From the NCBI RefSeq assembly GCF_900129355.1, contig NZ_FQVL01000007.1, positions 58,106 through 122,105 of the forward strand: a stretch of DNA of 64,000 bases, in the 5' to 3' direction. Under the pieces are notes generated by a model, which worked only from the letters and a program-made list of their open reading frames with translations, made no database searches and was not told the origin of the DNA. A program made the translations under genes and the position numbers. The stretch comes from Seinonella peptonophila. GTDB lineage: Bacteria; Bacillota; Bacilli; Thermoactinomycetales; Thermoactinomycetaceae. Shown here piece by piece: positions 1 through 64,000 of this stretch; within the stretch, counting starts at the first letter, position 1; each line of letters begins with the position of its first letter.

Positions 1-139
1 TTGTTGAGTATAAATCATACCTCTGAACAATTCTCAATTAATATGATTTTTATCTTTTCTTTTCTATTTAGTCCTCCAATGTATTCTCATATTTATATCG
101 GAATATTGTTCTTAGATGCTTTTAATTATTTAGTTGCTT

Positions 140-168
140 TTGAAATGGTCGTTTACATATGGGATAAT
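140..168 (+). promoter_or_regulatory. putative sigma-A type promoter (-35 TTGAAA, 17-bp spacer, extended -10 TGgGATAAT) for the 4-gene cassette
   Basis: hexamer match and spacing read directly from the sequence; AGGAGAG RBS follows 5 nt before the ATG at 213. Confidence 0.35.
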
Positions 169-212
169 AAAACGTAACACAGAATATATGTTCTTTTGTG
201 AGGAGAGAGAAA

Positions 213-572
213 ATGGTAGGAAAGATCGTATATTTTGCAGCTACAGGGACCTCAATTGTTTGCAAGGGCAGAGTATTAAGAATGGTAGAAAATGAATGTA
301 ATATGGTACAATATTTTATACAAAATATTGATCAAATAGGAACAGTAATATTAACGCAAGAGGAGATCTATTTTTCTGAAGAAGAAGCACAAAAAAATGT
401 TTTGGATAAAGTAAGAAGACAGTACATAAAAATTGTTGAGAGTTTGTCTCCAAAAGAATTATTACAGTACTTAGTTAGTCTTCATCCGATACGTAATGAG
501 ATAGATCAAGATGTAAAAAAGACAATCGAAAGATCAATTGAGAATTATTTTGATATAGTATTAGATGATTAG
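213..572 (+). CDS. hypothetical small protein (about 120 aa), first gene of the 4-gene cassette
   Basis: ORF with AGGAGAG RBS 5 nt upstream of the ATG; tightly coupled to the next gene (19-nt gap). Confidence 0.6.
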   Translation: MVGKIVYFAATGTSIVCKGRVLRMVENECNMVQYFIQNIDQIGTVILTQEEIYFSEEEAQKNVLDKVRRQYIKIVESLSPKELLQYLVSLHPIRNEIDQDVKKTIERSIENYFDIVLDD

Positions 573-590
573 CTAAGAGGGGGATCACAA

Positions 591-1634
591 ATGTTAGATT
601 TTACAGAATTAAAGCTTGAAAATTTGGTTATACATAAAGTTGGAAACCGTATGAGGAATGAAAAATTAATTATTGCAGATTCTGTACAAGATTCAATAGA
701 CAATGATACTAAAGATGTTTTATTGAAATATTTGCTATCCCCTTTTAGGAAAAAAGAGCCAATTTATAAATTCACTCATGAAACGAATATTAAATTGAAT
801 GAAGTTTACGCTTATACTAAAGAGATTTTTGATGATCCTGACAAATTTCATGGATGCTCAGTAAATATACTAAAACATCTTTATAGTGTTTCAACTCATC
901 CGCAAATTAAAAGCGGAGAGTTTTATATGGTGTACTTTAAAGATTGTATAGTTGATAAACAGAAAGTAGATACAATAGGTATATTCAAAACGGAAAATAA
1001 GGATATCTATTTAAAAGTTAATGAAAGGTATAACGAGTTTACATTAGGGTATGAGAAAGGAATAAATATAAACAAATTAGATAAGGGTTGTTTAATCTTC
1101 AATATAGGTTCGTCGATTGGTTTTCAAGTTAGTGTTGTTGATAATTCCAATGCAAAAGAGGCGCAATATTGGAAGGATGAATTTCTGAAATTAGATTACA
1201 TACAAAATAGCGACTTCAAAACTAACCACTTCATAAGTATGTTTAATGAGTATTGTAATAATGGTCACGTTAATAATTTAGAAAAGAAAGAGAAAATAAT
1301 CATGAGAAATAAGGGGCTTCAATATCTTATGGAGAATGATCATTTTGATATTGAAGATTTTAAAACTGAAGTTATCAAAAAACAAGATGAAGTAGAAGGA
1401 TTTGATAATTTCAGAAAGAATTATTATGAAGAAGAAAGAATTTCGATTGATGATTCTTTTATAGTTACTCAGAATACAGTTCAAAAGATGAGAAAGAAAG
1501 TTGATAATAAAATAAATCTTGATGACGGAGTTGAAATTAGAATTAGTAATGCAGAACCAGAGCTAATTGAAAAAGGATATGACGAAAGGAAACAAATGTG
1601 GTTTTATAAACTTTTTTATAAAAATGAAGAATAA
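591..1634 (+). CDS. putative nucleoid-associated protein, NA37/YejK(NdpA)-like DNA-binding protein
   Basis: 347 aa; N-terminal LENLVIHKVG motif resembles the conserved N-terminus of the NA37 family; AGAGGGGG RBS; 14-nt gap to the next gene. Confidence 0.5.
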   Translation: MLDFTELKLENLVIHKVGNRMRNEKLIIADSVQDSIDNDTKDVLLKYLLSPFRKKEPIYKFTHETNIKLNEVYAYTKEIFDDPDKFHGCSVNILKHLYSVSTHPQIKSGEFYMVYFKDCIVDKQKVDTIGIFKTENKDIYLKVNERYNEFTLGYEKGININKLDKGCLIFNIGSSIGFQVSVVDNSNAKEAQYWKDEFLKLDYIQNSDFKTNHFISMFNEYCNNGHVNNLEKKEKIIMRNKGLQYLMENDHFDIEDFKTEVIKKQDEVEGFDNFRKNYYEEERISIDDSFIVTQNTVQKMRKKVDNKINLDDGVEIRISNAEPELIEKGYDERKQMWFYKLFYKNEE

Positions 1635-1648
1635 AAAGGGGATTTAAA

Positions 1649-2608
1649 ATGGCTGGAGAAGATTCCAAAAACTCAGGAGAGTTTGGAGAGAAAATTGTTG
1701 AAGGATTGCTTGAACTGATTGGTTGGAGTTCTTTCCAAAAAGGATTGGGTATAGACTGCTTTGATGGAGATTTACATAAAATCGGGAAATCTCCGAAAAC
1801 CAGACATGGAATTGACTTCTATTACTCATATGATTGTCCCTTAGTAGATTATAGACGAGAGGATATTGTAATTTCTGTTAAACATACAACTAAACCTTAT
1901 CCTCTAAAAAATCCCACTACTAAATTTAAGGAGTATTTGAAAGACCTTGCGCATGCAATAGAATGTTTCGAACAAGATATTGAATACAAAAGCAGCTTGA
2001 ATACATCAAATTATATTAAAGATGTGAATACCACTGGAGTTCTTTTCTGGTTATCCAGTAACAAAGATGAAAAGTACGGCAGTGTTATTGAAAAGATAAC
2101 AAATTTTAGACCCAATAGTAACTTGAGTTTTAATTCTATATATTTGGTGGATAATAAAAGGGCTACCTTTCTTTTAAACACAATTAACTACGCTAGAAAT
2201 TACGCAAGAAATAAATATAACACTGATGAGGTCAAATTTGTTTACCCTTCAACTGGCTATAATTCTAGTCCTCTAAATAAGGTTTCTAGTGGGGATATTT
2301 TACCTGTCCAGTATATAAACTCAACGATACTACCAGTAAGAGTTGATGTCGAAAATCAAGTTTCAATACTATTACTATTCATTAATGATTGTTTTTCTGA
2401 ACAAAGTTTAAAACGATTGGTTGGTCTATCACACAATTTGACTGAAGGATGGGCTAGTGAAAAAACGATCCTATACCCTGATTATAGTTATATCAAGCAT
2501 AATCACACAGTAAGTAAGGTTAAACAACAGTATAGAGATCAAAAATTTATTAAGGATGTTTATGTCTCTTCTTATTTGGAAGATATCGGATTGTTGGGAG
2601 CTGATTAA
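1649..2608 (+). CDS. putative Mrr-like / PD-(D/E)xK restriction-endonuclease-fold protein
   Basis: N-terminus GEFGEKIVEGLLELIGW...GIDFYY...DIVISVKH resembles the Mrr_cat core (G-x-FE...D-G-ID...x-V-K); operonic. Confidence 0.45.
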   Translation: MAGEDSKNSGEFGEKIVEGLLELIGWSSFQKGLGIDCFDGDLHKIGKSPKTRHGIDFYYSYDCPLVDYRREDIVISVKHTTKPYPLKNPTTKFKEYLKDLAHAIECFEQDIEYKSSLNTSNYIKDVNTTGVLFWLSSNKDEKYGSVIEKITNFRPNSNLSFNSIYLVDNKRATFLLNTINYARNYARNKYNTDEVKFVYPSTGYNSSPLNKVSSGDILPVQYINSTILPVRVDVENQVSILLLFINDCFSEQSLKRLVGLSHNLTEGWASEKTILYPDYSYIKHNHTVSKVKQQYRDQKFIKDVYVSSYLEDIGLLGAD

Positions 2609-3755
2609 ATTGGATAATAAAAATGTACAAGTGGAAACTATTTTACCATATGGTGAATCTATACGACCATTAATTACATCCTCGTTACTAACTAAATATG
2701 ACTTAAAACAATTTCTCTCTAATCGTGGGGTTTTTATTTGTGATGCAGAAAAAGAAGTATCAGTTCCAATAATATGTACCAGTATACTTAGTCCTGAAGA
2801 ATTTGAAGATTTAATGAACCGTCAGACTACTAAAGAGAGCAAAGTAAAAAGAGTCAATAGAAGAGTAAACTGGGACGCATCAACAAATCTATTTGATGCA
2901 TTTAAAAGATATCAGATTCCATATCAGGAAATGATTTCTGAGCGAGTTAATAATTTTAGAGTAATTCAACCTACCCGATTTGTGGCATTAAATAAAAATA
3001 ATAAGAATGAATTAGCATTAGAATATAAAATTGAAAGGGAAGATCCAACGAAGGATTGGTCGACTTTAAAAAGCATACATGAAGCAAGGATACTATTGAA
3101 AAAAACAGATAAAAATATTCTTGAAATAAGTATGGAATCTACAGCAAACGAAACAAAAGAACTAAATGATAAAATATTGAATCGTGTAATTTCCTATTTA
3201 AAAGATCAGTGTTTTATTGATAAGAATGAACGTGTTCAAAAGATTATTTTTGGTGATTTTACAAATCAAGGGAGAATTGAATTTTTATTAAGTTTGCATA
3301 GTGATGATCCTATAGAGGTGTTTACTTTTAAAGAAATCACCAATATAGAATTAAATGTAGATTCTAAAGGGGAAATTCCTGATGATATTGAATGGATGAA
3401 AAATCGAGTTAAAAACTTAATAATTAAGGGTCAAGGTCTACATGATACGATGTTTTTGAAGAATCCAAACTACCACGATTGTTTAGTAGTTACAAGTATC
3501 GAAGCTGATTATGAGTATGATTATTCAGGATCAAAAGGGATATGTAAGATAGATTACGGCTTTCAAATGAAATCCAAGTCATTTACTAAGCAATCAGAAT
3601 TTGAATTCAAGATCTTGAAAGTTAATCCTAATTCACAGGAAAACAAAAAAAAGGTTGAAAAGGAACTACGGAATAGATTCGATGATTTTAAATCCAAAAA
3701 ATATATGTTGTACAAAGAGAATGAAAAGAAGGAGCGTAATCTACCCCAAACATAG
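2556..3755 (+). CDS. hypothetical protein (about 380-399 aa), fourth cassette gene; alternative TTG start at 2610 with GGAG RBS
   Basis: long ORF, K/E-rich, overlapping or abutting the upstream gene; no recognisable motif. Confidence 0.55.
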   Translation: MFMSLLIWKISDCWELIKLDNKNVQVETILPYGESIRPLITSSLLTKYDLKQFLSNRGVFICDAEKEVSVPIICTSILSPEEFEDLMNRQTTKESKVKRVNRRVNWDASTNLFDAFKRYQIPYQEMISERVNNFRVIQPTRFVALNKNNKNELALEYKIEREDPTKDWSTLKSIHEARILLKKTDKNILEISMESTANETKELNDKILNRVISYLKDQCFIDKNERVQKIIFGDFTNQGRIEFLLSLHSDDPIEVFTFKEITNIELNVDSKGEIPDDIEWMKNRVKNLIIKGQGLHDTMFLKNPNYHDCLVVTSIEADYEYDYSGSKGICKIDYGFQMKSKSFTKQSEFEFKILKVNPNSQENKKKVEKELRNRFDDFKSKKYMLYKENEKKERNLPQT

Positions 3756-3920
3756 AATGCTGTTGTAGAGATGGTGTGTCACTAAGTGTGTCAACTCAAC
3801 CAGCCCAACTAAATCCCAAACAAACTCAAATTAAATCCAAACTCTCCAACCCCTTAATTCAACACGCCTCAACGGACTTCCCCGCACCTCATCAAAACTC
3901 ACTCAACACCACCCTGAACT

Positions 3921-3967
3921 CACTCGTAATGATGGGGTCGCAGGTTCAAATCCTGTTGTCAGCACCA
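3921..3967 (+). repeat. tRNA 3'-half-like att site copy 1 (T-arm CGCAGGTTCAAATCCTGTTGTCAGCACCA)
   Basis: canonical T-stem and T-loop plus an ACCA 3' end but no D-arm or 5' acceptor strand; repeated at 5694-5742. Confidence 0.5.
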
Positions 3968-4546
3968 GCTAAACCCTTGTGAATCAGGGGTTTTTGTGTT
4001 TTATTGTTTACTAGTTTCAATTACAAAACTTTGAGATCTGGATTGCTAGCAACCAATCGTGAAACAATTGATTATTGAAATTGAGGGTTATGGTTTACAA
4101 GCATTGCTCCATGGAAAATGTCAAGATAGTCATGAATTACGGAAGAAGTTTTTTCAAACATTACGAAACTTACATGGTAACGAGGATTTTCTTCACGTCT
4201 TTTGTAGGGATCATCAGTTTGAAGAAGTTCCTTACTCAGGCTTAATTGAGGCTGATTTTCTGCTCGATGTGGATGTACTACGTGTTTTTAAAAATGAAGG
4301 AGATCATTGGAAGATGATATGATCCAATCATGACCACCACACATAAAAAGGGTGGTCATGATTGTGTTTGATCAAATAATTCACCCATTTATACCAAGAG
4401 GCTTGCAGTTATTACATTGCAATGGAGTAGGGGTAAAAATAAAAACTGAACCACTAAAGAAATGTTTAGGGTTCAGCACACTCACTTTGAATTAACAGAT
4501 TGGTTCCTTATATCACCTCACATTGATTGAAAGTTAACGAATAAAC

Positions 4547-4690
4547 GCTTATTCTACTTGGCTAAGTATTCTTTAATACTGATACGTTGTGCTGGGCGCA
4601 TTTCAATTTCATCCAGTTCTTTTTGTGTAAAAAAACGCAGCTGAGTTGATTCAAAGCTTACTGTAAGCTCACCGCTTGCGGATACATCAC
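4547..4690 (-). pseudogene. Nudix hydrolase C-terminal fragment (copy i of triplicated module)
   Basis: minus-strand translation [39 protein letters not shown] is homologous to the C-terminus of the 8494-8874 ORF. Confidence 0.45.
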
Positions 4691-4825
4691 AAGAACGTGA
4701 AGGATTTAAATCTAAGAGAATGGACATGTCCAGAATGTAACAAGCATCATGATCGAGACATGAACGCAGCCATTAACATCTTGCATGAAGGTATGAGATT
4801 AGTCGCCGTGGGGCTCACGGTCTGA
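4691..4825 (+). pseudogene. IS200/IS605-family TnpB (OrfB) C-terminal fragment
   Basis: translation ...[34 protein letters not shown] carries the TnpB zinc-finger/RuvC-III signature; no N-terminal part upstream. Confidence 0.55.
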
Positions 4826-4890
4826 GCTTGGTCAATTTCTCTAGATTGCGAGAGATTACCCAAGAATCTCCCGCGTTTACGCATGGGGAG
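4826..4890 (+). mobile_element. IS605-family right-end / omega-RNA-like remnant after the TnpB fragment
   Basis: GC-rich structured stretch (GCTTGGTCAATTTCTCTAGATTGCGAGAGATTACCCAAGAATCTCCCGCG...) at the position where TnpB elements carry their RE RNA. Confidence 0.3.
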
Positions 4891-4945
4891 TGGTCAAGGA
4901 GATTAATTAAGGTATAATACACTTGAAAGAGTATGGATCGAAACG

Positions 4946-5245
4946 GTGGTGGGGGTTGTGTTAGTAAATAATTTGAATGACAGTCTAAAGAAAATGAAGC
5001 TTTTTTTAAGAGATTCATATGGGGTGAAGAAAATAGGCTATTTTGGTTCCTATGTACGAGGTGAACAGACGGAAAAAAGTGATATTGATTTATTGGTTGA
5101 GTTTTCTAAGCCAATTGGATTGCGCTTTGTTGAGCTTAAAGAACATTTGGAAAGAGAATTGGGTAAAAATGTTGATTTAGTCACGACTAAAGCATTAAAA
5201 CCTCAATTACGAGAAGCTATTTTAAATGAGGTTATTTATCTATGA
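4946..5245 (+). CDS. nucleotidyltransferase (MNT-type) antitoxin of a HepT/MNT pair
   Basis: GYFGSYVRGEQTEKSDIDLLV nucleotidyltransferase motif; 4-nt ATGA overlap with the downstream hepT. Confidence 0.7.
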   Translation: MVGVVLVNNLNDSLKKMKLFLRDSYGVKKIGYFGSYVRGEQTEKSDIDLLVEFSKPIGLRFVELKEHLERELGKNVDLVTTKALKPQLREAILNEVIYL

Positions 5246-5589
5246 AAAGAAATTTTGTTCTTTTTTTAGAAGATATAACCAATTGTATGAATAAAATCGA
5301 AAGCTATATAACTGATTTAAGTTATGAATAATTTGAAGAGAATCAATTAGTCATTGATGCAGTTGTCCGTAATCTTGAAGTGATCGGAGAGGCGTCAAAG
5401 TATATACCAGAAGAGATTAGGCAAAAATATCCGCAGGTTCCATGGAAGAGCATGATTGGTCTAAGAAACATTCTGATACACGAATACTTTGGCATTGATG
5501 AGCAAATTATTTGGGAAATTGTATCTCAAGATTTCAGAGAAACAAAACCACTGATCGAAAATATTTTAGTAAAGGTAAAAAATGATTGA
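5242..5589 (+). pseudogene. hepT: HepT (DUF86) toxin interrupted by an in-frame TAA at 5329-5331
   Basis: MKRNFVLFLEDITNCMNKIESYITDLSYE*FEENQLVIDAVVRNLEVIGEASKYIPEE...RNILIHEYF stays in one frame across the TAA; HEPN Rx4-6H-like motif RNILIHEY in the distal part. Confidence 0.6.
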
Positions 5590-5693
5590 ATTTTTAAATA
5601 TGTATTATTTTTGTTGAACCGTCCATTGCTATTTCAAAGATAATTGGATCACAATATTCAATGTCAGGATAATTGTAGTATTTTGTGTGTCAA

Positions 5694-5742
5694 CTCACTC
5701 GTAACGATGGGGTCACAGGTTCAAATCCTGTTGTCAGCACCA
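5694..5742 (+). repeat. tRNA 3'-half-like att site copy 2
   Basis: near-identical to 3921-3967; begins a roughly 320-bp segment (5692-6015) about 95% identical to 3905-4235. Confidence 0.5.
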
Positions 5743-5944
5743 GCCTACCCTTGTATAGCAAGTATTTTTTTGTGTTTTATTGATTGCTATTTTCAAATAC
5801 AAAACTTTGAGATCTGGATTAACTAGCAACCAATCGTGACACAATTGATTATTGAAATTGAGGGTTATGGTTTACAAGCATTGCTCCATGGAAAATGTCA
5901 AGATAGTCATGAATTATGTAAGAAGTTTTTTCAAACATTACGAA

Positions 5945-6215
5945 CTTGCATGGTAACGAGGATTTTCTTCACGTCTTTTTTAGGGATCATCAGTTTTGAA
6001 CGTACAAAGGCGCCTCCTTTAGGAGCAATCTCAATCAAATTCTTCGTTTGAAGTCGAAGTAATGCCGTTCGAATGGTCGTGCGACTTACATTCATTTCTT
6101 CAGCTAATATACGCTCTGCTGGAAGGCGTTGTCCAGCAGCAAATACTCCTTGGATAATATCAGCTTCAATTTTATTTACTACCTCGTCGAGTTTTTGATT
6201 GTTGTGTCATCGTAT
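5945..6215 (-). pseudogene. YtrA-type GntR-family regulator, copy ii, frameshifted near the start
   Basis: minus-strand VVNKIEADIIQGVFAAGQRLPAERILAEEMNVSRTTIRTALLRLQTKNLIEIAPKGGAFVRSK... (GntR HTH); the ATG-led frame MTQQSKTRRGSK* is out of frame with the HTH. Confidence 0.5.
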
Positions 6216-6227
6216 TACCACACATTG

Positions 6228-6400
6228 AACGTAAGTTATCGGATAAACGCTTTTTCTGCTTGGGCAAAATAATCTTTAATACGGATACGTTGTGCTGGAT
6301 GCATATCGACTTCAGCCAGTTCACTTTGTGTAAAAAAACGCAGTTGAGTGGATTCTGAACTTACGGATAGCTCGCCGCCAATAATCATGCTATTAAGGAA
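6228..6400 (-). pseudogene. Nudix hydrolase C-terminal fragment (copy ii)
   Basis: GGELSVSSESTQLRFFTQSELAEVDMHPAQRIRIKDYFAQAEKAFIR* nearly identical to the C-terminus of 8494-8874. Confidence 0.45.
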
Positions 6401-6807
6401 TCAAAGGGGATCGTTGAGAGGAACACCGAATCTTGTACCAAATACTATCCGAACGTAAACAGCAGCTAACGAGAGTTTAATAGGCAAAAGTTCCATACAT
6501 CACGTTTATATGAGTTTTAATGCTTCTTTGATGAGCTTCAAGAGTGGTAATCTCTAACGTTTGTTTTGCAGTAGTTTTGAAATTTATCGTACATCTTGTT
6601 TACTGAAATTAGGTGCAAAATGCCTGCTTTTTATTATAATTAATGGTGGTTTATGCGTTTTGCATAAGTTGAAGCCAAGTGTGCGCAGGGAGCGGGACTA
6701 GACGTATGTGGTGAATACGAGGTGACAGATTGAGTTGCCGGAAGGATAAGCCTCGTAGCTTTGAGCAATAAAAGCGGTGAAATGAACATCATAGAGGAGG
6801 CGACAGT

Positions 6808-8124
6808 GTGGCCGTTTTCCACGAGTTAGAAGTGACCGAATTTCCAGATCGGCGTGGACAGACGTATTTTGTGCAGACGGGGCAGGATTACCAATTCGGG
6901 GATCCAGAACAACACACGAAGTTTTTAGAAGGATGCGAAAAGTATTTGGCGGTTCTCAACGAGGAGAACCGAGAAGTAGGCAAAAAAGAAGTTACCAATG
7001 GCCCGATTCATACGATTACTAACGAGCAAACCAATGCGCATGGGGAGACATTGTTGCAGACGAAACAGACAACATATGTGCATTTCCGTGCCTATGTCGA
7101 TTCACAAGATCCGAAATTATCCAAGGAGAAGCGCGCCAAGCTTCAAGAATGTTTTGGTGAAATAGGTGGTGTACCACCGTGCCCTGTAGGCAGCCCGATG
7201 ACGATGATCATTCCGAAGCAAGAGCCTCCGTCGCATGAATCAAAAGTGACAAAAGTGCGCGACAAACTGCCAGCGATCGTTGCACAGGCGATCGATTTGT
7301 CAACGGCGAAGTTGAACGAGCAGATAACACAGCGGCGTGGCAGACAACGAGCAGTGTTTGGCATGGTGAGCCAAAAGAGTAATTTCGCCGGTGCGGGCAC
7401 GATACAAGGGTTTGGAGGTGCTCTCAATGAAAACACCGCGCTGTTGCCGGTAGAGACGCAGCTAAAGCTGGCGGAGTTACAAGAGCGTGGCTTCGTGTTG
7501 AACGAGCTTGGGGAAGATGCACGTGTGTGGACGCAAGATCGGGTGATTGATTCATATTTGGAGCAACAGCTGGCTCTGGTGGAGAGCGAGCGTGAATATT
7601 TGGGTCCGATCAAAGATCCGCGCGGCAACTATTACATCTTGAGTGCTGATCATGTGGACAAAACGCTGGAAGAATTGCAAGACTTGCAAGAGCAACAGCG
7701 GGCAGTGGGAAAGACAAAGTTTGATCAGCTGATCGATATGCCACTCGACGGTCGAGCGGCGAGTTTGCAGATGGCGCGCAACGGACAAACCCCGCGCCTT
7801 TACGTCGGACCTGGCCTCGATCGCTTACGAGAGCGAATGCTGGATCAGAAAATGGATCGTGTCATGCAACTTAATGAGTTTATTGGCCAAACACGCGGAA
7901 ATTTTGCCAACGTGCAAGAAAAAGTGAAATCCAATTGGCAGCAGAGCCGCATCGCTGCGATGGAATCTGGGGAATCCCAGCGCAAAGCAGCCTTTTTGGC
8001 CACAGGTCAGCTCGGGAAGCAACTATTGCAGTTGGGTGCGAAGAAGGCTAGAGCGAAGATTAGATTTACACCAAAAGATAAAATTGATCAAGTTGTTGGA
8101 AAATCTAGAGGAAGAGAATTTTAA
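6808..8124 (+). CDS. hypothetical protein (438 aa) on a roughly 52% GC island; GTG start with AGAGGAGG RBS
   Basis: long ORF with strong RBS and a terminator at 8132-8165; codon composition is distinct from the flanking roughly 33% GC DNA. Confidence 0.6.
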   Translation: MAVFHELEVTEFPDRRGQTYFVQTGQDYQFGDPEQHTKFLEGCEKYLAVLNEENREVGKKEVTNGPIHTITNEQTNAHGETLLQTKQTTYVHFRAYVDSQDPKLSKEKRAKLQECFGEIGGVPPCPVGSPMTMIIPKQEPPSHESKVTKVRDKLPAIVAQAIDLSTAKLNEQITQRRGRQRAVFGMVSQKSNFAGAGTIQGFGGALNENTALLPVETQLKLAELQERGFVLNELGEDARVWTQDRVIDSYLEQQLALVESEREYLGPIKDPRGNYYILSADHVDKTLEELQDLQEQQRAVGKTKFDQLIDMPLDGRAASLQMARNGQTPRLYVGPGLDRLRERMLDQKMDRVMQLNEFIGQTRGNFANVQEKVKSNWQQSRIAAMESGESQRKAAFLATGQLGKQLLQLGAKKARAKIRFTPKDKIDQVVGKSRGREF

Positions 8125-8131
8125 AATAAAT

Positions 8132-8165
8132 AAAGCCGTTTCTTGATTAGGAATCGGCTTTTTCT
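8132..8165 (+). terminator. rho-independent terminator (AAGCCG...CGGCTT + TTTT)
   Basis: hairpin plus T-run read directly from the sequence. Confidence 0.45.
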
Positions 8166-8212
8166 AAATTTCCTTATTTGCACCTGTTAACTGAAATTCA
8201 TCCCCAAATTTA

Positions 8213-8446
8213 TCAACCAGTTGATAACCAGCGAGAGAGACGCTTGATGTCACTAATGACTAAAATGGTTGATGCGTCTCCTCTAGGAATCATCTCAATC
8301 AAATTCTTCGCTTGCAGTCGAAGTAATGCCGTTCGAATGGTCGCGCGACTTACATTCATTTCTTCAGCTAATATACGTACTGCTGGAAGTCGCTGTCCAG
8401 CATTATATAACCTTTGGATCATATCCAATTTTATCGGATATCTCAT
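8213..8446 (-). pseudogene. YtrA-type GntR regulator, copy iii (HTH frame runs from an internal Met; upstream ATG-led frame MTQQSKIDEISDKIGYDPKVI* is shifted)
   Basis: LYNAGQRLPAVRILAEEMNVSRATIRTALLRLQAKNLIE GntR HTH; frameshift between the N-terminal leader and the HTH. Confidence 0.45.
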
Positions 8447-8493
8447 CGATTTTTGATTGTTGTGTCATCGTATCACCACACATTGAACGTAAG

Positions 8494-8874
8494 TTATCGG
8501 ATAAACGCTTTTTCTGCTTGGGCAAAATAATCTTTAATACGGATACGTTGTGCTGGGTGTATATCGACTTCAGCCAGTTCATTTTGTGTAAAAAAACACA
8601 GTTGAGTGGATTCGGAACTTACGGATAGCTCTCCGCCAGTAATCATGCAGGCAAAACAGATTGAGAACTGTTGTCGAACTTCTCCATCAGAATAGGCAAT
8701 GATATGGTTTAGATCAGTATAGATGCCGACACAACCTGTTACTTGGACATTCAATCCACTTTCTTCGTTCACTTCAAGTATGATTGTATTTTCAATCGAC
8801 TCTTCTAACTTGTGATTCGTGTGTCGGCATATACGGCGATCGATGACTTTTACGAAGGATAAATAAGTTAACAC
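8494..8874 (-). pseudogene. Nudix-like hydrolase, N-terminally truncated with a degenerate Nudix box
   Basis: LEESIENTIILEVNEESGL resembles the Nudix box (GX5EX7REUXEEXGU) but has GG->HT and R->L; stop codon immediately upstream of the first Met. Confidence 0.4.
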
Positions 8875-9212
8875 TCAACCATGGAAAATAATTCCGATTT
8901 ATTGTATATTCTTTGAATTTACAATAAGAAATATAAGACGCGTCCAAGTGATAAAATAATACAAAAAAATATTATTTACATACTCCTTATATATCAAAAA
9001 AGTGACTAATAACATTTTATTATATAATAATAGCATTAAATTATAGATTTATTAAAAATTTAATTTATATACTGAATATTGATATTTATAAATCTGACCT
9101 TTATTATGAGGAAGTCATCGTCGCAACACCTATTTTTCTCCCTTGAAAGAATGGGAGAAATCCAAGATCAGATATCTTGGAGCGACCTGTAGAAGCAGAC
9201 AGAGGAAGGAAC

Positions 9213-10010
9213 ATGAAGCGTTTTACTCTCATGGAGATGTTCCCGGCGTTCTCCAATCCTCAGGAGCTGGATCACCGTCAGATCGAGCTGCTCCAGCTCT
9301 GCGCCCAGATCGGTGTTCCGTTCCCTGCCGAGCGGAACAAGTCATACGGCACCTGGTGGCACTCTCTCCACGAGATCGGTCACTGGGCTGTCAAGCCTGA
9401 CTGGTACATCCAGTACTCGTCGTACCTGCTGGACGACCTCGCGACGACCTGGGGTGTTCTCAAGATCCCTGCCGGCACGGTGAAAGGGATCGACTACCCG
9501 ATCATGCTTCCCAAGATCGGGCGGTACGTCGGGGGCAACGATGTCATCCCGGAGATCGGCATGTACAACAAGACCGACCCGACCCCGGGAGAACACGAAA
9601 CCCGCGTCTGGGCTCTCCAGTACCTTGAACTGAAGGGCTGGAATCACCCGTTCGACGACAACACCAAAAAGATCACGACGGGAGACGAGTTCTTCCACAA
9701 GCCGGCTTCGGCCAGGGTCTGGGCTACGCCTCAGATCAACGATCCGGAAATCTGCACCAAGATGGCATGGTGGGGACTGAACGTCCCTGAAGGTCAGTTC
9801 CGCCCGGCCGAGGACGAGGAGTTCGTCCTGCCATATCCCACTCCTGTGAACCACCAGGAGATGGTAGCCAACATGGACGCCATCACGTCCCACTACGGTG
9901 GGAAGGTGCTGAAGTCCGACGAGAGGTCTTACTGGCTTGCCTACCTCAGGAGGAGGTGGCCCGAGAAGGACCTCGTGAAGAGGTACTTGCGGATCGCTAA
10001 GGCCGCCTAG
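9213..10010 (+). CDS. hypothetical HEXXH-motif protein (putative zinc hydrolase) on a roughly 60% GC island
   Basis: GAGGAAGGA RBS; WWHSLHEIGHWAVKPD contains HExxH...D; very high GC3; terminator follows. Confidence 0.55.
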   Translation: MKRFTLMEMFPAFSNPQELDHRQIELLQLCAQIGVPFPAERNKSYGTWWHSLHEIGHWAVKPDWYIQYSSYLLDDLATTWGVLKIPAGTVKGIDYPIMLPKIGRYVGGNDVIPEIGMYNKTDPTPGEHETRVWALQYLELKGWNHPFDDNTKKITTGDEFFHKPASARVWATPQINDPEICTKMAWWGLNVPEGQFRPAEDEEFVLPYPTPVNHQEMVANMDAITSHYGGKVLKSDERSYWLAYLRRRWPEKDLVKRYLRIAKAA

Positions 10011-10136
10011 CGGAGCTGAATGCGTCCTGCCCGCCAGCTCTAGCTGACTGCACAAACGACAGGAAATCATCAGTATCAACTAAAATATAAATGCAATTAG
10101 TGCTTCAACTAATTGAAGTCTGGAAATACCAGGCCA

Positions 10137-10168
10137 AAACAGATAGGGCAGCCTATCTGTTTTTATTA
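10137..10168. terminator. bidirectional rho-independent terminator (AAACAGATAGGgcagCCTATCTGTTT + T-run)
   Basis: perfect 11-bp stem; lies between convergent genes 9213-10010(+) and 10232-11512(-). Confidence 0.65.
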
Positions 10169-10231
10169 TTTATCATCCAAAAGAATACCAACTGATTCAT
10201 TCATGTGTGGGGAGTGGTTGAAGTAAATTCA

Positions 10232-11512
10232 TTATACTGATGGAATAATCGATTTATTTCGTTTATTTATTTGAAGAACAAAACCAGCTGCTGTCACACA
10301 AAGGATGCCTGCGACAATAAATATAAAAGTATAGGTTCCAAACCATGTACGTATGATACCACTACCAAAAGCTGCCGTCGCCGCTCCAAGCTGATGGGAG
10401 GCCCAGACCCAGCCAAACACAATTCCACTTTGCTTCCCGAAGACATCATTACACAAACGAATGGTCGGAGGCACTGTCGCCACCCAATCCAGTCCATAAA
10501 ATACAACGAAAATCGCTAGTCCTAGAAATGTAGAGCCCAACGCATAGGGAAGAAAGACAAGCGAAATTCCACGCAATCCATAATACCAAAATAATAACCA
10601 GCGGTTATTCCAGCGATCTGAAAGCCAGCCTGAGAGCGTTGTTCCTACAATGTCAAAAATGCCCATAAAAGCCAACATACTAGCTGCCGTTACTTCTGTA
10701 ATCCCATGTTCCATACAAGCAGGAATGAGATGAGTTCCTATGAGTCCATTGGTAGACAATCCACAAACAAAGAAGCTTCCCATGAGCAACCAAAAATCTT
10801 TGGAGCGAATCCCGATCTTGAGTCCCTTTATCGCAGATAGAAAAGGATTTGTATGAGGAGTAGATTCGGTTTTCAACGACTCTGTTTCACCATATGGCAA
10901 AATCCCTGCATCACTAGGTTTATCGCGCATAAACAGCCCTACAAGTAAAACGACAATCATAGCAAATAGTGCTGTAACCCATACAACCATTTGCCAACCG
11001 TAAGAGGATACAATTTTTGCAAATAGGGGGAGAAAGACAAGCTGTCCTGTGGCTCCACTCGCAGTAAATACACCTATAATAAATCCCCGTTTCTCTTTAA
11101 ACCACCGATTAGCTACAACAGCCCCCAGTACAGAAGAAGTTAATCCAGCTCCGATACCCACTATAAAACCCCATAATACTGTCATCTGCCATATCATTTT
11201 CAACCATGTCGATAGACTTGTACCTATGACTAGCAAAGAAAGGGCAATGATCATGATTCGCTTTACTCCATATCGTTTCATAAACGCAGCCGCAAAAGGA
11301 CCACAAAGACCATATAGAGCTAAATTAATCGCTATGGGAAATGTCACTTCTGCACGGGTCCAGCCAAATGACTGTTCAAAAGGAACAATGAGAACACCGG
11401 GAGTAGAACGTATGCCTGCTGAAACCAATAACGTGAGGAATGTAATTCCAACGACGATCCAATAAATAGAGCGTGATGGAGTTCCGAGTAAAGAAGAGTA
11501 ATATTTACGCAT
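10232..11512 (-). CDS. MFS transporter (12-TM, OFA/YhjX-like)
   Basis: hydrophobic repeat organisation and MFS-like motifs (GxxxDRxGxR-like loop region, G-rich helices). Confidence 0.7.
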   Translation of the reverse strand: MRKYYSSLLGTPSRSIYWIVVGITFLTLLVSAGIRSTPGVLIVPFEQSFGWTRAEVTFPIAINLALYGLCGPFAAAFMKRYGVKRIMIIALSLLVIGTSLSTWLKMIWQMTVLWGFIVGIGAGLTSSVLGAVVANRWFKEKRGFIIGVFTASGATGQLVFLPLFAKIVSSYGWQMVVWVTALFAMIVVLLVGLFMRDKPSDAGILPYGETESLKTESTPHTNPFLSAIKGLKIGIRSKDFWLLMGSFFVCGLSTNGLIGTHLIPACMEHGITEVTAASMLAFMGIFDIVGTTLSGWLSDRWNNRWLLFWYYGLRGISLVFLPYALGSTFLGLAIFVVFYGLDWVATVPPTIRLCNDVFGKQSGIVFGWVWASHQLGAATAAFGSGIIRTWFGTYTFIFIVAGILCVTAAGFVLQINKRNKSIIPSV

Positions 11513-11783
11513 GTAAAAGTCCCCTTTTTATAAAAATAAGATGAATCAAGTGAATCAATTTCATTTTTTATCAATCGTTGTGATAAGAAATTTGAAGTAG
11601 CCATGGTAGCATTCGGACCAGATGTAAAAAGTAGTCTATAAAACATAGAAAAAAATGGAATTAAGACATTGGTATAAACCTCTTGTATGTTATAATTACA
11701 TAAAATGACCGTTGTATAGCACGATCTCTATCATTATACAATTTGTGCTGGTTAACGTCCAATAAGAAAGGTGTGGTTATTTC

Positions 11784-12338
11784 TTGGAAAACATCAATTT
11801 TATTCTTTCTAAAAACCTTAAAAGCTTGCGAGAACAGAAGAAATTGAGTCTCGATAAGGTTGCAGGAATGACAGGAGTAAGTAAAACAATGCTAGGTCAA
11901 ATTGAACGTGGAGAATCTAACCCATCCATAAGTACGGTATGGAAAATAGCAAATGGACTAAAAGTTTCCTTTACTTACCTCATCAATGAACCGCAGCCAG
12001 ATACGGTCATTATTTCTAAGAAGGAGATTCAAGAACTAACTGAAGATAATAGGAAGTATAGGCTTTATCCATTTTTTCCTTTTGATGATAAGAGGCGTTT
12101 TGAAATGTATACAGTGGAAATCGACAGGGGAGGGATTTTAAGTGCTGAACCTCATAGGGAAGGAACACAGGAATTTCTAACAGTGTTTGAGGGTGAACTC
12201 ACAATCTGCATAAATAGTGAGGAATACACAGTAAAAACTGGTGATTCCATACGATTCAGAGCGGATAAACCTCATATTTATGGTAATTCTGGAGATACGA
12301 TTGTCAGAATAAGCATGGTGATATACTACCCCAGTTAG
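11784..12338 (+). CDS. XRE-family HTH plus cupin-domain transcriptional regulator
   Basis: N-terminal LSLDKVAGMTGVSKTMLGQIERGESNPSISTVWKIANGL HTH_3; C-terminal cupin-like beta-rich part. Confidence 0.7.
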   Translation: MENINFILSKNLKSLREQKKLSLDKVAGMTGVSKTMLGQIERGESNPSISTVWKIANGLKVSFTYLINEPQPDTVIISKKEIQELTEDNRKYRLYPFFPFDDKRRFEMYTVEIDRGGILSAEPHREGTQEFLTVFEGELTICINSEEYTVKTGDSIRFRADKPHIYGNSGDTIVRISMVIYYPS

Positions 12339-12412
12339 AAAATGATTAGAAAGCTGGTTCTAAAATTACTTGTAGTACAATCTCTATTTTAAATGAAGGG
12401 TAGGAACAAAGA

Positions 12413-12808
12413 ATGATTAGAAAGCCTATCGAAACCAATCATGCACCACTGCCAGTGGGCGCGTTTTCTCAAGCGATAATTGCAAATGGTTGGCTTTATG
12501 TGTCGGGGCAACTTCCTCTCCACCCCATCACTGGTAAACTCATTGAGGGTGGAACACTTGAACAAACAAAGCAGGCACTCCAAAATGCTCTTGCCATTAT
12601 CGAAGCTGCAGGTTTAACAGTAGATGACGTAATAAAGGTAACTATTTTTCTACATGACATGGACAGCTACTCGAAAATAGACAAATTATATCGGGAGTAT
12701 TTTAACCATCCTTATCCTGCGCGATCCTTAGTTCCAATGGGAGATTTGGTCAGAGGCGGGGAAGTGGAAATTGAAATGATCGCTGTCTATCCATCCCAAT
12801 TATCGTAA
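12413..12808 (+). CDS. ridA: RidA/YjgF-family reactive-intermediate deaminase
   Basis: 131 aa; APLPVGAFSQAII...GQLP...motifs typical of the Rid family. Confidence 0.75.
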   Translation: MIRKPIETNHAPLPVGAFSQAIIANGWLYVSGQLPLHPITGKLIEGGTLEQTKQALQNALAIIEAAGLTVDDVIKVTIFLHDMDSYSKIDKLYREYFNHPYPARSLVPMGDLVRGGEVEIEMIAVYPSQLS

Positions 12809-13216
12809 ACTATGAATGCGATCGTACACTTGGTACACCATACATTTGATGAGTGCATCATAGATCATCATGCTATGAACCCAGCCTATGCCAAGGAATT
12901 TGGACTTGCCCTTGGTTACCCTCAAAAATCCGTTGAATACAAGGAACTCAAGAATCAATACTTGAAGAAGTAAAATCGGCATTAAATATGCAGGCATCGA
13001 CTTGTTACACATTGACCTTCTGATCGAGGAAGTACAATGGTTATAGAATACATATGATCATCCACTTACTAGAGAATGTATGTCATTTGTACGAGTTGAG
13101 GATGATTGATATCGATTGAAGTTGGAGATAAACAATTGAAGCAACTCGAACAGCATTTGTGGAAGGTCATGGGGCTTATCACAGTTGCTTGAGATATCTT
13201 TTTTTATCATCTAAAA

Positions 13217-13251
13217 ACCTGTCTACATAAAAGAGTAGACGGGTTTTTTTA
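13217..13251 (+). terminator. rho-independent terminator (ACCTGTCTAC...GTAGACGGGT + T7)
   Basis: hairpin plus T-run. Confidence 0.5.
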
Positions 13252-13413
13252 TGTTAAATAAGGCTCCGAGAGCTTTATTTGAAAGCGATCCAGGTCCCTA
13301 ATCTGACTACAACATCTCTCAAATTTGTCAAGTGCTTGAAGACTACCCCTTGATTTTTATTACATAAATGAATACATTAAGTGGAAATTAAAAATCTTTC
13401 TAAGGAGCTGAAT

Positions 13414-14607
13414 ATGAATTCATCTAGATTGTACGAGCTGGATTCATTGAGAGGGATTGCAGCATTGATTGTTGTTATCGGTCATATGTTTATCCTTTTC
13501 ACTAATTTCACTGTTGAAACGTATGGTCAAAAAGCATATTGGATAGAAAATCTTTTCAAATATTCACCTTTACATATTGTGTGGTCAGGGCATGAATCAG
13601 TGATTCTATTTTTTCTAATCAGCGGATTTGTTCTTTCGTTACCTTTCATTACGAATAAACCTTTTTCGTATCCTTCCTATCTAATGAAAAGATTTTGTCG
13701 GATCTATATTCCCTATATTTTCGCTGTTGGTTTTGCTCTTATATGTAAAACGATCTTTTTTGCAAACTCCATTCCACAACTTAGTTCATGGTTTAACACG
13801 ATGTGGAAGACTGAAACTTCGATCAATCAATTGATTAACCACTTGATTATGATCGGTAGTTATGAAAACTATGTTTATAATCCTGTTTTTTGGACGCTTG
13901 TTCATGAAATGCGTATCTCGCTTCTTTTTCCCGCAATCATGTTACTTATTCTACGAGTGAAATGGCAATGGAATCTTGTGATTGGATTAATTCTATACTA
14001 TTTTGGAACAATTTGGCATGCTGATAGTGCGCAAATTTTAGGATTTCCAAATGATTACTTTAAAACATTACACTATATTTTCATCTTTATGGTTGGTGCC
14101 ATGTTGGCAAAACACCAAATCGTGATCAGCAAATGGTTCAGAAGGTTGAAAAAAGAGTGGAAGTGGTTACTTTTTAGTGTTGGCTTTACTCTATATATAT
14201 TCAAATGGTCCTTTTATCAATTTCAATTCGCAAAAGAATACCTTTATAACGATCTATTTATTACAATCGGTGGCGTAATCTTTATCATGATTGCCATTTC
14301 ATCCAAGCGTGCCTCAAGGCTACTATTACAGAAACCATTTCTATTTTTAGGGAAAATTTCATATAGTCTCTATTTATATCATCTCATTATTTTCGGTGTT
14401 ATCTTACATACCTTCACTTCCTTTATTACACTCTGGATCGCGATTCCATTATGTTTGTTCAGCTCCATTTGGATGGCGCATATTACCTATCTTTATATCG
14501 AAGTTCCTGCGATCAAAACAGGCAGGAAACTAGCTGATTTATGGCAATCGCTATGGCCATACAAAACGTCCCAATATTCCAATCGAAGTAAGATGGAGCA
14601 TTGGTAA
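13414..14607 (+). CDS. acyltransferase family 3 (OatA-like) membrane protein
   Basis: LDSLRGIAALIVVIGHMF N-terminal motif; multi-TM; TAAGGAG RBS 6 nt before the ATG. Confidence 0.7.
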   Translation: MNSSRLYELDSLRGIAALIVVIGHMFILFTNFTVETYGQKAYWIENLFKYSPLHIVWSGHESVILFFLISGFVLSLPFITNKPFSYPSYLMKRFCRIYIPYIFAVGFALICKTIFFANSIPQLSSWFNTMWKTETSINQLINHLIMIGSYENYVYNPVFWTLVHEMRISLLFPAIMLLILRVKWQWNLVIGLILYYFGTIWHADSAQILGFPNDYFKTLHYIFIFMVGAMLAKHQIVISKWFRRLKKEWKWLLFSVGFTLYIFKWSFYQFQFAKEYLYNDLFITIGGVIFIMIAISSKRASRLLLQKPFLFLGKISYSLYLYHLIIFGVILHTFTSFITLWIAIPLCLFSSIWMAHITYLYIEVPAIKTGRKLADLWQSLWPYKTSQYSNRSKMEHW

Positions 14608-14833
14608 TCGTTGCTCAGTTTGTAGAAAAAGGTAGTGGTTCTGTCAATCTTTCACGCTTCGACTCCTTTTTAGGATGTGTAGCTGTCTTCAAGGCGCCTT
14701 GAAAGTTGCTCCCTACTGAGATATTGACTCCATGATTTCCTTGTAATCGAACAAAAGTTTCATTGCCCACTCCTCTGTTTTTCGGTGCAAAGGAGTAGGC
14801 AATGTCGTTTCAAGAGCGACATATACAAAAATC

Positions 14834-15418
14834 TTAGTTAACCATCTCATATCGCAATTTAATAGAACCACTTGTTTTATACACTTTGGTAGAGACTAAT
14901 TTCATATTATGCTGTGTTGAAATATTTTCGAAGTAACGTTTGCCACTACCTAATATAATTGGATGAATAAGTATTTGTAGTTCATCTACTAATCCAGCTT
15001 TGAGCAAACTCTGAACAAGCTTTGCGCTCGCAGAAACAATCATTTCATTCTTGATTTCACTTTTCAATTTCGCTACATTTTCCATTACATCAGAATTCAA
15101 TAACGTAATGGTATCACTGTAGTCTCCCCATTTCACTTCTGTAAGTTTATTAGATGCTACATACTTTTGTGTCTGATTCATAGCATCTGCCCAATCTTTC
15201 CAATCATCGTCCTTTTGATAAGGCCAATAACTAGCTAAGCCCTCATAGTTAACACGCCCCATCAAGATCGCGTCGGCATTTTGGAACATGGCCAAATTAT
15301 CATTATTCGAATCCATAATACCAGGCATTGCCCAACTCACCATGTTATTTTCATCGCCTTTTGGCCCTGTGAAGATACCATCTAATGTGCTGCTTAAGTT
15401 TGCAATCAATTTCCCCAT
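14834..15418 (-). CDS. dihydrofolate-reductase-like (RibD C-terminal domain family) protein
   Basis: about 190 aa; ...AILMGRVNYEGLASYWP...ILIHPIILGSGKRYF resembles YwjB/YyaP-type RibD_C proteins. Confidence 0.65.
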   Translation of the reverse strand: MGKLIANLSSTLDGIFTGPKGDENNMVSWAMPGIMDSNNDNLAMFQNADAILMGRVNYEGLASYWPYQKDDDWKDWADAMNQTQKYVASNKLTEVKWGDYSDTITLLNSDVMENVAKLKSEIKNEMIVSASAKLVQSLLKAGLVDELQILIHPIILGSGKRYFENISTQHNMKLVSTKVYKTSGSIKLRYEMVN

Positions 15419-15655
15419 CTATTCTCCTCAATTCTCACTGTATGTTATAACCAAATCCTAGTTCAGCCCTTTTTCTTGCTTGAATGATTCGATCAGTAAG
15501 GAATGCTTAATAACACACAGATAACTGTACCAGTCAGAAACACACCTTTGCTGTAGAAACATTCATCGAGTCATAAACCACTGAAGCAATGAGTTAGCTT
15601 CTAATTTTGTTCATAACATCGCTTGAAGTTGCATGGGTCTTTGCAGACATATGCT

Positions 15656-16132
15656 TTACTCCGACGTCTCTGAGGACGTAAGTACACTGGAAAGCCGATT
15701 CAAACTTTGATTCATTCCTGGTGTTATTCCTTTAATGGCACTGAGTAACTCTGGAACAGACTTTAAAACTGATATCTGCAAAGTAAGCTTTGTCTGAGTG
15801 TCGTACTCTTCAAATAACAGTGTATAACGCACTTTAATCTGAGGTTTACCTTCTTCGTCTAAAAAAGAGCCCCCTGAAAAGACCAACTTTTCAGGTTCAT
15901 CCACTTCATGAAATTCACCTTGATATGGGTAGGCAGTACCATCAGGAGCCAGCATATCAAGATAAATAGCTCCACCTGGATATGGTTCCAGTTTATAGAT
16001 TTTATTTCCATATCCATCAGGCCCCCACCATTGTGCAAAGAGTCGTGGGTTCGTCCAACCTTTAAATACAACTTCTCGCGGTTGATTGAAAACACGAGTC
16101 AACGTTAATTCTTGTGTGTGATCATTTGTCAT
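15656..16132 (-). CDS. SRPBCC/AHSA1 (Aha1-like) domain protein
   Basis: 158 aa; typical partner of ArsR; 4-nt overlap with the upstream arsR. Confidence 0.65.
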   Translation of the reverse strand: MTNDHTQELTLTRVFNQPREVVFKGWTNPRLFAQWWGPDGYGNKIYKLEPYPGGAIYLDMLAPDGTAYPYQGEFHEVDEPEKLVFSGGSFLDEEGKPQIKVRYTLLFEEYDTQTKLTLQISVLKSVPELLSAIKGITPGMNQSLNRLSSVLTSSETSE

Positions 16133-16476
16133 GGCACGTCATCCTCACTCGTTTTATTTTTTTGAATTTCCTTCCATTCTGCTGCTAACACTTCATCCAA
16201 AGCATCTAAGCGATGGATCCAATAATGTCTCATTTTTTGAAACCAACTTTCCAATTCAATCATTGCCTCTGTGTTAATACGATAGATTCGTAGCTGAGCT
16301 CTTCTTTCCACATACACCAATTTCACCTCACGAAGTACCTTTAAATGTTGAGAAATTGCTTGAGGGCTGATTGTGAAATGAGCATAGATTTCTGAAGCTG
16401 ATAATTCTTTATTTTGTGCAAGCATCTCTAAAATTTGGCGCCTTGTCTGATCCGCAAGTGCAGTAAATAGATCCAT
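16129..16476 (-). CDS. ArsR/SmtB-family HTH transcriptional regulator
   Basis: LADQTRRQILEMLAQNKELSASEIYAHFTISPQAISQHLKVLREVKLV HTH_5. Confidence 0.75.
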   Translation of the reverse strand: MDLFTALADQTRRQILEMLAQNKELSASEIYAHFTISPQAISQHLKVLREVKLVYVERRAQLRIYRINTEAMIELESWFQKMRHYWIHRLDALDEVLAAEWKEIQKNKTSEDDVP

Positions 16477-17106
16477 TGGTTATTAAAATACAATTCGCTC
16501 CTTTCAGCTCTAATAAACGAATCGAAATAAGTTAATAAAGAATCGATTTAATTAAGTGGTTGCTTAATTAAAAATCACTCTAAATCCATCTCATACCTAT
16601 TGAGTATAATGTGTTCGCTGTTTGAACAAGTGTTGTGTATCGTCAATCGGGATTTCGGCAATTTTAGTGGTTCAACTATTGATCATAAACTTTCTGTAAT
16701 TCGGAAATATCGATTTTTTTCCATCTCGAAAATTTTAAAAAATAATAACAAAAGGCTAAATGAACCAATGTCCTTTATATAACTTTATTCATAATCGTAA
16801 TATATCATTTTACCGACCGAACTACAATAACATATGTTCGTTTTTTTATAAACATCTGCATTCAGATCCCATTTCGCTAGATAAGGAGTAGAAAAACATC
16901 TTATATCCTACATCCACATGATAAATTGCTTATTTTATTTATTCAATTGTGTTCATATAATCAAACTCGGATTTTTGAATAAGGCATGCCGCTATGAGGG
17001 AAATTCTAACTTACTCAAGCTATTCATTCGATGTTCTTTTCCATATTCTAGGAAGAGTTTGCCCACCTTTATTAATCCACTGATGTAGCTTCATCTCATC
17101 TACGTA

Positions 17107-17991
17107 TTACATTTGCTCCAAACGTGAAATGCGTTCTTCTACTGGTGGATGAGTTGAAAAAAGAGTTTGTATCTTTTTTTTGAACGGATCAGAGAAATAG
17201 AGCATGGCGGAAGAAGGATTAGCTGAGCGAACGGGTAGATCAATCCCTGCTATTTTTCGAAGTGCAGAAGCTAGGGCTAATGGATTTCTACATAATTCTG
17301 CTCCTGATGCATCCGCTAAATATTCGCGATTTCTGGAGATGGCTAATTGAATATAGGTCGCGATGATTGGGGAGAGAATGAGGAGCAGTAATGAGACAAT
17401 CAGCAAGATCGGATTTTGTTTTTGATCGTTACGATTGTTACCACTCGAGAAAAACATAAACCTACTGCCTATACTACTTAAGAGTGCAACTACAGATACC
17501 AATGCTAGGACAATAGTAGTCAGACGAATATCATAATTTTTAATATGGGCAATTTCATGCGCGATGACGCCCTCTATTTCTTCACGATTCAGGATCTCCA
17601 GCAATCCTGTTGTAACAGCAACAGCTGCATTTTCTGGAGAGATCCCTGTCGCAAAAGCGTTTGGACTGGGATCATCAATGAGATATATTTTGGGTCGAGG
17701 AATTCGAGCAACCATGGATAAATTTTCAATTGTATGCCATAAGAAAGCATATTGCTGCGGCTCAGTTACTTCGATCGCGCCATTCATGGACATCACGATC
17801 TTCGTGCTGGAGGCAATCATAATAATAGAGTAGATCAGTCCAATTACTCCAGCAATGATAAGACCAGAAAGCCAGTCACCTGTTTGAGTATAAGTAACAA
17901 TTGAACCAACCAGGAGTAAGAATACTACAAACAGACCTACAAGTAAAACAGTCTTCCATTTATTTTGTTGAATCTGTTTATGTAGTATCAT
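17107..17991 (-). CDS. htpX: HtpX-like M48 zinc metalloprotease
   Basis: HEIAHIKNYD HEXXH motif; N-terminal TM helices; downstream of lemA. Confidence 0.8.
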   Translation of the reverse strand: MILHKQIQQNKWKTVLLVGLFVVFLLLVGSIVTYTQTGDWLSGLIIAGVIGLIYSIIMIASSTKIVMSMNGAIEVTEPQQYAFLWHTIENLSMVARIPRPKIYLIDDPSPNAFATGISPENAAVAVTTGLLEILNREEIEGVIAHEIAHIKNYDIRLTTIVLALVSVVALLSSIGSRFMFFSSGNNRNDQKQNPILLIVSLLLLILSPIIATYIQLAISRNREYLADASGAELCRNPLALASALRKIAGIDLPVRSANPSSAMLYFSDPFKKKIQTLFSTHPPVEERISRLEQM

Positions 17992-18006
17992 TTGAATCCC
18001 TCGCTC

Positions 18007-18588
18007 TTAAAATTGAACTTTAATGGGTTCTTGCTCTTCTTTCGCAGTGGTTAGCATGTTTTGCTTTGTGAATTTGTGTACTGAAGCTACAAGATTACTT
18101 GGAACGGTTTGGATCTTGTTGTTATAGTCTAAAACAGTCTTGTTATAGAGTTGTCTGGAATAAGCAATTTTATTTTCAGTACCTACTAATTCTTCTTGTA
18201 GTTGATTGAATTGTTGATTTGCTTTTAAGTCAGGGTAGCTTTCGGAGAGCGCAAATACTTGACGGAGTGCACCAGATAGAGCATCATTTGCCTGCATCTG
18301 CTCATTTCTCGAAACATCCAAAGTAGGTGAGCCTATTTGGTTACGTGTTTCAATGACTTTTTGTAGTGTTTCCTGTTCGTGTTTTGAATAACCCTTTACA
18401 GTCTCCACGAGATTAGGGATTAAATCATATCGCCGTTTCAATTGCACTTCGATTTGCGCCCAAGCTTCCTCAATCCAGTTTCTTAACTTCACAAGTGAAT
18501 TGTACGTTAACATCCAAAAAAGCCCAACAATCACAATGATGGCAATTACAATTATTAGTCCGAACATAACTGACTCCTCCTTAATCAT
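18007..18588 (-). CDS. lemA: LemA-family membrane protein
   Basis: N-terminal TM plus the conserved LemA core (YNSLV...RRYDLIPNLVETVKGY). Confidence 0.8.
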   Translation of the reverse strand: MIKEESVMFGLIIVIAIIVIVGLFWMLTYNSLVKLRNWIEEAWAQIEVQLKRRYDLIPNLVETVKGYSKHEQETLQKVIETRNQIGSPTLDVSRNEQMQANDALSGALRQVFALSESYPDLKANQQFNQLQEELVGTENKIAYSRQLYNKTVLDYNNKIQTVPSNLVASVHKFTKQNMLTTAKEEQEPIKVQF

Positions 18589-18948
18589 TCAGTGCTAGTA
18601 TATGTAGACTTCTATTTTATATTTGTCTATTTTTATTTACAAAGATATGCTAAGTAGATGAACAAATCAGAAAGGAAATGTCTAGTAGAGAAAACAAGAA
18701 AACGGATCACTTTTGAATCAAATGGTTGATCTCTCAACCTAATAGCTTTGAACTACTCTGTCGGTATAAAGTATCCTAAGTTCAGTGGATACGTCTTTTC
18801 AGACCTATTTAGACGTTTTTTGTTTATCTAACTGATTCTATTCATCAAGGAAATGCAAATATGATAAATAATCATTTGAAATTTCGTTTTCCAATTTATA
18901 TTTGATTTATAATATCTATTGAATAAAAAAATGGAGAGGGTGAATGAG

Positions 18949-19950
18949 ATGAAATCGGGTTATAAACCATTAAAAGGCAGAATTTCATTAGTAAGTTCAT
19001 TGCCAAATATAAGAGAAGATGAGGCGGCGCGGCGGGAATGGATCAGCCCAGAACAGGATGCGGCATTAAGCAAACTTTGGGCACAGATGATGGAGAAAAA
19101 CCCCAATAAATACCGTGATCGTGATTCGAAAACAAAAGCCCCTTTAAAGCTATACTATCATCAGATTGGGCAACCGGATGTAGAAGGAAATATCAATGTT
19201 GAGATTGGGGAAATGTCACCCAAAGATTTTTATCCATTAGATTGGCTAGAAACAAATCAAATGAAAAAAGATGAATATAATTTATCCCCAGAGGAATGGA
19301 AATTATTAGAAAGCATTGGCCAAAAGGGTCTATTAAATCCATCTTCTATATTGAGAACGAATGATGGTAAGGATAACTATGGTCTAATGGGGAAAAATAC
19401 AGCTGTTGAAAATGAATTTCAATGTATCGGAGCGGCATTGCAGCCCATTCCAGGTACAGACCCGCCTCAATTTAATTTGGCAGAAAATGTGCGGGATGGG
19501 GTCAAAAGAAAAACGGCTCTTGATGATAAACAAATAGGAGAAGTTCGAGCAATTGGGGTCTCGAATTGGAGAAAATCTGATAAAGGACCCACTCATACAA
19601 CGGTTATATATGAAACACAATTGCCAAATAAATCAGCTGATCAGCTACGACAACATGTAGAAGAACATAGCCCACAACTTTCAACTACAATATCTATAGA
19701 TCCAAAAGATAGAAAAGAATCGAGAGAATGGATCAAACAGCTTCCAAAAACAGGACAAAGATCTTACTTGGTAGGGGTTGTCAAGGCTAGATATCTTGAA
19801 AAGATGAAGGCTTCCGTCAGAGCAACAGTGCCAAGAATACAGCAAATATTTAAACCAAAAAAAATATCGAATCAGGTAAAGAGTTTCTTTAGTTCAGACT
19901 TACATCGTGGTTTATCGACCCCTAGCAAGCCAGATGGACGTGATCGTTAA
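18949..19950 (+). CDS. hypothetical protein (about 333 aa); start chosen at the ATG with a GGAGAGGGTG RBS, upstream alternatives 18919/18931
   Basis: long ORF, no recognisable motif. Confidence 0.5.
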   Translation: MKSGYKPLKGRISLVSSLPNIREDEAARREWISPEQDAALSKLWAQMMEKNPNKYRDRDSKTKAPLKLYYHQIGQPDVEGNINVEIGEMSPKDFYPLDWLETNQMKKDEYNLSPEEWKLLESIGQKGLLNPSSILRTNDGKDNYGLMGKNTAVENEFQCIGAALQPIPGTDPPQFNLAENVRDGVKRKTALDDKQIGEVRAIGVSNWRKSDKGPTHTTVIYETQLPNKSADQLRQHVEEHSPQLSTTISIDPKDRKESREWIKQLPKTGQRSYLVGVVKARYLEKMKASVRATVPRIQQIFKPKKISNQVKSFFSSDLHRGLSTPSKPDGRDR

Positions 19951-20048
19951 TAATATAGAGTAGGTCTTGCCTGAGTGATTTTGCAAGTTCTCAAAAAAAA
20001 AAGAATCTAATACAAAAGTTGCTGACCATCTTGCTATGTCAGCAGCTT

Positions 20049-20071
20049 TAGCCTCTATAAAGGCTATTTTT
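20049..20071 (+). terminator. rho-independent terminator (AGCCTctataaAGGCT + T-run) in a convergent intergenic region
   Basis: hairpin plus T-run; a second hairpin GCTGAC...GTCAGC lies just upstream (20021-20043). Confidence 0.45.
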
Positions 20072-20074
20072 AAT

Positions 20075-20557
20075 TTAATCCTCATCAAACATCTGTGTAG
20101 GTACTCCTAAGATTGAAATAAATTCATTATTCTCTAATGTTTTTTCAATCCAATTGATCAATGATTGTATGAGCTGAATCATATCAGAAATGTTCTGGTT
20201 TAAGTTTTTAGCAAACTGTGTTTGAGAATCATCAAATCCAAATCCTATATGGGAATTAATTTGTTGGATATTGGGTTTATTCTTTAAAATTAATAAGATT
20301 CGATTGAATTCAGTTATAATCTTTCTCCAAGTTTTATGATCTATATCATTGTTTGAGGAATATTCAAATGAAGGATATTGCTTCATAATGGATTGGATCA
20401 ACATTCCAAAAGGTTCTTCATCTAAGAAAATGGATCCATCATTCCAGTGAAGTCCTGTATACTTTCCAGGCTTTATTTCTATGTAATCATTTTCATCTAA
20501 TTCTTCGGCATTATCGATGGTGGGAGCGATTTTGTATGACCAAGAATAAATGATCAT
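20075..20557 (-). pseudogene. C-terminal portion of a decayed gene (160-aa ORF; upstream in-frame continuation is broken by stop codons)
   Basis: minus-strand frames upstream read MEARKYIHIEG*KIVQIEDQQLVNRERYEGSEELERYDKAVNEGIA-MIIYSW..., contiguous with the ORF. Confidence 0.35.
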
Positions 20558-21462
20558 CGCGATGCCTTCATTGACCGCTTTATCATACCGTTCTAACTCT
20601 TCCGACCCTTCATATCGCTCACGATTTACAAGCTGCTGATCCTCAATTTGTACGATTTTTCAACCTTCTATATGAATGTATTTACGAGCTTCCATTAATG
20701 CTGATTTTTGACTATTTGAACGTACCCAGCAATTGATAAATGCACCTTCTCACTCATCTGATTCGGGATTGTCTGGGGATGGTACTGCTTCAACCATAAT
20801 AAGTTGAACTACTACCACCTACAGAGGTGGTAGGTTCCTGCGAACACCAGACCAACGTCCAGTTATCTTAGCAGGCTCTACCCGCCGTCCCAGCGGTGAA
20901 AACAAAGTATGCTCTGCTATGCTCCCTACTTTCGCTTGGTTTTCGCAACTTCGGTGAGCTGGGTGGTTGAAGATTTTACGTTACTGACCCTTTCCAGCAA
21001 CAACCCCATATCTTCAGTTTTCAAAGAGCTACAACTATTCTAACAAAAAAAGTGGTTCTAAGCATTCCCACAAAAGGGATACCGAACCACGTCCCATTCA
21101 CCTCACCGCTTGTAGAAGCGGGAGTACTCTTGGACGAATTTGGATAGATAGTCTTCATTGTATGAATCACTCCTCTATATTTTATTATATTAGGAGTAGA
21201 TTGATATTTGAAAGGAACATAAAACAATATTATTGGTTAAATTCAATTCATTTATAAATATATTAATTTTATGTTATGTGATTTGCGGGAATGATGGTAA
21301 AAGGTAACTAGCGATTATACTATGATGAATTTACTGCTCAAAAGACTCTTTCTTATTCGTACATAGCTCATCCAATTGCTTTATAATCCTCTTCAATTCA
21401 TGTTATGAATAGGATAAAGATGAATTGAAAAAAAAGTGTTCGTTTCACTAGAGAAAGGTTGG

Positions 21463-24060
21463 ATGGTGTTGACAGGGTTAAATTATCATGTTGTCATTCC
21501 ATGGCGGGATCATCATGGGCAAGGAGAACAGACATCGATTACTGCATTGGATTATCTGAAACTGCTCGCAAAAAAAGATAATGGGTATGCTTTGTTAGCG
21601 GTTTGCTTTGGGGTGATACAACAATTACATTTAAATATAGGGAGTTCCGAACTCTTCAACTACTTTTTAAAACGAGCACTGCTTAATGAAGATGTATGTT
21701 TTCTTGAAGCTTGGCAATTGGGACGAATCATAGCTGGAAAACAACTTCGAGCAAATGATTTTTTTACAGATCAGTCAAACGAAAGAACAGGTAAAACAAT
21801 ACCAATCTATAACAACCCATTACAAAATCCAACAAAAGCCTACTTTACTCGTGAATCTGACGAGGTCATCGAAGAGCGACTCCATTCATTTTTTTATCAT
21901 TTTACCTGTGCTTTTATAGAAAATCGACGAGATGAGGAAATAGTATTACAACTAGGTAGTGAACTAAATTTGCACAAACAATTGGTCGATTATAAGCCAC
22001 GAGGTGATTCTCTTGTGTTTGCAGAAGCGAGTATTGTGCATTTTTTTCCTGAAGTACTTTCTAAAGTGATGGTAATGGAGGCTAAAAATCCATGGGAGAT
22101 TTTTTATCAGGGAGGAAAAACAGGTCCTGATCAGTCCAATCCTCTATTTTCTAAAATCTCTCAAGCAGGGAGACACTTTTTTAATCCAAGTCCACAAGAT
22201 ATTTATTCTGTGTTTAACCCCTTTTCAGCAAACGATTTCCCACAGTTTGCACCTGTTTCAGACATTTCATCCTTTTTTAGGGATGCCGTGAGAAAAAGGC
22301 AATTATCATCTATCAGATCCTATTTTCGTGGTTATGATGATCGTGAGCAAGGGCGTACGAGTGAAGTGGGGATGTATGACACTACTTATTTTACCTCTAC
22401 GAACGATTGGAGAGAATTTTACAAAATTGGTTACGAACAGAGACAAAAAGAATTAGTCTTACAAGCTTGTTATCCTGTACTTGATAAAATTATTCAGGCA
22501 AATCGAGGAGATCTGTTGTACCTATTTTTTAGAGGAGGAAGAAATGAAGCAAGTACGTCTAGTGAGTTGTCTGATCAGACGCTAAAAACCATTTATGAAG
22601 CAGGTAAACAATTTTTTAATCGAGACGAAGCACTGCTCCATGAAGAGTTTATGAATGCTAGTCAATCACTAGCACTATCTGAAGAAGCAAGCTCCCCCGA
22701 TATACACCCTGATTTTGCTCAAGCAGTAAAAGATCAGAATTTGGAAGCCATCGAAGCTTTTTATCGAGGATATGAGGTAAATGATAAAACAGGTGGACAA
22801 GAAAAGATTTTGAGAAGTTTAATTCCTGTTGATAAAAATCTAGAAGTATCTCCAGAGATTTTGGCTATGTTCGCTTTAGGATACACATTTGGAGGACGTG
22901 TGAATAAAAGGTTACGACCAAATATTATTCAACGATTATCTACAAACGCACAGCCAGTAGTAGATGAATGGTTTAGGATTCCGACATTAAAAAAAAGGGA
23001 AAAGCTGAATTTTGATGTACCCTTAAACATTGTGCAAGATAAAAGGGGGATCAAAGTCTTTGGTCAAAAAACACAAATGACCACTGGGGAGTATATGAAA
23101 GCACTCATTGCAAATAACAATGGATATGGATTATTAGCTGTTTGTTTTGGTGTTATGGATGAATTAGGGATCGGATCTCTCATCACTTCAGAATTATATA
23201 ACCGGGCTAAGTATAAAATGGACGAATGCTTTAAAGAATGCTTTTTAGTAGGTAAAAAGCTAGCTGGAAATACTGATTATGACGAATATTTATTTACAAA
23301 TGAAACGGAGATTAGAGAGGGGAAAACGATCCCTTTTCAAAAGAGACTAGATGTTCCAACAGATTTAAATAGTAATGTTGAATCATATTTCGAAGGTCTA
23401 ATCAGTTCTTTTATCAAAAGGTTTATGCAATTTTTTGTAGTTACTAAAGAAGATTATGCAAACGCAAATATTATTAATGGTGATAACAGTGCATTTCAGA
23501 TGGCAACACTACAGGGTCATCTTTTTGCTAAACAAGCAAGTCATAATCTGCATCTGATTCCAGACATTTTAGAGCAAATAGTTGAAAAAGATAGGGCAGA
23601 TCTACTAGTGGTCTTCTTAAAGGGTGGTAGAACCGATGATCCACTCGATTTTCGTATTTTAGGAGATACGAACTTATCAAAAATCTATGACGAGGGGAAT
23701 CGCTTTTTTCATTCAAAAGGTACAGTTTCCACAACGAAAATAACAGTAACGGAAATGTCTCATCAATCGACCGATTCTCAAATTCCACTTGAATTTCAAG
23801 AAGCCGTAAAACAAAATCAAATAGCTGCAATTCGGGACTTTTTTCGAGGGTTTAATGATCGTTATCAGAAGCACGAAAAAGAGGGCACTGAATCTTTGAA
23901 GAAAAATTTATATAATTTGGGTTATGAATTTGCAGATAAACAGCTTTTTCCAAAACAAGAGTCCAAAGTAGCAATAGAAAGAAGACAGCTCCACGAAGAG
24001 CCCTATGTTCCTTCAGATGTAATCAGACCGTCATCACGTGAAGCGACTAAAGGAAAATAA
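21463..24060 (+). CDS. large hypothetical protein (about 865 aa) with an internal tandem duplication; upstream GTG alternative at 21436
   Basis: GAAAGG RBS before ATG 21463; two roughly 400-aa halves share blocks (NGYxLLAVCFGVxxxL..., REGKTIP, DLLYLFFRGGRN/DLLVVFLKGGRT, AVKxQNLxAIxxFYRGY x3). Confidence 0.7.
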   Translation: MVLTGLNYHVVIPWRDHHGQGEQTSITALDYLKLLAKKDNGYALLAVCFGVIQQLHLNIGSSELFNYFLKRALLNEDVCFLEAWQLGRIIAGKQLRANDFFTDQSNERTGKTIPIYNNPLQNPTKAYFTRESDEVIEERLHSFFYHFTCAFIENRRDEEIVLQLGSELNLHKQLVDYKPRGDSLVFAEASIVHFFPEVLSKVMVMEAKNPWEIFYQGGKTGPDQSNPLFSKISQAGRHFFNPSPQDIYSVFNPFSANDFPQFAPVSDISSFFRDAVRKRQLSSIRSYFRGYDDREQGRTSEVGMYDTTYFTSTNDWREFYKIGYEQRQKELVLQACYPVLDKIIQANRGDLLYLFFRGGRNEASTSSELSDQTLKTIYEAGKQFFNRDEALLHEEFMNASQSLALSEEASSPDIHPDFAQAVKDQNLEAIEAFYRGYEVNDKTGGQEKILRSLIPVDKNLEVSPEILAMFALGYTFGGRVNKRLRPNIIQRLSTNAQPVVDEWFRIPTLKKREKLNFDVPLNIVQDKRGIKVFGQKTQMTTGEYMKALIANNNGYGLLAVCFGVMDELGIGSLITSELYNRAKYKMDECFKECFLVGKKLAGNTDYDEYLFTNETEIREGKTIPFQKRLDVPTDLNSNVESYFEGLISSFIKRFMQFFVVTKEDYANANIINGDNSAFQMATLQGHLFAKQASHNLHLIPDILEQIVEKDRADLLVVFLKGGRTDDPLDFRILGDTNLSKIYDEGNRFFHSKGTVSTTKITVTEMSHQSTDSQIPLEFQEAVKQNQIAAIRDFFRGFNDRYQKHEKEGTESLKKNLYNLGYEFADKQLFPKQESKVAIERRQLHEEPYVPSDVIRPSSREATKGK

Positions 24061-24241
24061 TAAAATAATCATCTAATATTATGTTATATTTGAATAAGTC
24101 CAATAAGCCCATCTTACAACCAACTGTTCAGGTTGTAATCCAGGTCCTGGAGCGATCCATTCACAACAAAGAATTGGAAACTGGTCGGTTTTTCTGGGAC
24201 ATGAGATGGGTTGGTTCGTTCAATGCTCTAGGAGGAGCAAC

Positions 24242-25465
24242 ATGCAATTCGGTAAGGAGATGGGATTACCTCATCCCAACATCAAACAGCGTCTTCGTGC
24301 AATGAAGACACGCCACCGCTGGATGAACCGAAAGGTTTTTCTGGCCGACACAGTAGCCATGCTGCTTGCCTTCCACGGTTCCTGGATGGCTCAGGGAGTC
24401 AACCGATTCCTCGAGCAGTCTTTGGGAGGAGGATGGCTCCCGCTGATCGTACTCGCGTACTACCTTTTCGGAGAGCTTGCAACCGTTCTCAGTGGGGGCA
24501 TTATCAACTGGGTCAACGCCAAGCGATTCGCAGTTGCCATGATGAGCGTCATGGCCGGTAGCGTCATCATCATCGCAAACGCGACCACACCACAGTGGCT
24601 GCTGGCTGGGTACAGCATCTACACAGCGTCACATTTCCTCGGGTTCACAGCAATTGCGACGATCTGTCGCATGAGCCTTAACTCAGATCCCAATCTTCAT
24701 CGACGAGGTGTCTCCTTCTACGGAGGCTATTGCTACCTCGGCGGAGCGGGAGCCGGATATGCCATCAATCTGGTACTGTCTGATGACATGTACCGGTGGA
24801 ACCTGATCGCCGTTACCACTGCACTAATCGGCATCTTCCTGCTGCTCTTCGTCAAGCTCCCTCAGGAGATGAATGAAGAGGTTACAAGCAATCGGAAGTC
24901 GTTCACGCCCCTCGGCTTCTGGCATCAGCTGTTCGACACTCGGGCAATCAGGGTGATTTGGCCCTATGCCTGTATTATCGCAGGCAACACCATTCTGATT
25001 AACTACCTTCAGTTCTCACTGGAGGCAGGAGCAGATTGGGTACTCACCCTATACTACTTAACCTGTGCTTTTGCAGGGGCGGTACCTGTACGAACCGCAG
25101 AGCGGAAGAATGACTGGGTCGTTTCGCTCTTGAGCTACGTTGCTGCTGGTGGAAGTATGGGCTGCTTCTTCATCGGCGGACTCACACTTAGTGTCGTGGG
25201 CGTAGTCCTACTCGGTCTGGCGATCGGGATGGGAAGGGTAAGTGCTTCCCAGCTCGGTTACATGGAGGCAGGGCTCACCGGACGAGGTGTTGCTGCATTC
25301 TATGAATCAGGCATCAAGATCGGACAGATCGTCGGCGCGTTCCTAGGTCTGCTTCGTCCGTTCATCGGTGATAATCTGATCTGGATTTCACCGCTTCCAT
25401 TGCTCATACTCGCCATCGTCTATACGGCGTGGCAGAAGAAGCAAAGATTTACTGCTGAAAAGTAG
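24242..25465 (+). CDS. MFS-type membrane transporter on a roughly 55% GC island
   Basis: AGGAGG RBS; about 12 hydrophobic segments; GC composition distinct from neighbours. Confidence 0.6.
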   Translation: MQFGKEMGLPHPNIKQRLRAMKTRHRWMNRKVFLADTVAMLLAFHGSWMAQGVNRFLEQSLGGGWLPLIVLAYYLFGELATVLSGGIINWVNAKRFAVAMMSVMAGSVIIIANATTPQWLLAGYSIYTASHFLGFTAIATICRMSLNSDPNLHRRGVSFYGGYCYLGGAGAGYAINLVLSDDMYRWNLIAVTTALIGIFLLLFVKLPQEMNEEVTSNRKSFTPLGFWHQLFDTRAIRVIWPYACIIAGNTILINYLQFSLEAGADWVLTLYYLTCAFAGAVPVRTAERKNDWVVSLLSYVAAGGSMGCFFIGGLTLSVVGVVLLGLAIGMGRVSASQLGYMEAGLTGRGVAAFYESGIKIGQIVGAFLGLLRPFIGDNLIWISPLPLLILAIVYTAWQKKQRFTAEK

Positions 25466-25802
25466 CCTCAATGAGACTGCGCTAATTGAAGAATAATCGC
25501 ATAAAGGGTAAAACAACTACAACTAAAGATGACGTGTACAGCAAGTCCTCCTTGAACGAATTGACCCCGAAAGTTCCAAAACTCAGCATAAAACAAGCCT
25601 AAATTAAGGCTTATCATGTTGGATGTAACGTTCATGTCGGAAATGCGTTTCCGAAAGTAGTTCATCCAAACAAAGCAACGCATTGTTTTCCAGCGTTCTT
25701 TGTAAAGAGTCGCCCATCTGGGCGTTCTTTTTGATGAATGGTCTGATAATTTAGACATCAATAAAGATAACTCAGCTAAATGATTTTAAAGTAAAAACTA
25801 TT

Positions 25803-26870
25803 CTATTGACTCTTATCTCTATCATTTTCTTTTCTTCGCTCGAGAATGCTACGTGCAAAATCCAGATCAGGATAACGATCAAAATTTAATTTACCAAATT
25901 TCCACTCATTTGCTTGAGTTACTGTGTCTATACCAAGGATTTGATTTGTTGCGTGATGAAGTAATGGCGGATTACGATGACCTTCAACCAATTCACAAAA
26001 TTTATCCCAGGTTTCAAATGGAGCTGTGGAAAGGTATTCTTTCCTATATTTCGAATTACGAGTTCTAAACAGTTTGCCCAAAAGGGATCTTCTATGTTTT
26101 GTTTCAGTATCCTTTATTTCATTTATTTCTTTGAGAATAAATTTTGCTTCTAAAGATACAGCATTCTCACATTCACGATAACAATTTTCTAGGTTTTCTG
26201 GACTAGATCTCCCTTCAGAGTAAGGATTTGAAATATTTTCATGAAGTCCATGAAAACTTTCTATTATTGGATAATACTTTTGATCAATAAATGATGAAAG
26301 GGAATCTGAATTTACAAGAAACTTAGAAACGCAGGCCATAAATGGGAAAATATCTTGTTCACTCTCATAATCAAAGGAATGGGAGGTTACCTTTTTTTTG
26401 ATTGCCGATGCAAGATTTTTCCAATTCATATGCCAATCGGGATTTTCTGCACCTAGCCCACTAGCAAGTTTCTTATGCGCTTGCATAATTATTGGCTTAA
26501 AGGTATCTAAAAATTCATTAGAATGGGGCTTGCGGGCTTCTAAGTCTGTGAAAATCTGTTGCCAGTCATTTTGTTGCATAATCTCCAATTCAGCTTCATA
26601 ATCATCGTGGTCAAAGTTTCCATAATTGGTTCCATATAGTTTAGTCAATGCTGTACTGAGTATCTCTAATTGATAGGGTTGTAGGAATGAGGGATCTTTA
26701 CTAAATTGAACAATCCAATCAACCACTTGTTCATAATCAGCTACAGCTTGTTCGAACTGTTCGGAAGATAACAAATGAGGGCGTTTTTTTAACAACTTGT
26801 CTAACAAATCATAGTTTATCCTTGGGGTTTTAGGGTCACTATCATTCATTTCAAATGGCAAAAAAGTCAC
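25803..26870 (-). CDS. hypothetical protein (355 aa)
   Basis: long ORF in AT-rich DNA, acidic/aromatic-rich, no recognisable motif. Confidence 0.5.
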   Translation of the reverse strand: MTFLPFEMNDSDPKTPRINYDLLDKLLKKRPHLLSSEQFEQAVADYEQVVDWIVQFSKDPSFLQPYQLEILSTALTKLYGTNYGNFDHDDYEAELEIMQQNDWQQIFTDLEARKPHSNEFLDTFKPIIMQAHKKLASGLGAENPDWHMNWKNLASAIKKKVTSHSFDYESEQDIFPFMACVSKFLVNSDSLSSFIDQKYYPIIESFHGLHENISNPYSEGRSSPENLENCYRECENAVSLEAKFILKEINEIKDTETKHRRSLLGKLFRTRNSKYRKEYLSTAPFETWDKFCELVEGHRNPPLLHHATNQILGIDTVTQANEWKFGKLNFDRYPDLDFARSILERRKENDRDKSQ

Positions 26871-27168
26871 CTCTTAAAAAATAGCTTTATATTGATAGAA
26901 TAGACACAATAATGTATAAAAACAATAGCAAAATCAATTTATCAAACTGAAAACCTCATTTTAGCAATTCTAACCAGCGCACAATTGAAGCGTTTTTTAA
27001 ATATTGCTTATTGAATTAGTAGAGAATGAGAAGTGAGAGGTATCCATTAAATTACCACTTTGGGAATGTTCTTAGTTGTAGCATGTGAATTTTTGTTACG
27101 AATATGACACTAGTTGACATATTTAAGCTTCATAATGGATCGTAGAACAACGAAAGGAGCAACTCATC

Positions 27169-27723
27169 ATGGAACGAAAAATCATTTTAGATTTAGCAAT
27201 TACTTTAGATGGTTTTATTGAGGGAAAGAATGGAGAAGTTGATTGGTGCATTATGGACGCTGAAATGGGGTTTATTCATTTCTTAAATCAAATTGATACG
27301 ATCTTGTATGGAAGAAAGAGCTATGATTTATGGGGTCAATTTACTCCAGGAATTGAACAGAATGATGCCGAAAAAGAAATTTGGGATTTGGTTCATAGTA
27401 AAGAGAAATATGTGTTTTCCAGGACACGAAAAGCGACAGATGATAAGGTGAAATTCATCAATCATCATGTTGTTGAGGAAGTAAATCAATTAAAGAATAA
27501 GCCTGGTAAAGACATTTGGCTTTATGGGGGAGCAAGTCTCATTACAACTTTCATCAATTTAGGGCTTGTTGATGAATTTAGATTATCTGTGCATCCTGTT
27601 GTGTTAGGAGAAGGAAAACCATTGTTTATTGATATGAAACAACGGTTAAATTTGAAATTGCTTGATACAAGAAAGTTTTCCTCTGGCGTTGTGCAACTCA
27701 TCTATCGTTCGAATAAGAAATAA
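27169..27723 (+). CDS. dihydrofolate-reductase-like (RibD_C family) protein, second paralogue
   Basis: LDLAITLDGFIEGKNGEVDW...LYGRKSYD...WLYGGASL...HPVVLGEGKPLF. Confidence 0.65.
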   Translation: MERKIILDLAITLDGFIEGKNGEVDWCIMDAEMGFIHFLNQIDTILYGRKSYDLWGQFTPGIEQNDAEKEIWDLVHSKEKYVFSRTRKATDDKVKFINHHVVEEVNQLKNKPGKDIWLYGGASLITTFINLGLVDEFRLSVHPVVLGEGKPLFIDMKQRLNLKLLDTRKFSSGVVQLIYRSNKK

Positions 27724-28289
27724 AATGTAATACGCCCAATGGTAATTGACATTCTTTAAAGCATGGATGCGTTCACAATTACAGCATTTCTTTCGGGTTG
27801 TCCAATTTCGGGCAGCTTATTTTTTATATAGAGAATAATTTTTTGATGATAAATCAATTTAATAAACATATCTATAAAAGTCTTTTCTTTGTCCGCCATA
27901 CGTTCGAGTTTGAATTGTGAATGTAGTATCAGAGAAGTCATATGAACTTTGTGAGAATCTTGAGCCTTTTATTTTCGCTGTAGCATCATTAAGCCATCTA
28001 TTATGCGTATGTCTGGTTGCGATATCAGTTGGAAGAGTCATCATAAGACAGAGGATGTTTAAAACTTTGCTGATCGATTAGATCTGACTGGCAAGCCAAG
28101 CGTCACCAGATACAGGATCAGTTACTTCTAAGGCCCCAATAGGCGCCGTGTAACAATATTTCTGCTGAAGTGATTACTTGGTGGGCTTTTTTGCACAAAA
28201 GTATCTTTTTACGACTATCTCAGCATCTCAAGAATTACCCATATGGGCTATCTAAATCACCATCATGACCAGGGGGTCATGATCAGATT

Positions 28290-28805
28290 TTAGATAGCAT
28301 TCTGGCTAAAGACTTTTTTGCCAATGAAGAAAAGAATAGGTAAAGATAATAAAAGTACCAACACAGTAATAGGAGAAATGATCATAAATTTGTTATGGGT
28401 AATCCACTTGTCTTGAAAGGCTAAATATAACAATAAGAAATTGATAGGCAAATTGAATGCAATCCCTGTTCCTATACCTGGACAATATTGTCGCATAACA
28501 ATGGTTGCCAGTAAGTGAGGAAAAAAAACATTTATCAACATTGCTAACATATATCCGCAATTTAAATAGACCCAAATACTTTCAGGCCCATAAGACCAAC
28601 TAAGAAAGGTGAGTAGATAGGCAAGTGCTGTCAAAACGATCACAGCAAACCGAAATTCTTGTTTTCCTACTTTAGCATGCCATTTTCCTGCTTGTTGTGA
28701 CCACTTTGGCAGCCAGATCGCTTCTTCTAAATTATGTAAGGTAGTCAAAATAGGGAACAGCCATTGGAGTTGCCAGAAAGATATATCAAACATTGTATCT
28801 CTCAC
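28290..28805 (-). CDS. HXXEE-domain membrane protein
   Basis: HNLEEAIW motif near the N-terminus; 4-5 TM segments. Confidence 0.6.
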   Translation of the reverse strand: MRDTMFDISFWQLQWLFPILTTLHNLEEAIWLPKWSQQAGKWHAKVGKQEFRFAVIVLTALAYLLTFLSWSYGPESIWVYLNCGYMLAMLINVFFPHLLATIVMRQYCPGIGTGIAFNLPINFLLLYLAFQDKWITHNKFMIISPITVLVLLLSLPILFFIGKKVFSQNAI

Positions 28806-29009
28806 CTCGTATCGCCTGTATCGAATGATAACAGCTAGATTGTCACTCCATTATACATGACTTGCTCAAAACCAACTTATGGATGGCCGAAGAATGAGCG
28901 AATAATGTAGTGAGTAATATGTTGATTACAATCATATTTAAATTGCTTTAAACATAATTTGAACAAGGACTCTAACATTCAACAAAAACATGCAACATTG
29001 CTAAATAAA

Positions 29010-29258
29010 CCCTATGACGAGTGAGAAGGGACGGCAAAATTCCATATCAGACAAACAACTAGTGGAATGGCGCTGAAGCAGTAGTTTCTCATCGGGCAAA
29101 CGGTTCGAGTCTCCGCTAAGCGTACACCAGAGAGGAGAGTTTTGCCGGGTCAAGAAAGCTGACAGAATGTGACAGCAGACACATGTTTGTAAGACCAGAT
29201 CGGGGATTCGCTGTGAACCACGATTACGAGCAGATCACACGACTTTATTTACAAGCTG
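29010..29258 (+). repeat. intergenic repeat family A, copy A1 (upstream of catalase)
   Basis: shares GGGCAAAC(G/T)GTTCGAGTCTCC...GAGTTTTGCC(C/G)G...GAACC(A/G)CGAT...TTTRTCTACAAG with 41084-41365 and 55075-55345. Confidence 0.5.
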
Positions 29259-29298
29259 GGAAAATAAGAAAAGCATCTAAAAATCGATAAATCATGCT

Positions 29299-30711
29299 TT
29301 GATCATGAAGGGAAGATATTTTGTGAAAAAGTATTCAGCAAAAGATAAAGGTCTTAAAGATGTTTCTCACCCTGAAAAGTGGGAACAAGATGCTCCCGCT
29401 TCTTTGCATTCCCAAACTGTGGGGAAAAGAGGTCCTGTGCTTGAGCAGGATAATATTTTACATGAAACACTTGAAACGTTCATTCATGAAAAAATATTGG
29501 AACGTCCTGTTCATGTGAAAGGTTATGGTGCTTTTGGTTATTTTTATACCATTAACCCTATGACTGAGTTTACAAAGCTCTGTTTCTTACAACATCCTGG
29601 CGAGCAAGTCCCCGTTGCAGTTAGATTTTCACTTGCCGTAAGTACAAAAGGGACACCAGATACCTCACGAAATGTACGTGGATTTGCCACAAAGTTTTAT
29701 ACAGATGAAGGTATCTTTGATTTGATATGTAATCATCTTCCTGTATTTTTGGTTCGAGATGCCATTCGGTTTCCTGAGTCGATCAAAGCTTTTTTACCTT
29801 CACCAAAAAATAATCTGATCGATCCCGAGCGTTTCTGGAGTTTTGTAGCAAGAGCACCTGAGTCTACTCATTTTGTGGTTCGATTGTATTCAGATGCAGG
29901 TACAGCCAAGAGCTTACGACACATTCCAGGTCATGGTGTGAATACTTATGTGTGGCGAAATGCACAAAATGAGGTTACATATGTAAAGTATCATTGGATT
30001 CCATGTGCTGGTATTCAATATATTGACTATAAGGAAGCTGCATATTGGAGTGGGAAGGATCCAGATATTGCTGGAAAAGATTTATATCAGACCATACAAA
30101 GAGGAAATCCTATAGAATATCAATTATATGTACAGCTTATGAATCCTGTAGACGAAGCTCAACTCCCCTATGATCCACTTGATGATACGAAGGTCTGGGA
30201 TGAACAACAGTATCCTTTCATGCTTGTTGGTCAAATGGTGTTAAATAGTAATCCGGAAAACTATATGGAACAAGTAGAAAAAATTGCTTTTTCACCATCG
30301 AATCTATTAGAGGGTGCAGAGTTATCAGCTGATAAGATGTTACAAGGACGTGCTAATATATATTGGGATTCTCAACGTCGTAGGCTTGGGTCTGATTTCC
30401 GAAAAATACCAATTAATCAACAGAAAAATTGGACCCCCGCTGATCTTGTAACAAGTGGGTATGGCAATCGTGTAAAAGGTCGCCTTACTCGCAGTGATAT
30501 CCCCAAACAAGATAATTTCACACAAGCAGGTCAGTATTTTGATTCATTGGATATGTTAGGACAAAAACATCTCATCCAAAATCTTGCGCGAGATCTTGCT
30601 GGAATTTCCCACGAGATCCGAACGATTGTTTTAGAATATCTCTATCACTCCTCACAGGAACTAGGGGAACGTGTTGCCTATCAAATTGGCATGAAAGAAA
30701 GAGGAAGATAG
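29299..30711 (+). CDS. heme catalase (small-subunit type, divergent)
   Basis: ERPVHVKGYGAFGYF and RFSLAVSTKGTPDTSRNVRGFATKFYTDEGIFDLICNHLPVF match the catalase core; RANIYWDSQRRRLG resembles the proximal Tyr region. Confidence 0.75.
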   Translation: MIMKGRYFVKKYSAKDKGLKDVSHPEKWEQDAPASLHSQTVGKRGPVLEQDNILHETLETFIHEKILERPVHVKGYGAFGYFYTINPMTEFTKLCFLQHPGEQVPVAVRFSLAVSTKGTPDTSRNVRGFATKFYTDEGIFDLICNHLPVFLVRDAIRFPESIKAFLPSPKNNLIDPERFWSFVARAPESTHFVVRLYSDAGTAKSLRHIPGHGVNTYVWRNAQNEVTYVKYHWIPCAGIQYIDYKEAAYWSGKDPDIAGKDLYQTIQRGNPIEYQLYVQLMNPVDEAQLPYDPLDDTKVWDEQQYPFMLVGQMVLNSNPENYMEQVEKIAFSPSNLLEGAELSADKMLQGRANIYWDSQRRRLGSDFRKIPINQQKNWTPADLVTSGYGNRVKGRLTRSDIPKQDNFTQAGQYFDSLDMLGQKHLIQNLARDLAGISHEIRTIVLEYLYHSSQELGERVAYQIGMKERGR

Positions 30712-31084
30712 TTGGCGATCATATTGGGTTTCTATCACTTTATGATATTCAGTTAGAAGATGTCTTTATCAGTAAAAACAACAGAATATATCAATATATC
30801 TTATATATAATTCCCTGTGCTTTCTAACTTGGATATGACATCAGTTGCTTTAATAATAAACAGATTATTTATTTTATTTAAACTCATTATATAAGGAATG
30901 ATTCTATCATGTCGAATTGATTTCTATTCAATTTTATTTGTTTAGTATATAATTGAAAAAGTTCTCTTTCATATGCTTCAGATCTCAGAAAGGTCTAGCG
31001 GTGCCTTTGTTCTCTGAACCAAAGGTATGCCTGAAAGGTGAACTCACAATTATTCGAACGGTCAGAGGTTCAATTCCTCTATCG

Positions 31085-31170
31085 CCCAATCGGTGATTAG
31101 CTCAGTGGTAGAGCATTCGAAAATGGATTTTAAGGTTCGATTCCTTAATGGTTCTTTGGAAACCACATTA
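31085..31170 (+). pseudogene. degenerate tRNA-like sequence (intact D-arm AGCTCAGTGGTAGAGC and T-arm GGTTCGATTCC; anticodon arm and acceptor stem do not fold)
   Basis: read directly; no valid cloverleaf could be built. Confidence 0.35.
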
Positions 31171-31442
31171 AAACTACTAGATGTAACCTTTCTAGATATT
31201 CCTTTAGCACCTGTTGCTTGTTGGCAGGTGCACCAAGATAGAGGCTTTGCAGTGAACGGATATCGGGCAAGATAAGGCAGTTCTTACGGACAAGCTCTTT
31301 TTTAGACTTGATCAGGGTTCCTTGGTCTATGTTTGAGATGGATCTGTCTGGTAACAATTGTCTGAAACTTGTCCTCAAGTTACACTCCGCTAATATTTTG
31401 GAAAGGGTTTCTAGAAAGGTTCTAATTTTTTGGGGTGGAAAC

Positions 31443-32558
31443 ATGTTAAGAGTAAAGATCCAAAATGATGAAAGAGGACTTCTTTTTAAAGATGGAAACT
31501 ATATGAAGTGTCTGCAACCAGGGAAGTATTTTTATAATCCTTTTGTGAAATATAGCGTTGTGAAAGCAGATGTTAATCAGCCTTTTGATGGTGCAGGTAA
31601 AAATATCAATCTCTTTTTAGAAGATGAGGAGCTAGGAAAAGAACTAACGATTTTGGATGTTCAAGATTATGAGATTGCTATTCATTTTGAAGATGGAAAG
31701 CTTGTAGATGTATTAACAGCAGGCAAATATGCTTTTTGGAATGTATTGAAAAAGCATGAATTTATCATGGTAGACAAGAGAAATCCTGAGATTGATCCTA
31801 AGATCGATCTTTCCGTCTATAGTCATCCATTGATGTTTGAACATGTGACACACTTTCATGTGTTGAGCCATGAACAAGGTATTCTTTACTTTGACAATGT
31901 GGTACAGAAGATACTAGAACCAGGCATATACTCTTTTTGGAGAAGCCCGATTCAAGTAACTGTGCAAAAAATCGATTTGAGACAACAGCAGATCGATATG
32001 ACTGGACAAGAGATGATGACAGCAGATAAGGTTTCCATGAGACTTAACTTCGTTTGTCATTATCGGATTACAGATCCACTGAAAGTCATGCAGATTAAGT
32101 CGTTTGAAGAACAGATTTATATTGCACTGCAACTGATTTTAAGAGAGTATGTTGGAATCATGAAGCTCGATGATTTGTTGCTTAAAAAGCAAGAAGTAGG
32201 TCAATATGTTTTGCAAAAGCTACAGGAGAAAAACAATGAGTATGGAGTGGAGTTTATCTTTGCAGGGGTAAAGGATGTGATTTTACCTGGTGATATGAAA
32301 GAAATTTTAAACACCGTCCTGATCGCAGAGAAACAAGCCCAAGCGAATGTTATTACCAGAAGAGAAGAGACTGCCTCTACTCGAAGTTTACTAAATACGG
32401 CTAAGTTAATGGAAGAGAATCAAACGCTCTATAGGTTAAAGGAACTAGAATTTTTAGAAAAAATCTGTGAGAAAATAGGTAATATCTCTCTAACAGGTGA
32501 AAATAATCTACTGGAACAGCTGAATCAATTGGTCGCGAGAAATACAAATCATAAATAA
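31443..32558 (+). CDS. SPFH/band-7 (stomatin/flotillin-like) domain protein
   Basis: C-terminal half has the SPFH core plus a coiled-coil-like EKQAQANVITRREETAS... region; GGTGGA RBS. Confidence 0.65.
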   Translation: MLRVKIQNDERGLLFKDGNYMKCLQPGKYFYNPFVKYSVVKADVNQPFDGAGKNINLFLEDEELGKELTILDVQDYEIAIHFEDGKLVDVLTAGKYAFWNVLKKHEFIMVDKRNPEIDPKIDLSVYSHPLMFEHVTHFHVLSHEQGILYFDNVVQKILEPGIYSFWRSPIQVTVQKIDLRQQQIDMTGQEMMTADKVSMRLNFVCHYRITDPLKVMQIKSFEEQIYIALQLILREYVGIMKLDDLLLKKQEVGQYVLQKLQEKNNEYGVEFIFAGVKDVILPGDMKEILNTVLIAEKQAQANVITRREETASTRSLLNTAKLMEENQTLYRLKELEFLEKICEKIGNISLTGENNLLEQLNQLVARNTNHK

Positions 32559-32886
32559 ATGAAGGGTGATAGAACACGACAGCTCTACTTCCTAGAAGGC
32601 CTGGATCGGAGCGTTGCCGTGAAGCACGATCACGTGCTGGTCTCGCTTTGTCACCATCTTTTTCTCACATATTGAAAAGTATAGACCGATTCCGCCTTAT
32701 CGATTGGGGATCAGTGGATTCAGTTAGCATGAAAATTCCGCTGTTAGGTAGATCTGGTATGATAGGGCAGTAGGTCAAGTGGAGTTTGATATTATTCCTA
32801 ATATTATGCAAATTACCTCCGGAGCCTGGCACTCCGTAAAGCGCCAGTTCCGACACCCCGTGTGAAAGGAGGGTGTCATGGGTGGG

Positions 32887-33486
32887 TCAGTGGTGCTCGT
32901 TCAGCAGCATCACGATCGCGGCGAGCAGGTTCGCCTGAAGGGAGGCCCGCTTCCCCTGCGGGGCGTACGTGCCCTGCCCCTGAAGGCCCTTCCGGAGGTC
33001 CACCAGGATCCCGCCGATCGTGTCGAGCTGGCCAGCGATCGCCTTCGACGCGGGGGACTTCTTGATCTCGGAGATGATCTCCCTCGCGCGGTTCAGGTTC
33101 CTGAGGGACTCCTGCTTCTTCTCCTTGCTGACGCTGACGTCCAGCTTGGCGAGGAGGGAGAGCAGCGTGATCAGCCGGCTCGCCTCGGTTTCCTGCGGCG
33201 GCAGCTCGGCCTGGATGGCGGCGACCTGGTTGTCCGTCAGCTTCAGCATGTCGCTCTGCAGCAGGATGATGAACAGGTGACCGATGGCGTCCAGGTCGAT
33301 CTTGTCGCCGTCGGTCTTCTCCGTGGCGAGCTGCTTCGTCGTGGAGGACTGGTTCTGCGAGACCTCCTGCATCTTCGACGAGACGTCGCTCGGCAGCTCC
33401 AGCACCCCGGCGGCGATGAGGAAGAGGGTCAGCTCCAGGTTCCTGATCATGTCGGACTTGCTGAGCTGCTGGTTCGAGTGGGTCAT
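32887..33486 (-). CDS. hypothetical protein (199 aa) with roughly 65% GC, actinobacterial-like codon usage
   Basis: GC3 near-saturated on this strand; AAGGAG RBS before the ATG; the opposite-strand and other-frame ORFs are R/G/P/L-rich artefacts. Confidence 0.6.
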   Translation of the reverse strand: MTHSNQQLSKSDMIRNLELTLFLIAAGVLELPSDVSSKMQEVSQNQSSTTKQLATEKTDGDKIDLDAIGHLFIILLQSDMLKLTDNQVAAIQAELPPQETEASRLITLLSLLAKLDVSVSKEKKQESLRNLNRAREIISEIKKSPASKAIAGQLDTIGGILVDLRKGLQGQGTYAPQGKRASLQANLLAAIVMLLNEHH

Positions 33487-33752
33487 GTGCACTCCTTGCT
33501 TGAGCACCATTCACTTCCTACCTTAAAAGGCAGGTGGCTTCTCGGATGAAGCACCTGAATGGTTCGATAAAATTATCATATCATGAAAAAAGATAATTGT
33601 GCTAGAAGATATAAAACTGGGATTATATTCAATACATGAAGTATAGCGTTTAAAGTACAAGAAACGTTTTCGTTCGGAAATCTAATGTTTTATACTCCAT
33701 ACCTTTAGAATTAATTTATATACCGAATATTCATATCAGATCAATTCATTGA

Positions 33753-34442
33753 TTATGAATGACGACTTTTCTTTAGGAATGCTAATAAACGAATATCGAT
33801 TAAAAAATGCAGTATCATACAGACTACAATCGACTTTGTCCAAACGAAAATGACAGCGAGTAAAAAACCGAGCATACTTGTTACGATGACACCTCGCCAT
33901 CCTTGATACCAATGTGCCATCCCAAAAATGATGGTAGAAAAGAGAATGGCTAGCCAGATTGGGATGTGCCAATAATCAAGGAATAAGTACAGCAAATAGA
34001 CCCGAAAGAGCAACTCTTCGCAGAATCCTGCTGAAAATGATAAAAATGCCCATCCCCACTTATCTTTTGTGGTTGCGGGAAGAAAATCTTGATAGAGCTC
34101 TAGTTGTAAAACCATTCTTTTGCGAAACGGCTCATTGATGAAAGCCAAGAGAATAGGAACGAATGACCCTACTATCGAACCAATCACTAAATAAAGAGGG
34201 AATCCATCGAAAGAATGCCACCAATCAATTTTTATTTGGTAAAGATAACTGATCATAAAAAAGTAGAGTGTAATACCCCAGAGTATTGCCCCCCACCTTA
34301 TATATAAAGCAAAGCGTTTTGTAGGAGTTTGTTTTACTTGGAAAATAAATTTTTGATAACTCTTTTTTCCCCACCAAGGTTCAATGATAAGTAAATATAA
34401 AAACAAGATATGTATAAGAATAAACTGAATCATAGGAATCAT
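33753..34442 (-). CDS. CPBP-family intramembrane metalloprotease (CAAX protease/Abi)
   Basis: motifs EELLFR (EExxxR), FGMAHWY (FxxxH), LHFLID (HxxxD) in a multi-TM protein. Confidence 0.75.
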   Translation of the reverse strand: MIPMIQFILIHILFLYLLIIEPWWGKKSYQKFIFQVKQTPTKRFALYIRWGAILWGITLYFFMISYLYQIKIDWWHSFDGFPLYLVIGSIVGSFVPILLAFINEPFRKRMVLQLELYQDFLPATTKDKWGWAFLSFSAGFCEELLFRVYLLYLFLDYWHIPIWLAILFSTIIFGMAHWYQGWRGVIVTSMLGFLLAVIFVWTKSIVVCMILHFLIDIRLLAFLKKSRHS

Positions 34443-34887
34443 CCCTTAGATTTTAATAGTAAAGATTGAAAGCTGTCAATGTACCTATTTTTTAACAGTC
34501 TTTCCATAAGCGTATCTAGCGATAAAACCTAATTAGTACCAGGTCATTTGTGCAAAAAGTCTAATCATAATTGACAAATTATTGTATGATTGACTTGTAC
34601 TATAATATGATATCAATTGCAAATTAAATAAGAATCAACACAATCGATCGATCACCCACACAACCTACCTGCACAGTTCGAATTTCCTCAAATTTTAGTA
34701 TGTCAAATGGAAAGTTTCTTTTCTCTCACTATGAATGAAAAAAACTTAGCTTCGAAACGAATTCAAAGAAAATGATTTAGAAGGGGGCACATGATTACGG
34801 GAAATATCCATTAAGCTAAAGTGAGAAGTTATCATTCAGTCGGTTCTAGATCATAAGGACAGATGGCTATTTCCGTAATGTAAGTCG

Positions 34888-35937
34888 ATGATTCGAATAG
34901 TTAATCATAATCTGAAGAATAATTTACTTTCAATGAGGATCGGGTTCATTGTTGTATTGACATGTATGCTGGCTTTATCTACATTTATCTCACTTTCAAC
35001 GACAAAAGTCGAGGCAGCCGCAAACGGTGGCAAAGTGATGAGTGAGAAATGGCGTGATGATCGGACACTTGAGCTAACCATATCAAGCCCATCTGTTGAA
35101 GGGACAAAAAAAGTCCTGCTTTTACTTCCCAAGAGTTGGTCAAAAACAAGTGATCAGAAATGGCCGACATTATGGCTTTTACATGGTGGGGGAGGTAACC
35201 AGGTAGATTGGCTTAAAAATACTGATGTAGCGTCACTGACAAAAAATCTTGACTTGATCGTTGTCATGCCTGAGACAAGCGATTGCAGTGCCTATTCTGA
35301 TTGGTGGAACGATGGAAAATTGGGGAAACCTGCTTGGGAGACCTACTTAACAAAAGATGTTCGGGAAATCCTCGAATCTGGCTATAAGGCGAATGAAAAT
35401 CGTGCAATAGCTGGACTCTCTATGGGTGGATTAGGTGCTTTAAAACTAGCAGCGAATCATCCAAAGATGTTTCAGGCTGCTGCATCATTTAGTGGAAACG
35501 TAGATATTCTTCATCGATATAACAATAGTCTAACAGGCCCTGACTATCCAGGTCTCGGTTGTATTTCAAAATGGAAGAGCATCAATGACTGGAAACGAGT
35601 CTGGGGAGACCCACAGGTTCCCGCTCAAAAAGAGATCTGGAAGCGAAATAATCCTTATGATCAAGCAGAAAAATTATCACAACTTCATTACCTGTATGTC
35701 TCCAGTGGAACTGGTTTTGGAAGCCCTCTAAAAGTAGGGAATCAATTTGACTTGATTGAACAAGAAGTAAATCGACAAGCGCATGGATTAGTGGAGAAAC
35801 TCAATCAATTGCATATACCTGTTGCTTCTCATTTTTATAGTGGAAACCACAGTTGGCCATACTGGAAACAAGAATTACACAAAGCATTACCAGGGATCTT
35901 AAACGCTCTACATGTGGATGGCGATCATAAACAGTGA
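34888..35937 (+). CDS. secreted esterase-family alpha/beta hydrolase (PF00756-like); alternative start 34933 (MRIGFIVV... signal peptide)
   Basis: LLHGGGGN...GLSMGGLGAL nucleophile elbow; N-terminal signal peptide. Confidence 0.7.
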   Translation: MIRIVNHNLKNNLLSMRIGFIVVLTCMLALSTFISLSTTKVEAAANGGKVMSEKWRDDRTLELTISSPSVEGTKKVLLLLPKSWSKTSDQKWPTLWLLHGGGGNQVDWLKNTDVASLTKNLDLIVVMPETSDCSAYSDWWNDGKLGKPAWETYLTKDVREILESGYKANENRAIAGLSMGGLGALKLAANHPKMFQAAASFSGNVDILHRYNNSLTGPDYPGLGCISKWKSINDWKRVWGDPQVPAQKEIWKRNNPYDQAEKLSQLHYLYVSSGTGFGSPLKVGNQFDLIEQEVNRQAHGLVEKLNQLHIPVASHFYSGNHSWPYWKQELHKALPGILNALHVDGDHKQ

Positions 35938-35967
35938 GAAGAAAACCTCCGTTCAAATAACGGAGGT

Positions 35968-36327
35968 TCCAGACTGAAGAAAAACCAATATTTTGGTTAA
36001 AAATCATGGAAAATAAAGCATGTTTAAAGGAGGAAATGCTTTGCAATCTAGCCCGACTTTCAGGCACTACCAAGCCACGACTGTGTAGCGAAGAATAGAT
36101 GGTAGTACTGTCTGCGCACGCCGTGCACAAGTTTCGCTAAGCAGCTAACGCTGCAAGTCTCACTATGACGCGATAGCCGAGTTGATACCACCCTGAGCGA
36201 GCAGTCGTGGCGCCTTGAATACTTCTATGCAGCCTGAACTGGAGGCATCCATCTTTTTTTCAATAACACGGAGTGCATAAAGCTTGACTCACAGAAATGA
36301 AGGCGACTTATACTTTGTCCACAAGCT
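35968..36327 (+). mobile_element. repeat family B copy B1, about 360 bp non-coding element inserted in a terminator hairpin and flanked by 26-bp direct duplications (35942-35967 and 36328-36353: AAACCTCCGTTCAAATAACGGAGGTT)
   Basis: about 85% identical core to 56467-56827; no ORF; flanking hairpin duplicated. Confidence 0.5.
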
Positions 36328-36549
36328 GAAACCTCCGTTCAAATAACGGAGGTTCTTATGTTCATGCAATAATACGGCATTATGAGAGAAGGAGATTGAT
36401 CTAATATTTTGTGTTTAAATTTGAATATTCAGGGTATCATTAAATATAATTGGTTAACTATGTAACATTTTGCTAGTTGTAAATGAATATTGGTTAATTT
36501 CATGTTGTTATTTATCTTAAAGCTTATTTGAGAAAGGAGATATGCAAAT

Positions 36550-36726
36550 ATGGGACTCAAAGATTATTTCAAAGATATATTGAGAGAGAAGGCCACTGAG
36601 GCCGTGGTAGAAGTGGTTCAGGAAGGATATGAGTCCACAACAAAGAAGCCAACAAAATCAGAAGGGGAAGCATTAGAAGATGCAACGGACGCTATCACGC
36701 CGGAGCAAGAAAATAGAGAGCGTTAA
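36550..36726 (+). CDS. possible small acidic protein (58 aa)
   Basis: ORF below the ORF-track cutoff with an AAGGAG 11 nt upstream; weak. Confidence 0.25.
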   Translation: MGLKDYFKDILREKATEAVVEVVQEGYESTTKKPTKSEGEALEDATDAITPEQENRER

Positions 36727-36890
36727 ACAAAAAGTGAAAGTACATAAAGAAGTGAGTTATTTATGAACATAAGTCAATTGTTTAGATTGAAAGTGAGGAT
36801 AAGAGAGCTACGTGTTTGATCAAACCGAGGTACATTGAGATAATTTGCTAGACTTCATATAATCATTTTCTATTTAGAAAGTGGGATTAG

Positions 36891-37637
36891 ATGATGAAAT
36901 GGACAGTACTTGGGTATCAGTCACCATACCCAGGAGAAAATGGTGCTACTCCTGGGTATCTTTTAGAAGAAGACTCATATCGTGTTCTGATTGACTGTGG
37001 CAGTGGCGTTTTGGCACAGCTTGCTAATTATATAGAACCATATCAGCTTGATGCTGTGATTTTATCGCATCTTCATCACGATCATATAGCCGATTTTTTT
37101 GTGTTGCAGTATGCAATCATGTTAGCCATGAAAAACGGTTGGAGAAAAAAAGCGCTTCCTGTATGGGCTCCTTCCAGCCCAGCAAAATGGTATAAACAGT
37201 TATCATATAAAACATGGATTGATCTAAACCCAATTCAATCCGACTCTTCTCAAAAAATTGGACCTTTTGATTTTCATTTTTATCAGACAGATCATGGGAT
37301 TCCCTGTTATGCAATGCAAATCTCAAATGGTAAAACTAAAATTCTTTATGGTGCAGACGCAGGGCCACAGACTGACTGGAAGCGAATGTCCATAGAGCCC
37401 GATTTATTTATCTGTGAAGCAACTTTTTTAGAGGCAAATCGACCTGAGCATCTAAGCGGTCACCTTACCGCAGGATTGGCAGCAGAAGCAGCAGCACAAA
37501 TCGAAGCAAAACACTTGCTGTTAACCCATTTATTCCCTAGCATGGATCCCATGCAAGTAAAAAAGGAAGCAATACAGCGTTTCGAAGGAATTTGCGACGT
37601 AGCAGAATTGGGTTGGTCAATCACAATGGCTAAGTGA
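36891..37637 (+). CDS. MBL-fold metallo-hydrolase
   Basis: HLHHDH motif plus downstream His/Asp ligands. Confidence 0.75.
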   Translation: MMKWTVLGYQSPYPGENGATPGYLLEEDSYRVLIDCGSGVLAQLANYIEPYQLDAVILSHLHHDHIADFFVLQYAIMLAMKNGWRKKALPVWAPSSPAKWYKQLSYKTWIDLNPIQSDSSQKIGPFDFHFYQTDHGIPCYAMQISNGKTKILYGADAGPQTDWKRMSIEPDLFICEATFLEANRPEHLSGHLTAGLAAEAAAQIEAKHLLLTHLFPSMDPMQVKKEAIQRFEGICDVAELGWSITMAK

Positions 37638-38087
37638 GTGAAACATGTAGCCAATTTTAGTAATATGGAGAAATAACATTTAATAACTAAAGGAAAGAAT
37701 TGTATTCGGTATAATATGCTCATCAATCAAGCGTGTATCGATTGCACCAGCGAAAGTAGAGTGTTTTAAATGCCGTGACATGGGCTAGATGCAGTGAACA
37801 AGCGCTTTAGGATAAAGGGGTTTAGATATGTTAAGGTTGTTTAAATTTGGATGTTTACTTCTGATTTTAATTATTGCTTTAACTATGGGGGCCGTACTGT
37901 TTACATCAATTATGACACCTAGATAAAAGGTTCAATTTGATGGGTATCGATCAGTTGGTATGGTTCAGATTTATTTATTCTAGCAAGCTCAGCTTTAGTA
38001 AAACTCTATCAATTAGCCATCTATTAGTGGGAAAACTCATTGATAGATGGCTTTGGTAGTCTATGCGAAAAAAGAGGATATATAGGG

Positions 38088-38363
38088 TTACTGGTTGCGA
38101 GACATTCGAAAGGGATTTCGAAAATCTTTAAATAGGATCCATTGTAGAATATAGAGGCAGTGCATGGCGATTCCCAATGTATAGTCTTGGAAGAAATAGC
38201 TAACAAAACCCCCTAATGGTAACGTAATTGTTAGTAGGACATTGATAAAATATTTTTGCCAATAAGAATTTCTCAATCGAAATCTTGTATATAAGAAAAA
38301 TAAAATTGCTAGTATATAAATGCCATATTCTGAGTGCATCATTTGGTTCATGAAGTTCTCCAT
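38088..38363 (-). CDS. small membrane protein (91 aa)
   Basis: two or three hydrophobic helices; no recognisable motif. Confidence 0.4.
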   Translation of the reverse strand: MENFMNQMMHSEYGIYILAILFFLYTRFRLRNSYWQKYFINVLLTITLPLGGFVSYFFQDYTLGIAMHCLYILQWILFKDFRNPFRMSRNQ

Positions 38364-38479
38364 TATCGAAAACCTTTCTAAGTTTGTTCGTTTAAATAAT
38401 TCTATATAATAAAACGAACAGAGTAAAGAAATCTTCTACTTCATTACAAAATATGGGTAAATAATGAGGAGGTGAATCG

Positions 38480-39250
38480 ATGGAAAGATTGAATATCATA
38501 GATAGTCATCTAGCTTGGTTAGAGGAGCGGACGATCCTGCTAACGCTGACGGGAAGCTATGCATATGGAACAAATGTTGAAACATCTGATCGAGATTATA
38601 AAGGGGTCTGTATCCCACCGATTGAATATTATTTAGGATTAGATGCTTTTAATGAATACCATAAGAGTGGTGGGAAGAACTTTCGAAATACAAAAGATGA
38701 TCTGGACATCACTATTATTCATATTAATAAATTTGTAAAAGATGCGATGCAAGGGGTGCCAAATAATATTGAGATTCTTTTCGTTAGGAAAGACGATTAT
38801 ATAAAAGTTACGCCATTAGGGAAGCGTCTGATTGATCATCGTCACCTATTTTTGTCAAAACAGATCAAGGTGAAATTTGGGGGATATGCTTTCTCACAAA
38901 TTCAGAAACTGAAGACAAAAAAAGAGCATCAGACAGGGAGACAAGATGTGATCCAACAATTTGGCTATGATACGAAATTTTTTATGCATAGTATACGTTT
39001 ATTAACAAGTGCAATTGAAATTTTAGAGACAGGGGATTTTTGTACTTACCGTCCCAATCGTCAATTATTACTCGATTGTCGGAATGGTCGTTATACATTT
39101 GAAGAGGCGCTAGAGATGGTGGATTACTATGATCAGCAGTTAAAACAGGCATTTGAGAAATCAGAACTCCCTAAAAAACCCGACTATCACAAAATCAATC
39201 ATTTATTAATTGAAATAAACCAGACAGGCTTAGCTTTGAAGAATGCCTGA
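38480..39250 (+). CDS. predicted nucleotidyltransferase (Pol-beta superfamily, RlaP/DUF4037-like)
   Basis: GSYAYGTNVETSDRDYKGV GS...D.D motif. Confidence 0.6.
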   Translation: MERLNIIDSHLAWLEERTILLTLTGSYAYGTNVETSDRDYKGVCIPPIEYYLGLDAFNEYHKSGGKNFRNTKDDLDITIIHINKFVKDAMQGVPNNIEILFVRKDDYIKVTPLGKRLIDHRHLFLSKQIKVKFGGYAFSQIQKLKTKKEHQTGRQDVIQQFGYDTKFFMHSIRLLTSAIEILETGDFCTYRPNRQLLLDCRNGRYTFEEALEMVDYYDQQLKQAFEKSELPKKPDYHKINHLLIEINQTGLALKNA

Positions 39251-39299
39251 TTGAGATGTTAGTCAAATACGAAAGGGATTAACTTTTGTATTTGAAAAA

Positions 39300-39440
39300 T
39301 TACCATTTGAAGAGGTGGTAGATTCTTGATCTTAACTGCGGCTCTACCTCAGCTTAGCGATGCAAACGAAGCATGCTCTGGTAGCTCCCTGTTACGCTTG
39401 GTTTTCATCTAAGCACATTTTCCTCACTGCTTGTAAAGTG
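39300..39440 (+). repeat. intergenic repeat family C, copy C2
   Basis: GAGGTGGTAG...CTTAGCxGxCTCTACC...ATGCTCTGxTAxCTCCCTxxTxCGCTTGGTTTTC shared with 20805-21010. Confidence 0.4.
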
Positions 39441-39551
39441 AGGTTCCTTGATTATTGATTGAAAACTTAAATATGATCATACATGACAACTTGGGATAAA
39501 TTTTTTTGGAGATTTCACCAGTGAAAATAGAATTTTGAGAAAGGAAGAGAG

Positions 39552-40589
39552 ATGTTAGAGCCTAAACCGAATTGGTCAGATATTCCTCGCTGCGTAAGCC
39601 GTGAGATGGAAAGTATATTAGGCTCTGTGGTTAAGAAAACTGAAATCGTATATGGTGGATTTGGACCAAGCGCGACCTTTCGTCTCTATTTGCAGGATGG
39701 TCGAACTATTTTTGTAAAAGGAGCAGGGAAAGGTTCAACCTCTGTCAACTGGAAAGGTGTGAAAAAGGAAGAGATTTTATATCAAGAGGTGAAAGCTGTT
39801 CAAGCGTTTTCCCCTGCATATATAGGCTCTGTAAAGCAATCTGATTGGCATTTACTTTTACTTGAGGATATGGGTCATGCTGTAGAAGTTCCACCATGGA
39901 CGGAAGCCTTAGCGAGAAATGCTATGGAGGGAGTCGCACAGTTTCATCTACTTGGTTTACAAGAGAAAGCAAAGTTAGAGAAGATGGATGTAGCAACATT
40001 TGCTTTTCAATGGAGAATGTTGAAAGAAACAAAAGCGGAACGTGAGCTTTTGTTTGCTTTATTTCCTGGGAAAAGAGATGAAATAATCACTTGGTTTGAT
40101 CATGTAATTGATCACCTGATAGAAGCTGAAGAAAGAGTATTTGATATCAATCAACCGTGGGGATTGATTCATTGTGATTTACGTTCAGATAATCTACGAT
40201 TCCTGGAGCAAAAATTGATTCTATTTGATTGGGCCACTACTTGTATGGGACCTCTTATGTTGGATATTGCTTTTTTTCTGCCCAGTATATGGGGGCAGAG
40301 TGGGCCTTTTCCGTCCATATTATTGACTGAATATACTGGGATTATGCAGAACAATGGGGTTGTTTTTTCACAAAGCTCCATCGAGGCAGCCGCTGCATTT
40401 ACTGCTGGGTTCTTTGCAGCAAGAGCAGGAAAAGAACCTATCGATTTTTTACCTCGATTACGGGCTATTCAATATATGCAACTTGGCCCCGCTCTGCATT
40501 GGGTTGCAGATGCATTAGGTCTTCCTGCTCCGCCGAGTCTCCCGCCACTTGAAAGGAATGGTCTGGATGCAGATAAGAGTCTTAACTGA
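39552..40589 (+). CDS. aminoglycoside/choline-kinase-type phosphotransferase (APH family)
   Basis: LIHCDLRSDNL (HxDxxxxN catalytic loop) and DWATTCMG. Confidence 0.7.
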   Translation: MLEPKPNWSDIPRCVSREMESILGSVVKKTEIVYGGFGPSATFRLYLQDGRTIFVKGAGKGSTSVNWKGVKKEEILYQEVKAVQAFSPAYIGSVKQSDWHLLLLEDMGHAVEVPPWTEALARNAMEGVAQFHLLGLQEKAKLEKMDVATFAFQWRMLKETKAERELLFALFPGKRDEIITWFDHVIDHLIEAEERVFDINQPWGLIHCDLRSDNLRFLEQKLILFDWATTCMGPLMLDIAFFLPSIWGQSGPFPSILLTEYTGIMQNNGVVFSQSSIEAAAAFTAGFFAARAGKEPIDFLPRLRAIQYMQLGPALHWVADALGLPAPPSLPPLERNGLDADKSLN

Positions 40590-41070
40590 AGAAGATTTAA
40601 AGGAGTACTGGTCGTTGCGACTTCGGTCCGTTCAAGAGCATCCTGAAGCTTTTATCCCGACAATAGAGGAATTGGATGATCAAAAATATATGGAGATGAC
40701 AGTACGGATCAAGCCAACAGATCTGTCTTGGTTTTTGGGAGCTTTTGAAAATGGAGAACTAGTTGGTGCCATGAGTTGGAAACGGGAAGAGCCAGCCAAG
40801 TTACAACATAAGTCACACATTTATGGTGTGTATGTAGTCCCAGAAGCACGACGAAAAGGAATCGGTCGGGCTTTACTAGAGCATCTCATTAGTCGAGTGA
40901 AAAAAGTAGCTGGAGTTGAACAAATTCTATTAACAGTTGCAAATTCAAATCCAGCCAAATCTCTTTATCTTCAGTGTGGATTTATATCCTATGGATATGA
41001 GAAGAAATCATTGAAAATTGGTGAAGCGTATGTAGACGGAGTGTTGATGGTTCTCTTTTTAAAGGATTGA
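40567..41070 (+). CDS. GNAT-family N-acetyltransferase
   Basis: VVPEARRKGIGRALLEHL acetyl-CoA binding motif. Confidence 0.75.
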   Translation: MQIRVLTEEDLKEYWSLRLRSVQEHPEAFIPTIEELDDQKYMEMTVRIKPTDLSWFLGAFENGELVGAMSWKREEPAKLQHKSHIYGVYVVPEARRKGIGRALLEHLISRVKKVAGVEQILLTVANSNPAKSLYLQCGFISYGYEKKSLKIGEAYVDGVLMVLFLKD

Positions 41071-41083
41071 GTCAATAAGGCTC

Positions 41084-41365
41084 TTCAGACTGACGAGAAA
41101 CACTAACGAGTGAGTGTAGAGATAATCGGCAAAGCTTTATTTCGGGCGCAACATAGTTCAATGACAACTGAAGCGGCATTTTCTTCTTGGGAAAACTGTT
41201 CGAGTCTCCTCAGGCACATGTCGAAGAAGTCGAGTTTTGCCCGATTGTGAAGGCTAACAGAAGCGAAGGCCCACATCCTGGAGGACCCGGTCGCGGAACA
41301 TCGCCGAGAACCGCGATCAAATGACTTTGTCTACAAGTTGGTGAGCCCCAAGGGCTCTTTTTTTA
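41084..41365 (+). repeat. intergenic repeat family A, copy A2, ending in a terminator hairpin (GAGCCCcaaGGGCTC + T7)
   Basis: homologous to 29010-29258 and 55075-55345; shares left end TTCAGACTGAcGAgAAAC with family B. Confidence 0.5.
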
Positions 41366-41431
41366 TGCCATTTTATGTTGGTTTTTATTGCCCATTTGCG
41401 GGAAAATGAAAGGAAAGAAGGAGGAAATATC

Positions 41432-42880
41432 ATGAAGTTATGGATTGTTGGTTTGGGTTCGGGTGATCCAGATGCTCTATCAGTGGGATGCTATCGTTTG
41501 TTGCAATCAGGTCTACCGACTTGGGTAAGGACGGAGCAACATCCTGTCGTTTTATGGTTAAAAGAACAGGGAATAGAATTAAAGTCATTTGATTTCATAT
41601 ATGAACGACATTCTTCTTTTTCTGAAGTCTATAAGGAGATTGTTCAATTCCTCATTCAACAGGTGAAGGAGCAAAAAGAGATCCTCTATGCTGTGCCTGG
41701 TCATCCGCTGGTTGCCGAGCAGACAGTAAAAGAGTTACTACAACAAGCAGAGGAAGCTGGGATAGAGGTAGAGATCAAAGGAAGCGAGAGCTTTCTCGAT
41801 ACAGCATTTACACGTTTACATATCGACCCAATTGAAGGCTTTTCTATTTTGAATGGTGACAATTTACAAGTGAATCAATTGCAACCCAATCTCCATCAGT
41901 TAATTGGACAAGTATATGATCAACAGACAGCATCTGAAGTAAAGCTAACACTGATGGAAGTTTATCCAGATGACACGCCGATAACAATTGTTGATGCGCT
42001 TGGAGTAGAGGGGCAGGAGTTAATCCAGGTCGTTTCTTTAGCTGAGCTTGATCATTGGGATCGATTCCACAATCTTACCTCTCTATATCTACCTCCACAT
42101 ACAGAAGCATGGAGTTTGACGCGCCGTTTTGAAACACTGGTTCAATTGTTTGCTCATTTACGCAGTCCAGATGGATGCCCTTGGGATCGTAAACAAACAC
42201 ATCAATCATTAAGACCTTATCTATTAGAAGAGGCATATGAGTTCTTATCCGCAGTTGAACAAGAAGACTTAACTTCGATGGAAGAAGAGTTAGGCGATGT
42301 TTTACTACAAGTTTTATTTCATGCGCAGATCGCTTCTGAGTCAGATGAGTTCACCATTTATGATGTGATTCAGACATTGAGTGAAAAGTTGATCCGTCGG
42401 CATCCACATGTATTTTCCTCAGAGTGTGCTGAAACGGCAGATGATGTGTTGATAACCTGGGAAAAGGTAAAACAAAGCGAAAAAGGGTCTATTCCAAAAT
42501 CAATCTTAGCAGATATCCCAACAGGTATGCCATCATTAATGGTTGCATATCAAATACAAAAGAAAGTGAGTAAGGTTGGGTTTGATTGGGAAAATGTAAA
42601 CGATGTGCAAGAGAAGGTAATGGAAGAGTGGCAGGAGTTGCTCACTGCAACTACAAAGGAAAGTCAAGAAGAAGAGTGGGGCGATTTGCTCTTTACATTA
42701 GTAAATCTGGCTCGTTTTCTTCACATTGATCCAGAGGTAGCATTGCATCGGGTGAATGATAAGTTTCGGGAGCGGTTTGCTTTTGTGGAACGAAGCGCTG
42801 AGCAACGTGGTCTTGATCTAACAGAAGCAACATTGGCACAGCTTGATCAATGGTGGGATCAGGCAAAACAGAGAGAATGA
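41432..42880 (+). CDS. yabN: tetrapyrrole-methylase/MazG-family nucleotide pyrophosphohydrolase (YabN)
   Basis: AAGGAGG RBS; two-domain organisation and conserved position before yabO-yabP-yabQ-divIC. Confidence 0.8.
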   Translation: MKLWIVGLGSGDPDALSVGCYRLLQSGLPTWVRTEQHPVVLWLKEQGIELKSFDFIYERHSSFSEVYKEIVQFLIQQVKEQKEILYAVPGHPLVAEQTVKELLQQAEEAGIEVEIKGSESFLDTAFTRLHIDPIEGFSILNGDNLQVNQLQPNLHQLIGQVYDQQTASEVKLTLMEVYPDDTPITIVDALGVEGQELIQVVSLAELDHWDRFHNLTSLYLPPHTEAWSLTRRFETLVQLFAHLRSPDGCPWDRKQTHQSLRPYLLEEAYEFLSAVEQEDLTSMEEELGDVLLQVLFHAQIASESDEFTIYDVIQTLSEKLIRRHPHVFSSECAETADDVLITWEKVKQSEKGSIPKSILADIPTGMPSLMVAYQIQKKVSKVGFDWENVNDVQEKVMEEWQELLTATTKESQEEEWGDLLFTLVNLARFLHIDPEVALHRVNDKFRERFAFVERSAEQRGLDLTEATLAQLDQWWDQAKQRE

Positions 42881-42950
42881 TTTACCATATTTTAGGAGGA
42901 TTACTGCGATAAATAACGAACATTATTACCAGAATGTGATGTGATCAAAT

Positions 42951-43214
42951 ATGAGAATTGATAAGTTTTTAAAAGTATCTCGTCTGATTAAACGTAGGAC
43001 AGTGGCAAAGGAGTTTTGTGATCAAGGTCGAGTCTCAGTAAATGATCGGATTGTCGGGGCGGGCCATCAGCTTTCTGTTGGAGATCAGGTTGCAATTCGC
43101 TTTGGTCAAAAGGTACTAACTATTGAGGTTCAGCAGCTTTTAGAGAAGATTCGTAAAGAAGAAGCTGAACAGATGTATCGACTTGTAAAAGAAGAGGCAC
43201 TCTCTTCGTCATAA
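42951..43214 (+). CDS. yabO: S4-domain RNA-binding protein YabO
   Basis: MRIDKFLKVSRLIKRRTVAKE... near-identical in pattern to B. subtilis YabO. Confidence 0.85.
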   Translation: MRIDKFLKVSRLIKRRTVAKEFCDQGRVSVNDRIVGAGHQLSVGDQVAIRFGQKVLTIEVQQLLEKIRKEEAEQMYRLVKEEALSSS

Positions 43215-43272
43215 AGCAGACAGTCTGTCCATATCATGTACTAGGGAGTCTCATTTGACGGAGGTACATGAT

Positions 43273-43560
43273 ATGGTAGATGAAAACTATGGTAAACAAC
43301 ATGAATTGACAATGACCAACCGCAACACACTTGTTGTGACAGGAATTACTCGCGTTGAGAGTTTTGATAGTGAAGAGTTTTTATTACAAACCGAATATGG
43401 GTATATGGGTGTACGTGGGCAAGACTTACATCTACAATCACTTGATCTTGATCAGGGTCATGTTGCAATTGAGGGACAGATTATCCATATCAGCTACCTT
43501 GATGTAAATATGGATCGTACAGGTACTGGTAAAGGGCTTTTAGGTCGGTTATTTCGGTGA
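43273..43560 (+). CDS. yabP: sporulation protein YabP
   Basis: VTGITRVESFDSEEFLLQTEYGYMGVRGQDLHLQSLDLDQGHVAIEG matches YabP; GGAGGT RBS. Confidence 0.8.
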   Translation: MVDENYGKQHELTMTNRNTLVVTGITRVESFDSEEFLLQTEYGYMGVRGQDLHLQSLDLDQGHVAIEGQIIHISYLDVNMDRTGTGKGLLGRLFR

Positions 43561-44054
43561 GTCTAGATACACAGATCATGACGATCTCAGTCATGTTAAG
43601 TTCAGGTTTGTTGTTGGGGCTTGTGCTTGATTTGTATCAACTAGTAAAAGAACGACTCTGTCTCACAGATTGGGTGACTTCCTTAGTCGACTTGTTCTAC
43701 TGGCTTGGCTCAGCATTTTTGATTTTTGCTTTACTTTTTTGGAGTAATTGGGGAGAGTTACGGTTTTATATTTTTATTGCAATCATCGTTGGTTTTCTCC
43801 TATATTATCGATATTTTCGATTATGGTTAAATCGACCGCTTTGTTTGTTGATTCGTTTGATCGAAATTCTGATCACAGGATTTATGCAGTTGTGTTATTA
43901 TCTCTTCTGGGTTCCACTCATCTTTTTGGTTCAGATGCTAAAACGCATCTTTGGTGTAGCTTCTATGCCGTTGCGATGGATGTTTCGGCCAATTATGACT
44001 CGCTTCCAAACATGGCTGAACAAGTTACGATCCAATCCAAATAAAGAGAAGTGA
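43557..44054 (+). CDS. yabQ: spore cortex biosynthesis membrane protein YabQ
   Basis: multi-TM, overlaps the yabP stop, conserved order. Confidence 0.75.
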   Translation: MSLDTQIMTISVMLSSGLLLGLVLDLYQLVKERLCLTDWVTSLVDLFYWLGSAFLIFALLFWSNWGELRFYIFIAIIVGFLLYYRYFRLWLNRPLCLLIRLIEILITGFMQLCYYLFWVPLIFLVQMLKRIFGVASMPLRWMFRPIMTRFQTWLNKLRSNPNKEK

Positions 44055-44434
44055 TAGAAATGAATCGTTCCGCTGATAAAATATTAACATTTCGAGGACA
44101 AATGAAGGATCGATCCGTGGAAGCAAAAGGGCAAGTCAGGAAATCTGATCGATTACACCCACTTGTCAAGCGTCGACGAATTTTTTGGTTATCCATCATG
44201 TCCCTCTTTGTCATTTGGTTTTTGTTTGAGCTAACCGTACAGCAAATCCGAATATGGGATCAAGAAGAAAAGTTATTAGCAAAGCAAGGAGAGTTGCGCG
44301 TGGTGCAAGCAGAGACAAAACAGTTGAAAGATCAAGTGCGGGATCTCCACTCCCCTCAGTATCTACTGGAATTAGCCCATCGTTTGGGTTATAGCAAACA
44401 AGGAGAGCAAAATTACAAAGTACCAAAAGATTAA
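44051..44434 (+). CDS. divIC: cell-division protein DivIC (FtsB-like); alternative start 44060
   Basis: single TM plus coiled coil plus C-terminal PQYLLELAHRLGYSKQGE motif. Confidence 0.8.
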   Translation: MIEMNRSADKILTFRGQMKDRSVEAKGQVRKSDRLHPLVKRRRIFWLSIMSLFVIWFLFELTVQQIRIWDQEEKLLAKQGELRVVQAETKQLKDQVRDLHSPQYLLELAHRLGYSKQGEQNYKVPKD

Positions 44435-44548
44435 ACCAACTCTACTTTTTTGTGAGAGTTGGTTTTTTGTTTCATATAATGATATTTTTCCTTGACTTTC
44501 ATAAATGATGGTAATATAATATTTCTTGTTCGCAAAGTTTTACATTGT

Positions 44549-44624
44549 CGCGGGGTGGGGCAATTGGTAGCCCGTCGGGCTCATAACCCGAAGGTCGCAG
44601 GTTCAAATCCTGTCCCCGCAACCA
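44549..44624 (+). tRNA. initiator tRNA-fMet (CAT) with a C1-A72 mismatch
   Basis: CGCGGGG...CTCATAACCCGAAGGTCGCAGGTTCAAATCCTGTCCCCGCAACCA; closely matches bacterial tRNAfMet with three G-C pairs in the anticodon stem. Confidence 0.85.
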
Positions 44625-44628
44625 ATAT

Positions 44629-44705
44629 GGCGGTGTAGCTCAGTAGGCTAGAGCGTACGGTTCATACCCGTAAGGTCAGGGGTTCGAGGCCCTTCACCGC
44701 TACCA
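44629..44705 (+). tRNA. elongator tRNA-Met (CAT)
   Basis: GGCGGTGTAGCTCAG...ACGGTTCATACCCGT...GGTTCGAGGCCC...CGCTACCA. Confidence 0.8.
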
Positions 44706-44709
44706 AACA

Positions 44710-44758
44710 GGCGAAGGCGAGGAAGGCTCTGTGATCTGAGCTCGCCTTCGCTTTTTTG
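44710..44758 (+). terminator. rho-independent terminator after the tRNA pair
   Basis: GCGAAGGCGAG...CTCGCCTTCGC + T6. Confidence 0.7.
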
Positions 44759-45005
44759 TTTGCCAAATGATGCGTTTTCACTTTATTATGCAGAACTTAT
44801 CATAAACTACATAAAAAATCAGATTTGACTGAATCAGTTCAATCTTGATTCGAACATGACTACAAACCAAACTTGATTGAGCCATATACTGGGGATAGCC
44901 CTTTTGATCAATATTTAGTTGTTTTCTTATCATTTTCATAAAAGCATGATCCGAAGCAATGTAGCTTATAATAGAAATGTTTTATTGGGGTATAGGAGTG
45001 GTCAT

Positions 45006-45500
45006 GTGAATGTTTCAATCAAAAAAGTGAAATTTACAACGATCAATAAAACGTATACTGAACAGGTCCGGGATTGGCGTGGTCGTAACTGTTTTTCCAC
45101 TCAATATCCCAATCCAGATGGGAAGCGGATTTTCTTAACCTACTATTTTGTACGTAAAGGTTATACCATATCGAAAGTATTTCGACGTTCAGGGGAATTT
45201 CTTTATTATTATTGTGATGTGATGGAAATGAAACAAGTGGGTCGATTGCGCTATGTAATGGTTGATTTATTATTCGACCTCATTGTCCGTCCTGATCACA
45301 GCTATCAATTAATCGATATTGATGAGTTTGCAGACGCATTGGAAAAAGGTGTTTTAAAGAGAAGACAACAAATTCATGCTTTAAGAACACTTGATCATAT
45401 GATTCAACTTCAATCCCAAAGAAAATTAATACCCGCATTTATCCATGATGCGAATATGTATATGATTCATGGAGAAACACAGTCATCTCACAAAAAGTGA
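45006..45500 (+). CDS. hypothetical protein (about 165 aa), GTG start with AGGAG RBS
   Basis: ORF at the position where B. subtilis has yabR, but no S1 domain is evident. Confidence 0.45.
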   Translation: MNVSIKKVKFTTINKTYTEQVRDWRGRNCFSTQYPNPDGKRIFLTYYFVRKGYTISKVFRRSGEFLYYYCDVMEMKQVGRLRYVMVDLLFDLIVRPDHSYQLIDIDEFADALEKGVLKRRQQIHALRTLDHMIQLQSQRKLIPAFIHDANMYMIHGETQSSHKK

Positions 45501-45903
45501 TGACTGTTTTTTTATGCGTATGAATAGAATGCCAGATGTTGGAATTTCATACAAACGTTTGTCGTTATCTCAGTTTTTACAGACTGATCCGACAGAGTCA
45601 GACGGAAAGTATGTGATTTCTCTAGTGAAAAAGGAGGGTCTATATGTTCGTTTTATAGGTATCTAAAGTGATGACCATACTTTTGATCTGTCGAATCTTT
45701 TTTTTCATACATAAGTAATTATGACAAACTTTTCCTGGCACACTCGTTATAATGATGTTCACACCTACGGAGTCGATCTTCTTGAAGAGGGCCAGAATGC
45801 GGATTAAGCATAAATTGATATAAAATCTTCTCTTTGTTCGAAGCCGAATCAAAAGAGTTCGAATCGACCCGTTTGGTTTTAGATAATAAAAGAGAGGGTG
45901 GCA

Positions 45904-48354
45904 ATGTTGGAAGCGATTCAACCAAAAAAGAAACGGGGGCGAGGAGAATGGTGGCTAAGGCTACAGCATGTATGTAGTAACAAAATGAATCGCCTGATCC
46001 AAGTATATAATCTTCCAGTACTACTTATGGGGTTTTTACTCGGACGAGCAACCATTTTAGAGAGCGTCTCTCCTTTTGCGATTGCATATTTAGCAGTTGT
46101 CATGTATTTGGCAAAGAAACAATGGCCATCAGTGATGTTGTTTTTGGTCATGGGTAGTGCAACAGTCGATTGGATGCATGTAGCGAAGATATCCGTTTTT
46201 CTCATTCTCTTTGTCTTATTTCATCGAATCTTTCTTTGGTTTCATAAGGACCAGATTCATTTAGCTCCATTATTAGTCGCAATCAGCAGCATCATAGGGC
46301 AATGTGGATGGAGTTGGTATGAGGGTTGGACTGTTTATCAACTTATGTTAGCAGGTGTTGATTTATTACTAAGTGTGATTTTAACATTTATTTTTGTTCA
46401 CTCTCTACCGATTTTTACCATGCGAAAGAAACGGGTTTTTCTTCGTCCTGATGAAATTATTTGTTTGATTATCCTATTAGGTTCTGTTATCACAGGGATG
46501 CTGGAATGGCAAATCGAACAGTTATCCATTGTCAATATCATATCAAGATATCTAATTTGTCTATTTGCATTTGTAGGTGGAGGGATGTTAGGAGCATCAA
46601 TTGGCGTTGTCATTGGAATGACAATTTGTTTATCCGATCCAAAATCGATGATTCAAATGGGTTTGTTAACCTTTGCTGGACTTATGGCAGGCTTATTTCA
46701 AGAAGGAAAACGTTTTGGTTCCATGATTGGTTTTTTGCTGGGTTCCACTATTTTATCCCTCTTTCAAATGGGGACAGATCAGTTGTTGTTGTCCCTATGT
46801 GAGACAAGCATTGCGTTAGGTTTATTCCTACTCACTCCGAGTTCCTGGGTTCACGCATTTGCTCGCTATGTACCTGGAACCCCAGAGAACCAAACGTTGC
46901 ATCAGGATTATGTGCGGCGATTACGTGATGTAACTGCGGCAAAAGTAGATCATTTTGCCGAATTATTCAGTGAGTTAGCAGTTAGCTTTCGTGAAGATTC
47001 GGGGAAAAAAAAGAGAGAGGACGAGGAGCAACTACATCACTTTGTTCAAGGTGTGATGGAAGAAAGTTGCTTTGGTTGTAAACGATATCGGCACTGTTGG
47101 GACCAAAATCTGATGCGCACGTATCAGGAAATCACAGGATTAATGGCATGGGTAGAAGCGGATGCAGAAGGAGTGCCAAGTCACTGGTCACGCTACTGTA
47201 TTCATTCAGAAAAAGTATTACAAGAAGTTCGCATCCAATATCAAAGGGAACGGGAACAGCATTTATGGAAAGAACAGTTAAAAGAGACAAAAAGGATGGT
47301 TGGGACGCAGTTGATGGGTATGTCTGAGGTGATGGAACGGTTATCCACTGAGATTCGGCATGAGACAAAGGTATTGACGGCACAGGAGGAGCAGATCCAT
47401 GAATCATTAGAAGAACTTGGACTTTCCATTCAACGTGTTGATGTGATCAACTTAGAGGAGGGAAGAGTTGAAATTGAGGTAACTATGCCTCATCGGGATG
47501 CTTTTGATGAGTGTAGAAAATTGATAGCTCCTTTATTAACTGAGATTTTAGGAGAGCCGATTGCTGTTTATCGGAAAGTCATCAAAGGACATTCGAGCGG
47601 ATCATTAATTACGCTAGGTTCGGAACAGCGTTACACATTAAAGACAGGAGTTGCCCATGCAGCGAAAGGTGGACGCTATATTTCTGGTGATAGTTATTGC
47701 TATATGAATCTAGGAACGGGGAAATATGCAGTTGCTCTAAGTGACGGTATGGGAAATGGCCAGCGTGCGCAGGAAGAAAGTAGTGCAGCGCTCAAACTGT
47801 TGAAGAGGCTCCTGCAAGCGGGGATGAAAGAAGAGACTGCCGTTGAAACGGTCAATTCCATATTAAGTTTGCGCTCAGCTGATGAAATTTTTGCAACTAT
47901 TGACTTGGCTTTAGTAGATTTGCATACAGCGGCTGGTCGCTTTATGAAGATTGGTTCGACACCAGGGTTTATTAAACGGGGCAAAGAAGTATTTATGGTT
48001 TCCAGCGAGAGCCCGCCGATCGGGATCTTGAGCCATATTCAGGTAGAGCCGGTAGAGATGCGTTTGCGTTCAGGTGATTTATTAATTATGATGACAGATG
48101 GCGTTTATGATGCCCCGAGGCATGTTCTGAATAAAGATGCCTTTATGACACGAATGATTTCTGAAATTGAGACTCGTGATCCTCAAGACTTTGCTGATTG
48201 CTTGCTCGAAGCCGTGGTTCGATATCATCAGGGTGCGATTCATGATGATATGACAGTAATTGTCTCAAAACTGGAACGGTATACGCCAGAATGGTCAACC
48301 ATTCGATTACCTGGTATGGCTAGATTGGAAAGAACACAAGTAGCACTTTCTTAA
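45904..48354 (+). CDS. spoIIE: stage II sporulation protein E (PP2C phosphatase)
   Basis: 10-TM N-terminal domain plus C-terminal PP2C (GDSYCYMNLGTGKYAVALSDGMGNG). Confidence 0.9.
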   Translation: MLEAIQPKKKRGRGEWWLRLQHVCSNKMNRLIQVYNLPVLLMGFLLGRATILESVSPFAIAYLAVVMYLAKKQWPSVMLFLVMGSATVDWMHVAKISVFLILFVLFHRIFLWFHKDQIHLAPLLVAISSIIGQCGWSWYEGWTVYQLMLAGVDLLLSVILTFIFVHSLPIFTMRKKRVFLRPDEIICLIILLGSVITGMLEWQIEQLSIVNIISRYLICLFAFVGGGMLGASIGVVIGMTICLSDPKSMIQMGLLTFAGLMAGLFQEGKRFGSMIGFLLGSTILSLFQMGTDQLLLSLCETSIALGLFLLTPSSWVHAFARYVPGTPENQTLHQDYVRRLRDVTAAKVDHFAELFSELAVSFREDSGKKKREDEEQLHHFVQGVMEESCFGCKRYRHCWDQNLMRTYQEITGLMAWVEADAEGVPSHWSRYCIHSEKVLQEVRIQYQREREQHLWKEQLKETKRMVGTQLMGMSEVMERLSTEIRHETKVLTAQEEQIHESLEELGLSIQRVDVINLEEGRVEIEVTMPHRDAFDECRKLIAPLLTEILGEPIAVYRKVIKGHSSGSLITLGSEQRYTLKTGVAHAAKGGRYISGDSYCYMNLGTGKYAVALSDGMGNGQRAQEESSAALKLLKRLLQAGMKEETAVETVNSILSLRSADEIFATIDLALVDLHTAAGRFMKIGSTPGFIKRGKEVFMVSSESPPIGILSHIQVEPVEMRLRSGDLLIMMTDGVYDAPRHVLNKDAFMTRMISEIETRDPQDFADCLLEAVVRYHQGAIHDDMTVIVSKLERYTPEWSTIRLPGMARLERTQVALS

Positions 48355-48451
48355 TAAGTGCTTGTTCTATGAAGGGAAATGGTATAAAATATCATCATCT
48401 TAACTGTGTATTTGGGTTGATCGAGTCTACTCACTGAAGGGAAGAAAATGA

Positions 48452-49861
48452 TTGTTTCTCGATCGTTTACAGACAGCGATTCGTGAATATTCGCTTATAG
48501 ATGAGGGGGAGCGGGTTCTGGTCGGTGTATCCGGTGGACCCGACTCCATCGCATTGTTACACGGGCTCCACCAGTTGCGCGAAATTGGTCAGTGGAGCCT
48601 CTTTGTCATACATGTCAATCACTCTTTGCGGGGTGAGGAGAGCGATCAGGATGCCCGATATGTAACCCAATTTTGTCAGCAACGGCAGATTCCCTGTCAC
48701 ACAGTCAGAATTGATGTTTCAATGGAGGTGAAACAGAAAAAGGGGAATTTGCAGGCAGTAGCACGTGAACTTCGCTATGAACAGTTTCGAAAAGTAGCAA
48801 AGCAACTTAACATTACAAAACTAGCTCTTGCTCATCATGCGGATGACCAAGTAGAAACATTATTGATGCGTCTGCTTCGTGGAACAGGCATTCAAGGTCT
48901 AAGTGGAATTCATTGGACATATACATGGCAGGAACTTACAATTGTTCGCCCATTACTCGCCATACAAAGGCAACTAATTGAAGCGTATTGCGATGAGCAG
49001 AAGCTTTTTCCAAGATTTGATTCAAGCAATGAATCGTTGCACTATACTCGAAATCGGATTCGTAAAGAGCTTGTTCCGTTACTACTAACGTATAATCCAC
49101 GTGTAAAAGAAGCATTTATACAGTTAAGTCAGTTAGCTCAAACAGAAGAAGAAATGTGGCAATCCTTAGTGGCCGAAGCGATGAAAAAACATGTGAAGCA
49201 ACAGGGTGCATATACATATCGGATTCATGTAGAATCATTTCTTCACCTACCCGTTGCTTTACAAAGAAGAGTAGTTAAACTAATATTAAATTGTCTTGTG
49301 AAAAACGGAACAAGCGAAGTATCGCTGGAAATGGTAGAACAGGTGAGAAAAGTTCTTCATCACCATCTTCCATCGGTAAAAATCTCCCTCCCACATGGTT
49401 TAGTCGCTTACAGAGAGTATGAATCCTGTTTGATATCAATGCAAAGTGCTAAGCACCATCAGGATCATACGATGAAAAAAATTTTGATCCCTGGTGTTAC
49501 AAAGTTACCAGAATTTGATGGTGAATTAGAAGTGAAGCTGCTTGCTACACTGCCGTATAGGACCGAAGATAATACCCAAGCGGTCTTTGATGCAGATCAA
49601 ATGTGTGGATCGCTTTTTGTGCGTAGTCGTCGACCTGGAGACCGTATGTATTGTCAAGGGATGAAAGGGAGAAAACGTTTAAAAGATTTGCTGATGGAGG
49701 CTAAAATTCCCGCAGCCAACCGGGATCAGCAACCCATCGTCACCTTTGAAGATGAAGTCATTTGGGTGCCAGGTGTGCGTTGCTCCAAAATTGCAGCGCC
49801 TTCCTCCAAAACAAGGCGCTATCTCTATCTAACTTGGCGTAAGTATGGGAAGGGTAGGTGA
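48452..49861 (+). CDS. tilS: tRNA(Ile)-lysidine synthetase
   Basis: PP-loop VGVSGGPDSIAL; conserved position before hpt. Confidence 0.9.
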   Translation: MFLDRLQTAIREYSLIDEGERVLVGVSGGPDSIALLHGLHQLREIGQWSLFVIHVNHSLRGEESDQDARYVTQFCQQRQIPCHTVRIDVSMEVKQKKGNLQAVARELRYEQFRKVAKQLNITKLALAHHADDQVETLLMRLLRGTGIQGLSGIHWTYTWQELTIVRPLLAIQRQLIEAYCDEQKLFPRFDSSNESLHYTRNRIRKELVPLLLTYNPRVKEAFIQLSQLAQTEEEMWQSLVAEAMKKHVKQQGAYTYRIHVESFLHLPVALQRRVVKLILNCLVKNGTSEVSLEMVEQVRKVLHHHLPSVKISLPHGLVAYREYESCLISMQSAKHHQDHTMKKILIPGVTKLPEFDGELEVKLLATLPYRTEDNTQAVFDADQMCGSLFVRSRRPGDRMYCQGMKGRKRLKDLLMEAKIPAANRDQQPIVTFEDEVIWVPGVRCSKIAAPSSKTRRYLYLTWRKYGKGR

Positions 49862-49974
49862 CGAACTGTTACTTGAGATACATAGGAAGGTATATTTCGG
49901 TCACTTCTTGTGGATAGTGGTACTATACGCCCTAAATGAAAAACAGTTCTATGTACTTTGGTAGCAGGCATACC

Positions 49975-50517
49975 ATGAATCGAGATATTGAGAAAGTCTT
50001 ATTCACCAAGCAGCAAATTGAGGAGAGATTGGCAGAATTAGGGGCGCAACTTGCAGAGGAATACCATGGCAAAAAGCCATTATGTATTTGTATCTTAAAA
50101 GGAGCTGTTCCTTTCCTGTCCGCTCTGATCCAACAGATTGAAATACCATTAGAAATCGATTTTATGTCCGTTACCAGCTATGGAAGTTCCGCGAAATCTT
50201 CTGGGGTTGTACGCATTATGAAAGATTTGGATATATCGATTGAAGGGCGTCATGTACTCATTGTAGAAGATATCATTGATACTGGCTTAACACTGCGACA
50301 TTTAGTCGACCTGTTGGAACAGCGAAACCCTGCATCTGTCAAAACAGTAGCGCTACTGGATAAATCGATCTGTCGCACTGCTGATATAGAGGCGAATTAT
50401 GTAGGGTTTGAAGTACCGAATGAGTTTATTGTCGGCTTTGGATTGGATTATGATGAACAATATAGGAATTTACCTTATATTGGTGTCTTAAAAAAGGAAG
50501 TCTATCATATAGGGTAA
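49975..50517 (+). CDS. hpt: hypoxanthine-guanine phosphoribosyltransferase
   Basis: [18 protein letters not shown] motif; start chosen by homology (upstream alternative 49936). Confidence 0.85.
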
Positions 50518-50550
50518 AATATTTTTATGTGAACTGAGAGGAGGCCAAGG

Positions 50551-52518
50551 ATGAAACACTTCTTCCTCAGGAACGGGATACTATATATCATTCTCATCCT
50601 TGTAACCCTTGGGGTTGTAAATATGGTGGCGAACTCGGGAACAGAGACTTCGCAGCTTACTTATACTCAATATAGACAGCAGTTACAAGCTGGCAAGATT
50701 GCAGAAGTGACGGTTCGTGCTGAGGGAAATACTTATCATATTGAGGGTAAATACAAAGGAAAGCCTGAGAGATCATTTGTCACCCAAGGACCGATGTATG
50801 AAGGAAGTACTGTCGTTCAAGACTTGGATCATGCAAAAACAACGAAGGTAACTTTTGAGAAACAGAAGAGTGACTCCGTTTGGCTAACATTTTTTACATC
50901 GATCATACCTTTTGTGATCATTTTACTCTTGTTCTTCTTCCTGCTTAACCAAGCGCAGGGCGGCGGAAGCAGAGTGATGAACTTTGGTAAAAGCAAAGCG
51001 AAGCTCTATAATGAAGATAAGAAACGAGTCACCTTTGATGATGTAGCAGGTGCTGATGAAGAGAAGGCAGAGCTTGTAGAGGTAGTTGATTTCCTAAAAG
51101 ATAATCGACGATTTGCAGCGATTGGTGCGCGGATTCCAAAAGGTGTCTTGCTTGTGGGTCCTCCTGGTACAGGTAAAACTTTACTTGCACGCGCAGTCGC
51201 TGGAGAGGCAAAGGTACCTTTCTTCTCCATTAGTGGATCGGACTTTGTAGAAATGTTTGTCGGTGTAGGTGCTTCAAGGGTTCGTGATCTTTTTGAACAG
51301 GCGAAGAAGAATGCACCATGTATTATCTTTATTGATGAGATAGATGCTGTAGGTCGTCAGCGTGGCGCTGGACTCGGTGGTGGTCACGATGAACGTGAGC
51401 AAACATTGAACCAATTGCTCGTCGAAATGGATGGCTTTGATGCAAATGCTGGAATCATCATCATGGCTGCAACAAACCGCCCAGATATTCTCGACCCTGC
51501 ATTATTACGCCCCGGTCGTTTTGATCGTCAAATTTTGGTCAATCGTCCGGATGTGAAAGGACGCGAAGAAGTTCTTCGTGTTCATGCTCGAAATAAACCA
51601 ATCTCCAAGCGTGTGAAGTTGAGTGTTATCGCTCAACGTACCACTGGTTTCTCAGGCGCCGACTTGGAAAACTTGTTGAATGAAGCTGCTCTCTTGGCCG
51701 CTCGATTTAATAAGAAAGAGATCGGTATGGAAGAGATCGATGAAGCGATTGATCGCGTGATTGCTGGACCTCAAAAGAAAAGTCGGGTGATCTCTGAGAA
51801 AGAACGGCAGATTGTTGCCTATCATGAATCTGGTCATGTGTTAGCTGGATATTATTGTGAGAATGCGGATACAGTTCATAAAGTAACCATTGTTCCACGT
51901 GGGCAAGCTGGCGGTTATGCAATGATGTTGCCTAAAGAAGATCGTTACTTAGCTACCAAAAGTGAACTGCTTGATCGCGTAACAGGCTTACTCGGTGGTC
52001 GTGTTGCCGAAGATGTCGTCTTTGGTGAAGTAAGTACAGGGGCGAGTAATGATTTTGAGAAGGCGACAGCGATTGTCCGTGCCATGATCACAGAGTATGG
52101 AATGAGTAAACGATTGGCAACGATGCAATTTGGTCGTTCTCAAGGTCAAGTTTTCCTCGGTCGCGATCTAGGACATGAGCAGAACTATAGTGAAGAAGTT
52201 GCACGGCTGATTGATGAAGAGATGCAAGAGCTGATTCAAGAATGCTACGATCGTGCAAAAAGGTTGTTGACAGAGCATCGTGATAAGTTGGAATTAATGG
52301 CTCAAACACTGCTGAAGCGTGAAACATTAGATGAAAATCAAATTAAACAGCTTTTGGAGACAGGTGAGCTAAAAGACGACTTAGAAGATGAAGATGTAGT
52401 AGTAAATATTAAAGGTAAAGAAGATCGCAACGATGAAGTGAAAGAGACAACAGACGATACAGAGCCAGCCGATTCTGATCGTGAGTCAACCCATGAAGAG
52501 AAGAAAAATAACGATTAA
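50551..52518 (+). CDS. ftsH: ATP-dependent zinc metalloprotease FtsH
   Basis: GPPGTGKT Walker A, SRH, HESGHV HEXXH. Confidence 0.95.
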
Positions 52519-52584
52519 TTGGGTTCACAATCTGGCACTCCAGGCCTGGGGTGCTATTTTTTATGTATAGGAAGGGTGGTATCT

Positions 52585-53367
52585 ATGCTATTTGTAATCG
52601 ATGTAGGCAATACAAATATTGTATTAGGAATTTATCGGGAACGTGAATTGGTCTATCATTGGCGCATTCATACAGATCGTGAAGCGACTGAAGATGAATA
52701 TGCAATGCTGATCAAAAATTTACTGCAAGATGTTCATTTAAAATGGGGCAATATAAAAGGTGTTGCGATCTCATCAGTCGTACCACCACTCACCTATGTA
52801 CTTCGTAAATGGTCAGAAAAATATCTTTCGATTGACCCGATTGTGCTAGAACCTGGTGTAAAAACGGGAATGAATATATTATATGACTCTCCACGTGATG
52901 TAGGGGCAGATCGGATTGTAAATGCAGTCGCTGCCAGCGAAAAATTTGGAGGCCCTGTTATTATCGTAGACTTTGGGACGGCTACAACTTTTTGTCTTGT
53001 TGATGAACATAAGAATTATCGAGGAGGGATTATTGCTCCTGGGATTCATGTCTCGTTAGAAGCTTTAGTCTCACGCACGGCAAAGCTGCCCCGTGTTGAA
53101 GTAGCTAGGCCAGAAGAAGTGGTCGGTCGGAATACGATCAATGCGATGCAGTCAGGGCTTTATTATGGATATGTAGGGTCGGTAGATGGGGTTGTCAATC
53201 GGATTAAGCAAACATTGACAAAGAAGCCAACTGTTGTTGCTACTGGTGGGTTGGCCCGTTTGATAGCAGAGGATGCCGATACCATTGATTATATCGAGCC
53301 TTGGCTTACTTTAGAAGGGTTGCGACTGATCTATGAAAGAAATAGAGGTGAACAAGAAAATGTCTAG
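52585..53367 (+). CDS. coaX: type III pantothenate kinase
   Basis: MLFVIDVGNTNIVLG...; ASKHA fold. Confidence 0.9.
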   Translation: MLFVIDVGNTNIVLGIYRERELVYHWRIHTDREATEDEYAMLIKNLLQDVHLKWGNIKGVAISSVVPPLTYVLRKWSEKYLSIDPIVLEPGVKTGMNILYDSPRDVGADRIVNAVAASEKFGGPVIIVDFGTATTFCLVDEHKNYRGGIIAPGIHVSLEALVSRTAKLPRVEVARPEEVVGRNTINAMQSGLYYGYVGSVDGVVNRIKQTLTKKPTVVATGGLARLIAEDADTIDYIEPWLTLEGLRLIYERNRGEQENV

Positions 53368-54229
53368 TTATATTGTTCGTGCGATTGCTCGAAACGGTGA
53401 AGTTCGTGCTTTTGCTGCGGAAACACGTTCACTCGTACAGGAGGCAGTCAATCGCCATCTCACATTCCCTGTAGCAAGCGCTGCATTGGGGCGCACTTTA
53501 ACGATGGGTGCCATTTGGAGTGCGATCTTAAAAGAAGAGCAAGAAGTGGTGACAATCAGGGTTGAGGGTGATGGTCCACTTGGCAAGGTGATCGTACATG
53601 CCAATGGAGCTGGTGAAGTTCGCGGATTAGTTGATGAGCCACAGATTGAAGTGCCCAACTATCCAGATGGTAAATTAAATGTAGCAGCGGCTGTAGGTCA
53701 GGGAATGATCCATATCTCAAAAGATATTGGCTTACGGGAGCCTTACCAAGGTAGCTCGCCTATTGTTTCAGGTGAATTGGCTGAGGATTTCACTTATTAT
53801 TTTACCACATCAGAGCAGACGCCTTCTTCTGTAGGACTTGGTATCTTGGTACAGAGAGAACAGATTCTACAAGCTGGTGGGTATCTACTTCAAGTATTAC
53901 CTCAAGCGACAGATGAGACGATCTCCCGCTTAGAAGAGCGAATCAGTCAGCTCACGTCGATCACCGATTTTTATCAGCAAGGAGGCTCGCCAGAGAAGCT
54001 ATTGGAACACATACTTGGCGAAAATCTAAATTTCTTATCACAAACAGAAGTAACATTCTCGTGTCGGTGTTCGAATGAGAGCGTGGCAAATATGTTACGA
54101 AGTCTAGGGAAGAAAGAAATCCAATCGATTATAGACGAAATCGGCTATGCAGAGGTAACCTGCCACTTCTGCAATGAAAAGTATCATTTTGATCAAACAC
54201 AGTTGTTGCAGTTGATTGATCAACCTTAA
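53360..54229 (+). CDS. hslO: redox-regulated chaperone Hsp33
   Basis: C-terminal CRCS...CHFC zinc centre. Confidence 0.9.
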   Translation: MSSYIVRAIARNGEVRAFAAETRSLVQEAVNRHLTFPVASAALGRTLTMGAIWSAILKEEQEVVTIRVEGDGPLGKVIVHANGAGEVRGLVDEPQIEVPNYPDGKLNVAAAVGQGMIHISKDIGLREPYQGSSPIVSGELAEDFTYYFTTSEQTPSSVGLGILVQREQILQAGGYLLQVLPQATDETISRLEERISQLTSITDFYQQGGSPEKLLEHILGENLNFLSQTEVTFSCRCSNESVANMLRSLGKKEIQSIIDEIGYAEVTCHFCNEKYHFDQTQLLQLIDQP

Positions 54230-54293
54230 AATGACGGACACGCCCGCCGCTCCGAAGAGCGGGGGCGTGCCGTGACCCGGGGTTGTGGGAGGG

Positions 54294-54668
54294 TCAGTCC
54301 TCGGCGTTGTCCTCGTCGGCCGGTCGCATCTTCACGGCGACGACGATCCCGATGGCGAACAGGATGAACAGGAAGGGGAACTGGCTGACGATCGCGCCGG
54401 CGTAGAAGCCGAGCAGCGCCATGCCCGGACGCCACTTCTTGACGAACAGCTCCAGCTTCGTGGCGAAGTGCCCGCCGACGGTGCTCTGCTGCTCCATCTT
54501 CTTGGAGATGCGCACGGCGGCGAAGAGCACACAGAGGGCGAAGAGCGCGGGGACTCCGATGACGACCGTCATCATGAAGCTGTCAAACCCGATGAGCAGG
54601 CCGATGAGGGTGGTCCCGATGCTCACTGAGGTGGCGGCGCTCGGACGGAGGAAGGACGATTTGGACAT
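54294..54668 (-). CDS. hypothetical small membrane protein on a roughly 62% GC island between hslO and cysK
   Basis: three hydrophobic helices; the only frame in this GC-rich stretch with protein-like composition; GC-rich terminator hairpin at 54245-54275. Confidence 0.45.
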   Translation of the reverse strand: MSKSSFLRPSAATSVSIGTTLIGLLIGFDSFMMTVVIGVPALFALCVLFAAVRISKKMEQQSTVGGHFATKLELFVKKWRPGMALLGFYAGAIVSQFPFLFILFAIGIVVAVKMRPADEDNAED

Positions 54669-55074
54669 GACTTTCCCTTTCGGGTTTGCTGCCACAGGCA
54701 GTTACGAACGGAATCTGATTCTGTTCGGTAGCTTCACTAGGGATCTAGCGAATTCACCTTGTAAATGCTCCAATCTGGACAAGGTGAAAAGGGCAACTAC
54801 CTACTTGATTTCAACATAGCATGTGGATAAGGATGATGCAAGTTACAAGGAGCAGTAGATGGTTCGGAGGATAGAATTTCTAGGTCTTAACTAAGAAGTC
54901 CGTTTGAAGCAATGAGCAAACGAGGTAGCACATTTGTGATCGGATTGCGCCTGCATATTTGTAATTTTTCATCATGCTTGACCACCCCCTACGTATGAAA
55001 TGCGGGGGATGCTTATGTAATCTCTCACAACTGAGAGAAATCGAATCAATTAAGCGTGCATCCGACGTTATAAA

Positions 55075-55345
55075 TTCAGCTTGAAGAAAACCCCTTAAAC
55101 GAGTGGAGAGGTAATCGGCAAAGCTCCATTTCGGGCGCAACTTAGCGGAATGGCAGCTGAAGCGGTATTTTCCTTACGGGCAAACTGTTCAAGTCTCCGC
55201 AGGCGGATGCCGGAGGAGGCGAGTTTTGCCCGACCACAAAAGCTGTCAGAACGCGGACAGATTCACATCCTTGCAAGCCCGGGTCGGAGCAAAGCCGTAA
55301 GCCACGATCACGAGCCGCCGATCACGGAGCTTTGTCTACACTCTG
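55075..55345 (+). repeat. intergenic repeat family A, copy A3 (upstream of cysK)
   Basis: homologous to A1/A2; shares the TTCAGcTTGAAGAAAAC left end. Confidence 0.5.
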
Positions 55346-55494
55346 GTTATAAATAATTGTGTAAACGAAACTGACAAAGGGAAGAAAAAAAGAGATCGAT
55401 CTGTTGAGAGAAGTTGCTTGACAGTTGTGGATGGACATTGATAAGATAATATATAAAATCCTATATGATTAATAGGAATAGGAGGAATCACTCC

Positions 55495-56424
55495 ATGACA
55501 ATCGCAAATAATATATTGGAATTAATTGGCCGTACACCTAGCGTTCGATTAAATCGAATTGTTGGGAAATCGGATGCAGATGTATATTTAAAGCTTGAGT
55601 TTTTTAATCCTGGGGGCAGTGTAAAAGATCGGATTGCTTATAGTATGATTCATGAAGCTGAGCAACGGGGTGACTTAAAACCCGGTGATGTAATCGTTGA
55701 ACCGACAAGCGGAAATACGGGAATTGGTTTAGCTTTGGTAGCAGCAGCAAAGGGCTATCGGACCATTTTGGTTATGCCAGATACCATGAGTTTAGAAAGA
55801 AGAAATCTATTACGTGCATATGGAGCGGAATTATACTTAACTCCTGGTTCAGAGGGAATGAAAGGGGCAGTTGCCAAGGCAGAGCAACTAGCGAAAGAGA
55901 ATGACAATTATTTTCTACCTCAGCAATTTAAAAATCCAGATAATGTAAAGATTCATTTTGAAACAACTGCGCAAGAGATTGTTGAAGATTTTGGCGACCA
56001 ATTAGATGCATTTGTAGCAGGAGTAGGAACAGGTGGAACGATCACAGGTGTTGGTCGTGTCTTAAAAGATAAAATCCCCAATGTTCAAATCATCGCTGTT
56101 GAACCAAGCGCATCACCTATCTTGCAAGGCGGCACACCTGGACCACATAAGATTCAAGGAATTGGTGCTAATTTCGTACCCGATATTTTGGATACAGAAA
56201 TTTATCAGGAAATAATCGGAATTGATAATGAAGAGGCATTCGAATGGGCGCGTAAGTTGGCTCGTGAAGAGGGGATTTTAGGTGGAATATCGACTGGGGC
56301 TGCTGTAGCGGCGGCAGTTCGGATTGCTCGTCGATTGGGTGAAGGAAAGAAAGTGCTTGCTGTAGCCCCAAGTAATGGTGAACGTTACCTCAGCACACCT
56401 TTGTATCAGTTTGATACTGAATAA
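55495..56424 (+). CDS. cysK: cysteine synthase A (O-acetylserine sulfhydrylase)
   Basis: [12 protein letters not shown]-lysine motif; AGGAGG RBS. Confidence 0.9.
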
Positions 56425-56466
56425 TGTTAGAAAACCATTAAAGCATCTAACATGTTTACGCTAGGT

Positions 56467-56827
56467 TTCAGACTGATGAAAAATCCAATTGATGAAATGA
56501 AGAGGTTCGTACAATTGGGTAGAAGAAGAAATCGTGGAGTCAATATTTCGCTGCGGGCGGAAAAATACTCCTTAACCCGCATTTTACTAGGCGCTACCAA
56601 GCCACGACTGTGTAACGAAGAATAGTCAGTAGTACTGTCTGCACACGCCATGCACAAGTTTCGCTAAGCAGCTAACGCGCTGCAAGTCTCACTATGACGA
56701 GGTAGCCAAGTTGATACCGCCCTGAGTGAGCAGTCATGGCGCCTTGAAGACATCAACGCATCCTGAAATGGAGGCGAAGCGTGAAATATTGACGGAACCT
56801 TTACTTTATCTACTAATAGACACTTAG
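56467..56827 (+). mobile_element. repeat family B copy B2 inserted in the cysK terminator; flanked by a duplicated CATGTTTACGCTAGGT (56451-56466 and 56828-56843)
   Basis: core homologous to 35968-36327; the right-hand copy of the duplication is followed by TGTTTTTT, giving an intact terminator. Confidence 0.5.
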
Positions 56828-56977
56828 CATGTTTACGCTAGGTGTTTTTTGCTGTGCAAATATGAATCTAGTTAATCTTCAATTTTTAAATCTGAGGCCA
56901 AGAAATAGTTTTTCATGATGAATGAAATAAGGTATATTAAGAGCACTTGAATAACTTTTCTATGGTTCGGTAGGTGT

Positions 56978-57826
56978 GTGGAATTGCAACGAGTGATCAA
57001 AACAGGGAAATATCAATTACCAATTGGTGAGCGGACATTGGTAATGGGCATATTAAATGTAACACCTGATTCTTTTTCTGATGGTGGAAAGTATTTAGCG
57101 CCTGAAGCAGCGGTGGCACATGCGATGCAGATGGTGAAAGAGGGGGCAGATATCATCGATATAGGCGGTGAATCGACTCGTCCGGGGCATCAATCTGTCT
57201 CCTTAGACGAAGAGTTAGCGAGAGTGATTCCGATTGTGCAAGCTGTAGCAGATACGATTCAAGTGCCGATCTCCATCGATACGTATAAAGCGAGCGTGGC
57301 AAAAGAGGCGATAGAAGCAGGTGCGAGCATAATCAATGATGTTTGGGGCGGAAAGTATGACCCAGAAATGAGAAAAGTAGCTGCAAAGCTCGATGTTCCG
57401 ATGATTTTCATGCATAATCGATCAAATACAGTCTATTCATCCATGATGAAAGAGATCAAACAAGAATTGCTAGAATCTGTAAACACTTATCTTCAAGCAG
57501 GTGGTCGTGAAGAGCATGTGATTCTTGATCCAGGGATAGGTTTTGCAAAAGGGTACCACGGGGATCTGCATGTGATGAAACATCTTGAGCAGATCGTTGC
57601 CTTAGGGTATCCTGTTTTGCTTGGAACCTCTCGTAAATCGATGATTGGGAAGACCTTGGATTTGCCACCAGAGCAGCGACTAGAAGGTACTGCGGCGACT
57701 GTAGCATTAGGGATTGCAAAAGGGTGTCACATTGTCCGTGTACATGATGTAAAGGAGATGGTACGCGTTTGTCGGATGATGGATGCAATGTTGAATAATG
57801 ATTGGGGTGAAACGCTTGACAGTTAG
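56978..57826 (+). CDS. folP: dihydropteroate synthase
   Basis: LVMGILNVTPDSFSDGG. Confidence 0.9.
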   Translation: MELQRVIKTGKYQLPIGERTLVMGILNVTPDSFSDGGKYLAPEAAVAHAMQMVKEGADIIDIGGESTRPGHQSVSLDEELARVIPIVQAVADTIQVPISIDTYKASVAKEAIEAGASIINDVWGGKYDPEMRKVAAKLDVPMIFMHNRSNTVYSSMMKEIKQELLESVNTYLQAGGREEHVILDPGIGFAKGYHGDLHVMKHLEQIVALGYPVLLGTSRKSMIGKTLDLPPEQRLEGTAATVALGIAKGCHIVRVHDVKEMVRVCRMMDAMLNNDWGETLDS

Positions 57827-57839
57827 TGTTGATTACTCC

Positions 57840-58208
57840 ATGATGGATCATATCCAATTGAAACGGATGGCTTTTTATGGGTATCATGGTGCTTTAGAAG
57901 AAGAAAATCGACTAGGACAACGTTTTTTTGTTGATCTTGACTTATATCTTTCATTAGAGAAAGCTGGGCAAACAGATGACCTTGAAGCGACAGTGAACTA
58001 TGCTGATGTCTATCAACAAGTGCAGCAAGTAGTAGAAGGGCATCAGGTAAAGTTGATTGAACGAGTGGCAGAGAAGGTAGCAGCTCGTTGTTTGTCTCTG
58101 TACCCAATCAAAGCGATTCGTGTCAAAGTTGAAAAACCAAATCCGCCAATTCCGGGGCATTACGAAGCGGTGAGTGTCGTGATTTTTAGGAGTCGAGCAG
58201 GATCATGA
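57840..58208 (+). CDS. folB: dihydroneopterin aldolase
   Basis: FYGYHGALEEENRLGQRF...PNPPIPGHY. Confidence 0.85.
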   Translation: MMDHIQLKRMAFYGYHGALEEENRLGQRFFVDLDLYLSLEKAGQTDDLEATVNYADVYQQVQQVVEGHQVKLIERVAEKVAARCLSLYPIKAIRVKVEKPNPPIPGHYEAVSVVIFRSRAGS

Positions 58209-58708
58209 ATATAGCTTATCTTGGCTTAGGGAGTAATCAAGGAGATCGTTTGCAGCACTTGCAGCAAGCAATCCAGCAGATCAATCGAGTAGCAGGCATA
58301 TCGATATCACGACTCTCTTCCATCTATGAAACAGCGCCAGTTGGTTATGTCGATCAAGGTTCTTTTTTTAATATGGTGTGTGAAATTGAAGTGGAGCTAC
58401 CTGCGGATGTACTATTGTCTGAGATGTTAGCGATTGAACAGCGACTTAAACGTACACGCACGATTCGCTTTGGTCCACGGACGATTGATATAGATATCTT
58501 ACTGTTTGATCATGAACAGATTCATACACGAGACTTAATCGTGCCACACCCTAGAATGTGGGAGCGCGCTTTTGTGATCATTCCATTGACTGAACTGATC
58601 CCTGATTACAAGCCTCCTACTCCCGAGAAAACGATAAAAGAACTCGGTAAGCGACTCATACAAGAACAACAAATTAAAAAACTGAATCAAGTGATAAGTG
58701 CTACATAG
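58205..58708 (+). CDS. folK: 6-hydroxymethyl-7,8-dihydropterin pyrophosphokinase
   Basis: AYLGLGSNQGDR...GPRTIDIDILLF. Confidence 0.9.
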   Translation: MNIAYLGLGSNQGDRLQHLQQAIQQINRVAGISISRLSSIYETAPVGYVDQGSFFNMVCEIEVELPADVLLSEMLAIEQRLKRTRTIRFGPRTIDIDILLFDHEQIHTRDLIVPHPRMWERAFVIIPLTELIPDYKPPTPEKTIKELGKRLIQEQQIKKLNQVISAT

Positions 58709-58724
58709 AAAGGAGGCAGTTTGC

Positions 58725-61222
<2,498 letters not shown>

Positions 61223-61371
61223 AGATATAAAAAAGTTGTAAACATAGGTGTAGTGGGCGCCTTTGGGAAATGCCAATTTAACACATTAGGAATATAAATA
61301 AGAAAAGCTAAGGTACTCAATGGAAAATGAGAAACCTAGCTTTTCTTTCTTAGTGGCAACGATTGGTACGG

Positions 61372-61698
61372 TTATTTTTCGGTTGTAGAAGCAAGCTCAG
61401 AAATAATAATTTCACTTCCGAGTATAGGAGATTCTTTCGATCCCTTGCCTTCAGTAGGTTGCTTATGAGCATTTTTAAACGCATCACTTTCACGCCAAAC
61501 TCTAAAACTTTCTAAGGTTTCCCAATACATATTCACATTCATTTCATCAAAATCCTTATTATGATTGCAAACTAACACTTCGGTTTTAATAAAGCCATCG
61601 AATTGATGAATTTGTTGGTTCGCTGTGAAAGTTGGCGCCATGTGTTTGGCGAATCCTTTTTGTGTTTTAATGCGATTTGTAATAACAAACATGATCAT
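61372..61698 (-). CDS. ABM-family (antibiotic biosynthesis monooxygenase/IsdG-like) protein
   Basis: about 105 aa ferredoxin-like; W...ESxExFxxW pattern. Confidence 0.5.
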   Translation of the reverse strand: MIMFVITNRIKTQKGFAKHMAPTFTANQQIHQFDGFIKTEVLVCNHNKDFDEMNVNMYWETLESFRVWRESDAFKNAHKQPTEGKGSKESPILGSEIIISELASTTEK

Positions 61699-61734
61699 TT
61701 CTCCCTTTTATTTAATTTTTATCAAATTAATAAA

Positions 61735-62433
61735 TTATTTAATAATTGAGCTTTGCATTACCTTTGGTATTAATTTCCCATCTTCCATATGATATACATG
61801 GTCACAATAAGTTAACATACGTTGATCATGTGTCACCATGATGGCTGCTTTTTGCCGCTTTTTTACCTCAGCGGCAATTAATTTTACAACTTCATGAGCA
61901 CGCTTAGAATCTAAACTTGCTGTCGGTTCATCAGCAAGAATAACGCTTGGTTGGTTGAATAAGGCACGAGATATAGCTACGCGTTGACGCTCACCACCAG
62001 ATAATTCGTGGGGCATTTTCGTGAGCTTATTACCCAACCCCAGCTCTGTTAATAAATTGATTGCAAACTGATGATCCTGTTTACTCGATTTCCCTGACAT
62101 TTTATTAATCAAAATCAACTGATCAAGTACAGATAAATAAGGAATTAAATTTGATGATTGTAAAATAAACCCTATTTCATTTAAACGAAAGTTTGCTAAT
62201 TGCTTCGGACTTAATGCTCCTACATCTTGACCATTTACCATCACGTTTCCAGACGTTGGCTTTATTAATGCACCAATAATTGATAGTAAAGTGCTTTTTC
62301 CTGAGCCAGAAGGGCCGACAATTGCTGCCAGCTCTCCAGAATTGACTGTAATAGAAGCTTCTTGCAAAGCTGTTATAATAGATGACCCCTCTCTATATTG
62401 TTTCGTAACCTGTTGTAACTGAATACCACTCAT
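61735..62433 (-). CDS. ABC transporter ATP-binding protein (MacB/FtsE-like)
   Basis: GPSGSGKSTLL Walker A; LSGGERQRVAISRAL signature. Confidence 0.9.
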   Translation of the reverse strand: MSGIQLQQVTKQYREGSSIITALQEASITVNSGELAAIVGPSGSGKSTLLSIIGALIKPTSGNVMVNGQDVGALSPKQLANFRLNEIGFILQSSNLIPYLSVLDQLILINKMSGKSSKQDHQFAINLLTELGLGNKLTKMPHELSGGERQRVAISRALFNQPSVILADEPTASLDSKRAHEVVKLIAAEVKKRQKAAIMVTHDQRMLTYCDHVYHMEDGKLIPKVMQSSIIK

Positions 62434-63561
62434 CTATTCCACTCTCCCTAAAGCTGTTAGCGGATCAATTTTGGCAATTTGTCGAACAGAAATAATTGAA
62501 CTCAAAAGACTAATCATTAATAAACAAAGTGCATATAAGACAACAAGCTTCACATCTAAATCGAAGGGCATGTTTTTGGGAAATGCAAGAGCTGTTAAGT
62601 ATGTTAAACCAATCCCTATCATGATGCCAGAAAAGGATAGAATAAAAACTTGTGAGACAATTGCCTTTGAAATAAATCGATTTGATGCACCAATAGCTTT
62701 CATAACACCAAATTGTGAGGTTTTCTGAATCGTAATCACGTAGAAGAAAGCTGCGATGATAAATGCTGAAATAACCATTAGGAATACAAGCATCATTAGA
62801 ATGGTTCCACTTTCTTCCTTATAACCCGGCATCCCATTTACAGCTACTGGTTTTGTAACAGTTTCAATTCCTTTAATCTCTTTATCAAGTTTTGCGGCAT
62901 TTAAATGAGGTGCTTTTAAAGTGACGGCTTGAACTGGTTTTTTTACACCATTATCAGCCCCTGGTGCTGCAAATTGATAATCTCTCCATGTATTCAGATT
63001 TGTAAATAATACAGGTAAATGGTTGAACGTTTCATTTTCAACAAAACCAATAATTGTTAACTTCATTTTAGAATTAGAAACAAGTAGTTCATCGTTTATT
63101 TTGTATCCTGCGTCTTTTAAACTCTTATTAGCTAGAACACCAAATTTATCACCAGTTGACAGCTTTTTCCCTTCTATGACGTTTGGTTCAATAAATGAGC
63201 CTACGGTGATTCCAAGTAGTGCCACATCTGTTTTCTTGTTAGCATTACCCGTTTTTTCTGTGGAGATAGATGCCATGGAAGATCCAAAGCCAGCTGCATC
63301 CTCTACATCTTTATTTTTTTTAATTTCATTGATTAAATCGCCAGAAAGAATCGATTTACTAAAAGTAGCACTAGCAGATTTCTCATAAACAACATAATTT
63401 GCATCTAGGTTTTTAATTGATGCAGCACTTAGAGTTGAAAGGCCATTTCCCAGTCCTGATAAGATAAAAACAAGCCATGCAATTAAAATAATGATGATGC
63501 TCATCATTACATAACGAAATTTTGCATGCTTTAATTCTTTTATTGCTAAAAACAAGTTCAA
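62434..63561 (-). CDS. ABC transporter permease, FtsX/MacB-like (4-TM with large extracytoplasmic loop); start set at TTG after GGAGGGAG RBS, ORF open to 63630
   Basis: N-terminal TM, roughly 230-aa periplasmic domain, three C-terminal TMs; abuts the ATPase gene. Confidence 0.7.
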   Translation of the reverse strand: MNLFLAIKELKHAKFRYVMMSIIIILIAWLVFILSGLGNGLSTLSAASIKNLDANYVVYEKSASATFSKSILSGDLINEIKKNKDVEDAAGFGSSMASISTEKTGNANKKTDVALLGITVGSFIEPNVIEGKKLSTGDKFGVLANKSLKDAGYKINDELLVSNSKMKLTIIGFVENETFNHLPVLFTNLNTWRDYQFAAPGADNGVKKPVQAVTLKAPHLNAAKLDKEIKGIETVTKPVAVNGMPGYKEESGTILMMLVFLMVISAFIIAAFFYVITIQKTSQFGVMKAIGASNRFISKAIVSQVFILSFSGIMIGIGLTYLTALAFPKNMPFDLDVKLVVLYALCLLMISLLSSIISVRQIAKIDPLTALGRVE

Positions 63562-63579
63562 ACTCTCCCTCCGATTTTT

Positions 63580-63667
63580 AGTTACACATGTGTCACTTTG
63601 GATAAAAAAATAACTTATATGTTTACACATAGATTATTATACATATAAGTTACACATGTGTCACTTG
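63580..63667. promoter_or_regulatory. two identical 19-bp palindromic operator-like sites AGTTACACATGTGTCACTT (63580-63598, 63649-63667) plus an 11-bp inverted repeat between them
   Basis: read directly; located between the TetR gene and the ABC operon. Confidence 0.5.
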
Positions 63668-64000
63668 TTTTTTAGAATTCCATTTAGAATCAACTTTTTC
63701 GTATAAAAGAACGCTTTTTCAGTGTCCATTCCTGAGTGATTAGGAATAGAAATACTTTGAAATATAAATCCTAGTAAAAGGTCATTCGGTAGATCCATCT
63801 CGATATAGCCTTCTGATTTGCCTTGCTGTACTAAATGGATAAGAGGTTTATATAGTTCGCGATGCATAAGAGAAAGATGTCTTTTCTTTCCTTCCAAAAG
63901 TGGTGCGCCTTTGGTGGGGATGACTTCCTGAATTCCAAGAATTAAATGCAAATCCTTGTACATAAATATTTTTTGCAAAAGGGTGTTTACCTTTTCTAGA
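63661..64000 (-). CDS. TetR/AcrR-family regulator, C-terminal part (gene continues past the window end)
   Basis: C-terminal ligand-binding-like helices; ORF open to the window edge. Confidence 0.5.
   Translation of the reverse strand, partial: LEKVNTLLQKIFMYKDLHLILGIQEVIPTKGAPLLEGKKRHLSLMHRELYKPLIHLVQQGKSEGYIEMDLPNDLLLGFIFQSISIPNHSGMDTEKAFFYTKKLILNGILKNK

Follow-up and report, generated by a model that had tools for sequence, protein, structure and literature searches.

GAPS4 and PANGU as the closest described systems

GAPS4 is a two-gene abortive DNase system with DNA breaks as its trigger, and it has been characterised in Vibrio parahaemolyticus MAVP-R and E. coli RiKo 2299/09 (Mahata et al., bioRxiv 10.1101/2023.03.28.534373; 10.1101/2025.09.07.674715). 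Its subunits GapS4a and GapS4b form a 2:2 heterotetramer, as found by SEC-MALS and AlphaFold3 for Vibrio and as predicted for E. coli, and the nuclease has a non-canonical PD-(D/E)xK site, HGxD-SxK, with an essential Asp. The system carries an autoimmunity trade-off that depends on expression, with sensitisation to nalidixic acid and DNase toxins. Nuclease-dead homing endonucleases that bind DNA weaken it, presumably through masking of the breaks. The tested Vibrio system consists of two genes and is functional without a co-encoded nucleoid-associated protein of the NA37 family, and the same holds for E. coli RiKo.

[quoted passage not shown] Once the nucleoid is degraded, the NAP leaves it, binds its effector and activates it, and the NAP is needed for defence; neither component is toxic when singly expressed, and toxicity appears only when a DNA-binding-dead NAP is co-expressed with its effector. 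The described types are bicistronic, type I having a GRel toxSAS effector and type II the transmembrane effector Pag2B. The same study used gaps below 40 bp as operon criterion, ran DefenseFinder v1.2.2 and listed as untested Clusters 3 and 4, in which "two conserved hypothetical proteins" lie downstream or upstream of the NAP across phyla (bioRxiv 10.64898/2026.04.06.716658). The DefensePredictor study likewise validated a defence unit with a YejK domain (PMC13092281). Hachiman and Shedu are named as analogues in both the GAPS4 and the PANGU preprints.

Gene content of the Seinonella cassette

The window analysed here is a stretch of 64,000 nucleotides from Seinonella peptonophila. Four closely spaced ORFs on the same strand, g1 to g4, are present in it, and the features of the cassette are as follows.

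140-168, + strand: sigma-70-like promoter candidate upstream of g1 (TTGAAA-17-GATAAT, TG extended -10)
213-572, + strand: g1, 119-aa orphan protein (ORF 198-572, open from GTG 198)
591-1634, + strand: g2, YejK/NdpA-type nucleoid-associated protein of the NA37 family, 347 aa (Pfam and fold match)
1649-2608, + strand: g3, assigned as GapS4a, PD-(D/E)xK DNase subunit, 319 aa (NCBIfam NF047933, PF26115)
2556-3755, + strand: g4, assigned as GapS4b, non-catalytic partner subunit (NCBIfam NF047934, PF26110)
3917-4003, + strand: tRNA 3'-end-like fragment (3917-3969, ...GGTTCAAATCCTGTTGTCAGCACCA) and terminator-like hairpin/T-tract (3971-4003), from repeat and hairpin search

The layout agrees with the initial annotation, which had described four closely spaced genes behind an upstream promoter, the last one overlapping or abutting its neighbour. 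Of the gaps, the 14 nt from g2 to g3 are as given there, and the one from g1 to g2 was measured as 18 nt, not 19. At the g3/g4 junction the overlap is 47-53 nt, or the genes abut, depending on the start of g4; ATG 2562 or TTG 2610, the latter one base past the g3 stop, is possibly the true one. The promoter candidate is a consensus match of 10/12, joint-best within positions 1-4300, and promoter-like sites in this region showed no enrichment (16 found, 22 expected). The GC content of the cassette is 27-33 % as compared to 39.5 % for the window.

The surroundings of the cassette were also as first described, with a tRNA-fragment scar beside it and a toxin-antitoxin pair and TnpB debris nearby. 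The 53-nt tRNA 3'-end-like sequence occurs twice (3917-3969 and 5692-5744) as a direct repeat of 96 % identity, both copies lying inside duplicated blocks of about 300 nt each. These copies are regarded as fragments because ARAGORN and Rfam called no tRNA at either of them, and 3917-4003 is likely an att remnant together with the end of the transcription unit. The toxin-antitoxin pair was confirmed as MNT/HepT and the TnpB remnant as a C-terminal fragment.

The g3 protein matched NCBIfam NF047933 (GapS4a) over its full length with 363.3 bits (cut-off 270), bears the precomputed Pfam label PF26115 PDDEXK_GAPS4 and showed 33 % identity in BLASTP (E=2e-41) to the validated GAPS4a-RiKo WP_028132563.1. 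Its HGxD-SxK motif is intact near the N-terminus (H53-G54-I55-D56 ... S76-V77-K78), with D56 aligned to the catalytic D49 of GAPS4a-RiKo. Among 54 g3 homologues G54, S76 and K78 are invariant and D56 is kept in at least 90 %, while H53 and D56 are both invariant among the 14 closest. The g4 protein matched NCBIfam NF047934 (GapS4b) with 379 bits (cut-off 300) from residue 30 onwards, bears the precomputed label PF26110 GAPS4b_N and is 24 % identical to GAPS4b-RiKo WP_028132564.1 (BLASTP, E=2e-25). GapS4b follows 3' of GapS4a in every locus having downstream sequence. By these family assignments g3 and g4 are identified as GapS4a and GapS4b of the already described GAPS4.

This identification bears on what had been claimed for the cassette. 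A defence or abortive-infection-type cassette on acquired DNA was borne out, g3-g4 being GAPS4. The proposal that the system is undescribed was not, as both genes belong to a published system named in NCBIfam, and YejK-like NAPs have been known as sensors in defence since 2026 (PANGU, DefensePredictor). Gene 3 had been read as an Mrr/PD-(D/E)xK nuclease; its GIDF...SVK core is real and corresponds to HGxD-SxK. The Mrr assignment was rejected at the family level in favour of the GAPS4 PD-(D/E)xK family, since a Pfam search with g3 (hmmscan, E<=1) gave no match to Mrr_cat (PF04471) and only a weak one to VF530.

The g2 protein is a true YejK/NA37 nucleoid-associated protein, as had been proposed. 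The profile check against Pfam PF04245 gave E=1.9e-33 over profile positions 1-316 of 325, and the AF2 model (pLDDT 84.8) had E. coli YejK 9be2 as the sole significant PDB fold match in Foldseek (E=1.8e-9, prob 1.0). The claim that a DNA-binding protein of NA37/YejK type is paired here with a PD-(D/E)xK nuclease is in accordance with PF04245 in g2 and HGxD-SxK in g3.

The g1 gene is probably real and lineage-specific. Its likely start is ATG 213 (119 aa), with the Shine-Dalgarno sequence AGGAGAG at 200-206; no ORF of 119 codons or more appeared in 20,000 shuffles, and its GC1>GC2~GC3 pattern agrees with that of g2-g4. Among 1.84e9 representative proteins the sole real match to g1 was g1 itself, tblastn against the related loci gave no match in any of them, nothing exceeded the thresholds in Pfam, NCBIfam, PADLOC and PHROGs, and the AF2 model (pLDDT 59.5) had no fold match. 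Genes 1 and 4 had both been described as devoid of recognisable domains, which holds for g1 and fails for g4. A novel four-gene system in which g1 is essential, as first read, might draw on the evidence that g1 is real, on its short gap to g2 and on its position between g2 and the only good promoter match. Against it, g1 is an orphan missing from every related locus examined, the ORFs upstream of NA37 at other loci are unrelated to g1 and to one another, and g3 and g4 are already published as a system; this reading is therefore considered highly improbable. Judged by its absence from those loci, g1 does not belong to the conserved module, and the unit of four genes dissolves into a recurrent g2, g3 and g4 preceded by g1.

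NA37 is linked to GapS4ab in two gene orders

NA37 adjoins GapS4ab in 23/35 GapS4a-anchored loci, about two thirds. In 18 of the 23 species-representative loci with upstream sequence, NA37 ends about 12-26 nt 5' of GapS4a or, in one locus (L029), overlaps its start. Five of eight further GapS4a look-ups have NA37 3' of GapS4b, four immediately adjoining and one (L122) about 1.7 kb downstream with an IS insertion in between. Bacillota have NA37 first (NA37-a-b) and Bacteroidota have it last (a-b-NA37), and in some cases a and b are fused into one protein. When a metagenome sample was anchored on NA37 instead, GAPS4 was the largest neighbour cluster (11/80, six with fused GapS4a-b). One NA37-GAPS4 locus lies on an integrative element in IMG/VR.

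Tight spacing was the rule among 30 non-redundant NA37-GapS4a-GapS4b triplets, which come from Bacillota, Bacteroidota, the betaproteobacterium Azonexus and unassigned metagenome contigs. Gaps of at most 26 nt or overlaps were found in 29 of them, the exception (L100) having NA37 about 160 nt past the GapS4b match. NA37 distances correlated with those of GapS4a and GapS4b (Mantel r=0.51 and 0.57, p<=0.0005); the correlation between GapS4a and GapS4b was far tighter (r=0.96). In both trees each gene order has a clade of its own, and the trees are congruent at clade level. The flanking genes of NA37-GapS4ab loci are different at each locus, hence only the trio is conserved. NA37 is absent from 12/35 sampled loci, including the clade L008-L010 nested among NA37-first loci, and all 7 sampled gammaproteobacterial loci, the tested E. 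coli one among them, have two genes.

These data bear on whether NA37 is a mere neighbour, such as a nucleoid or plasmid-chromatin protein of mobile elements or one with another function, beside a GAPS4 acting as a two-gene system. Consistent with that reading, 69/80 sampled relatives in this NA37 clade are not beside GAPS4, some relatives lie beside housekeeping-type genes (TerC, MFS, SpoIIM), the closest NA37 homologue (P0002) is without GAPS4 linkage, and GAPS4 is functional as two genes. The tight triplets across several phyla, the two gene orders, the fused a-b forms, the tree congruence and the conservation of the trio alone argue against it and leave it very improbable.

The known GAPS4 system is thus present here as a NAP-coupled variant with three genes, and the new part is the recognition of NA37 as a recurrent third gene of GAPS4. 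The texts of the GAPS4 papers contain no mention of NA37, nucleoid or YejK, and NA37 as the recurrent third gene is stated in neither the GAPS4 nor the PANGU paper text. The linkage also suggests that the annotation resources DefenseFinder, PADLOC and NCBIfam ought to include a three-gene GAPS4 subtype.

Proposed role of NA37 and comparison with known systems

The reading held to be probable is a three-gene, nucleoid-protein-coupled GAPS4 abortive-infection variant with NA37 as sensor or regulator and the lineage-specific g1 in front. GapS4a and GapS4b would be the effector, a 2:2 complex by homology to the characterised systems, whose PD-(D/E)xK sites would degrade phage and host DNA non-selectively on DNA breaks so that the infected cell dies. 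NA37 would be co-transcribed and co-inherited with this effector, g1 being likely expressed from the same promoter. By analogy to PANGU, NA37 is probably bound to the chromosome as long as its DNA is intact; after fragmentation of the genome by phage nucleases, NA37 may be freed or change its state and license the GapS4ab DNase, and such activation would be a feed-forward commitment. An interaction of NA37 with GapS4ab that activates rather than restrains is suggested by the same analogy, and an anti-phage function with DNA degradation is predicted for the Seinonella cassette from its homologues. Since two-gene GAPS4 works, NA37 is not universally required in cis.

The same three genes could also be read with NA37 as a brake and not as the activating sensor: NA37 would coat DNA or mask spontaneous breaks, or sequester GapS4ab, raising the activation threshold and lowering the known autoimmunity of GAPS4. 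The scaling of this autoimmunity with expression and the sensitisation of cells are consistent with such a role. The attenuation of GAPS4 by dead homing endonucleases means that a DNA binder could restrain as readily as activate, and as the two-gene system senses unaided, the third gene may have a modulating role. In the sole characterised NAP-coupled systems, however, the NAP activates the effector and is required for defence, and the PANGU components are non-toxic alone, becoming toxic only as DNA-binding-dead NAP plus effector. For a pure antitoxin-like brake one would moreover expect tight co-evolution with the target, whereas r is only about 0.5. The brake is accordingly thought unlikely, and NA37 is put forward as a concrete candidate GAPS4 sensor or regulator.

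A wider and rather doubtful reading makes YejK-type nucleoid proteins the general DNA-integrity sensor of GAPS4, through its own NA37 or the host YejK in trans. Bacillota and Bacteroidota may be without a suitable chromosomal YejK, so that GAPS4 carries its own NA37 there, and the gammaproteobacterial two-gene loci (sampled in E. coli, Ewingella, Pantoea, Teredinibacter, Marithrix and Parabeggiatoa) may use the abundant chromosomal YejK of the host. If true, GAPS4 and PANGU would merge into one sensing principle and housekeeping YejK would for the first time have a clear physiological role in immune defence.

Compared with known systems, the cassette in the window counts as a defence system that is known and annotated, and forms no new class. 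With GAPS4 it has in common the curated family models, HGxD-SxK, the a-then-b tandem and the location on acquired DNA; the described and tested systems are of two genes, and the Seinonella cassette adds a YejK-like NA37 in the operon, which is unlike the E. coli RiKo locus with no adjoining NA37. E. coli YejK (NdpA, 9be2) shares the Pfam family and the overall full-length fold with g2 at 14 % identity in the structural alignment, but it is a NAP with a housekeeping function on the chromosome, g2 being island-borne and in an operon with a nuclease. Mrr-type restriction endonucleases have the PD-(D/E)xK superfamily core in common with g3, which differs in its non-canonical motif and the requirement for GapS4b. 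Hachiman (HamAB) and Shedu are, like GAPS4, PD-(D/E)xK nuclease defences activated by DNA damage or ends; their sensors, the helicase HamB and N-terminal domains respectively, are unrelated to the Seinonella cassette, and the PADLOC scan showed no sequence relationship to either.

The likeness to PANGU lies in a YejK-like NAP gene less than 40 bp from a toxic effector, and in the logic of an abortive infection set off by genome damage as proposed here. An operon of a NAP gene with a non-NAP effector is found in g2-g3 and likewise at 30 non-redundant loci. With GapS4a and GapS4b as the partners, and neither a toxSAS nor a transmembrane effector as in types I and II, the cassette is at most PANGU-like; unlike in those types, its effector is a two-subunit DNase able to sense DNA breaks alone. 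Clusters 3 and 4, not named GAPS4 in the PANGU text, agree in their description with both NA37-GAPS4 gene orders. These clusters are probably NA37-GAPS4 loci, and the present cassette plausibly belongs to Cluster 3. DefenseFinder v1.2.2 is believed to be older than the GAPS4 models. That NA37 stands beside GapS4ab at the majority of the non-gammaproteobacterial loci sampled, in one order or the other, joins the work on GAPS4 with that on PANGU.

Organization of the cassette and identity of its genes

The four genes at the left edge of the window are located on the same strand with intergenic gaps of 18 and 14 nt, and are as follows.

g1: 198-572, plus strand, open reading frame; the ATG at 213, preceded by AGGAGAG, gives 119 aa
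g2: 591-1634, plus strand, NA37/YejK family protein
g3: 1649-2608, plus strand, GapS4a
g4: 2556-3755, plus strand, GapS4b; alternative starts at ATG 2556, ATG 2562 and TTG 2610

Either ATG start of g4 results in overlap with g3, and the TTG start falls one base past the g3 stop. A sigma-70-like candidate promoter with an extended -10 was located at 140-168 by consensus match, and sites of this kind show no enrichment in the region. The GC content of the cassette is 27-33 % compared to 39.5 % for the window, and GC1>GC2~GC3, a coding-like pattern, was observed in g1-g4 alike. The g2 and g3 products are 100 % identical to SAMN05444392_10765 and SAMN05444392_10766 of Seinonella peptonophila, respectively. 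In the native contig g1 is preceded at about 320 bp by a divergent HTH_17 gene (76 aa), beyond the window edge.

The g3 product matched NCBIfam antiphage_GapS4a with 363 bits (cut-off 270) and the g4 product antiphage_GapS4b with 379 bits (cut-off 300). An older local Pfam copy returned no GAPS4 model for either; the newer precomputed Pfam labels carry them, PF26115 (PDDEXK_GAPS4) for g3 and PF26110 (GAPS4b_N) for g4. None of g1-g4 matched PADLOC-DB v2.0.0 (2023), a null which is uninformative because this database is older than the GAPS4 preprint version of 2024. The GIDF...SVK pattern read as a nuclease core in the initial annotation is indeed the published HGxD-SxK catalytic motif, formed in g3 by H53-G54-I55-D56 and S76-V77-K78. 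Among 54 GapS4a homologues G54, S76 and K78 are invariant and D56 is present in at least 90 %; H53 and D56 are invariant among the 14 closest g3 homologues. The proposed Mrr-type PD-(D/E)xK assignment stands for the superfamily and not for the Mrr family, as the Pfam search of g3 gave no Mrr_cat match. Compared with the validated E. coli GAPS4 (WP_028132563.1 and WP_028132564.1, from a P2-like prophage hotspot in NZ_CP063518.1), g3 showed 33 % identity to the former (E=2e-41), with D56 opposite the catalytic D49, and g4 24 % identity to the latter (E=2e-25). Judged by sequence, g3 and g4 are thus an already known, named system, GAPS4. In that E. coli prophage (NZ_CP063518.1 2891056-2893129) tail-fibre-assembly and tail-sheath genes flank the validated GAPS4-RiKo genes. 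GAPS4 was detectable by DNA similarity in 4 of 5,426 complete E. coli genomes, and a search of the phage GenBank collection gave no GapS4a match.

The g2 product matched PF04245 (NA37/YejK) over its full length with E=1.9e-33. Its AlphaFold2 model, built from 29 homologues, had a pLDDT of 84.8, and the single significant match among PDB folds was E. coli YejK (9be2, E=1.8e-9). YejK was reached by the fold search only; neither g2 nor the NA37 profile matched anything in the PDB by sequence. The gene 52 nt downstream of the closest NA37 homologue (46 % identity, GCA_016841825.1) encodes 289 aa without Pfam family (L002:9130-9999).

NA37 as a recurrent third gene of GAPS4 loci

Species-representative genomes were scanned for GapS4a with the 14-sequence alignment, the 54-sequence one being too diverse, and 26 loci were obtained, 23 of them with enough upstream sequence. 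NA37 ends about 12-26 nt before GapS4a in 18 of these 23, overlapping the GapS4a start in one (L029); the 18 belong to Bacilli, Clostridia, Erysipelotrichales, Muribaculaceae and Azonexus. The remaining five have unrelated genes upstream where identifiable, such as DUF4435 (L008) and aconitase (L010). Eight more GapS4a look-ups gave NA37 in five, all with NA37 in last place (GapS4a-GapS4b-NA37). Among them are one locus on a CTnDOT-like ICE of Elizabethkingia, one in a Bacteroidia MAG with OLD/UvrD as neighbours, one adjoining a type IIG R-M system and one (L122:4934-7339) in which GapS4b is apparently split by an IS (HTH_Tnp_1 and rve transposase) with NA37 still downstream, which looks like an inactivated three-gene locus. 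Overall, NA37 is present at 23 of 35 GapS4a-anchored loci. NA37-GapS4a-GapS4b is also found on an IMG/VR contig, flanked by an integrase/ImmA module on one side and Rep_trans on the other, with McrBC adjoining.

The reciprocal NA37-anchored metagenome sample comprised 80 loci, and its largest partner cluster was GAPS4 (11 loci). In six of these 11 (contigs L048, L061, L075, L079, L083 and L084) GapS4a and GapS4b are fused: one ORF of about 885 aa has regions like both, and NA37 comes directly after it. The fused form of GAPS4 therefore also retains the NAP partner. The other NA37 neighbours are diverse (TerC, MFS, SpoIIM, RhuM, a DS1_2-antiphage-like protein and proteins of no assigned family), and those beside TerC, MFS or SpoIIM suggest standalone NAPs. 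A protein of about 380 aa weakly like NCBIfam DS1_2_antiphage lies directly upstream of NA37 and overlaps it in two loci (L057:1174-2313, L107:3844-5007), which may be another NAP-coupled defence pairing. In several GapS4a-GapS4b-NA37 loci a RhuM-family gene follows 3 nt downstream (L061:3846-4832, L072:5127-6212, L114:3228-4226), and in the Elizabethkingia locus the next gene encodes a Hypoth_Ymh protein (L031:8124-8903); these may be accessory genes or mere defence-island cargo.

The Mantel test on 30 non-redundant triplets gave r=0.51 for NA37 against GapS4a and r=0.57 for NA37 against GapS4b (p<=0.0005), and the GapS4a and GapS4b distances correlated with r=0.96. Each gene order forms a clade of its own in both trees. 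In the 39-locus GapS4a tree two-gene loci occupy at least three separate positions, including one nested within the NA37-first clade, and NA37 was therefore gained or lost more than once. Two-gene GAPS4 was found on enterobacterial plasmids and in both E. coli locus types, and all seven gammaproteobacterial loci sampled were two-gene; that the host chromosomal YejK serves such loci in trans is conceivable, with a rather low probability. Flanking genes vary at all loci and conservation is limited to the NA37-GapS4a-GapS4b trio. Mere co-location of NA37 with GAPS4 is hard to square with a trio that is conserved, order-permuted and tightly spaced, and is considered very unlikely.

The initial annotation had proposed a four-gene defence unit; its co-occurrence holds for NA37, GapS4a and GapS4b and fails for g1. 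An exhaustive phmmer search of g1 against 1.84 billion representatives returned the self-match alone, tblastn did not find it across the fetched related loci, and comparison with Pfam, NCBIfam, PADLOC and PHROGs gave nothing over thresholds. The single-sequence AF2 model had a pLDDT of 59.5 and its Foldseek matches were meaningless. DUF7326 and DUF3601 were rejected as weak hints: both score under their cut-offs, and the short ORFs that precede NA37 elsewhere resemble neither g1 nor each other (one HTH_17, one DUF1413, the rest apparently spurious). g1 is very probably a real gene because it has a Shine-Dalgarno sequence, 20,000 shuffles yielded no ORF of at least 119 codons, and it is compositionally like the rest of the cassette. 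On these sequence comparisons it is outside the conserved unit, and a four-gene system with g1 as an essential part, failing on a gene with no homologues that is missing from related loci, has hardly any probability.

Repeats and mobile remnants around the cassette

The tRNA-fragment repeats of the initial annotation were recovered: a 53-nt tRNA-3'-end-like fragment is present twice within duplicated blocks of about 300 nt, and the first copy is followed by a terminator-like hairpin. The toxin-antitoxin pair noted there is MNT/HepT, and the TnpB debris is a C-terminal fragment. Rfam and ARAGORN called no RNA genes in window 1-10,000. The only tRNAs of the window are two adjacent tRNA-Met (CAT) at 44549-44705, and no intact tRNA matching the 3'-end fragments was found in it. 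Serial repeat blocks (3917-4220/5692-5996; 4560-4675/6263-6378/8521-8636; 6010-6161/8274-8425) carry the tRNA 3'-end fragment, three copies of a NUDIX gene 3' end and GntR-type HTH fragments; a further NUDIX gene is upstream in the native contig (L001:104-496). Their arrangement suggests several rounds of integration and duplication at a single target site.

The MNT ORF (4946-5245) is intact; after a gap of 134 nt the HepT-like ORF (5380-5589) gives 69 aa covering profile positions 37-120, and the toxin gene may be truncated. Three GC-rich patches (6808-8124, 9177-10010 and 24206-25465; 0.50-0.53 compared to 0.395 for the window) contain ORFs of 438, 277 and 419 aa without Pfam match and are probably foreign DNA of an origin other than that of the AT-rich GAPS4 cassette. 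Large ORFs without Pfam family at E<=1e-5 are located at 21436-24060 (+, 874 aa), 18919-19950 (+, 343 aa) and 25803-26870 (-, 355 aa).

Putative role of NA37 and comparison with described systems

GAPS4 was discovered in Vibrio GMT islands (bioRxiv 10.1101/2023.03.28.534373). It requires both genes, which form a 2:2 heterotetramer, destroys phage and host DNA upon DNA breaks caused by phage, nalidixic acid or T6SS DNase toxins, and is abortive with an autoimmunity cost (bioRxiv 10.1101/2023.03.28.534373, 10.1101/2025.09.07.674715). The cassette is probably a three-gene variant of GAPS4, with NA37 linking nucleoid state to the GapS4ab DNase. In the PANGU operons the YejK-like NAPs bind long chromosomal DNA (at least 400 bp and not 200 bp), come free once the genome is broken down by phage nucleases, and go on to bind the effector encoded with them (a toxSAS or membrane protein) and switch it on (bioRxiv 10.64898/2026.04.06.716658). 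NA37 would activate GapS4ab in the same style, on genome degradation. The serious rival is that NA37 acts as a brake against GAPS4 autoimmunity, and it is so taken because DNA binders attenuate GAPS4, as seen with nuclease-dead DNA-binding homing endonucleases (bioRxiv 10.1101/2023.03.28.534373, 10.1101/2025.09.07.674715). Its probability is modest, roughly one in five, and by analogy activation in the PANGU manner appears more likely than a brake role.

Ten NAP-operon clusters were catalogued in the PANGU study, and its Clusters 3 and 4, which span phyla, have 'two conserved hypothetical proteins' either after the NAP gene or before it (bioRxiv 10.64898/2026.04.06.716658). Compared by this published description, both fit the two NA37-GAPS4 gene orders and may be GAPS4 loci. 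NAP-coupled defence as such is already described. DefenseFinder v1.2.2 is probably older than the GAPS4 models. It is the version run in the PANGU study, whose preprint text has no mention of GAPS4 (bioRxiv 10.64898/2026.04.06.716658). DefensePredictor also validated a YejK-domain defence unit of E. coli (PMC13092281). The GAPS4 preprint text has no mention of NA37, YejK or nucleoid proteins; the explicit three-gene NA37-GAPS4 subtype, absent from the text of both papers, is new, and it supplies a candidate for the sensor of GAPS4.

Follow-up and report, generated by a model that had tools for sequence, protein, structure and literature searches.

The stretch of Seinonella peptonophila DNA analyzed here (64,000 nucleotides, referred to as the window) carries a family of intergenic repeats, family A, that comprises three full copies and one 3′ fragment, all on the + strand. 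A1 (29001..29258), A2 (41086..41340), and A3 (55077..55345) are located upstream of catalase, yabN, and cysK, respectively, and the fragment (32559..32653) begins directly after the stop codon of a Band_7 gene. The copies are 249 to 269 bp in length, and pairwise identity among the copies is 74 to 82%. An nhmmer profile was built from the three copies and run over the window, yielding A3 at 55076-55351 (E=9e-87), A2 at 41085-41350 (E=1e-79), A1 at 29001-29268 (E=6e-77), the fragment at 32559-32653 (E=1.4e-12; the 3′ part, profile positions 163-261), and no other match in the window. Furthermore, the core GTTCRAGTCTCC-N(20-35)-GAGTTTTGCC was observed 3 times versus an expected 0.00 in a pattern count of the window. 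These data confirmed the existence of the repeat family proposed in the initial annotation as well as the placement of all its copies on the + strand.

The shared motifs described in that annotation are present, with variants between the copies. The motif GGGCAAAC reads GGGAAAAC in A2, GTTCGAGTCTCC reads GTTCAAGTCTCC in A3, and GAGTTTTGCCCG ends with ...GCCGG in A1. An exact CACGATCAC is found in A3 and the fragment, its counterparts being CACGATTAC in A1 and CGCGATCAA in A2, and TTTGTCTACA is exact in A2 and A3 and reads TTTATTTACA in A1. The best-conserved block of the family is internal (GGGCAAACNGTTCRAGTCTCC ... GAGTTTTGCC) and not located at the termini.

A second family, B, was said to have the 5′ end of family A. 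This is correct, and the 3′ end is common to the two families in addition; apart from these termini, family B is unrelated to family A. Each shared terminus is about 16 bp long, and the 5′ and 3′ termini form an imperfect inverted repeat (5′ CAGMYTGAAGAAAA ... 3′ TTTGTCYACAAGCTG), with about 12 of 15 positions matching between CAGMYTGAAGAAAA and the reverse-complemented 3′ end CAGCTTGTAGACAAAG. Family B comprises B1 (35970..36328, + strand), B2 (56469..56817, + strand), which is inserted in the cysK terminator, and B3 (14616..14790, − strand; nhmmer E=8e-9), which has an internal deletion and a degenerate 5′ end and lies downstream of a minus-strand RibD_C gene in the same orientation as that gene. 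The terminal motifs pair exactly at the boundaries of A2 (41086-41101, CAGACTGACGAGAA, and 41325-41340, TTTGTCTACAAGTTG), A3 (55077-55092 and 55330-55345), and B1. A terminal motif is also present at the 5′ end of B2 (56469) and at the 3′ ends of A1 (29243-29258, TTTATTTACAAGCTG) and B3 (14616-14630, TTTTTCTACAAACTG), and the 3′-end pattern was found on the minus strand at the 5′ end of A3 as well (55077-55091). The 5′ end of A1 and the 3′ terminus of the fragment are degenerate. Beyond the inverted-repeat termini, where the similarity ends exactly, the family A copies have unrelated flanks. Not all copies in the window are of the same age: A3, which shows the best preservation in family A, and B1 are recent, while A1, the oldest family A copy, B3, and the fragment are decaying.

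Target duplications border several of the elements. That of B1 (35943-35969 and 36329-36355) is a perfect repeat of 27 bp corresponding to the terminator hairpin of an esterase gene, and that of B2 (56443-56468 and 56818-56843) extends over about 26 bp, with 21 of 26 positions matching from the junctions and 18 of 19 in a 19-bp core; its T-run is kept in the downstream copy only. None of 300 shuffles scored as high as the B1 duplication (27/27) or the B2 core (p<0.004). Within family A, a clean target duplication was found in A3 only. It consists of the 9-bp GTTATAAAT, which holds the palindrome TTATAA and is present at 55067..55075, with one extra T before the element, and at 55346..55354, where it abuts the 3′ terminus directly (local alignment, 9/9; p about 0.03 by shuffles for a duplication abutting both junctions). 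The putative duplication of A2 is weak, since 13 of 19 positions match from the junctions and the local alignment is not significant. Its upstream copy (41067..41085; TTGAGTCAATAAGGCTCTT, 19 bp) overlaps the stop codon of a GNAT gene and represents a degenerate version of that gene's terminator hairpin, and its downstream copy (41341..41359, + strand) is the functional-looking terminator GAGCCCCAAGGGCTC, followed by a T7 run. For A1, local alignment of the flanks detected no target duplication. Each of the three longer duplications (19 to 27 bp; A2, B2, and B1) covers a terminator hairpin plus 0 to 2 nt per side, and a terminator scan scored the downstream duplicate as terminator-like in all three cases.

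The same scan identified a terminator-like site at 41343-41357, with the T7 run, 3′ of A2 and outside the repeat unit. Thus, the canonical terminator in which A2 was thought to end does exist, but it is not a part of the repeat: it is a host sequence, namely the terminator of the GNAT gene upstream, present in duplicate. Terminator hairpins harbor B1, A2, and B2, and B3 follows directly after such a hairpin. Each of these four points in the direction of the gene upstream of it, and 6 of the 7 elements of the two families are on the + strand. This arrangement is not predicted by a symmetric cruciform target, but the sample is small (p about 0.1).

All family A copies had been placed in 5′ leaders, a claim that was not confirmed. 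The cysK promoter (55418..55447, + strand; TTGACA-18-TAAGAT, TG-extended), which is conserved in relatives, lies downstream of A3, and A3 is therefore outside the cysK leader. A terminator is present between A2 and yabN, and the fragment follows the Band_7 stop codon. Of the family A copies, only A1 could be in a leader, and neither of its sides yielded a promoter. The genes downstream of the family A copies have unrelated functions with no pathway in common.

Five loci of relatives spanning the hslO-cysK spacer (CysK identity, 81 to 88%) were compared with the window. Family A is absent from the orthologous site upstream of cysK in all five. The spacer measures 82 to 210 nt in four of them versus 1266 nt in the window, and that of the fifth holds an IS200/IS605 insertion with TnpA and TnpB. 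Moreover, 68.6 kb of DNA from the closest relatives contained no copy of family A or B, with about 7 expected at the density of the window. Neither family was found in metagenome contigs and plasmids, where the sole metagenome match was a chance one to a tRNA T-arm. In the isolate's own k-mer assembly, breaks occur inside A3 (55203) and flanking the core of B2 (56549 and 56784). [quoted passage not shown]

The coding and RNA-forming capacity of family A was also analyzed. Reading frames are interrupted differently in each copy, a six-frame profile retrieved no homologous protein at E<=1 among 5.8 billion clusters, and no promoter-like site was found inside any copy. No transposase was recognized by Pfam or NCBIfam among 29 ORFs of the window, which include most of the longer ones. 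An Rfam scan of the window returned two tRNAs only, with no family A match at the gathering threshold, and at E<=10 nothing credible was obtained for A2 and A3; the Rfam check thus assigned family A to no known family. Covariation gave no support for an RNA either: in the three copies, a set of low power, 2 double-sided changes were counted, a number reached by 259 of 500 shuffles, and the covariation term was +3.57 on either strand. The minus strand of family A folds as well as the plus strand, with consensus folding energies of −38.4 (+) versus −33.2 (−) and minimum free energies for A3 of −95.3 (+) versus −94.4 (−), and there is no strand-specific structural signal. Relative to shuffles, A3 folds somewhat better (z = −2.2 to −2.4), and A1 (z = −0.6) and A2 (z = −0.1) no better. 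The two halves of the element, 5′ and 3′, are imperfect inverted copies of each other, which accounts for the long-range stem noted in the initial annotation.

Taking these results together, we consider it probable that family A represents non-autonomous, non-coding DNA transposons of the MITE type (about 255 to 270 bp) whose insertion is directed by target structure. The initial annotation had left the choice between a cis-regulatory or sRNA family and a MITE; the termini and duplications speak for the latter, and the lack of an Rfam match, of covariation, and of a leader position speaks against the former. The elements are small and non-coding, carry terminal inverted repeats, and are flanked by duplications, of lengths atypical for MITEs. 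They are dispersed (three copies and one fragment in 64 kb) and absent at the cysK site of the relatives. We infer their mobility from anatomy only, since no transposase with these ends was found.

The reading favored in the initial annotation, a new cis-regulatory RNA (a riboswitch or leader) in the 5′ UTRs of catalase, yabN, and cysK, drew on the location of all copies on the + strand upstream of + strand genes, and it could further appeal to the 87.5% of consensus-fold cells that are paired and to the folding of A3 relative to shuffles. We now give it almost no credence, since A3 lies upstream of a conserved cysK promoter, A2 and yabN have a terminator between them, no pathway unites the downstream genes, the element is missing upstream of the orthologous cysK in the five relatives, no Rfam match or covariation above shuffles was obtained, the minus strand folds equally well, and A1 and A2 fold no better than shuffles. 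Leader position, covariation, and gene association were all wanting, and the identity of family A as a riboswitch or leader is largely refuted. A related possibility is that a mobile element has been exapted as an RNA module. It would either be transcribed together with the gene upstream of it, within that gene's 3′ UTR, or act as a multi-copy sRNA, and its functional part would be the conserved internal hairpin GGGCAAAC...GTTTTGCCC. Some MITEs are known to yield sRNAs (review, PMC10969869), B1, A2, B2, and B3 run in the direction of the respective upstream gene, and read-through would be expected with a T-run on the downstream hairpin only. The internal core is more conserved than the termini, a pattern that may be due to chance with three sequences, and the + strand shows 25 G-U pairs versus 10 A-C mismatches, a count biased by the prediction of the structure on that strand. 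Against exaptation stand the absence of a strand-specific structural signal and of covariation, the lack of a promoter-like site within any copy, and the decay of the copies, with loss of base pairs in A1 and A2 and truncation of one copy to a fragment; we regard it as improbable.

We also asked if family A could belong to another class of repeats, i.e., an IS200/IS605-derived palindrome-associated element or guide-RNA scaffold, a REPIN, or a group II intron remnant. The elements are concentrated on one strand (the leading strand by GC skew) and associated with hairpins, and an IS200/IS605 insertion occupies the hslO-cysK spacer of one relative. IS200/IS605 elements, guide-RNA scaffolds, REPINs, and group II introns lack terminal inverted repeats and target duplications, and IS200/IS605-derived elements (PATE) have subterminal hairpins and are inserted 3′ of a fixed motif of 4 to 5 nt. 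Families A and B, however, possess both terminal inverted repeats and target duplications, show no similarity to the IS605 locus of the relative, and have no Rfam match to group II intron, HEARO, or IS605-associated motifs, and an element of about 260 bp is far too large for a REPIN. Such an origin is therefore very unlikely. Non-mobile paralogous DNA, in the form of segmental duplicates or chance similarity, might be suspected from the finding of only 3 to 4 copies, all within 26 kb, but it is scarcely plausible given the unrelated flanks with similarity stopping exactly at the inverted-repeat termini, the target duplications, the core pattern (3 versus 0 expected), and the assembly breaks pointing to further copies elsewhere.

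As MITE-like transposons, the elements look like a fairly ordinary kind with an unusual insertion footprint. Like the bacterial MITEs Correia (Neisseria), RUP (Streptococcus pneumoniae), bcr1 (Bacillus cereus group), and ERIC, family A is small (50 to 800 bp in those families), intergenic, and non-coding, with terminal inverted repeats, target duplications, and rod-like foldback potential; several families sharing the ends of one transposase and lineage-restricted, decaying copies are further features in common with A and B. Typical MITEs generate duplications of a fixed 2 to 10 bp (PMC11602168), whereas those of A and B range from 9 to 27 bp, the longer ones tracking the size of the target hairpin. 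Family A also differs in that its best-conserved block is internal, which is unusual for a MITE, and in that no parent insertion sequence was identified. Long direct repeats of variable length (8 to 514 bp) are produced by IS1634 and IS1549 of the IS1634 family (PMC2266710), which in this respect resemble A and B. Unlike the latter, they are autonomous insertion sequences of 1.5 to 2 kb, and the end consensus of the family, C-----YT, is only loosely compatible with CAGACTGA of A and B. To our knowledge, no hairpin link has been reported for them.

A behavioral parallel is offered by IS1272 (IS1182 family), which targets terminator hairpins (PMC4923244). IS1272 and TnSha1 of staphylococci, like A and B, use a stem-loop target, often an intrinsic terminator, without a primary-sequence consensus, and their junctions are at the feet of the hairpin; the likeness considered here is one of palindrome-targeting behavior (PMC4923244, PMC5678879). 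IS1272 deletes or replaces the stem-loop without duplication and inserts either way round, whereas A and B duplicate the whole stem-loop and are co-oriented with the upstream gene. In a hypothetical pathway, Wan et al. (PMC5678879, Fig. 13, pathway b) predicted such a duplication of the entire stem-loop for the case in which a cruciform is attacked at its 5′ feet by the transposon ends.

A transposase of the DDE type, with its gene elsewhere in the genome, may bind the ends common to A and B and join them to both feet of a target that is palindromic or cruciform, and gap repair would then duplicate the whole stem-loop. After insertion into a terminator, the upstream hairpin copy would be left without a T-run and termination would be effected by the downstream copy only; transcription of the upstream gene would consequently run through the element as a part of that gene's 3′ UTR. 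A bolder version, in which the transposase reads the structure of DNA, not its sequence, and captures extruded terminator hairpins in a fixed orientation to transcription, duplicating the whole terminator, is conceivable yet doubtful. If it were true, each insertion would constitute a 3′-UTR module of the upstream gene with termination kept, the cargo might be the conserved internal core, as an RNA or protein-binding module, and the elements would provide a natural case of the stem-loop-duplicating pathway, so far a hypothesis drawn for the IS1182 family.

For genome annotation, these results imply that family A repeats are to be masked as mobile-element relics and not modeled as a new riboswitch or sRNA family, and that the "terminator" of A2 should be credited to the host GNAT gene. 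The duplications, with sizes of 19, 26, and 27 bp equal to those of the hairpins and of 9 bp for a short palindrome, are modestly interesting for transposon biology. They supply natural examples with which to consider an attack of certain DDE transposases on cruciform feet, in contrast to the hairpin-deleting IS1272. The repeats also document a lineage-specific expansion in a genus of the Thermoactinomycetaceae that has received little study.

A profile built from the copies of repeat family A recovered all of them in a scan of the window, at 29001-29268 (copy A1), 41085-41350 (A2) and 55076-55351 (A3), together with a 3' fragment at 32559-32653, each on the + strand, and it had no other match in the window. 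The copies share 74-82% identity, their G+C content is 47-55% versus 39.5% for the window, and the family A core, GTTCRAGTCTCC-N(20-35)-GAGTTTTGCC, occurs three times versus zero expected. The repeat family reported in the initial annotation, with three copies and a fragment, is thus real, and the motifs quoted for it were found with small variants. The elements have no coding capacity, and when family A was translated in six frames into a pseudo-protein profile, none of 5.8 billion clusters matched it.

The ends of these repeats were read side by side with those of the neighboring family B, of which two + strand copies are inserted in terminators (B1, 35970-36328; B2, 56469-56817) and a third, on the - strand and internally deleted, lies downstream of the RibD_C gene (B3, 14616-14790). 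Family B had been said to share its 5' end with family A; this was borne out and extended, since both termini are common to the two families, the 5' terminus being CAGACTGAAGAAAA(A/C)C and the 3' terminus ACTTTGTCYACAAGCTG. The two are imperfect inverted repeats of one another (reverse complement of the 3' end, CAGCTTGTAGACAAAG). As seen in pattern scans, the terminal motifs fall exactly on the element boundaries, and the minus-strand sequence at the 5' end of A3 likewise fits the 3'-end pattern. The interiors of families A and B are unrelated, while those of B1 and B2 are ~90% identical to each other; a 76-amino-acid open reading frame (ORF) of B2 had no match among 1.84 billion representatives.

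Target duplications flank four of the elements. That of B1 is a perfect 27-bp repeat (35943-35969/36329-36355, AAACCTCCGTTCAAATAACGGAGGTTC), that of B2 spans ~26 bp (56443-56468/56818-56843; 21/26 positions identical, with a 19-bp core at 18/19), and that of A2 is a 19-bp repeat (41067-41085/41341-41359) which, at 13/19, is weak alone. A3 is flanked by a 9-bp repeat (55067-55075/55346-55354; 9/9, GTTATAAAT) that contains the palindrome TTATAA, abuts the 3' end of the element and is separated from the 5' end by one T. None was detectable at A1 and B3. At B1, A2 and B2, the duplicated segment consists of a terminator hairpin plus 0 to 2 nt on each side, and the T-run is kept in the downstream duplicate only. 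Because the segment duplicated at A2 is a terminator hairpin, the "canonical terminator" in which this copy was annotated to end is indeed present, but it is the displaced terminator of the upstream GNAT gene rather than a part of the element.

All copies had been placed in 5' leaders, an assignment that their positions do not bear out. The cysK promoter (TTGACA-18-TAAGAT, 55418-55447) is situated downstream of A3, a terminator (41343-41357, followed by T7) stands between A2 and yabN, and the fragment starts directly after the stop codon of the Band_7 gene. A1 is the one copy that might still belong to a leader, as neither of its flanks revealed a promoter. Moreover, the products of the genes concerned, catalase, MazG/YabN and CysK, have no pathway in common.

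The initial annotation also found no match to the T-box, S-box, glycine or ZTP consensus. An Rfam search of the whole window at the gathering score yielded two tRNAs only and none on family A, and nothing credible appeared on A2 and A3 at an E value of ≤10. Two adjacent tRNA-Met (CAT) genes, 4 nt apart (44549-44705), are flanked by the yabR-like region and spoIIE. Folded singly, A2 (z = -0.1) and A1 (z = -0.6) do not stand out, and A3 is mildly stable (z = -2.2 to -2.4). When the three copies are folded together, the consensus is a long rod formed by pairing of the 5' half with the 3' half (87.5% of cells paired), and its covariation term is a penalty (+3.57). Two pairs show double-sided changes, a number reached by 259 of 500 shuffles; as three sequences give little power, the folding and covariation outcome is an absence of support and not a proof of absence. 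The consensus energy is -38.4 kcal/mol on the + strand versus -33.2 kcal/mol on the reverse strand, with an equal covariation term, and the minimum free energy of A3 is -95.3 versus -94.4 for the plus and minus strands. Since both strands fold equivalently, the family A stem is a dyad symmetry of the DNA and not a strand-specific RNA structure.

Thus, we rejected a leader or riboswitch reading, and with it the proposed new cis-regulatory RNA, on the Rfam result, the covariation at shuffle level, the alike strands and the gene positions. There is a small probability that a family A element has been exapted in an RNA role, to which three unexplained features would be congenial: the internal core is more conserved than the termini, the orientation of all four elements located within a terminator hairpin or just behind one is that of the upstream gene, and G-U pairs are more numerous than A-C mismatches on the + strand. 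A tRNA-derived element was also considered on account of the T-arm-like GTTCGAGTCTCC, but the surrounding stem is impossible. An IS200/IS605 element or guide-RNA scaffold is ruled out by the inverted-repeat ends and target duplications, and retro-mobility carrying a terminator by the finding that the flanking hairpin differs from copy to copy and is a duplicate of local sequence.

Four high-GC islands (G+C, 56-61%) occur in the window at 9181-10080, 24291-25370, 32791-33550 (adjoining the family A fragment) and 54171-54750 (adjoining A3). All four carry an ORF to which neither Pfam nor NCBIfam assigns a family, such as 32887-33510 (-) and the membrane-like 54294-54695 (-). The islands are probably recent foreign DNA; they have no flanks in common with each other, and a link with the A/B elements was dismissed for want of shared flanks. 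An anti-phage GAPS4 system was also observed at 591-3755 (GapS4a, 1649-2608, E = 9e-109; GapS4b, 2556-3755, E = 2e-113), preceded by an ORF with Pfam NA37 in the contig annotation. Beside it is a block made up of large direct repeats (3917-8648), such as 4046-4220/5823-5996 (96-98%) and 6010-6390/8274-8648 (88-96%), whose units each open with a tRNA-3'-end-like GGTCGCAGGTTCAAATCCTG...CACCA (3917-3969, 5692-5744). The block resembles islands that have integrated in tandem at an att site beside the defense genes.

The CysK and catalase encoded in the window show 100% identity to proteins of Seinonella peptonophila, of the Thermoactinomycetaceae. The nearest relatives with sequence are uncultured (CysK identity, 81-88%), and five of their loci span the hslO-cysK spacer (L083, L084, L087, L089 and L090). 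This spacer measures 82-210 nt in four of the five versus 1266 nt in the window, leaving no room in the short ones for a counterpart of the 54.2-54.7 kb island. In L089 it holds an IS200/IS605 insertion (L089:1334-2793; 85% CysK identity) comprising a Y1 transposase and TnpB. The spacer is a recurrent landing site, for IS200/IS605 in L089 and for a high-GC island and A3 in the window. The cysK promoter and its palindromic leader are conserved in relatives. The palindrome, AAATCCTAT-N-ATAGGAATAGGAGG, was seen between promoter and start codon in the window (55448-55494) and in the two relatives read (L083:1090-1140; L084:9450-9499), and it may be a CymR-like repressor operator.

No A/B copy or terminal motif pair was present in 68.6 kb of relatives' DNA versus ~7 expected at window density. 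The family A core pattern had no match in a genome collection, which evidently lacks the source genome, and a single one in a metagenome collection, a chance tRNA T-arm match; A3 and B1 had no blastn match among plasmids. An HprT-based locus search returned only distant taxa (≤61% identical) among the matches listed, and the nearest non-self catalase homologues are 77-79% identical. The isolate's k=31 Logan assembly breaks at 55203, within A3, and at 56549 and 56784, to either side of the B2 core; it also breaks at ~3949 in the direct-repeat block. A neighboring contig runs for 82.8 kb. Beyond the window, the isolate's Logan contigs extend the sequence by 8.4 kb and 2.8 kb, in which no further copy occurs. 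Since the longest exact match between elements in the window is only 14 nt for family A and 28 nt for family B, we infer from the breaks at A3 and B2 that near-identical copies exist elsewhere in the genome, implying recent activity.

Taken together, the inverted-repeat ends common to two families, the duplications containing or spanning palindromes, the lack of coding capacity and the lineage restriction support the MITE alternative of the initial annotation. Families A and B would be mobilized by a transposase encoded elsewhere, which would join the element ends at both feet of an extruded stem-loop; repair would then duplicate the whole hairpin. We judged parent-family assignment by end sequence alone unreliable. 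ISfinder lists direct repeats of 0-60 bp for the IS1182 family. The geometry of ends joined at the stem-loop feet was drawn by Wan et al. as a hypothetical "pathway b" for IS1272 (PMC5678879). Terminator hairpins are also the targets of TnSha1 and IS1272 (both IS1182 family), which delete the hairpin (PMC4923244), in contrast to its duplication at B1, A2 and B2. Long variable repeats of 8-514 bp are known for IS1634 and IS1549 (PMC2266710), and MITE duplications usually measure 2-10 bp (PMC11602168). These data support the view that the A and B repeats of this lineage are MITE-type elements with an unusual, hairpin-sized target duplication.

Follow-up and report, generated by a model that had tools for sequence, protein, structure and literature searches.

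What is the DNA that separates two identical stem-loops downstream of an esterase gene in Seinonella peptonophila, and how did it come to lie there? The gene (34888-35937, Pfam Esterase) is located in a 64,000-nt stretch of contig NZ_FQVL01000007.1, hereafter the window, whose coordinates are used throughout. It is followed by a direct repeat, AAACCTCCGTTCAAATAACGGAGGTTC, found at 35943-35969 and again at 36329-36355 with 27 of 27 positions identical. Each copy is composed of a 10-bp stem and a 5-nt loop (AACCTCCGTT-CAAAT-AACGGAGGTT) with 1 nt on either side, and folds as DNA with a predicted energy of -10.7 kcal/mol (z = -7.1). The only other long perfect local direct repeat in the intergenic DNA of the window is an unrelated 19-mer near 63.6 kb. 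The left copy (plus strand) corresponds to the terminator stem-loop of the esterase gene, the T-tract of which is displaced by the DNA that follows. The right copy still has the original T-rich tail (36329-36365, plus strand) and is called as a terminator with 10 pairs and the tail CTTATGTTCA, giving a functional-looking intrinsic terminator.

The intervening 359 bp (35970-36328, plus strand), named here element B1 and delimited by the abutting repeats, start with CAGACTGAAGAAAAACCAAT and have a GC content of 45% overall. The left terminus, CAGACTGAAGAAAAACC (35970-35986, plus strand), runs into a subterminal hairpin at 35983-35998. Further in lies a GC-rich core (36062-36246, plus strand, 54% GC) with a 10-bp closing helix, GCCACGACTG/CAGTCGTGGC, and the element ends with a right terminus, ACTTTGTCCACAAGCTG (36312-36328, plus strand), whose reverse complement matches the left one at 10 of 17 positions. 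The ORF list and a six-frame translation contain a single ORF wholly within B1, of 30 aa (36006-36098). Two minus-strand ORFs of 43 aa and 109 aa overlap the element, the longer one extending into the esterase gene. None of these ORFs is kept in the second copy of the element, B2, the core of which also differs by a 2-nt indel.

B2 (56469-56819, plus strand, 351 bp) begins 45 nt 3' of the cysK stop codon, between diverged copies of another hairpin. Its core (56589-56775) is 89% identical to that of B1 over 187 nt, and the subterminal regions of the two elements are 35-47% identical. The flanking repeat can be read as a 19-mer with one mismatch, which extends to approximately 26-27 nt with four mismatches and one indel, and the ancestral form of the hairpin was about CACCTAGC-ATGTTTAC-GCTAGGTG. 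Its left copy (56443-56468, plus strand) has decayed and folds poorly (-0.6 kcal/mol), and its right copy with T-tract (56820-56850, plus strand) is called as a terminator with 11 pairs and the tail TTTGCTGTGC. In an independent assembly of the same genome, the corresponding Logan contig ends inside B2, as expected of a multi-copy repeat. The preliminary description of this DNA had proposed an element of about 360 bp, free of ORFs, inserted into a terminator hairpin with a 26-bp duplication, and a second copy in the cysK terminator with a different flank. The size, the lack of a conserved ORF and the second copy all hold. The hairpin is indeed present twice and in perfect form, but over 27 bp, and the site is indeed a terminator, but B1 sits between the stem-loop and its T-tract rather than inside the hairpin, the whole stem-loop having been duplicated.

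A third and degenerate family B copy, B3 (approximately 14616-14788, minus strand), was found downstream of a minus-strand RibD_C gene. Its 5' terminus is decayed; what remains is the last 110 nt at the 3' end and some of the 5' region, and the core is absent. GGCGC motifs flank the core on either side, and the sequence at the B3 junction, ...ACTTTCAAGGCGCCTTGAA, is compatible with loss of the DNA between them; B3 appears to have lost its core by deletion between these microhomologies.

Other elements of the window have the termini of B1 and a different interior, and are referred to as family A. The first, A1 (41086-41340, plus strand, 255 bp, 49% GC), has B termini and a core unrelated to that of B. 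It lies at the terminator of a GNAT gene, the left hairpin copy of which (TGAGTCAATAAGGCTCTT, 41068-41085, plus strand) is identical at 13 of 18 positions to 41342-41359 and forms only a weak hairpin (-1.5 kcal/mol). The right copy with T-tract (41342-41366, plus strand), made of GAGCCCCAAGGGCTC then TTTTTTTATG, is called as a terminator. A2, which spans 55067-55354 on the plus strand with its flanks, lies upstream of the cysK promoter; the element itself (55077-55345) has 269 bp and 55% GC. It is flanked by a direct repeat, GTTATAAAT (55067-55075 and 55346-55354), identical at 9 of 9 positions and forming no hairpin. A3 (approximately 28996-29258, plus strand), located upstream of a catalase gene, has diverged (73% identity to A2) and its 5' terminus is decayed, and A4 (32562-32658, plus strand) is a 3' fragment that directly follows the stop codon of the ORF at 31308-32558. 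Altogether, the window contains at least seven elements or fragments (B1-B3 and A1-A4).

With the elements delimited as CAG...CTG, each of the four intact copies (B1, B2, A1 and A2) is bordered by direct repeats that abut its termini, and these repeats vary by locus in both sequence and length (27, about 26, 18 and 9 bp, respectively). Their composition follows a common rule, namely one nucleotide, a local palindrome and then 2-3 nt of T-tract, which reads TT(C) in B1, B2 and A1. Thus, the B1 repeat is A + AACCTCCGTT-CAAAT-AACGGAGGTT + C, that of B2 is N + CAyyTArC-ATGTTTAC-GCTAGGT(G) + TT and that of A1 is T + GAGyC-mmwAr-GGCTC + TT (13/18), and the A2 repeat, G + TTATAA + AT (9/9), has the same form as the other three. 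In three of the four cases (B1, B2 and A1), the repeat is the local terminator stem-loop. Because the repeats differ from locus to locus, abut the termini exactly and mostly coincide with the local stem-loop, they point to target-site duplication by a mobile element; the pattern reads as the signature of such duplication, with joining positions apparently set by the feet of the stem-loop, and would be hard to obtain by any other route.

One such route would be that the elements never moved, being host structured-RNA genes (3'-UTR-derived sRNAs or cis-regulators) whose hairpin pairs arose by local duplication or as independent tandem terminators. A conserved core beside an unconserved periphery would suit host RNA genes, as would the 3' UTR or intergenic position of every copy and the GC-rich intergenic repeats that are also present in the relative Lihuaxuella. 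This explanation is nevertheless very unlikely: the 27/27 repeat abuts the B1 termini to the nucleotide, this arrangement is repeated at loci whose hairpins are unrelated, and the neighbouring genes (esterase, cysK, GNAT, RibD_C and catalase) are functionally unrelated. Degenerate and internally deleted copies are present, and there is no match to an Rfam family.

Families A and B were compared at their ends. Both have the 5' terminus CAGACTGAnGAnAAA and the 3' terminus CTTTGTCyACAAGyTG, and their cores are unrelated. The left end of B1 is common to B2, A1 and A2, and its right end to all A and B copies. A search of the window with the left-end pattern CAGACTGAnGAnAAAC, allowing up to two mismatches, gave five matches for 0.66 expected, a number reached in none of 100 shuffles, and the right-end pattern ACTTTGTCyACAAGyTG, with up to three mismatches, also gave five, for 0.76 expected. 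Since both termini are common to both families, A and B are treated here as one superfamily. These results bear out the preliminary description, which had noticed the common left end (the right end is added here), had suggested a single superfamily on that basis and had taken the flanks for target-site duplications of a mobile element; the last point is now supported by four intact copies with locus-specific, abutting repeats.

The two ends are related to each other as an only moderately convincing, imperfect inverted repeat. The left end matches the reverse-complemented right end at 10/17 positions in B1, 9/17 in A1, 11/17 in A2 and 7/17 in B2. Identity of 10/17 or more occurs in 0.5% of random pairs drawn from the window, and the values for B1, A1 and A2 correspond to p of about 0.001-0.02 each against such pairs, in tests that are not independent. 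The left and right ends consistently differ at positions 4, 5, 8, 9 and 12, and these differences are common to both families. A subterminal hairpin is further predicted at the same offset past the left end in B1, B2, A1 and A3, with stems of different sequence; it is weak in A2.

A terminator consensus scan called the right-hand hairpins of B1, B2 and A1, each with a T-rich tail, and never the left-hand ones, which are not called because the element replaces their T-tract. The 60 kb scanned contain roughly ten strong hairpins that resemble terminators. Three of them are occupied by an element, and these three hairpins (B1, B2 and A1) are mutually unrelated in sequence. Five of the seven copies (B1, B2, A1, B3 and A4) directly follow a gene of the same strand. 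Of the other two, A3 comes after a divergent gene, and A2 has the orientation of hslO but is located approximately 850 bp further downstream. Since the five copies include B3 on the minus strand, orientation tracks the polarity of the terminator and not the chromosome strand.

This arrangement has consequences for transcription. As only the right-hand hairpin keeps a T-tract, the elements are expected to be transcribed by read-through, as 3' UTRs: a host transcript would not end at the proximal hairpin, now disarmed, but would continue across the element as far as the distal one. A scan for promoter-like sites found none inside B1, B2 or A1; within the elements it matched only at two overlapping sites, which start in the last bases of A2 and straddle its 3' end. 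The proximal hairpin is intact in B1 only, having decayed in B2 and A1 (see the energies above), and the distal copies are still good hairpins. Because the proximal hairpin is intact there only, B1 is, judging by hairpin decay, most probably the youngest of these insertions.

Orientation that follows host transcription is also what would be expected of a SINE-like retroposon, in which the read-through 3'-UTR RNA is reverse-transcribed at staggered nicks flanking the terminator hairpin (target-primed), yielding variable duplications and 5'-truncated copies. Duplication length does vary here (9, 18 and 27 bp). In the degraded copies A3, A4 and B3, the 5' ends are lost or degraded and the 3' ends are better preserved; retroposition would also give this pattern, which to that extent counts against a DNA-transposon reading. 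The core is GC-rich and structured by prediction, and the lack of promoter-like sites in B1, B2 and A1 implies expression mainly via read-through. Inverted-repeat ends conserved across two families are, however, typical of DNA transposons, neither an A-tail nor another 3' priming signature is present, and no reverse transcriptase is encoded in the window. Target-primed retroposition of non-intron elements is not known to be established in bacteria, and we hold retroposition to be unlikely here.

The interior of the elements stands out from the surrounding DNA, with 45-55% GC for the elements and 52-54% for the B core against 39.5% for the window. Between B1 and B2, the core is 89% conserved, against 35-47% in the periphery. 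Its predicted fold is closed by GCCACGACUG/CAGUCGUGGC, and the B1/B2 differences that fall in predicted pairs comprise one compensatory G-C to A-U change, four wobble changes and no disruptive one, a count that is drawn from two sequences with a structure chosen by the same program and that the opposite strand equals. Indeed, both strands of the core fold and tolerate the observed transitions, in A and B alike, when two or three sequences are compared with G-U pairs taken into account. The conservation of the core beside near-randomised subterminal regions, which would not be expected of a passive deletion derivative, suggests that the core is under selection. Most likely, the GC-rich core is maintained by selection as a structured module of RNA or of single-stranded DNA, and its conservation suggests that the elements are more than passive MITEs.

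Several specific identities were considered for this region. A coding function was rejected: one frame stays open in both B1 and B2 as far as a common TAG, yet the encoded peptides show no conservation, the core differences are non-synonymous and B3 lacks the region. A hammerhead ribozyme (CUGAnGA...GAAAC) was rejected by inspection, with no helix II after CUGAnGA and GAAAC following directly. A group I intron, to which the U before the element and the G at its 3' end had pointed, found no support in Rfam. A bolder reading makes the elements terminator-homing mobile RNA genes. Their core would be a functional structured RNA, for example a guide or cofactor for their own trans-acting integrase, or a ribozyme, expressed only via forced host read-through, and the hairpin would be duplicated by an unrecognised structure-measuring integration (joining at both cruciform feet, or target-primed synthesis) that also preserves host termination. 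We consider this improbable.

Database searches were performed with the elements and their parts. Rfam at gathering threshold reported only two tRNAs over the whole window, and with B1, B2 and A1 at E up to 10 it gave noise only, with no group II intron, HEARO or other match. No match was obtained by blastn against plasmids and phages. In a genome-contig collection that lacks or masks the source genome, an 18-mer of the B core had seven chance matches in unrelated taxa (the Paenibacillus one in coding sequence), and a 21-mer of the A core had a single chance match in a metagenome-contig collection, again in coding sequence. In a viral-contig collection, the B-core pattern had no match and the two termini 39 and 15 chance matches, and no locus outside phage coding sequence carried a proper pair of left and right termini. 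Translated in its stop-free minus-strand frame, the core returned no candidates in a protein search. The cysK product is 100% identical to that of S. peptonophila, and its nearest relatives beyond this are 85-88% identical and come from metagenomic assemblies. The orthologous cysK loci of five relatives have different terminators and contain no A or B sequence or terminus; at this distance, the search among them yielded no empty site. Since neither the collection, plasmid and phage scans nor these loci gave a true match, the superfamily appears to be lineage-restricted. Within the 64-kb window, no transposase, of the DDE_Tnp_1 or DDE_Tnp_1_6 type or any other, and no autonomous element with A/B termini was detected, 20 ORFs searched against Pfam being housekeeping or unassigned.

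The Rfam results also bear on whether A and B derive from a known type of element, either as ORF-less group IIC introns or as PATEs of the IS200/IS605 type carrying an omega-RNA. Insertion directly after a terminator stem-loop in sense orientation recalls the former, and the subterminal hairpins resemble those at IS200/IS605 ends. Yet neither class has a match among the Rfam models searched up to E = 10, and both insert without target duplication, which is the main feature here. For group IIC introns in particular, the A/B termini are CAG...CTG and not GUGYG...AY, and 255-359 bp is below the size of any group II ribozyme. A derivation of either kind is extremely unlikely.

The reading that we favour, and regard as probable though by no means certain, is that B1 was inserted recently and belongs, with the other A and B copies, to a new superfamily of small non-autonomous terminator-homing transposable elements that is restricted to this lineage and whose integration joins them to the target at both feet of the stem-loop. 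Members of the superfamily would be defined by the imperfectly inverted termini given above and the subterminal hairpin, around unrelated interiors that make up elements of 255-269 bp in A and 351-359 bp in B. A transposase or integrase supplied in trans would read an intrinsic terminator by its structure, namely the stem-loop and the start of the T-tract, and not by its sequence. One strand would be joined to an element end 1 nt before the 5' side of the stem, the other strand 2-3 nt beyond its 3' side, and gap repair would then duplicate the whole stem-loop. Insertion would be orientation-specific, the 5' end of the element being placed beside "hairpin-TT" with the T-tract giving the polarity. 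With its T-tract gone, the proximal hairpin would no longer end the host transcript, which would extend across the element to the distal hairpin; the element would be expressed as a 3' UTR, and the proximal hairpin would be free to decay. A structure-reading mechanism is favoured because the observed geometry matches one outcome of the published IS1272/TnSha1 model, in which the whole stem-loop is duplicated if the element 3' ends join the 5' feet of an extruded cruciform (PMC5678879, Fig 13 pathway b). Against this reading stand the fruitless search of the window for an autonomous element, the imperfection of the terminal inverted repeat, only 7/17 in B2 and with consistent differences between left and right, and the variable duplication of 9-27 bp, which is atypical for DDE transposases.

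A duplication that consists of a palindrome could also be the work of a Cas1-like enzyme (casposase or CRISPR-adaptation type) or another structure-specific integrase that measures across the palindrome, the hairpin being duplicated as a CRISPR repeat is. The directional insertion, apparently set by the T-tract, would be analogous to leader-repeat polarity. Casposons give 14-15-bp duplications beside the palindromic tRNA T-psi-C segment, and Cas1 prefers cruciform-forming inverted repeats (PMC5137440). There is, however, no cas1 gene in the window, duplication length follows the hairpin and no fixed ruler (just 9 bp in A2), and nothing else links the A/B elements to casposons, so that a Cas1-like origin is highly improbable.

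If integration at the stem-loop feet is correct, DNA secondary structure, and not a fixed enzyme stagger, can determine how long a target-site duplication is. The same geometry would restore the terminator of the host gene while placing the element in its 3' UTR, which may explain how the repeat came to occupy about a third of the strong terminators of this region with no obvious harm. The core represents a new candidate class of ncRNA in the Thermoactinomycetaceae, a poorly studied family. In practical terms, such elements break short-read assemblies, and 3' UTRs with tandem hairpins are liable to be misread by annotation pipelines.

Among known systems, several share one or another of these features. 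The homing site of group IIC introns is the position immediately past an intrinsic terminator stem-loop, on its 3' side, and they lie there in the direction of transcription. The A/B elements are like them in this position and in their sense orientation, and unlike them in that these introns are ribozyme retroelements of at least 600 nt with GUGYG...AY ends and domains V/VI, inserted without target duplication. Their targeting is touched on in PMC7923331. With the IS200/IS605 PATE/omega-RNA elements, the subterminal hairpins are the only likeness, A/B having a duplication and no HEARO match. IS1634/IS1549 produce direct repeats that are unusually long and differ in length between insertions (8-514 bp), for which there is no accepted mechanism (PMC2266710). 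By description, on which this comparison is based, these are autonomous IS of 1.5-2 kb whose repeats are not reported at hairpins or terminators, unlike those of A/B.

When a casposon integrates, 15 bp next to a palindromic tRNA segment are duplicated, and when a CRISPR spacer integrates, a whole and often palindromic repeat is copied (PMC5137440). As proposed for A/B, staggered attacks at the borders duplicate an entire segment, insertion is directional and casposons have terminal inverted repeats. In contrast to A/B, the duplication is fixed (14-15 bp or one CRISPR repeat), cas1 is required, none being seen in the window, and integration takes place at tRNA 3' ends or at leader-repeat junctions, not at terminators in general.

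Being smaller than about 600 bp and non-coding, with locus-specific flanking duplications and multiple dispersed copies, the A/B elements have several of the attributes by which MITEs are recognised. Like the bacterial MITEs Correia, RUP, bcr1 and MITEAba12, they are small, multi-copy and intergenic, have no conserved ORF, carry flanking direct repeats and putative terminal inverted repeats, and include families that have common ends around different interiors. They differ from them in three respects: the typical MITE duplication is fixed at 2-9 bp whereas that of A/B ranges from 9 to 27 bp and tracks the palindrome, the A/B inverted repeat is only about 60% identical, and in A/B it is the subterminal regions that have diverged more and the interior less, where a passive deletion derivative would show the reverse.

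The closest parallel in targeting is with IS1272 and TnSha1 (IS1182 family) of staphylococci, which insert into hairpins that are mostly RNA-seq-confirmed terminators without a primary-sequence consensus (PMC4923244, PMC5678879). In both systems, the host belongs to the Bacillota, the target is a stem-loop, usually a terminator right after a gene, read by structure, and the terminal inverted repeats, imperfect in A/B, have about 16 bp. IS1272 and TnSha1, however, delete part or all of the hairpin, are found in either orientation and produce no duplication (PMC4923244, PMC5678879), whereas A/B duplicate the whole hairpin, follow the orientation of the terminator, lack a transposase gene and have a conserved GC-rich core. 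The probable end of IS1272 in a 5'-truncated copy, in which this end is uncertain, shows no evident likeness to CAGACTGA. In the literature searched, no published example was found of whole-stem-loop duplication by hairpin-targeting insertion sequences, and the A/B elements would be the first case found of a hairpin-targeting insertion that duplicates the hairpin instead of destroying it. Within the hairpin-targeting transposable elements and MITEs, they would constitute a new family, distinct by whole-terminator duplication, orientation specificity and a conserved structured core.

In a separate short-read assembly of the same genome, a contig of 1347 bp (Logan SRR5187778) starts inside A2, the family A element located upstream of the cysK promoter (55077-55345), and ends inside B2, the family B copy found at 56469-56819; both elements are therefore assembly-breaking repeats. 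In the window, ca. 850 bp (54230-55070) separate hslO from A2, with only overlapping ORFs on both strands and no Pfam match in this interval, while the hslO-cysK spacing in relatives is only 80-300 bp. On the other side of cysK, a relative in which this gene is 86% identical (L009:2070-2240) carries ca. 150 nt of unrelated, GC-richer sequence (ACCGAAATGC…GCATTTCGGTTTTTTT) from the cysK stop to its terminator. In L011, another sequence from outside the window, an A-like 3' segment (…CACGAGTGATCAACTCCATCTTATCGTCTGATCTG) lies immediately upstream of the cysK promoter, at the position that corresponds to the site of A2, and could represent a divergent form of the superfamily that families A and B make up.

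Within family B, one shared frame is open in B1 (36006-36098) and B2 (56478-56630), running from the 5' periphery of the element to a single TAG within the GC-rich core and ending in …TKPRLC(S/N)EE*; the ATG of the B1 frame is preceded by AAAGGAGG. This frame is probably non-coding because, outside of this common end, the B1 and B2 peptides are unrelated and because the region that carries it is absent from B3, the core-deleted copy on the minus strand (14616-14788). A second, three-codon frame, GTG AAA (T/G)AT TGA, occurs 6-7 nt after a GGAGG/GGAG motif in B2 (56760-56790) and B3 (14650-14680, minus strand) and is not kept in B1; the motif and its short frame may have arisen by chance.

Other repeats were observed elsewhere in the window. 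Large local duplications occur at 3900-8700, with units of 54-199 bp that are 82-98% identical and spaced by ca. 1.7-2.3 kb. They include a 53-nt segment resembling a tRNA 3' end (…GGGGTCGCAGGTTCAAATCCTGTTGTCAGCACCA), present at 3917 and again at 5692, in which no tRNA was called by ARAGORN, and may represent tandem integrated elements or att-site remnants. Near 63.6 kb, a perfect 19-nt direct repeat with an internal palindrome, AGTTACACATGTGTCACTT, is found at 63580-63598 and 63648-63666; its two copies, offset by 68 nt and flanked on either side by a minus-strand ORF, look like a paired operator.

Finally, a composite GC-rich repeat of ca. 590 bp having no BLAST similarity with Seinonella family A or B was detected in Lihuaxuella thermophila (FOCQ01000016.1, L071), where two copies, ca. 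90% identical, occupy the coaX-hslO and folK-dus intergenic regions (L071:8290-8860 and L071:14575-15200). It is composed of 110-nt long-hairpin modules (CGCTCCGAAATCTTTTTTACGAC...GTCGCAAAAAAGATTTC), of TTGATACAACCTAGAGAC repeats and of a 230-nt GC-rich module, and its occurrence suggests that intergenic regions of Thermoactinomycetaceae commonly contain structured repeats.

What the first reader, a model, noticed from the sequence alone, without database searches (positions are those of the whole stretch)
54230..54720. High-GC island 5 inserted inside the conserved hslO-cysK core interval (where B. subtilis has yacD)
- Between hslO and cysK the DNA is about 62% GC.
- The best coding frame is a 124-aa three-helix membrane protein on the minus strand.
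- It is bounded by a GC-rich hairpin (CGCCCGCCGCTCcgaaGAGCGGGGGCG) at the hslO end.
- A core-genome location for a foreign cassette is unusual.
- The 3' flank motif (TGACCCTCCCA) is shared with island 4, hinting at a common insertion mechanism, possibly cassette-like.
Basis: partly seen in the sequence, partly recalled or inferred. Interest (0 to 1): 0.6.

Follow-up and report, generated by a model that had tools for sequence, protein, structure and literature searches.

The report
Foreign high-GC orphan gene islet
A 470-base piece of very GC-rich foreign DNA, carrying one small membrane-protein gene with no known relative, was inserted between two housekeeping genes of the low-GC soil bacterium Seinonella peptonophila; this looks like a recent horizontal acquisition, not a new kind of cassette system.

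Summary
Window 54230-54720 is 63% GC against 39.5% for the window. The minus-strand ORF 54668..54294 (124 aa) has GC3 of 0.93, against 0.35 for ten neighbouring core genes. A very stable hairpin follows its stop codon.

The window comes from Seinonella peptonophila. In nine other Thermoactinomycetaceae, hslO is followed within 73-313 bp by the cysK promoter and cysK. So about 1.19 kb (54230-55417) is lineage-specific: the GC islet, about 400 bp of spacer, and one copy of a 260-nt dispersed repeat.

An independent assembly reproduces both islet junctions with no mismatch.

The protein has no relative in 5.8 billion protein clusters, in a full HMMER scan of 1.84 billion representatives, or in DNA-level scans of viral and metagenome contigs. 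It matches no Pfam, PHROG, PADLOC or NCBIfam family.

I found no integrase, transposase, attC core, terminal repeats or target duplication. The "shared motif" is the TGA stop codon plus eight C-rich bases. It occurs only in islands 4 and 5 and is at best a donor signature.

Best reading: a recently acquired, unameliorated single-gene islet built like a phage moron, taken from a high-GC mobile gene pool. Function unknown. Modest interest.

The parts
53360..54229 (+). hslO (Hsp33 chaperone), the left flanking core gene
   Evidence: Pfam HSP33 at 1.3e-97. The ATG at 53360 is the start used by the Logan gene call on L087.
54230..55417 (.). The whole Seinonella-specific insertion between the hslO stop codon and the ancestral cysK promoter (about 1.19 kb)
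   Evidence: Nine relatives have only 73-313 bp here, consisting of the cysK promoter and a conserved box.
54234..54273 (-). GC-rich hairpin with a UUCG loop on the gene's sense strand, followed by GUCCGUCAUUUU. Probably the terminator of the island gene. It lies 5 nt after the hslO stop codon.
   Evidence: RNA fold of -41.1 kcal/mol, z = -5.0, 0 of 200 shuffles folding as well. The plus-strand fold is equally stable but has no U tract.
54238..54700 (.). The high-GC islet itself: terminator, coding sequence and ribosome-binding site
   Evidence: 63-65% GC against 39.5% for the window, with a sharp left edge at 54240.
54286..54296 (-). TGACCCTCCCA: the TGA stop codon plus a C-rich tail. TGACCC also pairs with GGGTCA at 54274-54279.
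   Evidence: Two exact copies in the window, both at stop codons of minus-strand island genes. Chance estimates. The small stem appears.
54294..54668 (-). Coding sequence of a 124-aa orphan protein: small, basic (pI 9.3), with 3-4 membrane helices
   Evidence: GC3 of 0.93 and three-base periodicity reached by 0 of 20000 shuffles. Hydropathy. All-helical AlphaFold model at pLDDT 67. Only a self-match.
54674..54680 (-). Shine-Dalgarno-like AAAGGGA, 5 nt before the ATG
   Evidence: Read directly from the sequence.
54705..54727 (.). Near-perfect palindrome CGAACGGAAT-ctg-ATTCTGTTCG, 37-59 nt upstream of the island gene. Role unknown (operator-like or hairpin).
   Evidence: Read directly from the sequence. 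Not tested further.
54977..55044 (.). 68-nt stretch similar, in inverted orientation, to window 4832-4898 (a host dispersed repeat)
   Evidence: blastn 76% over 68 nt, E = 2.5e-7. Listed as I2.
55085..55350 (+). One copy of a roughly 260-nt dispersed repeat. The other copies are at 29017-29262 and 41095-41345, with a partial copy at 32571-32637.
   Evidence: Predicted long stem structure. No Rfam match.
55418..55485 (+). Ancestral cysK control region: -35 TTGACA, -10 TAAGAT, and the conserved AAATCCTA...GGAATAGGAGG box
   Evidence: Promoter scan scores 10 of 12. The same box lies in front of cysK in all nine relatives.
55495..56424 (+). cysK (cysteine synthase), the right flanking core gene
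   Evidence: Pfam PALP at 3.7e-84. 75-79% identical to cysK of the relatives.

Best explanation
This is a recently acquired horizontal gene-transfer islet that holds a single transcription-unit-like module.

What the module contains: an SD-like site, a 124-codon ORF and its own hairpin terminator, about 470 bp in all. It sits on the strand opposite to the core genes. It landed between the hslO stop codon and the cysK promoter in the Seinonella lineage.

Where it came from (inferred): codon third positions are 93% G+C. Only AAG (6 of 7 Lys), ATC and CTC/CTG are used for those amino acids, and C-ending codons are preferred. This points to a donor gene pool of about 65-70% GC or more. The pool was most likely a phage or other mobile element of high-GC bacteria, which would also explain why no homologue is known. 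The absence of any drift toward the host GC3 of 0.35 implies a recent arrival.

How it integrated (inferred): by illegitimate, recombinase-independent joining, for example capture of a DNA fragment at a double-strand break. No att site, repeat, duplication or mobility gene accompanies it.

What it makes (inferred): if expressed, a small basic protein with 3-4 membrane helices, a 28-residue basic loop and an acidic C-terminal tail. That is the kind of accessory membrane protein that phages and plasmids carry, for example for exclusion, immunity or a holin-like role.

Shown: the foreign composition, the coding periodicity, the hairpin, absence from relatives, the real junctions, and orphan status.

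Inferred: the donor type, the integration route, expression and function.
For: - Composition: 63% GC against 39.5%. GC3 is 0.93, against 0.28-0.40 in ten neighbouring core genes. Codon table.
- Derived insertion: all nine relatives have hslO next to the cysK promoter, and the conserved cysK box is still intact in the window at 55455-55485.
- Not an assembly artefact: Logan contig L087 from run SRR5187778 equals window 44597-55143 with 0 mismatches and spans both islet junctions.
- Orphan status: only a self-match in 5.8e9 clusters and in 1.84e9 representatives by full phmmer. Nothing in IMG/VR or metagenome DNA scans, which do not depend on gene calls. Nothing in phage or plasmid records, in the PDB, or in Pfam, PHROG, PADLOC or NCBIfam.
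- Own terminator and an SD-like site.
- Evidence from the sister islands: island 4 is also an orphan, with GC3 of 0.96. The island 2 family sits at its native GC in a 62.6% GC phage-like contig with an FtsK-like gene (2.8e-92) and a tail fibre gene. It also appears as a lone GC-rich gene in three other lower-GC chromosomal contexts.
- No mobility signature.
Against: - No donor or homologue is known, so the high-GC phage or mobile-element origin is argued by analogy with island 2 and from composition alone.
- The amino-acid make-up (K/(K+R) = 0.64, GC1 0.56, GC2 0.42) is less GC-driven than expected for a typical protein of a 70% GC genome. The phage-like contig L082 is also fairly Lys-rich, at 0.41.
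- No sigma-70-like promoter lies within 330 nt upstream on the minus strand; the best candidate scores 8 of 12 and is 300 nt away. Expression is therefore unproven.
- With no homologues there is no test for purifying selection.
- The fragment coincides almost exactly with one gene and its signals, which is not obviously what random DNA capture would give.
Confidence: 0.7

Rival explanations
1. One reading: the GC-rich islands are cassettes moved by a common site-specific system (integron-like or a new kind), and TGACCCNCCCA is part of the recombination site.
For: - The motif sits in the same register, starting at the stop codon, in islands 4 and 5. Same-register chance is 13 in 20000, and the motif has two exact copies against 0.05 expected.
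- Each island is one gene with tight boundaries.
- The island 2 family recurs as a lone gene in unrelated genomes.
Against: - The pattern was derived from the two sequences it is then tested on. 78 of 2000 shuffles give such a match somewhere in the two tails.
- It is absent from island 2 and from the 86 loci fetched from other genomes; the single locus match, in L087, is the window's own copy in the Logan assembly.
- There are no GTTRRRY/RYYYAAC cores.
- The hairpin looks like a terminator, not an attC site.
- No recombinase was found among the ORFs scanned.
- The islands share no flanks and have no duplications.
- Nucleotide similarity among island 2 loci stops at the coding sequence.
- The islands are scattered, on both strands, and not in an array.
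Confidence: 0.07
2. The islet is inert captured DNA. It is an intact-looking but unexpressed fragment with no function in Seinonella, and mutation has simply not yet eroded it.
For: - No recognisable promoter lies upstream on the minus strand.
- It is an orphan with no sign of selection.
- Its composition is completely unameliorated, which implies very recent arrival.
- It lies in a spacer that has also accumulated dispersed repeats.
Against: - The ORF is complete, with an SD-like site and a terminator.
- The fragment boundaries coincide with one gene.
- Promoters for alternative sigma factors were not scanned.
- Three such islands within 64 kb all hold intact ORFs.
Confidence: 0.25
3. Assembly or contamination artefact: reads from a high-GC contaminant were wrongly joined into the contig.
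For: The composition is extreme, no homologue exists anywhere, and only one genome of the species is available.
Against: - A second assembler, working from run SRR5187778, gives the identical 10.5-kb path through both junctions. Island 2 is likewise reproduced.
- The insert lies exactly in an intergenic spacer, with gene-shaped boundaries.
- Three separate islands would each need such an accident.
- The two assemblies probably share the same reads, so this is not fully independent evidence.
Confidence: 0.03
4. An ancestral native gene, or a remnant of yacD, that has become GC-rich through local selection or mutation bias.
For: Other Bacillales do carry a gene (a yacD-like PpiC rotamase) in this interval.
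Against: - It is absent from all nine Thermoactinomycetaceae relatives.
- It shows no similarity to yacD.
- It is on the opposite strand.
- No known process raises GC3 from 0.35 to 0.93 within a 375-nt patch.
Confidence: 0.02

Closest known systems
Horizontally acquired genomic islet or ORFan gene (composition and phyletic definition, with amelioration in the sense of Lawrence and Ochman)
   Same: Atypical base composition and codon usage. Absent from the syntenic site in relatives. Short and lineage-restricted, with no homologues.
   Different: ORFans and acquired genes are usually richer in AT than their host: 'shorter and AT-richer' in E. coli (PMC3514957; see also PMC2275313). This one is 24 points richer in GC, with near-saturated GC3. 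It sits in the origin-proximal core gene block, not at a tRNA or within a large island.
Phage 'moron' (an extra single-gene unit with its own terminator and deviant composition, inserted between phage genes). The concept is recalled from my own knowledge of the Hendrix and Juhala work.
   Same: One ORF with its own terminator hairpin. Composition clearly differs from both neighbours. Tight gene-sized boundaries. No mobility gene.
   Different: It lies between two housekeeping chromosomal genes, not inside a prophage. No promoter of its own could be recognised.
Integron gene cassette
   Same: A single, apparently promoterless ORF followed by a structured element at its 3' end.
   Different: There are no attC architecture or core sites, no IntI or attI, and no array.
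Small phage or plasmid membrane proteins (holins, superinfection-exclusion or immunity proteins)
   Same: Size of 124 aa, 3-4 membrane helices, and a charged C-terminal tail.
   Different: It matches no holin, PHROG or Pfam family. It has no neighbouring endolysin or toxin gene. The C-terminal tail is acidic rather than basic.

Membership tests
Horizontally acquired genomic islet | Base composition and codon usage far from the host's | tested here: met
   63% GC against 39.5%. GC3 of 0.93 against 0.28-0.40 in 10 neighbouring genes.
Horizontally acquired genomic islet | Absent from the syntenic position in related genomes | tested here: met
   Nine Thermoactinomycetaceae have 73-313 bp between hslO and cysK. 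No tblastn hit in 80 hslO loci.
Horizontally acquired genomic islet | An identifiable donor lineage or homologues elsewhere | tested here: not met
   Only self-matches. DNA-level scans were negative.
Horizontally acquired genomic islet | Association with a tRNA gene, integrase or other mobility gene | tested here: not met
   The flanks are hslO and cysK. The nearest tRNAs are about 10 kb away, at 44.5 kb. No integrase or transposase among the ORFs scanned.
Integron gene cassette | An attC site with GTTRRRY/RYYYAAC cores at the cassette boundary | tested here: not met
   No core site within 54215-54310 or 54650-54780. The hairpin is a near-perfect 17-bp GC stem with a tetraloop.
Integron gene cassette | An adjacent intI/attI platform and a tandem array of cassettes | tested here: not met
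   There is a single unit between hslO and cysK. Pfam scans of 33 window ORFs found no recombinase. Not every ORF of the window was scanned.
Phage moron | A single ORF with its own terminator and composition unlike its neighbours | tested here: met
Phage moron | Its own promoter | tested here: inconclusive
   No sigma-70-like site scoring 9 of 12 or better on the minus strand within 330 nt. Other sigma factors were not covered.
Phage moron | Located between genes of a phage or prophage | tested here: not met
   The neighbours are ftsH, coaX, hslO, then cysK, folP and so on.
IS element, MITE or transposon | Terminal inverted repeats, a target-site duplication and a transposase | tested here: not met
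   No flanking direct or inverted 8-mers of note. The single ORF is a membrane protein.
Holin | Homology to a holin family, or a position in a lysis cassette next to an endolysin | tested here: not met
   No Pfam or PHROG match. The neighbours are housekeeping genes.
YacD (the PpiC-type protein found in this interval in other Bacillales) | A rotamase or SurA-N domain protein on the same strand as hslO and cysK | tested here: not met
   Paenibacillus and Sporosarcina carry it. The window shows no similarity.

The most novel reading that the evidence does not exclude
Island 5 may be one of many gene-sized units from a high-GC phage or mobile-element gene pool that settle in low-GC chromosomes with no recombinase, repeat or att site.

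- Three such units lie within these 64 kb: islands 2, 4 and 5, with GC3 of 0.82-0.96.
- The island 2 family is seen as a lone GC-rich gene in at least three other unrelated, lower-GC chromosomal contexts, and at its native GC in a phage-like contig.

This would point to an unrecognised route of single-gene capture, for example end-joining of phage-derived fragments. Alternatively it could be an unrecognised minimal mobile unit, with the stop-proximal TGA-CCCNCCCA as a donor or processing signature.
Probability: 0.12. Interest if true: 0.65.

Novelty: new member of a known kind. Interest (0 to 1): 0.3.

Why it matters
On its own this is one more orphan gene gained by horizontal transfer. It will stay uninformative until a homologue or an expression datum appears.

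It is mildly notable for two reasons:
- It runs against the usual rule that acquired and orphan genes are AT-rich relative to their host.
- It was inserted cleanly into a conserved housekeeping gene block with no mobility machinery.

If a whole-genome survey showed that Seinonella is peppered with such unameliorated single-gene inserts, it would become a good natural system for two questions: how gene-sized foreign fragments enter bacterial chromosomes, and whether high-GC phage genes are exchanged across the Actinobacteria-Firmicutes divide in soil.

Tried and rejected
- **Exact-sequence look-ups.** The island protein and HslO were not on record. Look-ups through FtsH, CysK and the island 2 protein did work.
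- **Homology searches for the island protein.** All negative: word-indexed search, full HMMER, Pfam, PHROGs, PADLOC, NCBIfam, PDB sequences, tblastn against phages and plasmids, blastn against phages and plasmids, IMG/VR and metagenome contigs. The weak Pfam hits (YxzE at 0.022, DUF6542 at 0.094) are far below their cut-offs and look like transmembrane composition effects.
- **Structure.** The single-sequence AlphaFold model reached only pLDDT 67 and pTM 0.33. I did not send it to a fold search because the matches would be meaningless.
- **Spacer 54690-55420.** No match in plasmids or phages. No Rfam family even at E of 1 or less.
- **yacD-remnant idea.** Rejected.
- **Integron, IS or MITE idea.** Rejected.
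- **Shared flanks among island 2 loci.** A MAFFT alignment hinted at them, but blastn shows that similarity stops at the coding sequence.
- **The 260-nt repeat.** A 31-base consensus pattern found nothing in metagenome contigs.
- **Literature.** Nothing on GC-rich islets in Thermoactinomycetaceae. The only Seinonella genome literature concerns a diphtheria-toxin-like protein that also has homologues in Streptomyces (PMC9018708).

Full report
**1. What is there**

The window averages 39.5% GC. Positions 54230-54720 are 63.3% GC. That is z = 3.9 against all 491-nt windows, and only 0.35% of such windows are as GC-rich. Those that are all lie in three places: 9.2-10.0 kb, 32.7-33.6 kb and here.

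The left edge is abrupt. GC rises from 0.37 to 0.80 at 54240, ten bases after the hslO stop codon. On the right, the high GC ends with the start codon at 54668; beyond it GC is 0.40-0.50.

Pfam confirms the flanking genes: HslO (HSP33, 1.3e-97), CysK (PALP, 3.7e-84), and CoaX and FtsH upstream.

**2. The gene**

The minus-strand ORF 54668..54294 (124 codons from ATG) has GC1/GC2/GC3 of 0.56/0.42/0.93. No shuffle out of 20000 reaches this three-base periodicity. Ten neighbouring core genes have GC3 of 0.28-0.40.

One plus-strand frame shares the same wobble positions. It covers only two thirds of the periodic stretch, runs 150 nt beyond it, and has GC1 below GC2. The minus ORF is therefore the coding frame, and it is also what NCBI annotates.

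Codon choice is that of a GC-saturated genome: AAG 6 of 7, ATC 9 of 9, Leu only CTC/CTG, and C-ending codons preferred.

Other features of the unit:
- AAAGGGA lies 5 nt before the ATG.
- After the TGA stop comes a C-rich stretch, then a hairpin at 54234-54273 with a UUCG loop on the sense strand. Its dG is -41.1 kcal/mol, z = -5.0, with 0 of 200 shuffles folding as well. It is followed by GUCCGUCAUUUU.
- On the plus strand the same hairpin starts 5 nt after the hslO stop codon but has no U tract.

The product is basic (pI 9.3). It has two long hydrophobic blocks, residues 14-53 and 82-114, which means 3-4 helices. A 28-residue Lys-rich loop separates them, and the C-terminal tail is acidic. 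A single-sequence AlphaFold model is all-helical but low in confidence (pLDDT 67, pTM 0.33).

**3. Whose genome, and is the insert real**

The protein is 100% identical to a 'hypothetical protein [Seinonella peptonophila]' on a 197921-bp contig.

A Logan assembly of run SRR5187778 yields a 10547-bp contig identical to window 44597-55143. It runs from upstream of spoIIE through ftsH, coaX, hslO and the whole islet into the spacer. Island 2 is reproduced in the same way. An assembler-specific chimera is therefore very unlikely.

**4. Comparison with relatives**

The nearest genomes available are nine Thermoactinomycetaceae: Lihuaxuella, Hazenella, two Thermoactinomyces, two Thermoflavimicrobium, two Laceyella and Polycladospora. 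Their HslO is 55-63% identical.

In all nine, the hslO stop codon is followed within 73-313 bp by cysK. The short spacer consists of a TTGACA/-10 promoter and a conserved box, AAATCCTA...CGGAATAGGAGG. The window keeps exactly that module at 55418-55485.

Everything from 54230 to 55417, about 1.19 kb, is therefore specific to the Seinonella lineage. It is composite:
- the GC islet;
- about 400 bp of 44% GC spacer, containing a 68-nt copy of a repeat also found at 4832-4898;
- one copy of a roughly 260-nt dispersed repeat at 55085-55350, also found upstream of a catalase gene and of yabN/mazG.

More distant Bacillales (Paenibacillus, Sporosarcina) carry a PpiC-type yacD-like gene in this interval. 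The window has no yacD remnant. None of the 80 hslO loci encodes a relative of the island protein.

**5. Orphan status**

Every search returned only the protein itself or nothing:
- 5.8 billion clusters: self only.
- 1.84 billion representatives read in full by HMMER: self only.
- Pfam, PHROGs, PADLOC, NCBIfam: no match at the curated cut-offs; Pfam gave only sub-threshold hits (YxzE, DUF6542, DUF2070), the other three nothing.
- PDB sequences: nothing.
- GenBank phages and PLSDB plasmids, by tblastn and blastn: nothing.

The Logan gene caller picked the wrong strand on this very islet, so absence from protein databases could be a gene-calling effect. I therefore also ran DNA-level scans that do not depend on gene calls, against IMG/VR and JGI metagenome contigs. 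Both were negative.

**6. The other islands and the 'shared mechanism'**

A systematic scan for ORFs with GC3 of 0.70 or more finds three genes of this class: islands 2, 4 and 5. 'Islands' 1 and 3 are milder (GC3 0.52 and 0.62) and look different. Island 3 is a multi-pass membrane protein.

Island 4 (32887-33510, minus strand, GC3 0.96) is also an orphan.

Island 2 (9213-10010, plus strand, GC3 0.82) has 22 metagenomic homologues.
- One sits at its native GC in a 91.7-kb, 62.6% GC phage-like contig. It is next to an FtsK/SpoIIIE-like gene (phrog_31069, 2.8e-92) and near a tail-fibre gene.
- Three others are, as in Seinonella, GC-rich islands of one or two genes in lower-GC chromosomal contexts. 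One lies beside a type I restriction-modification system, one beside Mrp/Nuo-type antiporter genes, and one among metabolic genes.

This is the best available evidence for where such islands come from. It bears on island 5 only by analogy.

On the shared mechanism:
- The motif TGACCCNCCCA is the TGA stop codon plus eight C-rich bases in islands 4 and 5.
- Same-register coincidence is rare (13 in 20000). However, 78 of 2000 shuffles give such a match somewhere in the two 60-nt tails, and the pattern was defined from these two sequences.
- It is absent from island 2 and from the 86 loci fetched from other genomes; the one locus match, in L087, is the window's own copy in the Logan assembly.
- The islands share no flanking sequence, duplication or inverted repeat.
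- No integron core sites were found.
- No recombinase or transposase was found among the 33 window ORFs scanned.
- Nucleotide similarity among island 2 loci ends at the coding sequence.

I read the motif as a possible signature of a shared donor (a C-rich, G-poor 3' tail), not as a recombination site.

**7. How it most likely works**

Shown:
- A foreign, gene-shaped module lies on the strand opposite to the core genes.
- It has its own translation start signal and its own terminator.
- It was inserted between hslO and the cysK promoter.

Inferred:
- It came from a high-GC phage or mobile-element gene pool.
- It entered by recombinase-independent joining.
- It arrived too recently to have ameliorated.
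- If transcribed, it yields a small accessory protein with several membrane helices.

Expression is the weakest link. No sigma-70-like promoter is recognisable within 330 nt upstream. The reading that it is intact but inert captured DNA therefore remains a serious rival.

A side effect of the insertion is that a very stable hairpin now sits 5 nt after the hslO stop codon, and cysK's promoter has been pushed 1.19 kb away from hslO.

**8. Comparison with known kinds**

By the composition and phyletic criteria it is a horizontally acquired islet or ORFan. In anatomy it resembles a phage moron: one ORF, its own terminator and deviant composition. It is not in a prophage, however, and no promoter was found. 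It fails every tested defining feature of an integron cassette, an IS element or MITE, a holin family and YacD.

It is unusual in one respect. Acquired and orphan genes are normally AT-richer than their host (PMC3514957, PMC2275313), whereas this one is 24 points GC-richer.

**9. Verdict**

The cassette or common-mechanism reading is not. This is a new member of a known kind. Interest is modest (0.3), because nothing further can be learned about function without a homologue or expression data. The most novel reading not excluded is a genome-wide population of recombinase-free, gene-sized inserts from high-GC phages, which I put at about 12%.

Noticed in passing
[not shown]
   Followed up: partly
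window 29017-29262, 41095-41345, 55085-55350; partial copy 32571-32637: A roughly 260-nt dispersed repeat, 73-82% identical between copies. All full copies are on the plus strand and lie just upstream of plus-strand genes (catalase, yabN/mazG, cysK). A long extended stem is predicted. It matches no Rfam family and gave no hit in a metagenome pattern scan. It could be a MITE-like element or an unknown leader RNA.
   Followed up: partly
window 36062-36246 and 56589-56775; inverted partial copy 14629-14702: A second dispersed intergenic repeat of about 190 nt, 88-92% identical between copies. One copy lies right after cysK. No Rfam match for 56400-57000.
   Followed up: partly
window 32887-33510 (-): Island 4 is a 199-207 aa orphan with GC3 of 0.96. 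It is K/E/Q/L-rich, matches no family and has no homologue in 5.8e9 clusters. It lies between an SPFH/Band-7 gene and a CAAX-protease-like gene, next to a partial copy of the 260-nt repeat.
   Followed up: partly
window 3900-8700: Tandem segments of about 1.8-2.3 kb, 82-98% identical. Two of them (at 3917-3969 and 5692-5744) carry a 53-nt piece resembling the 3' half of a tRNA. This looks like stacked att-site remnants of integrated elements. Islands 1 and 2 lie in or beside this region (families D1-D9 and D13; one search finds no intact tRNA there).
   Followed up: no
window 55455-55485 and the nine relatives' loci L001-L009 just upstream of cysK: A conserved box, AAATCCTA-N(9-13)-CGGAATAGGAGG, overlaps the cysK ribosome-binding site in all Thermoactinomycetaceae examined. 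It is probably a regulatory operator or leader element for cysK.
   Followed up: no
L087 9689-10033 (= window 54285-54629, +): The gene caller used for the Logan assembly chose the antisense 114-aa ORF on island 5. GC-saturated foreign genes in low-GC contigs can therefore enter protein databases in the wrong frame, which weakens 'no homologue' statements based on proteins alone.
   Followed up: yes
window 44549-44705: Two adjacent genes that ARAGORN calls tRNA-Met (CAT anticodon) lie upstream of spoIIE.
   Followed up: no
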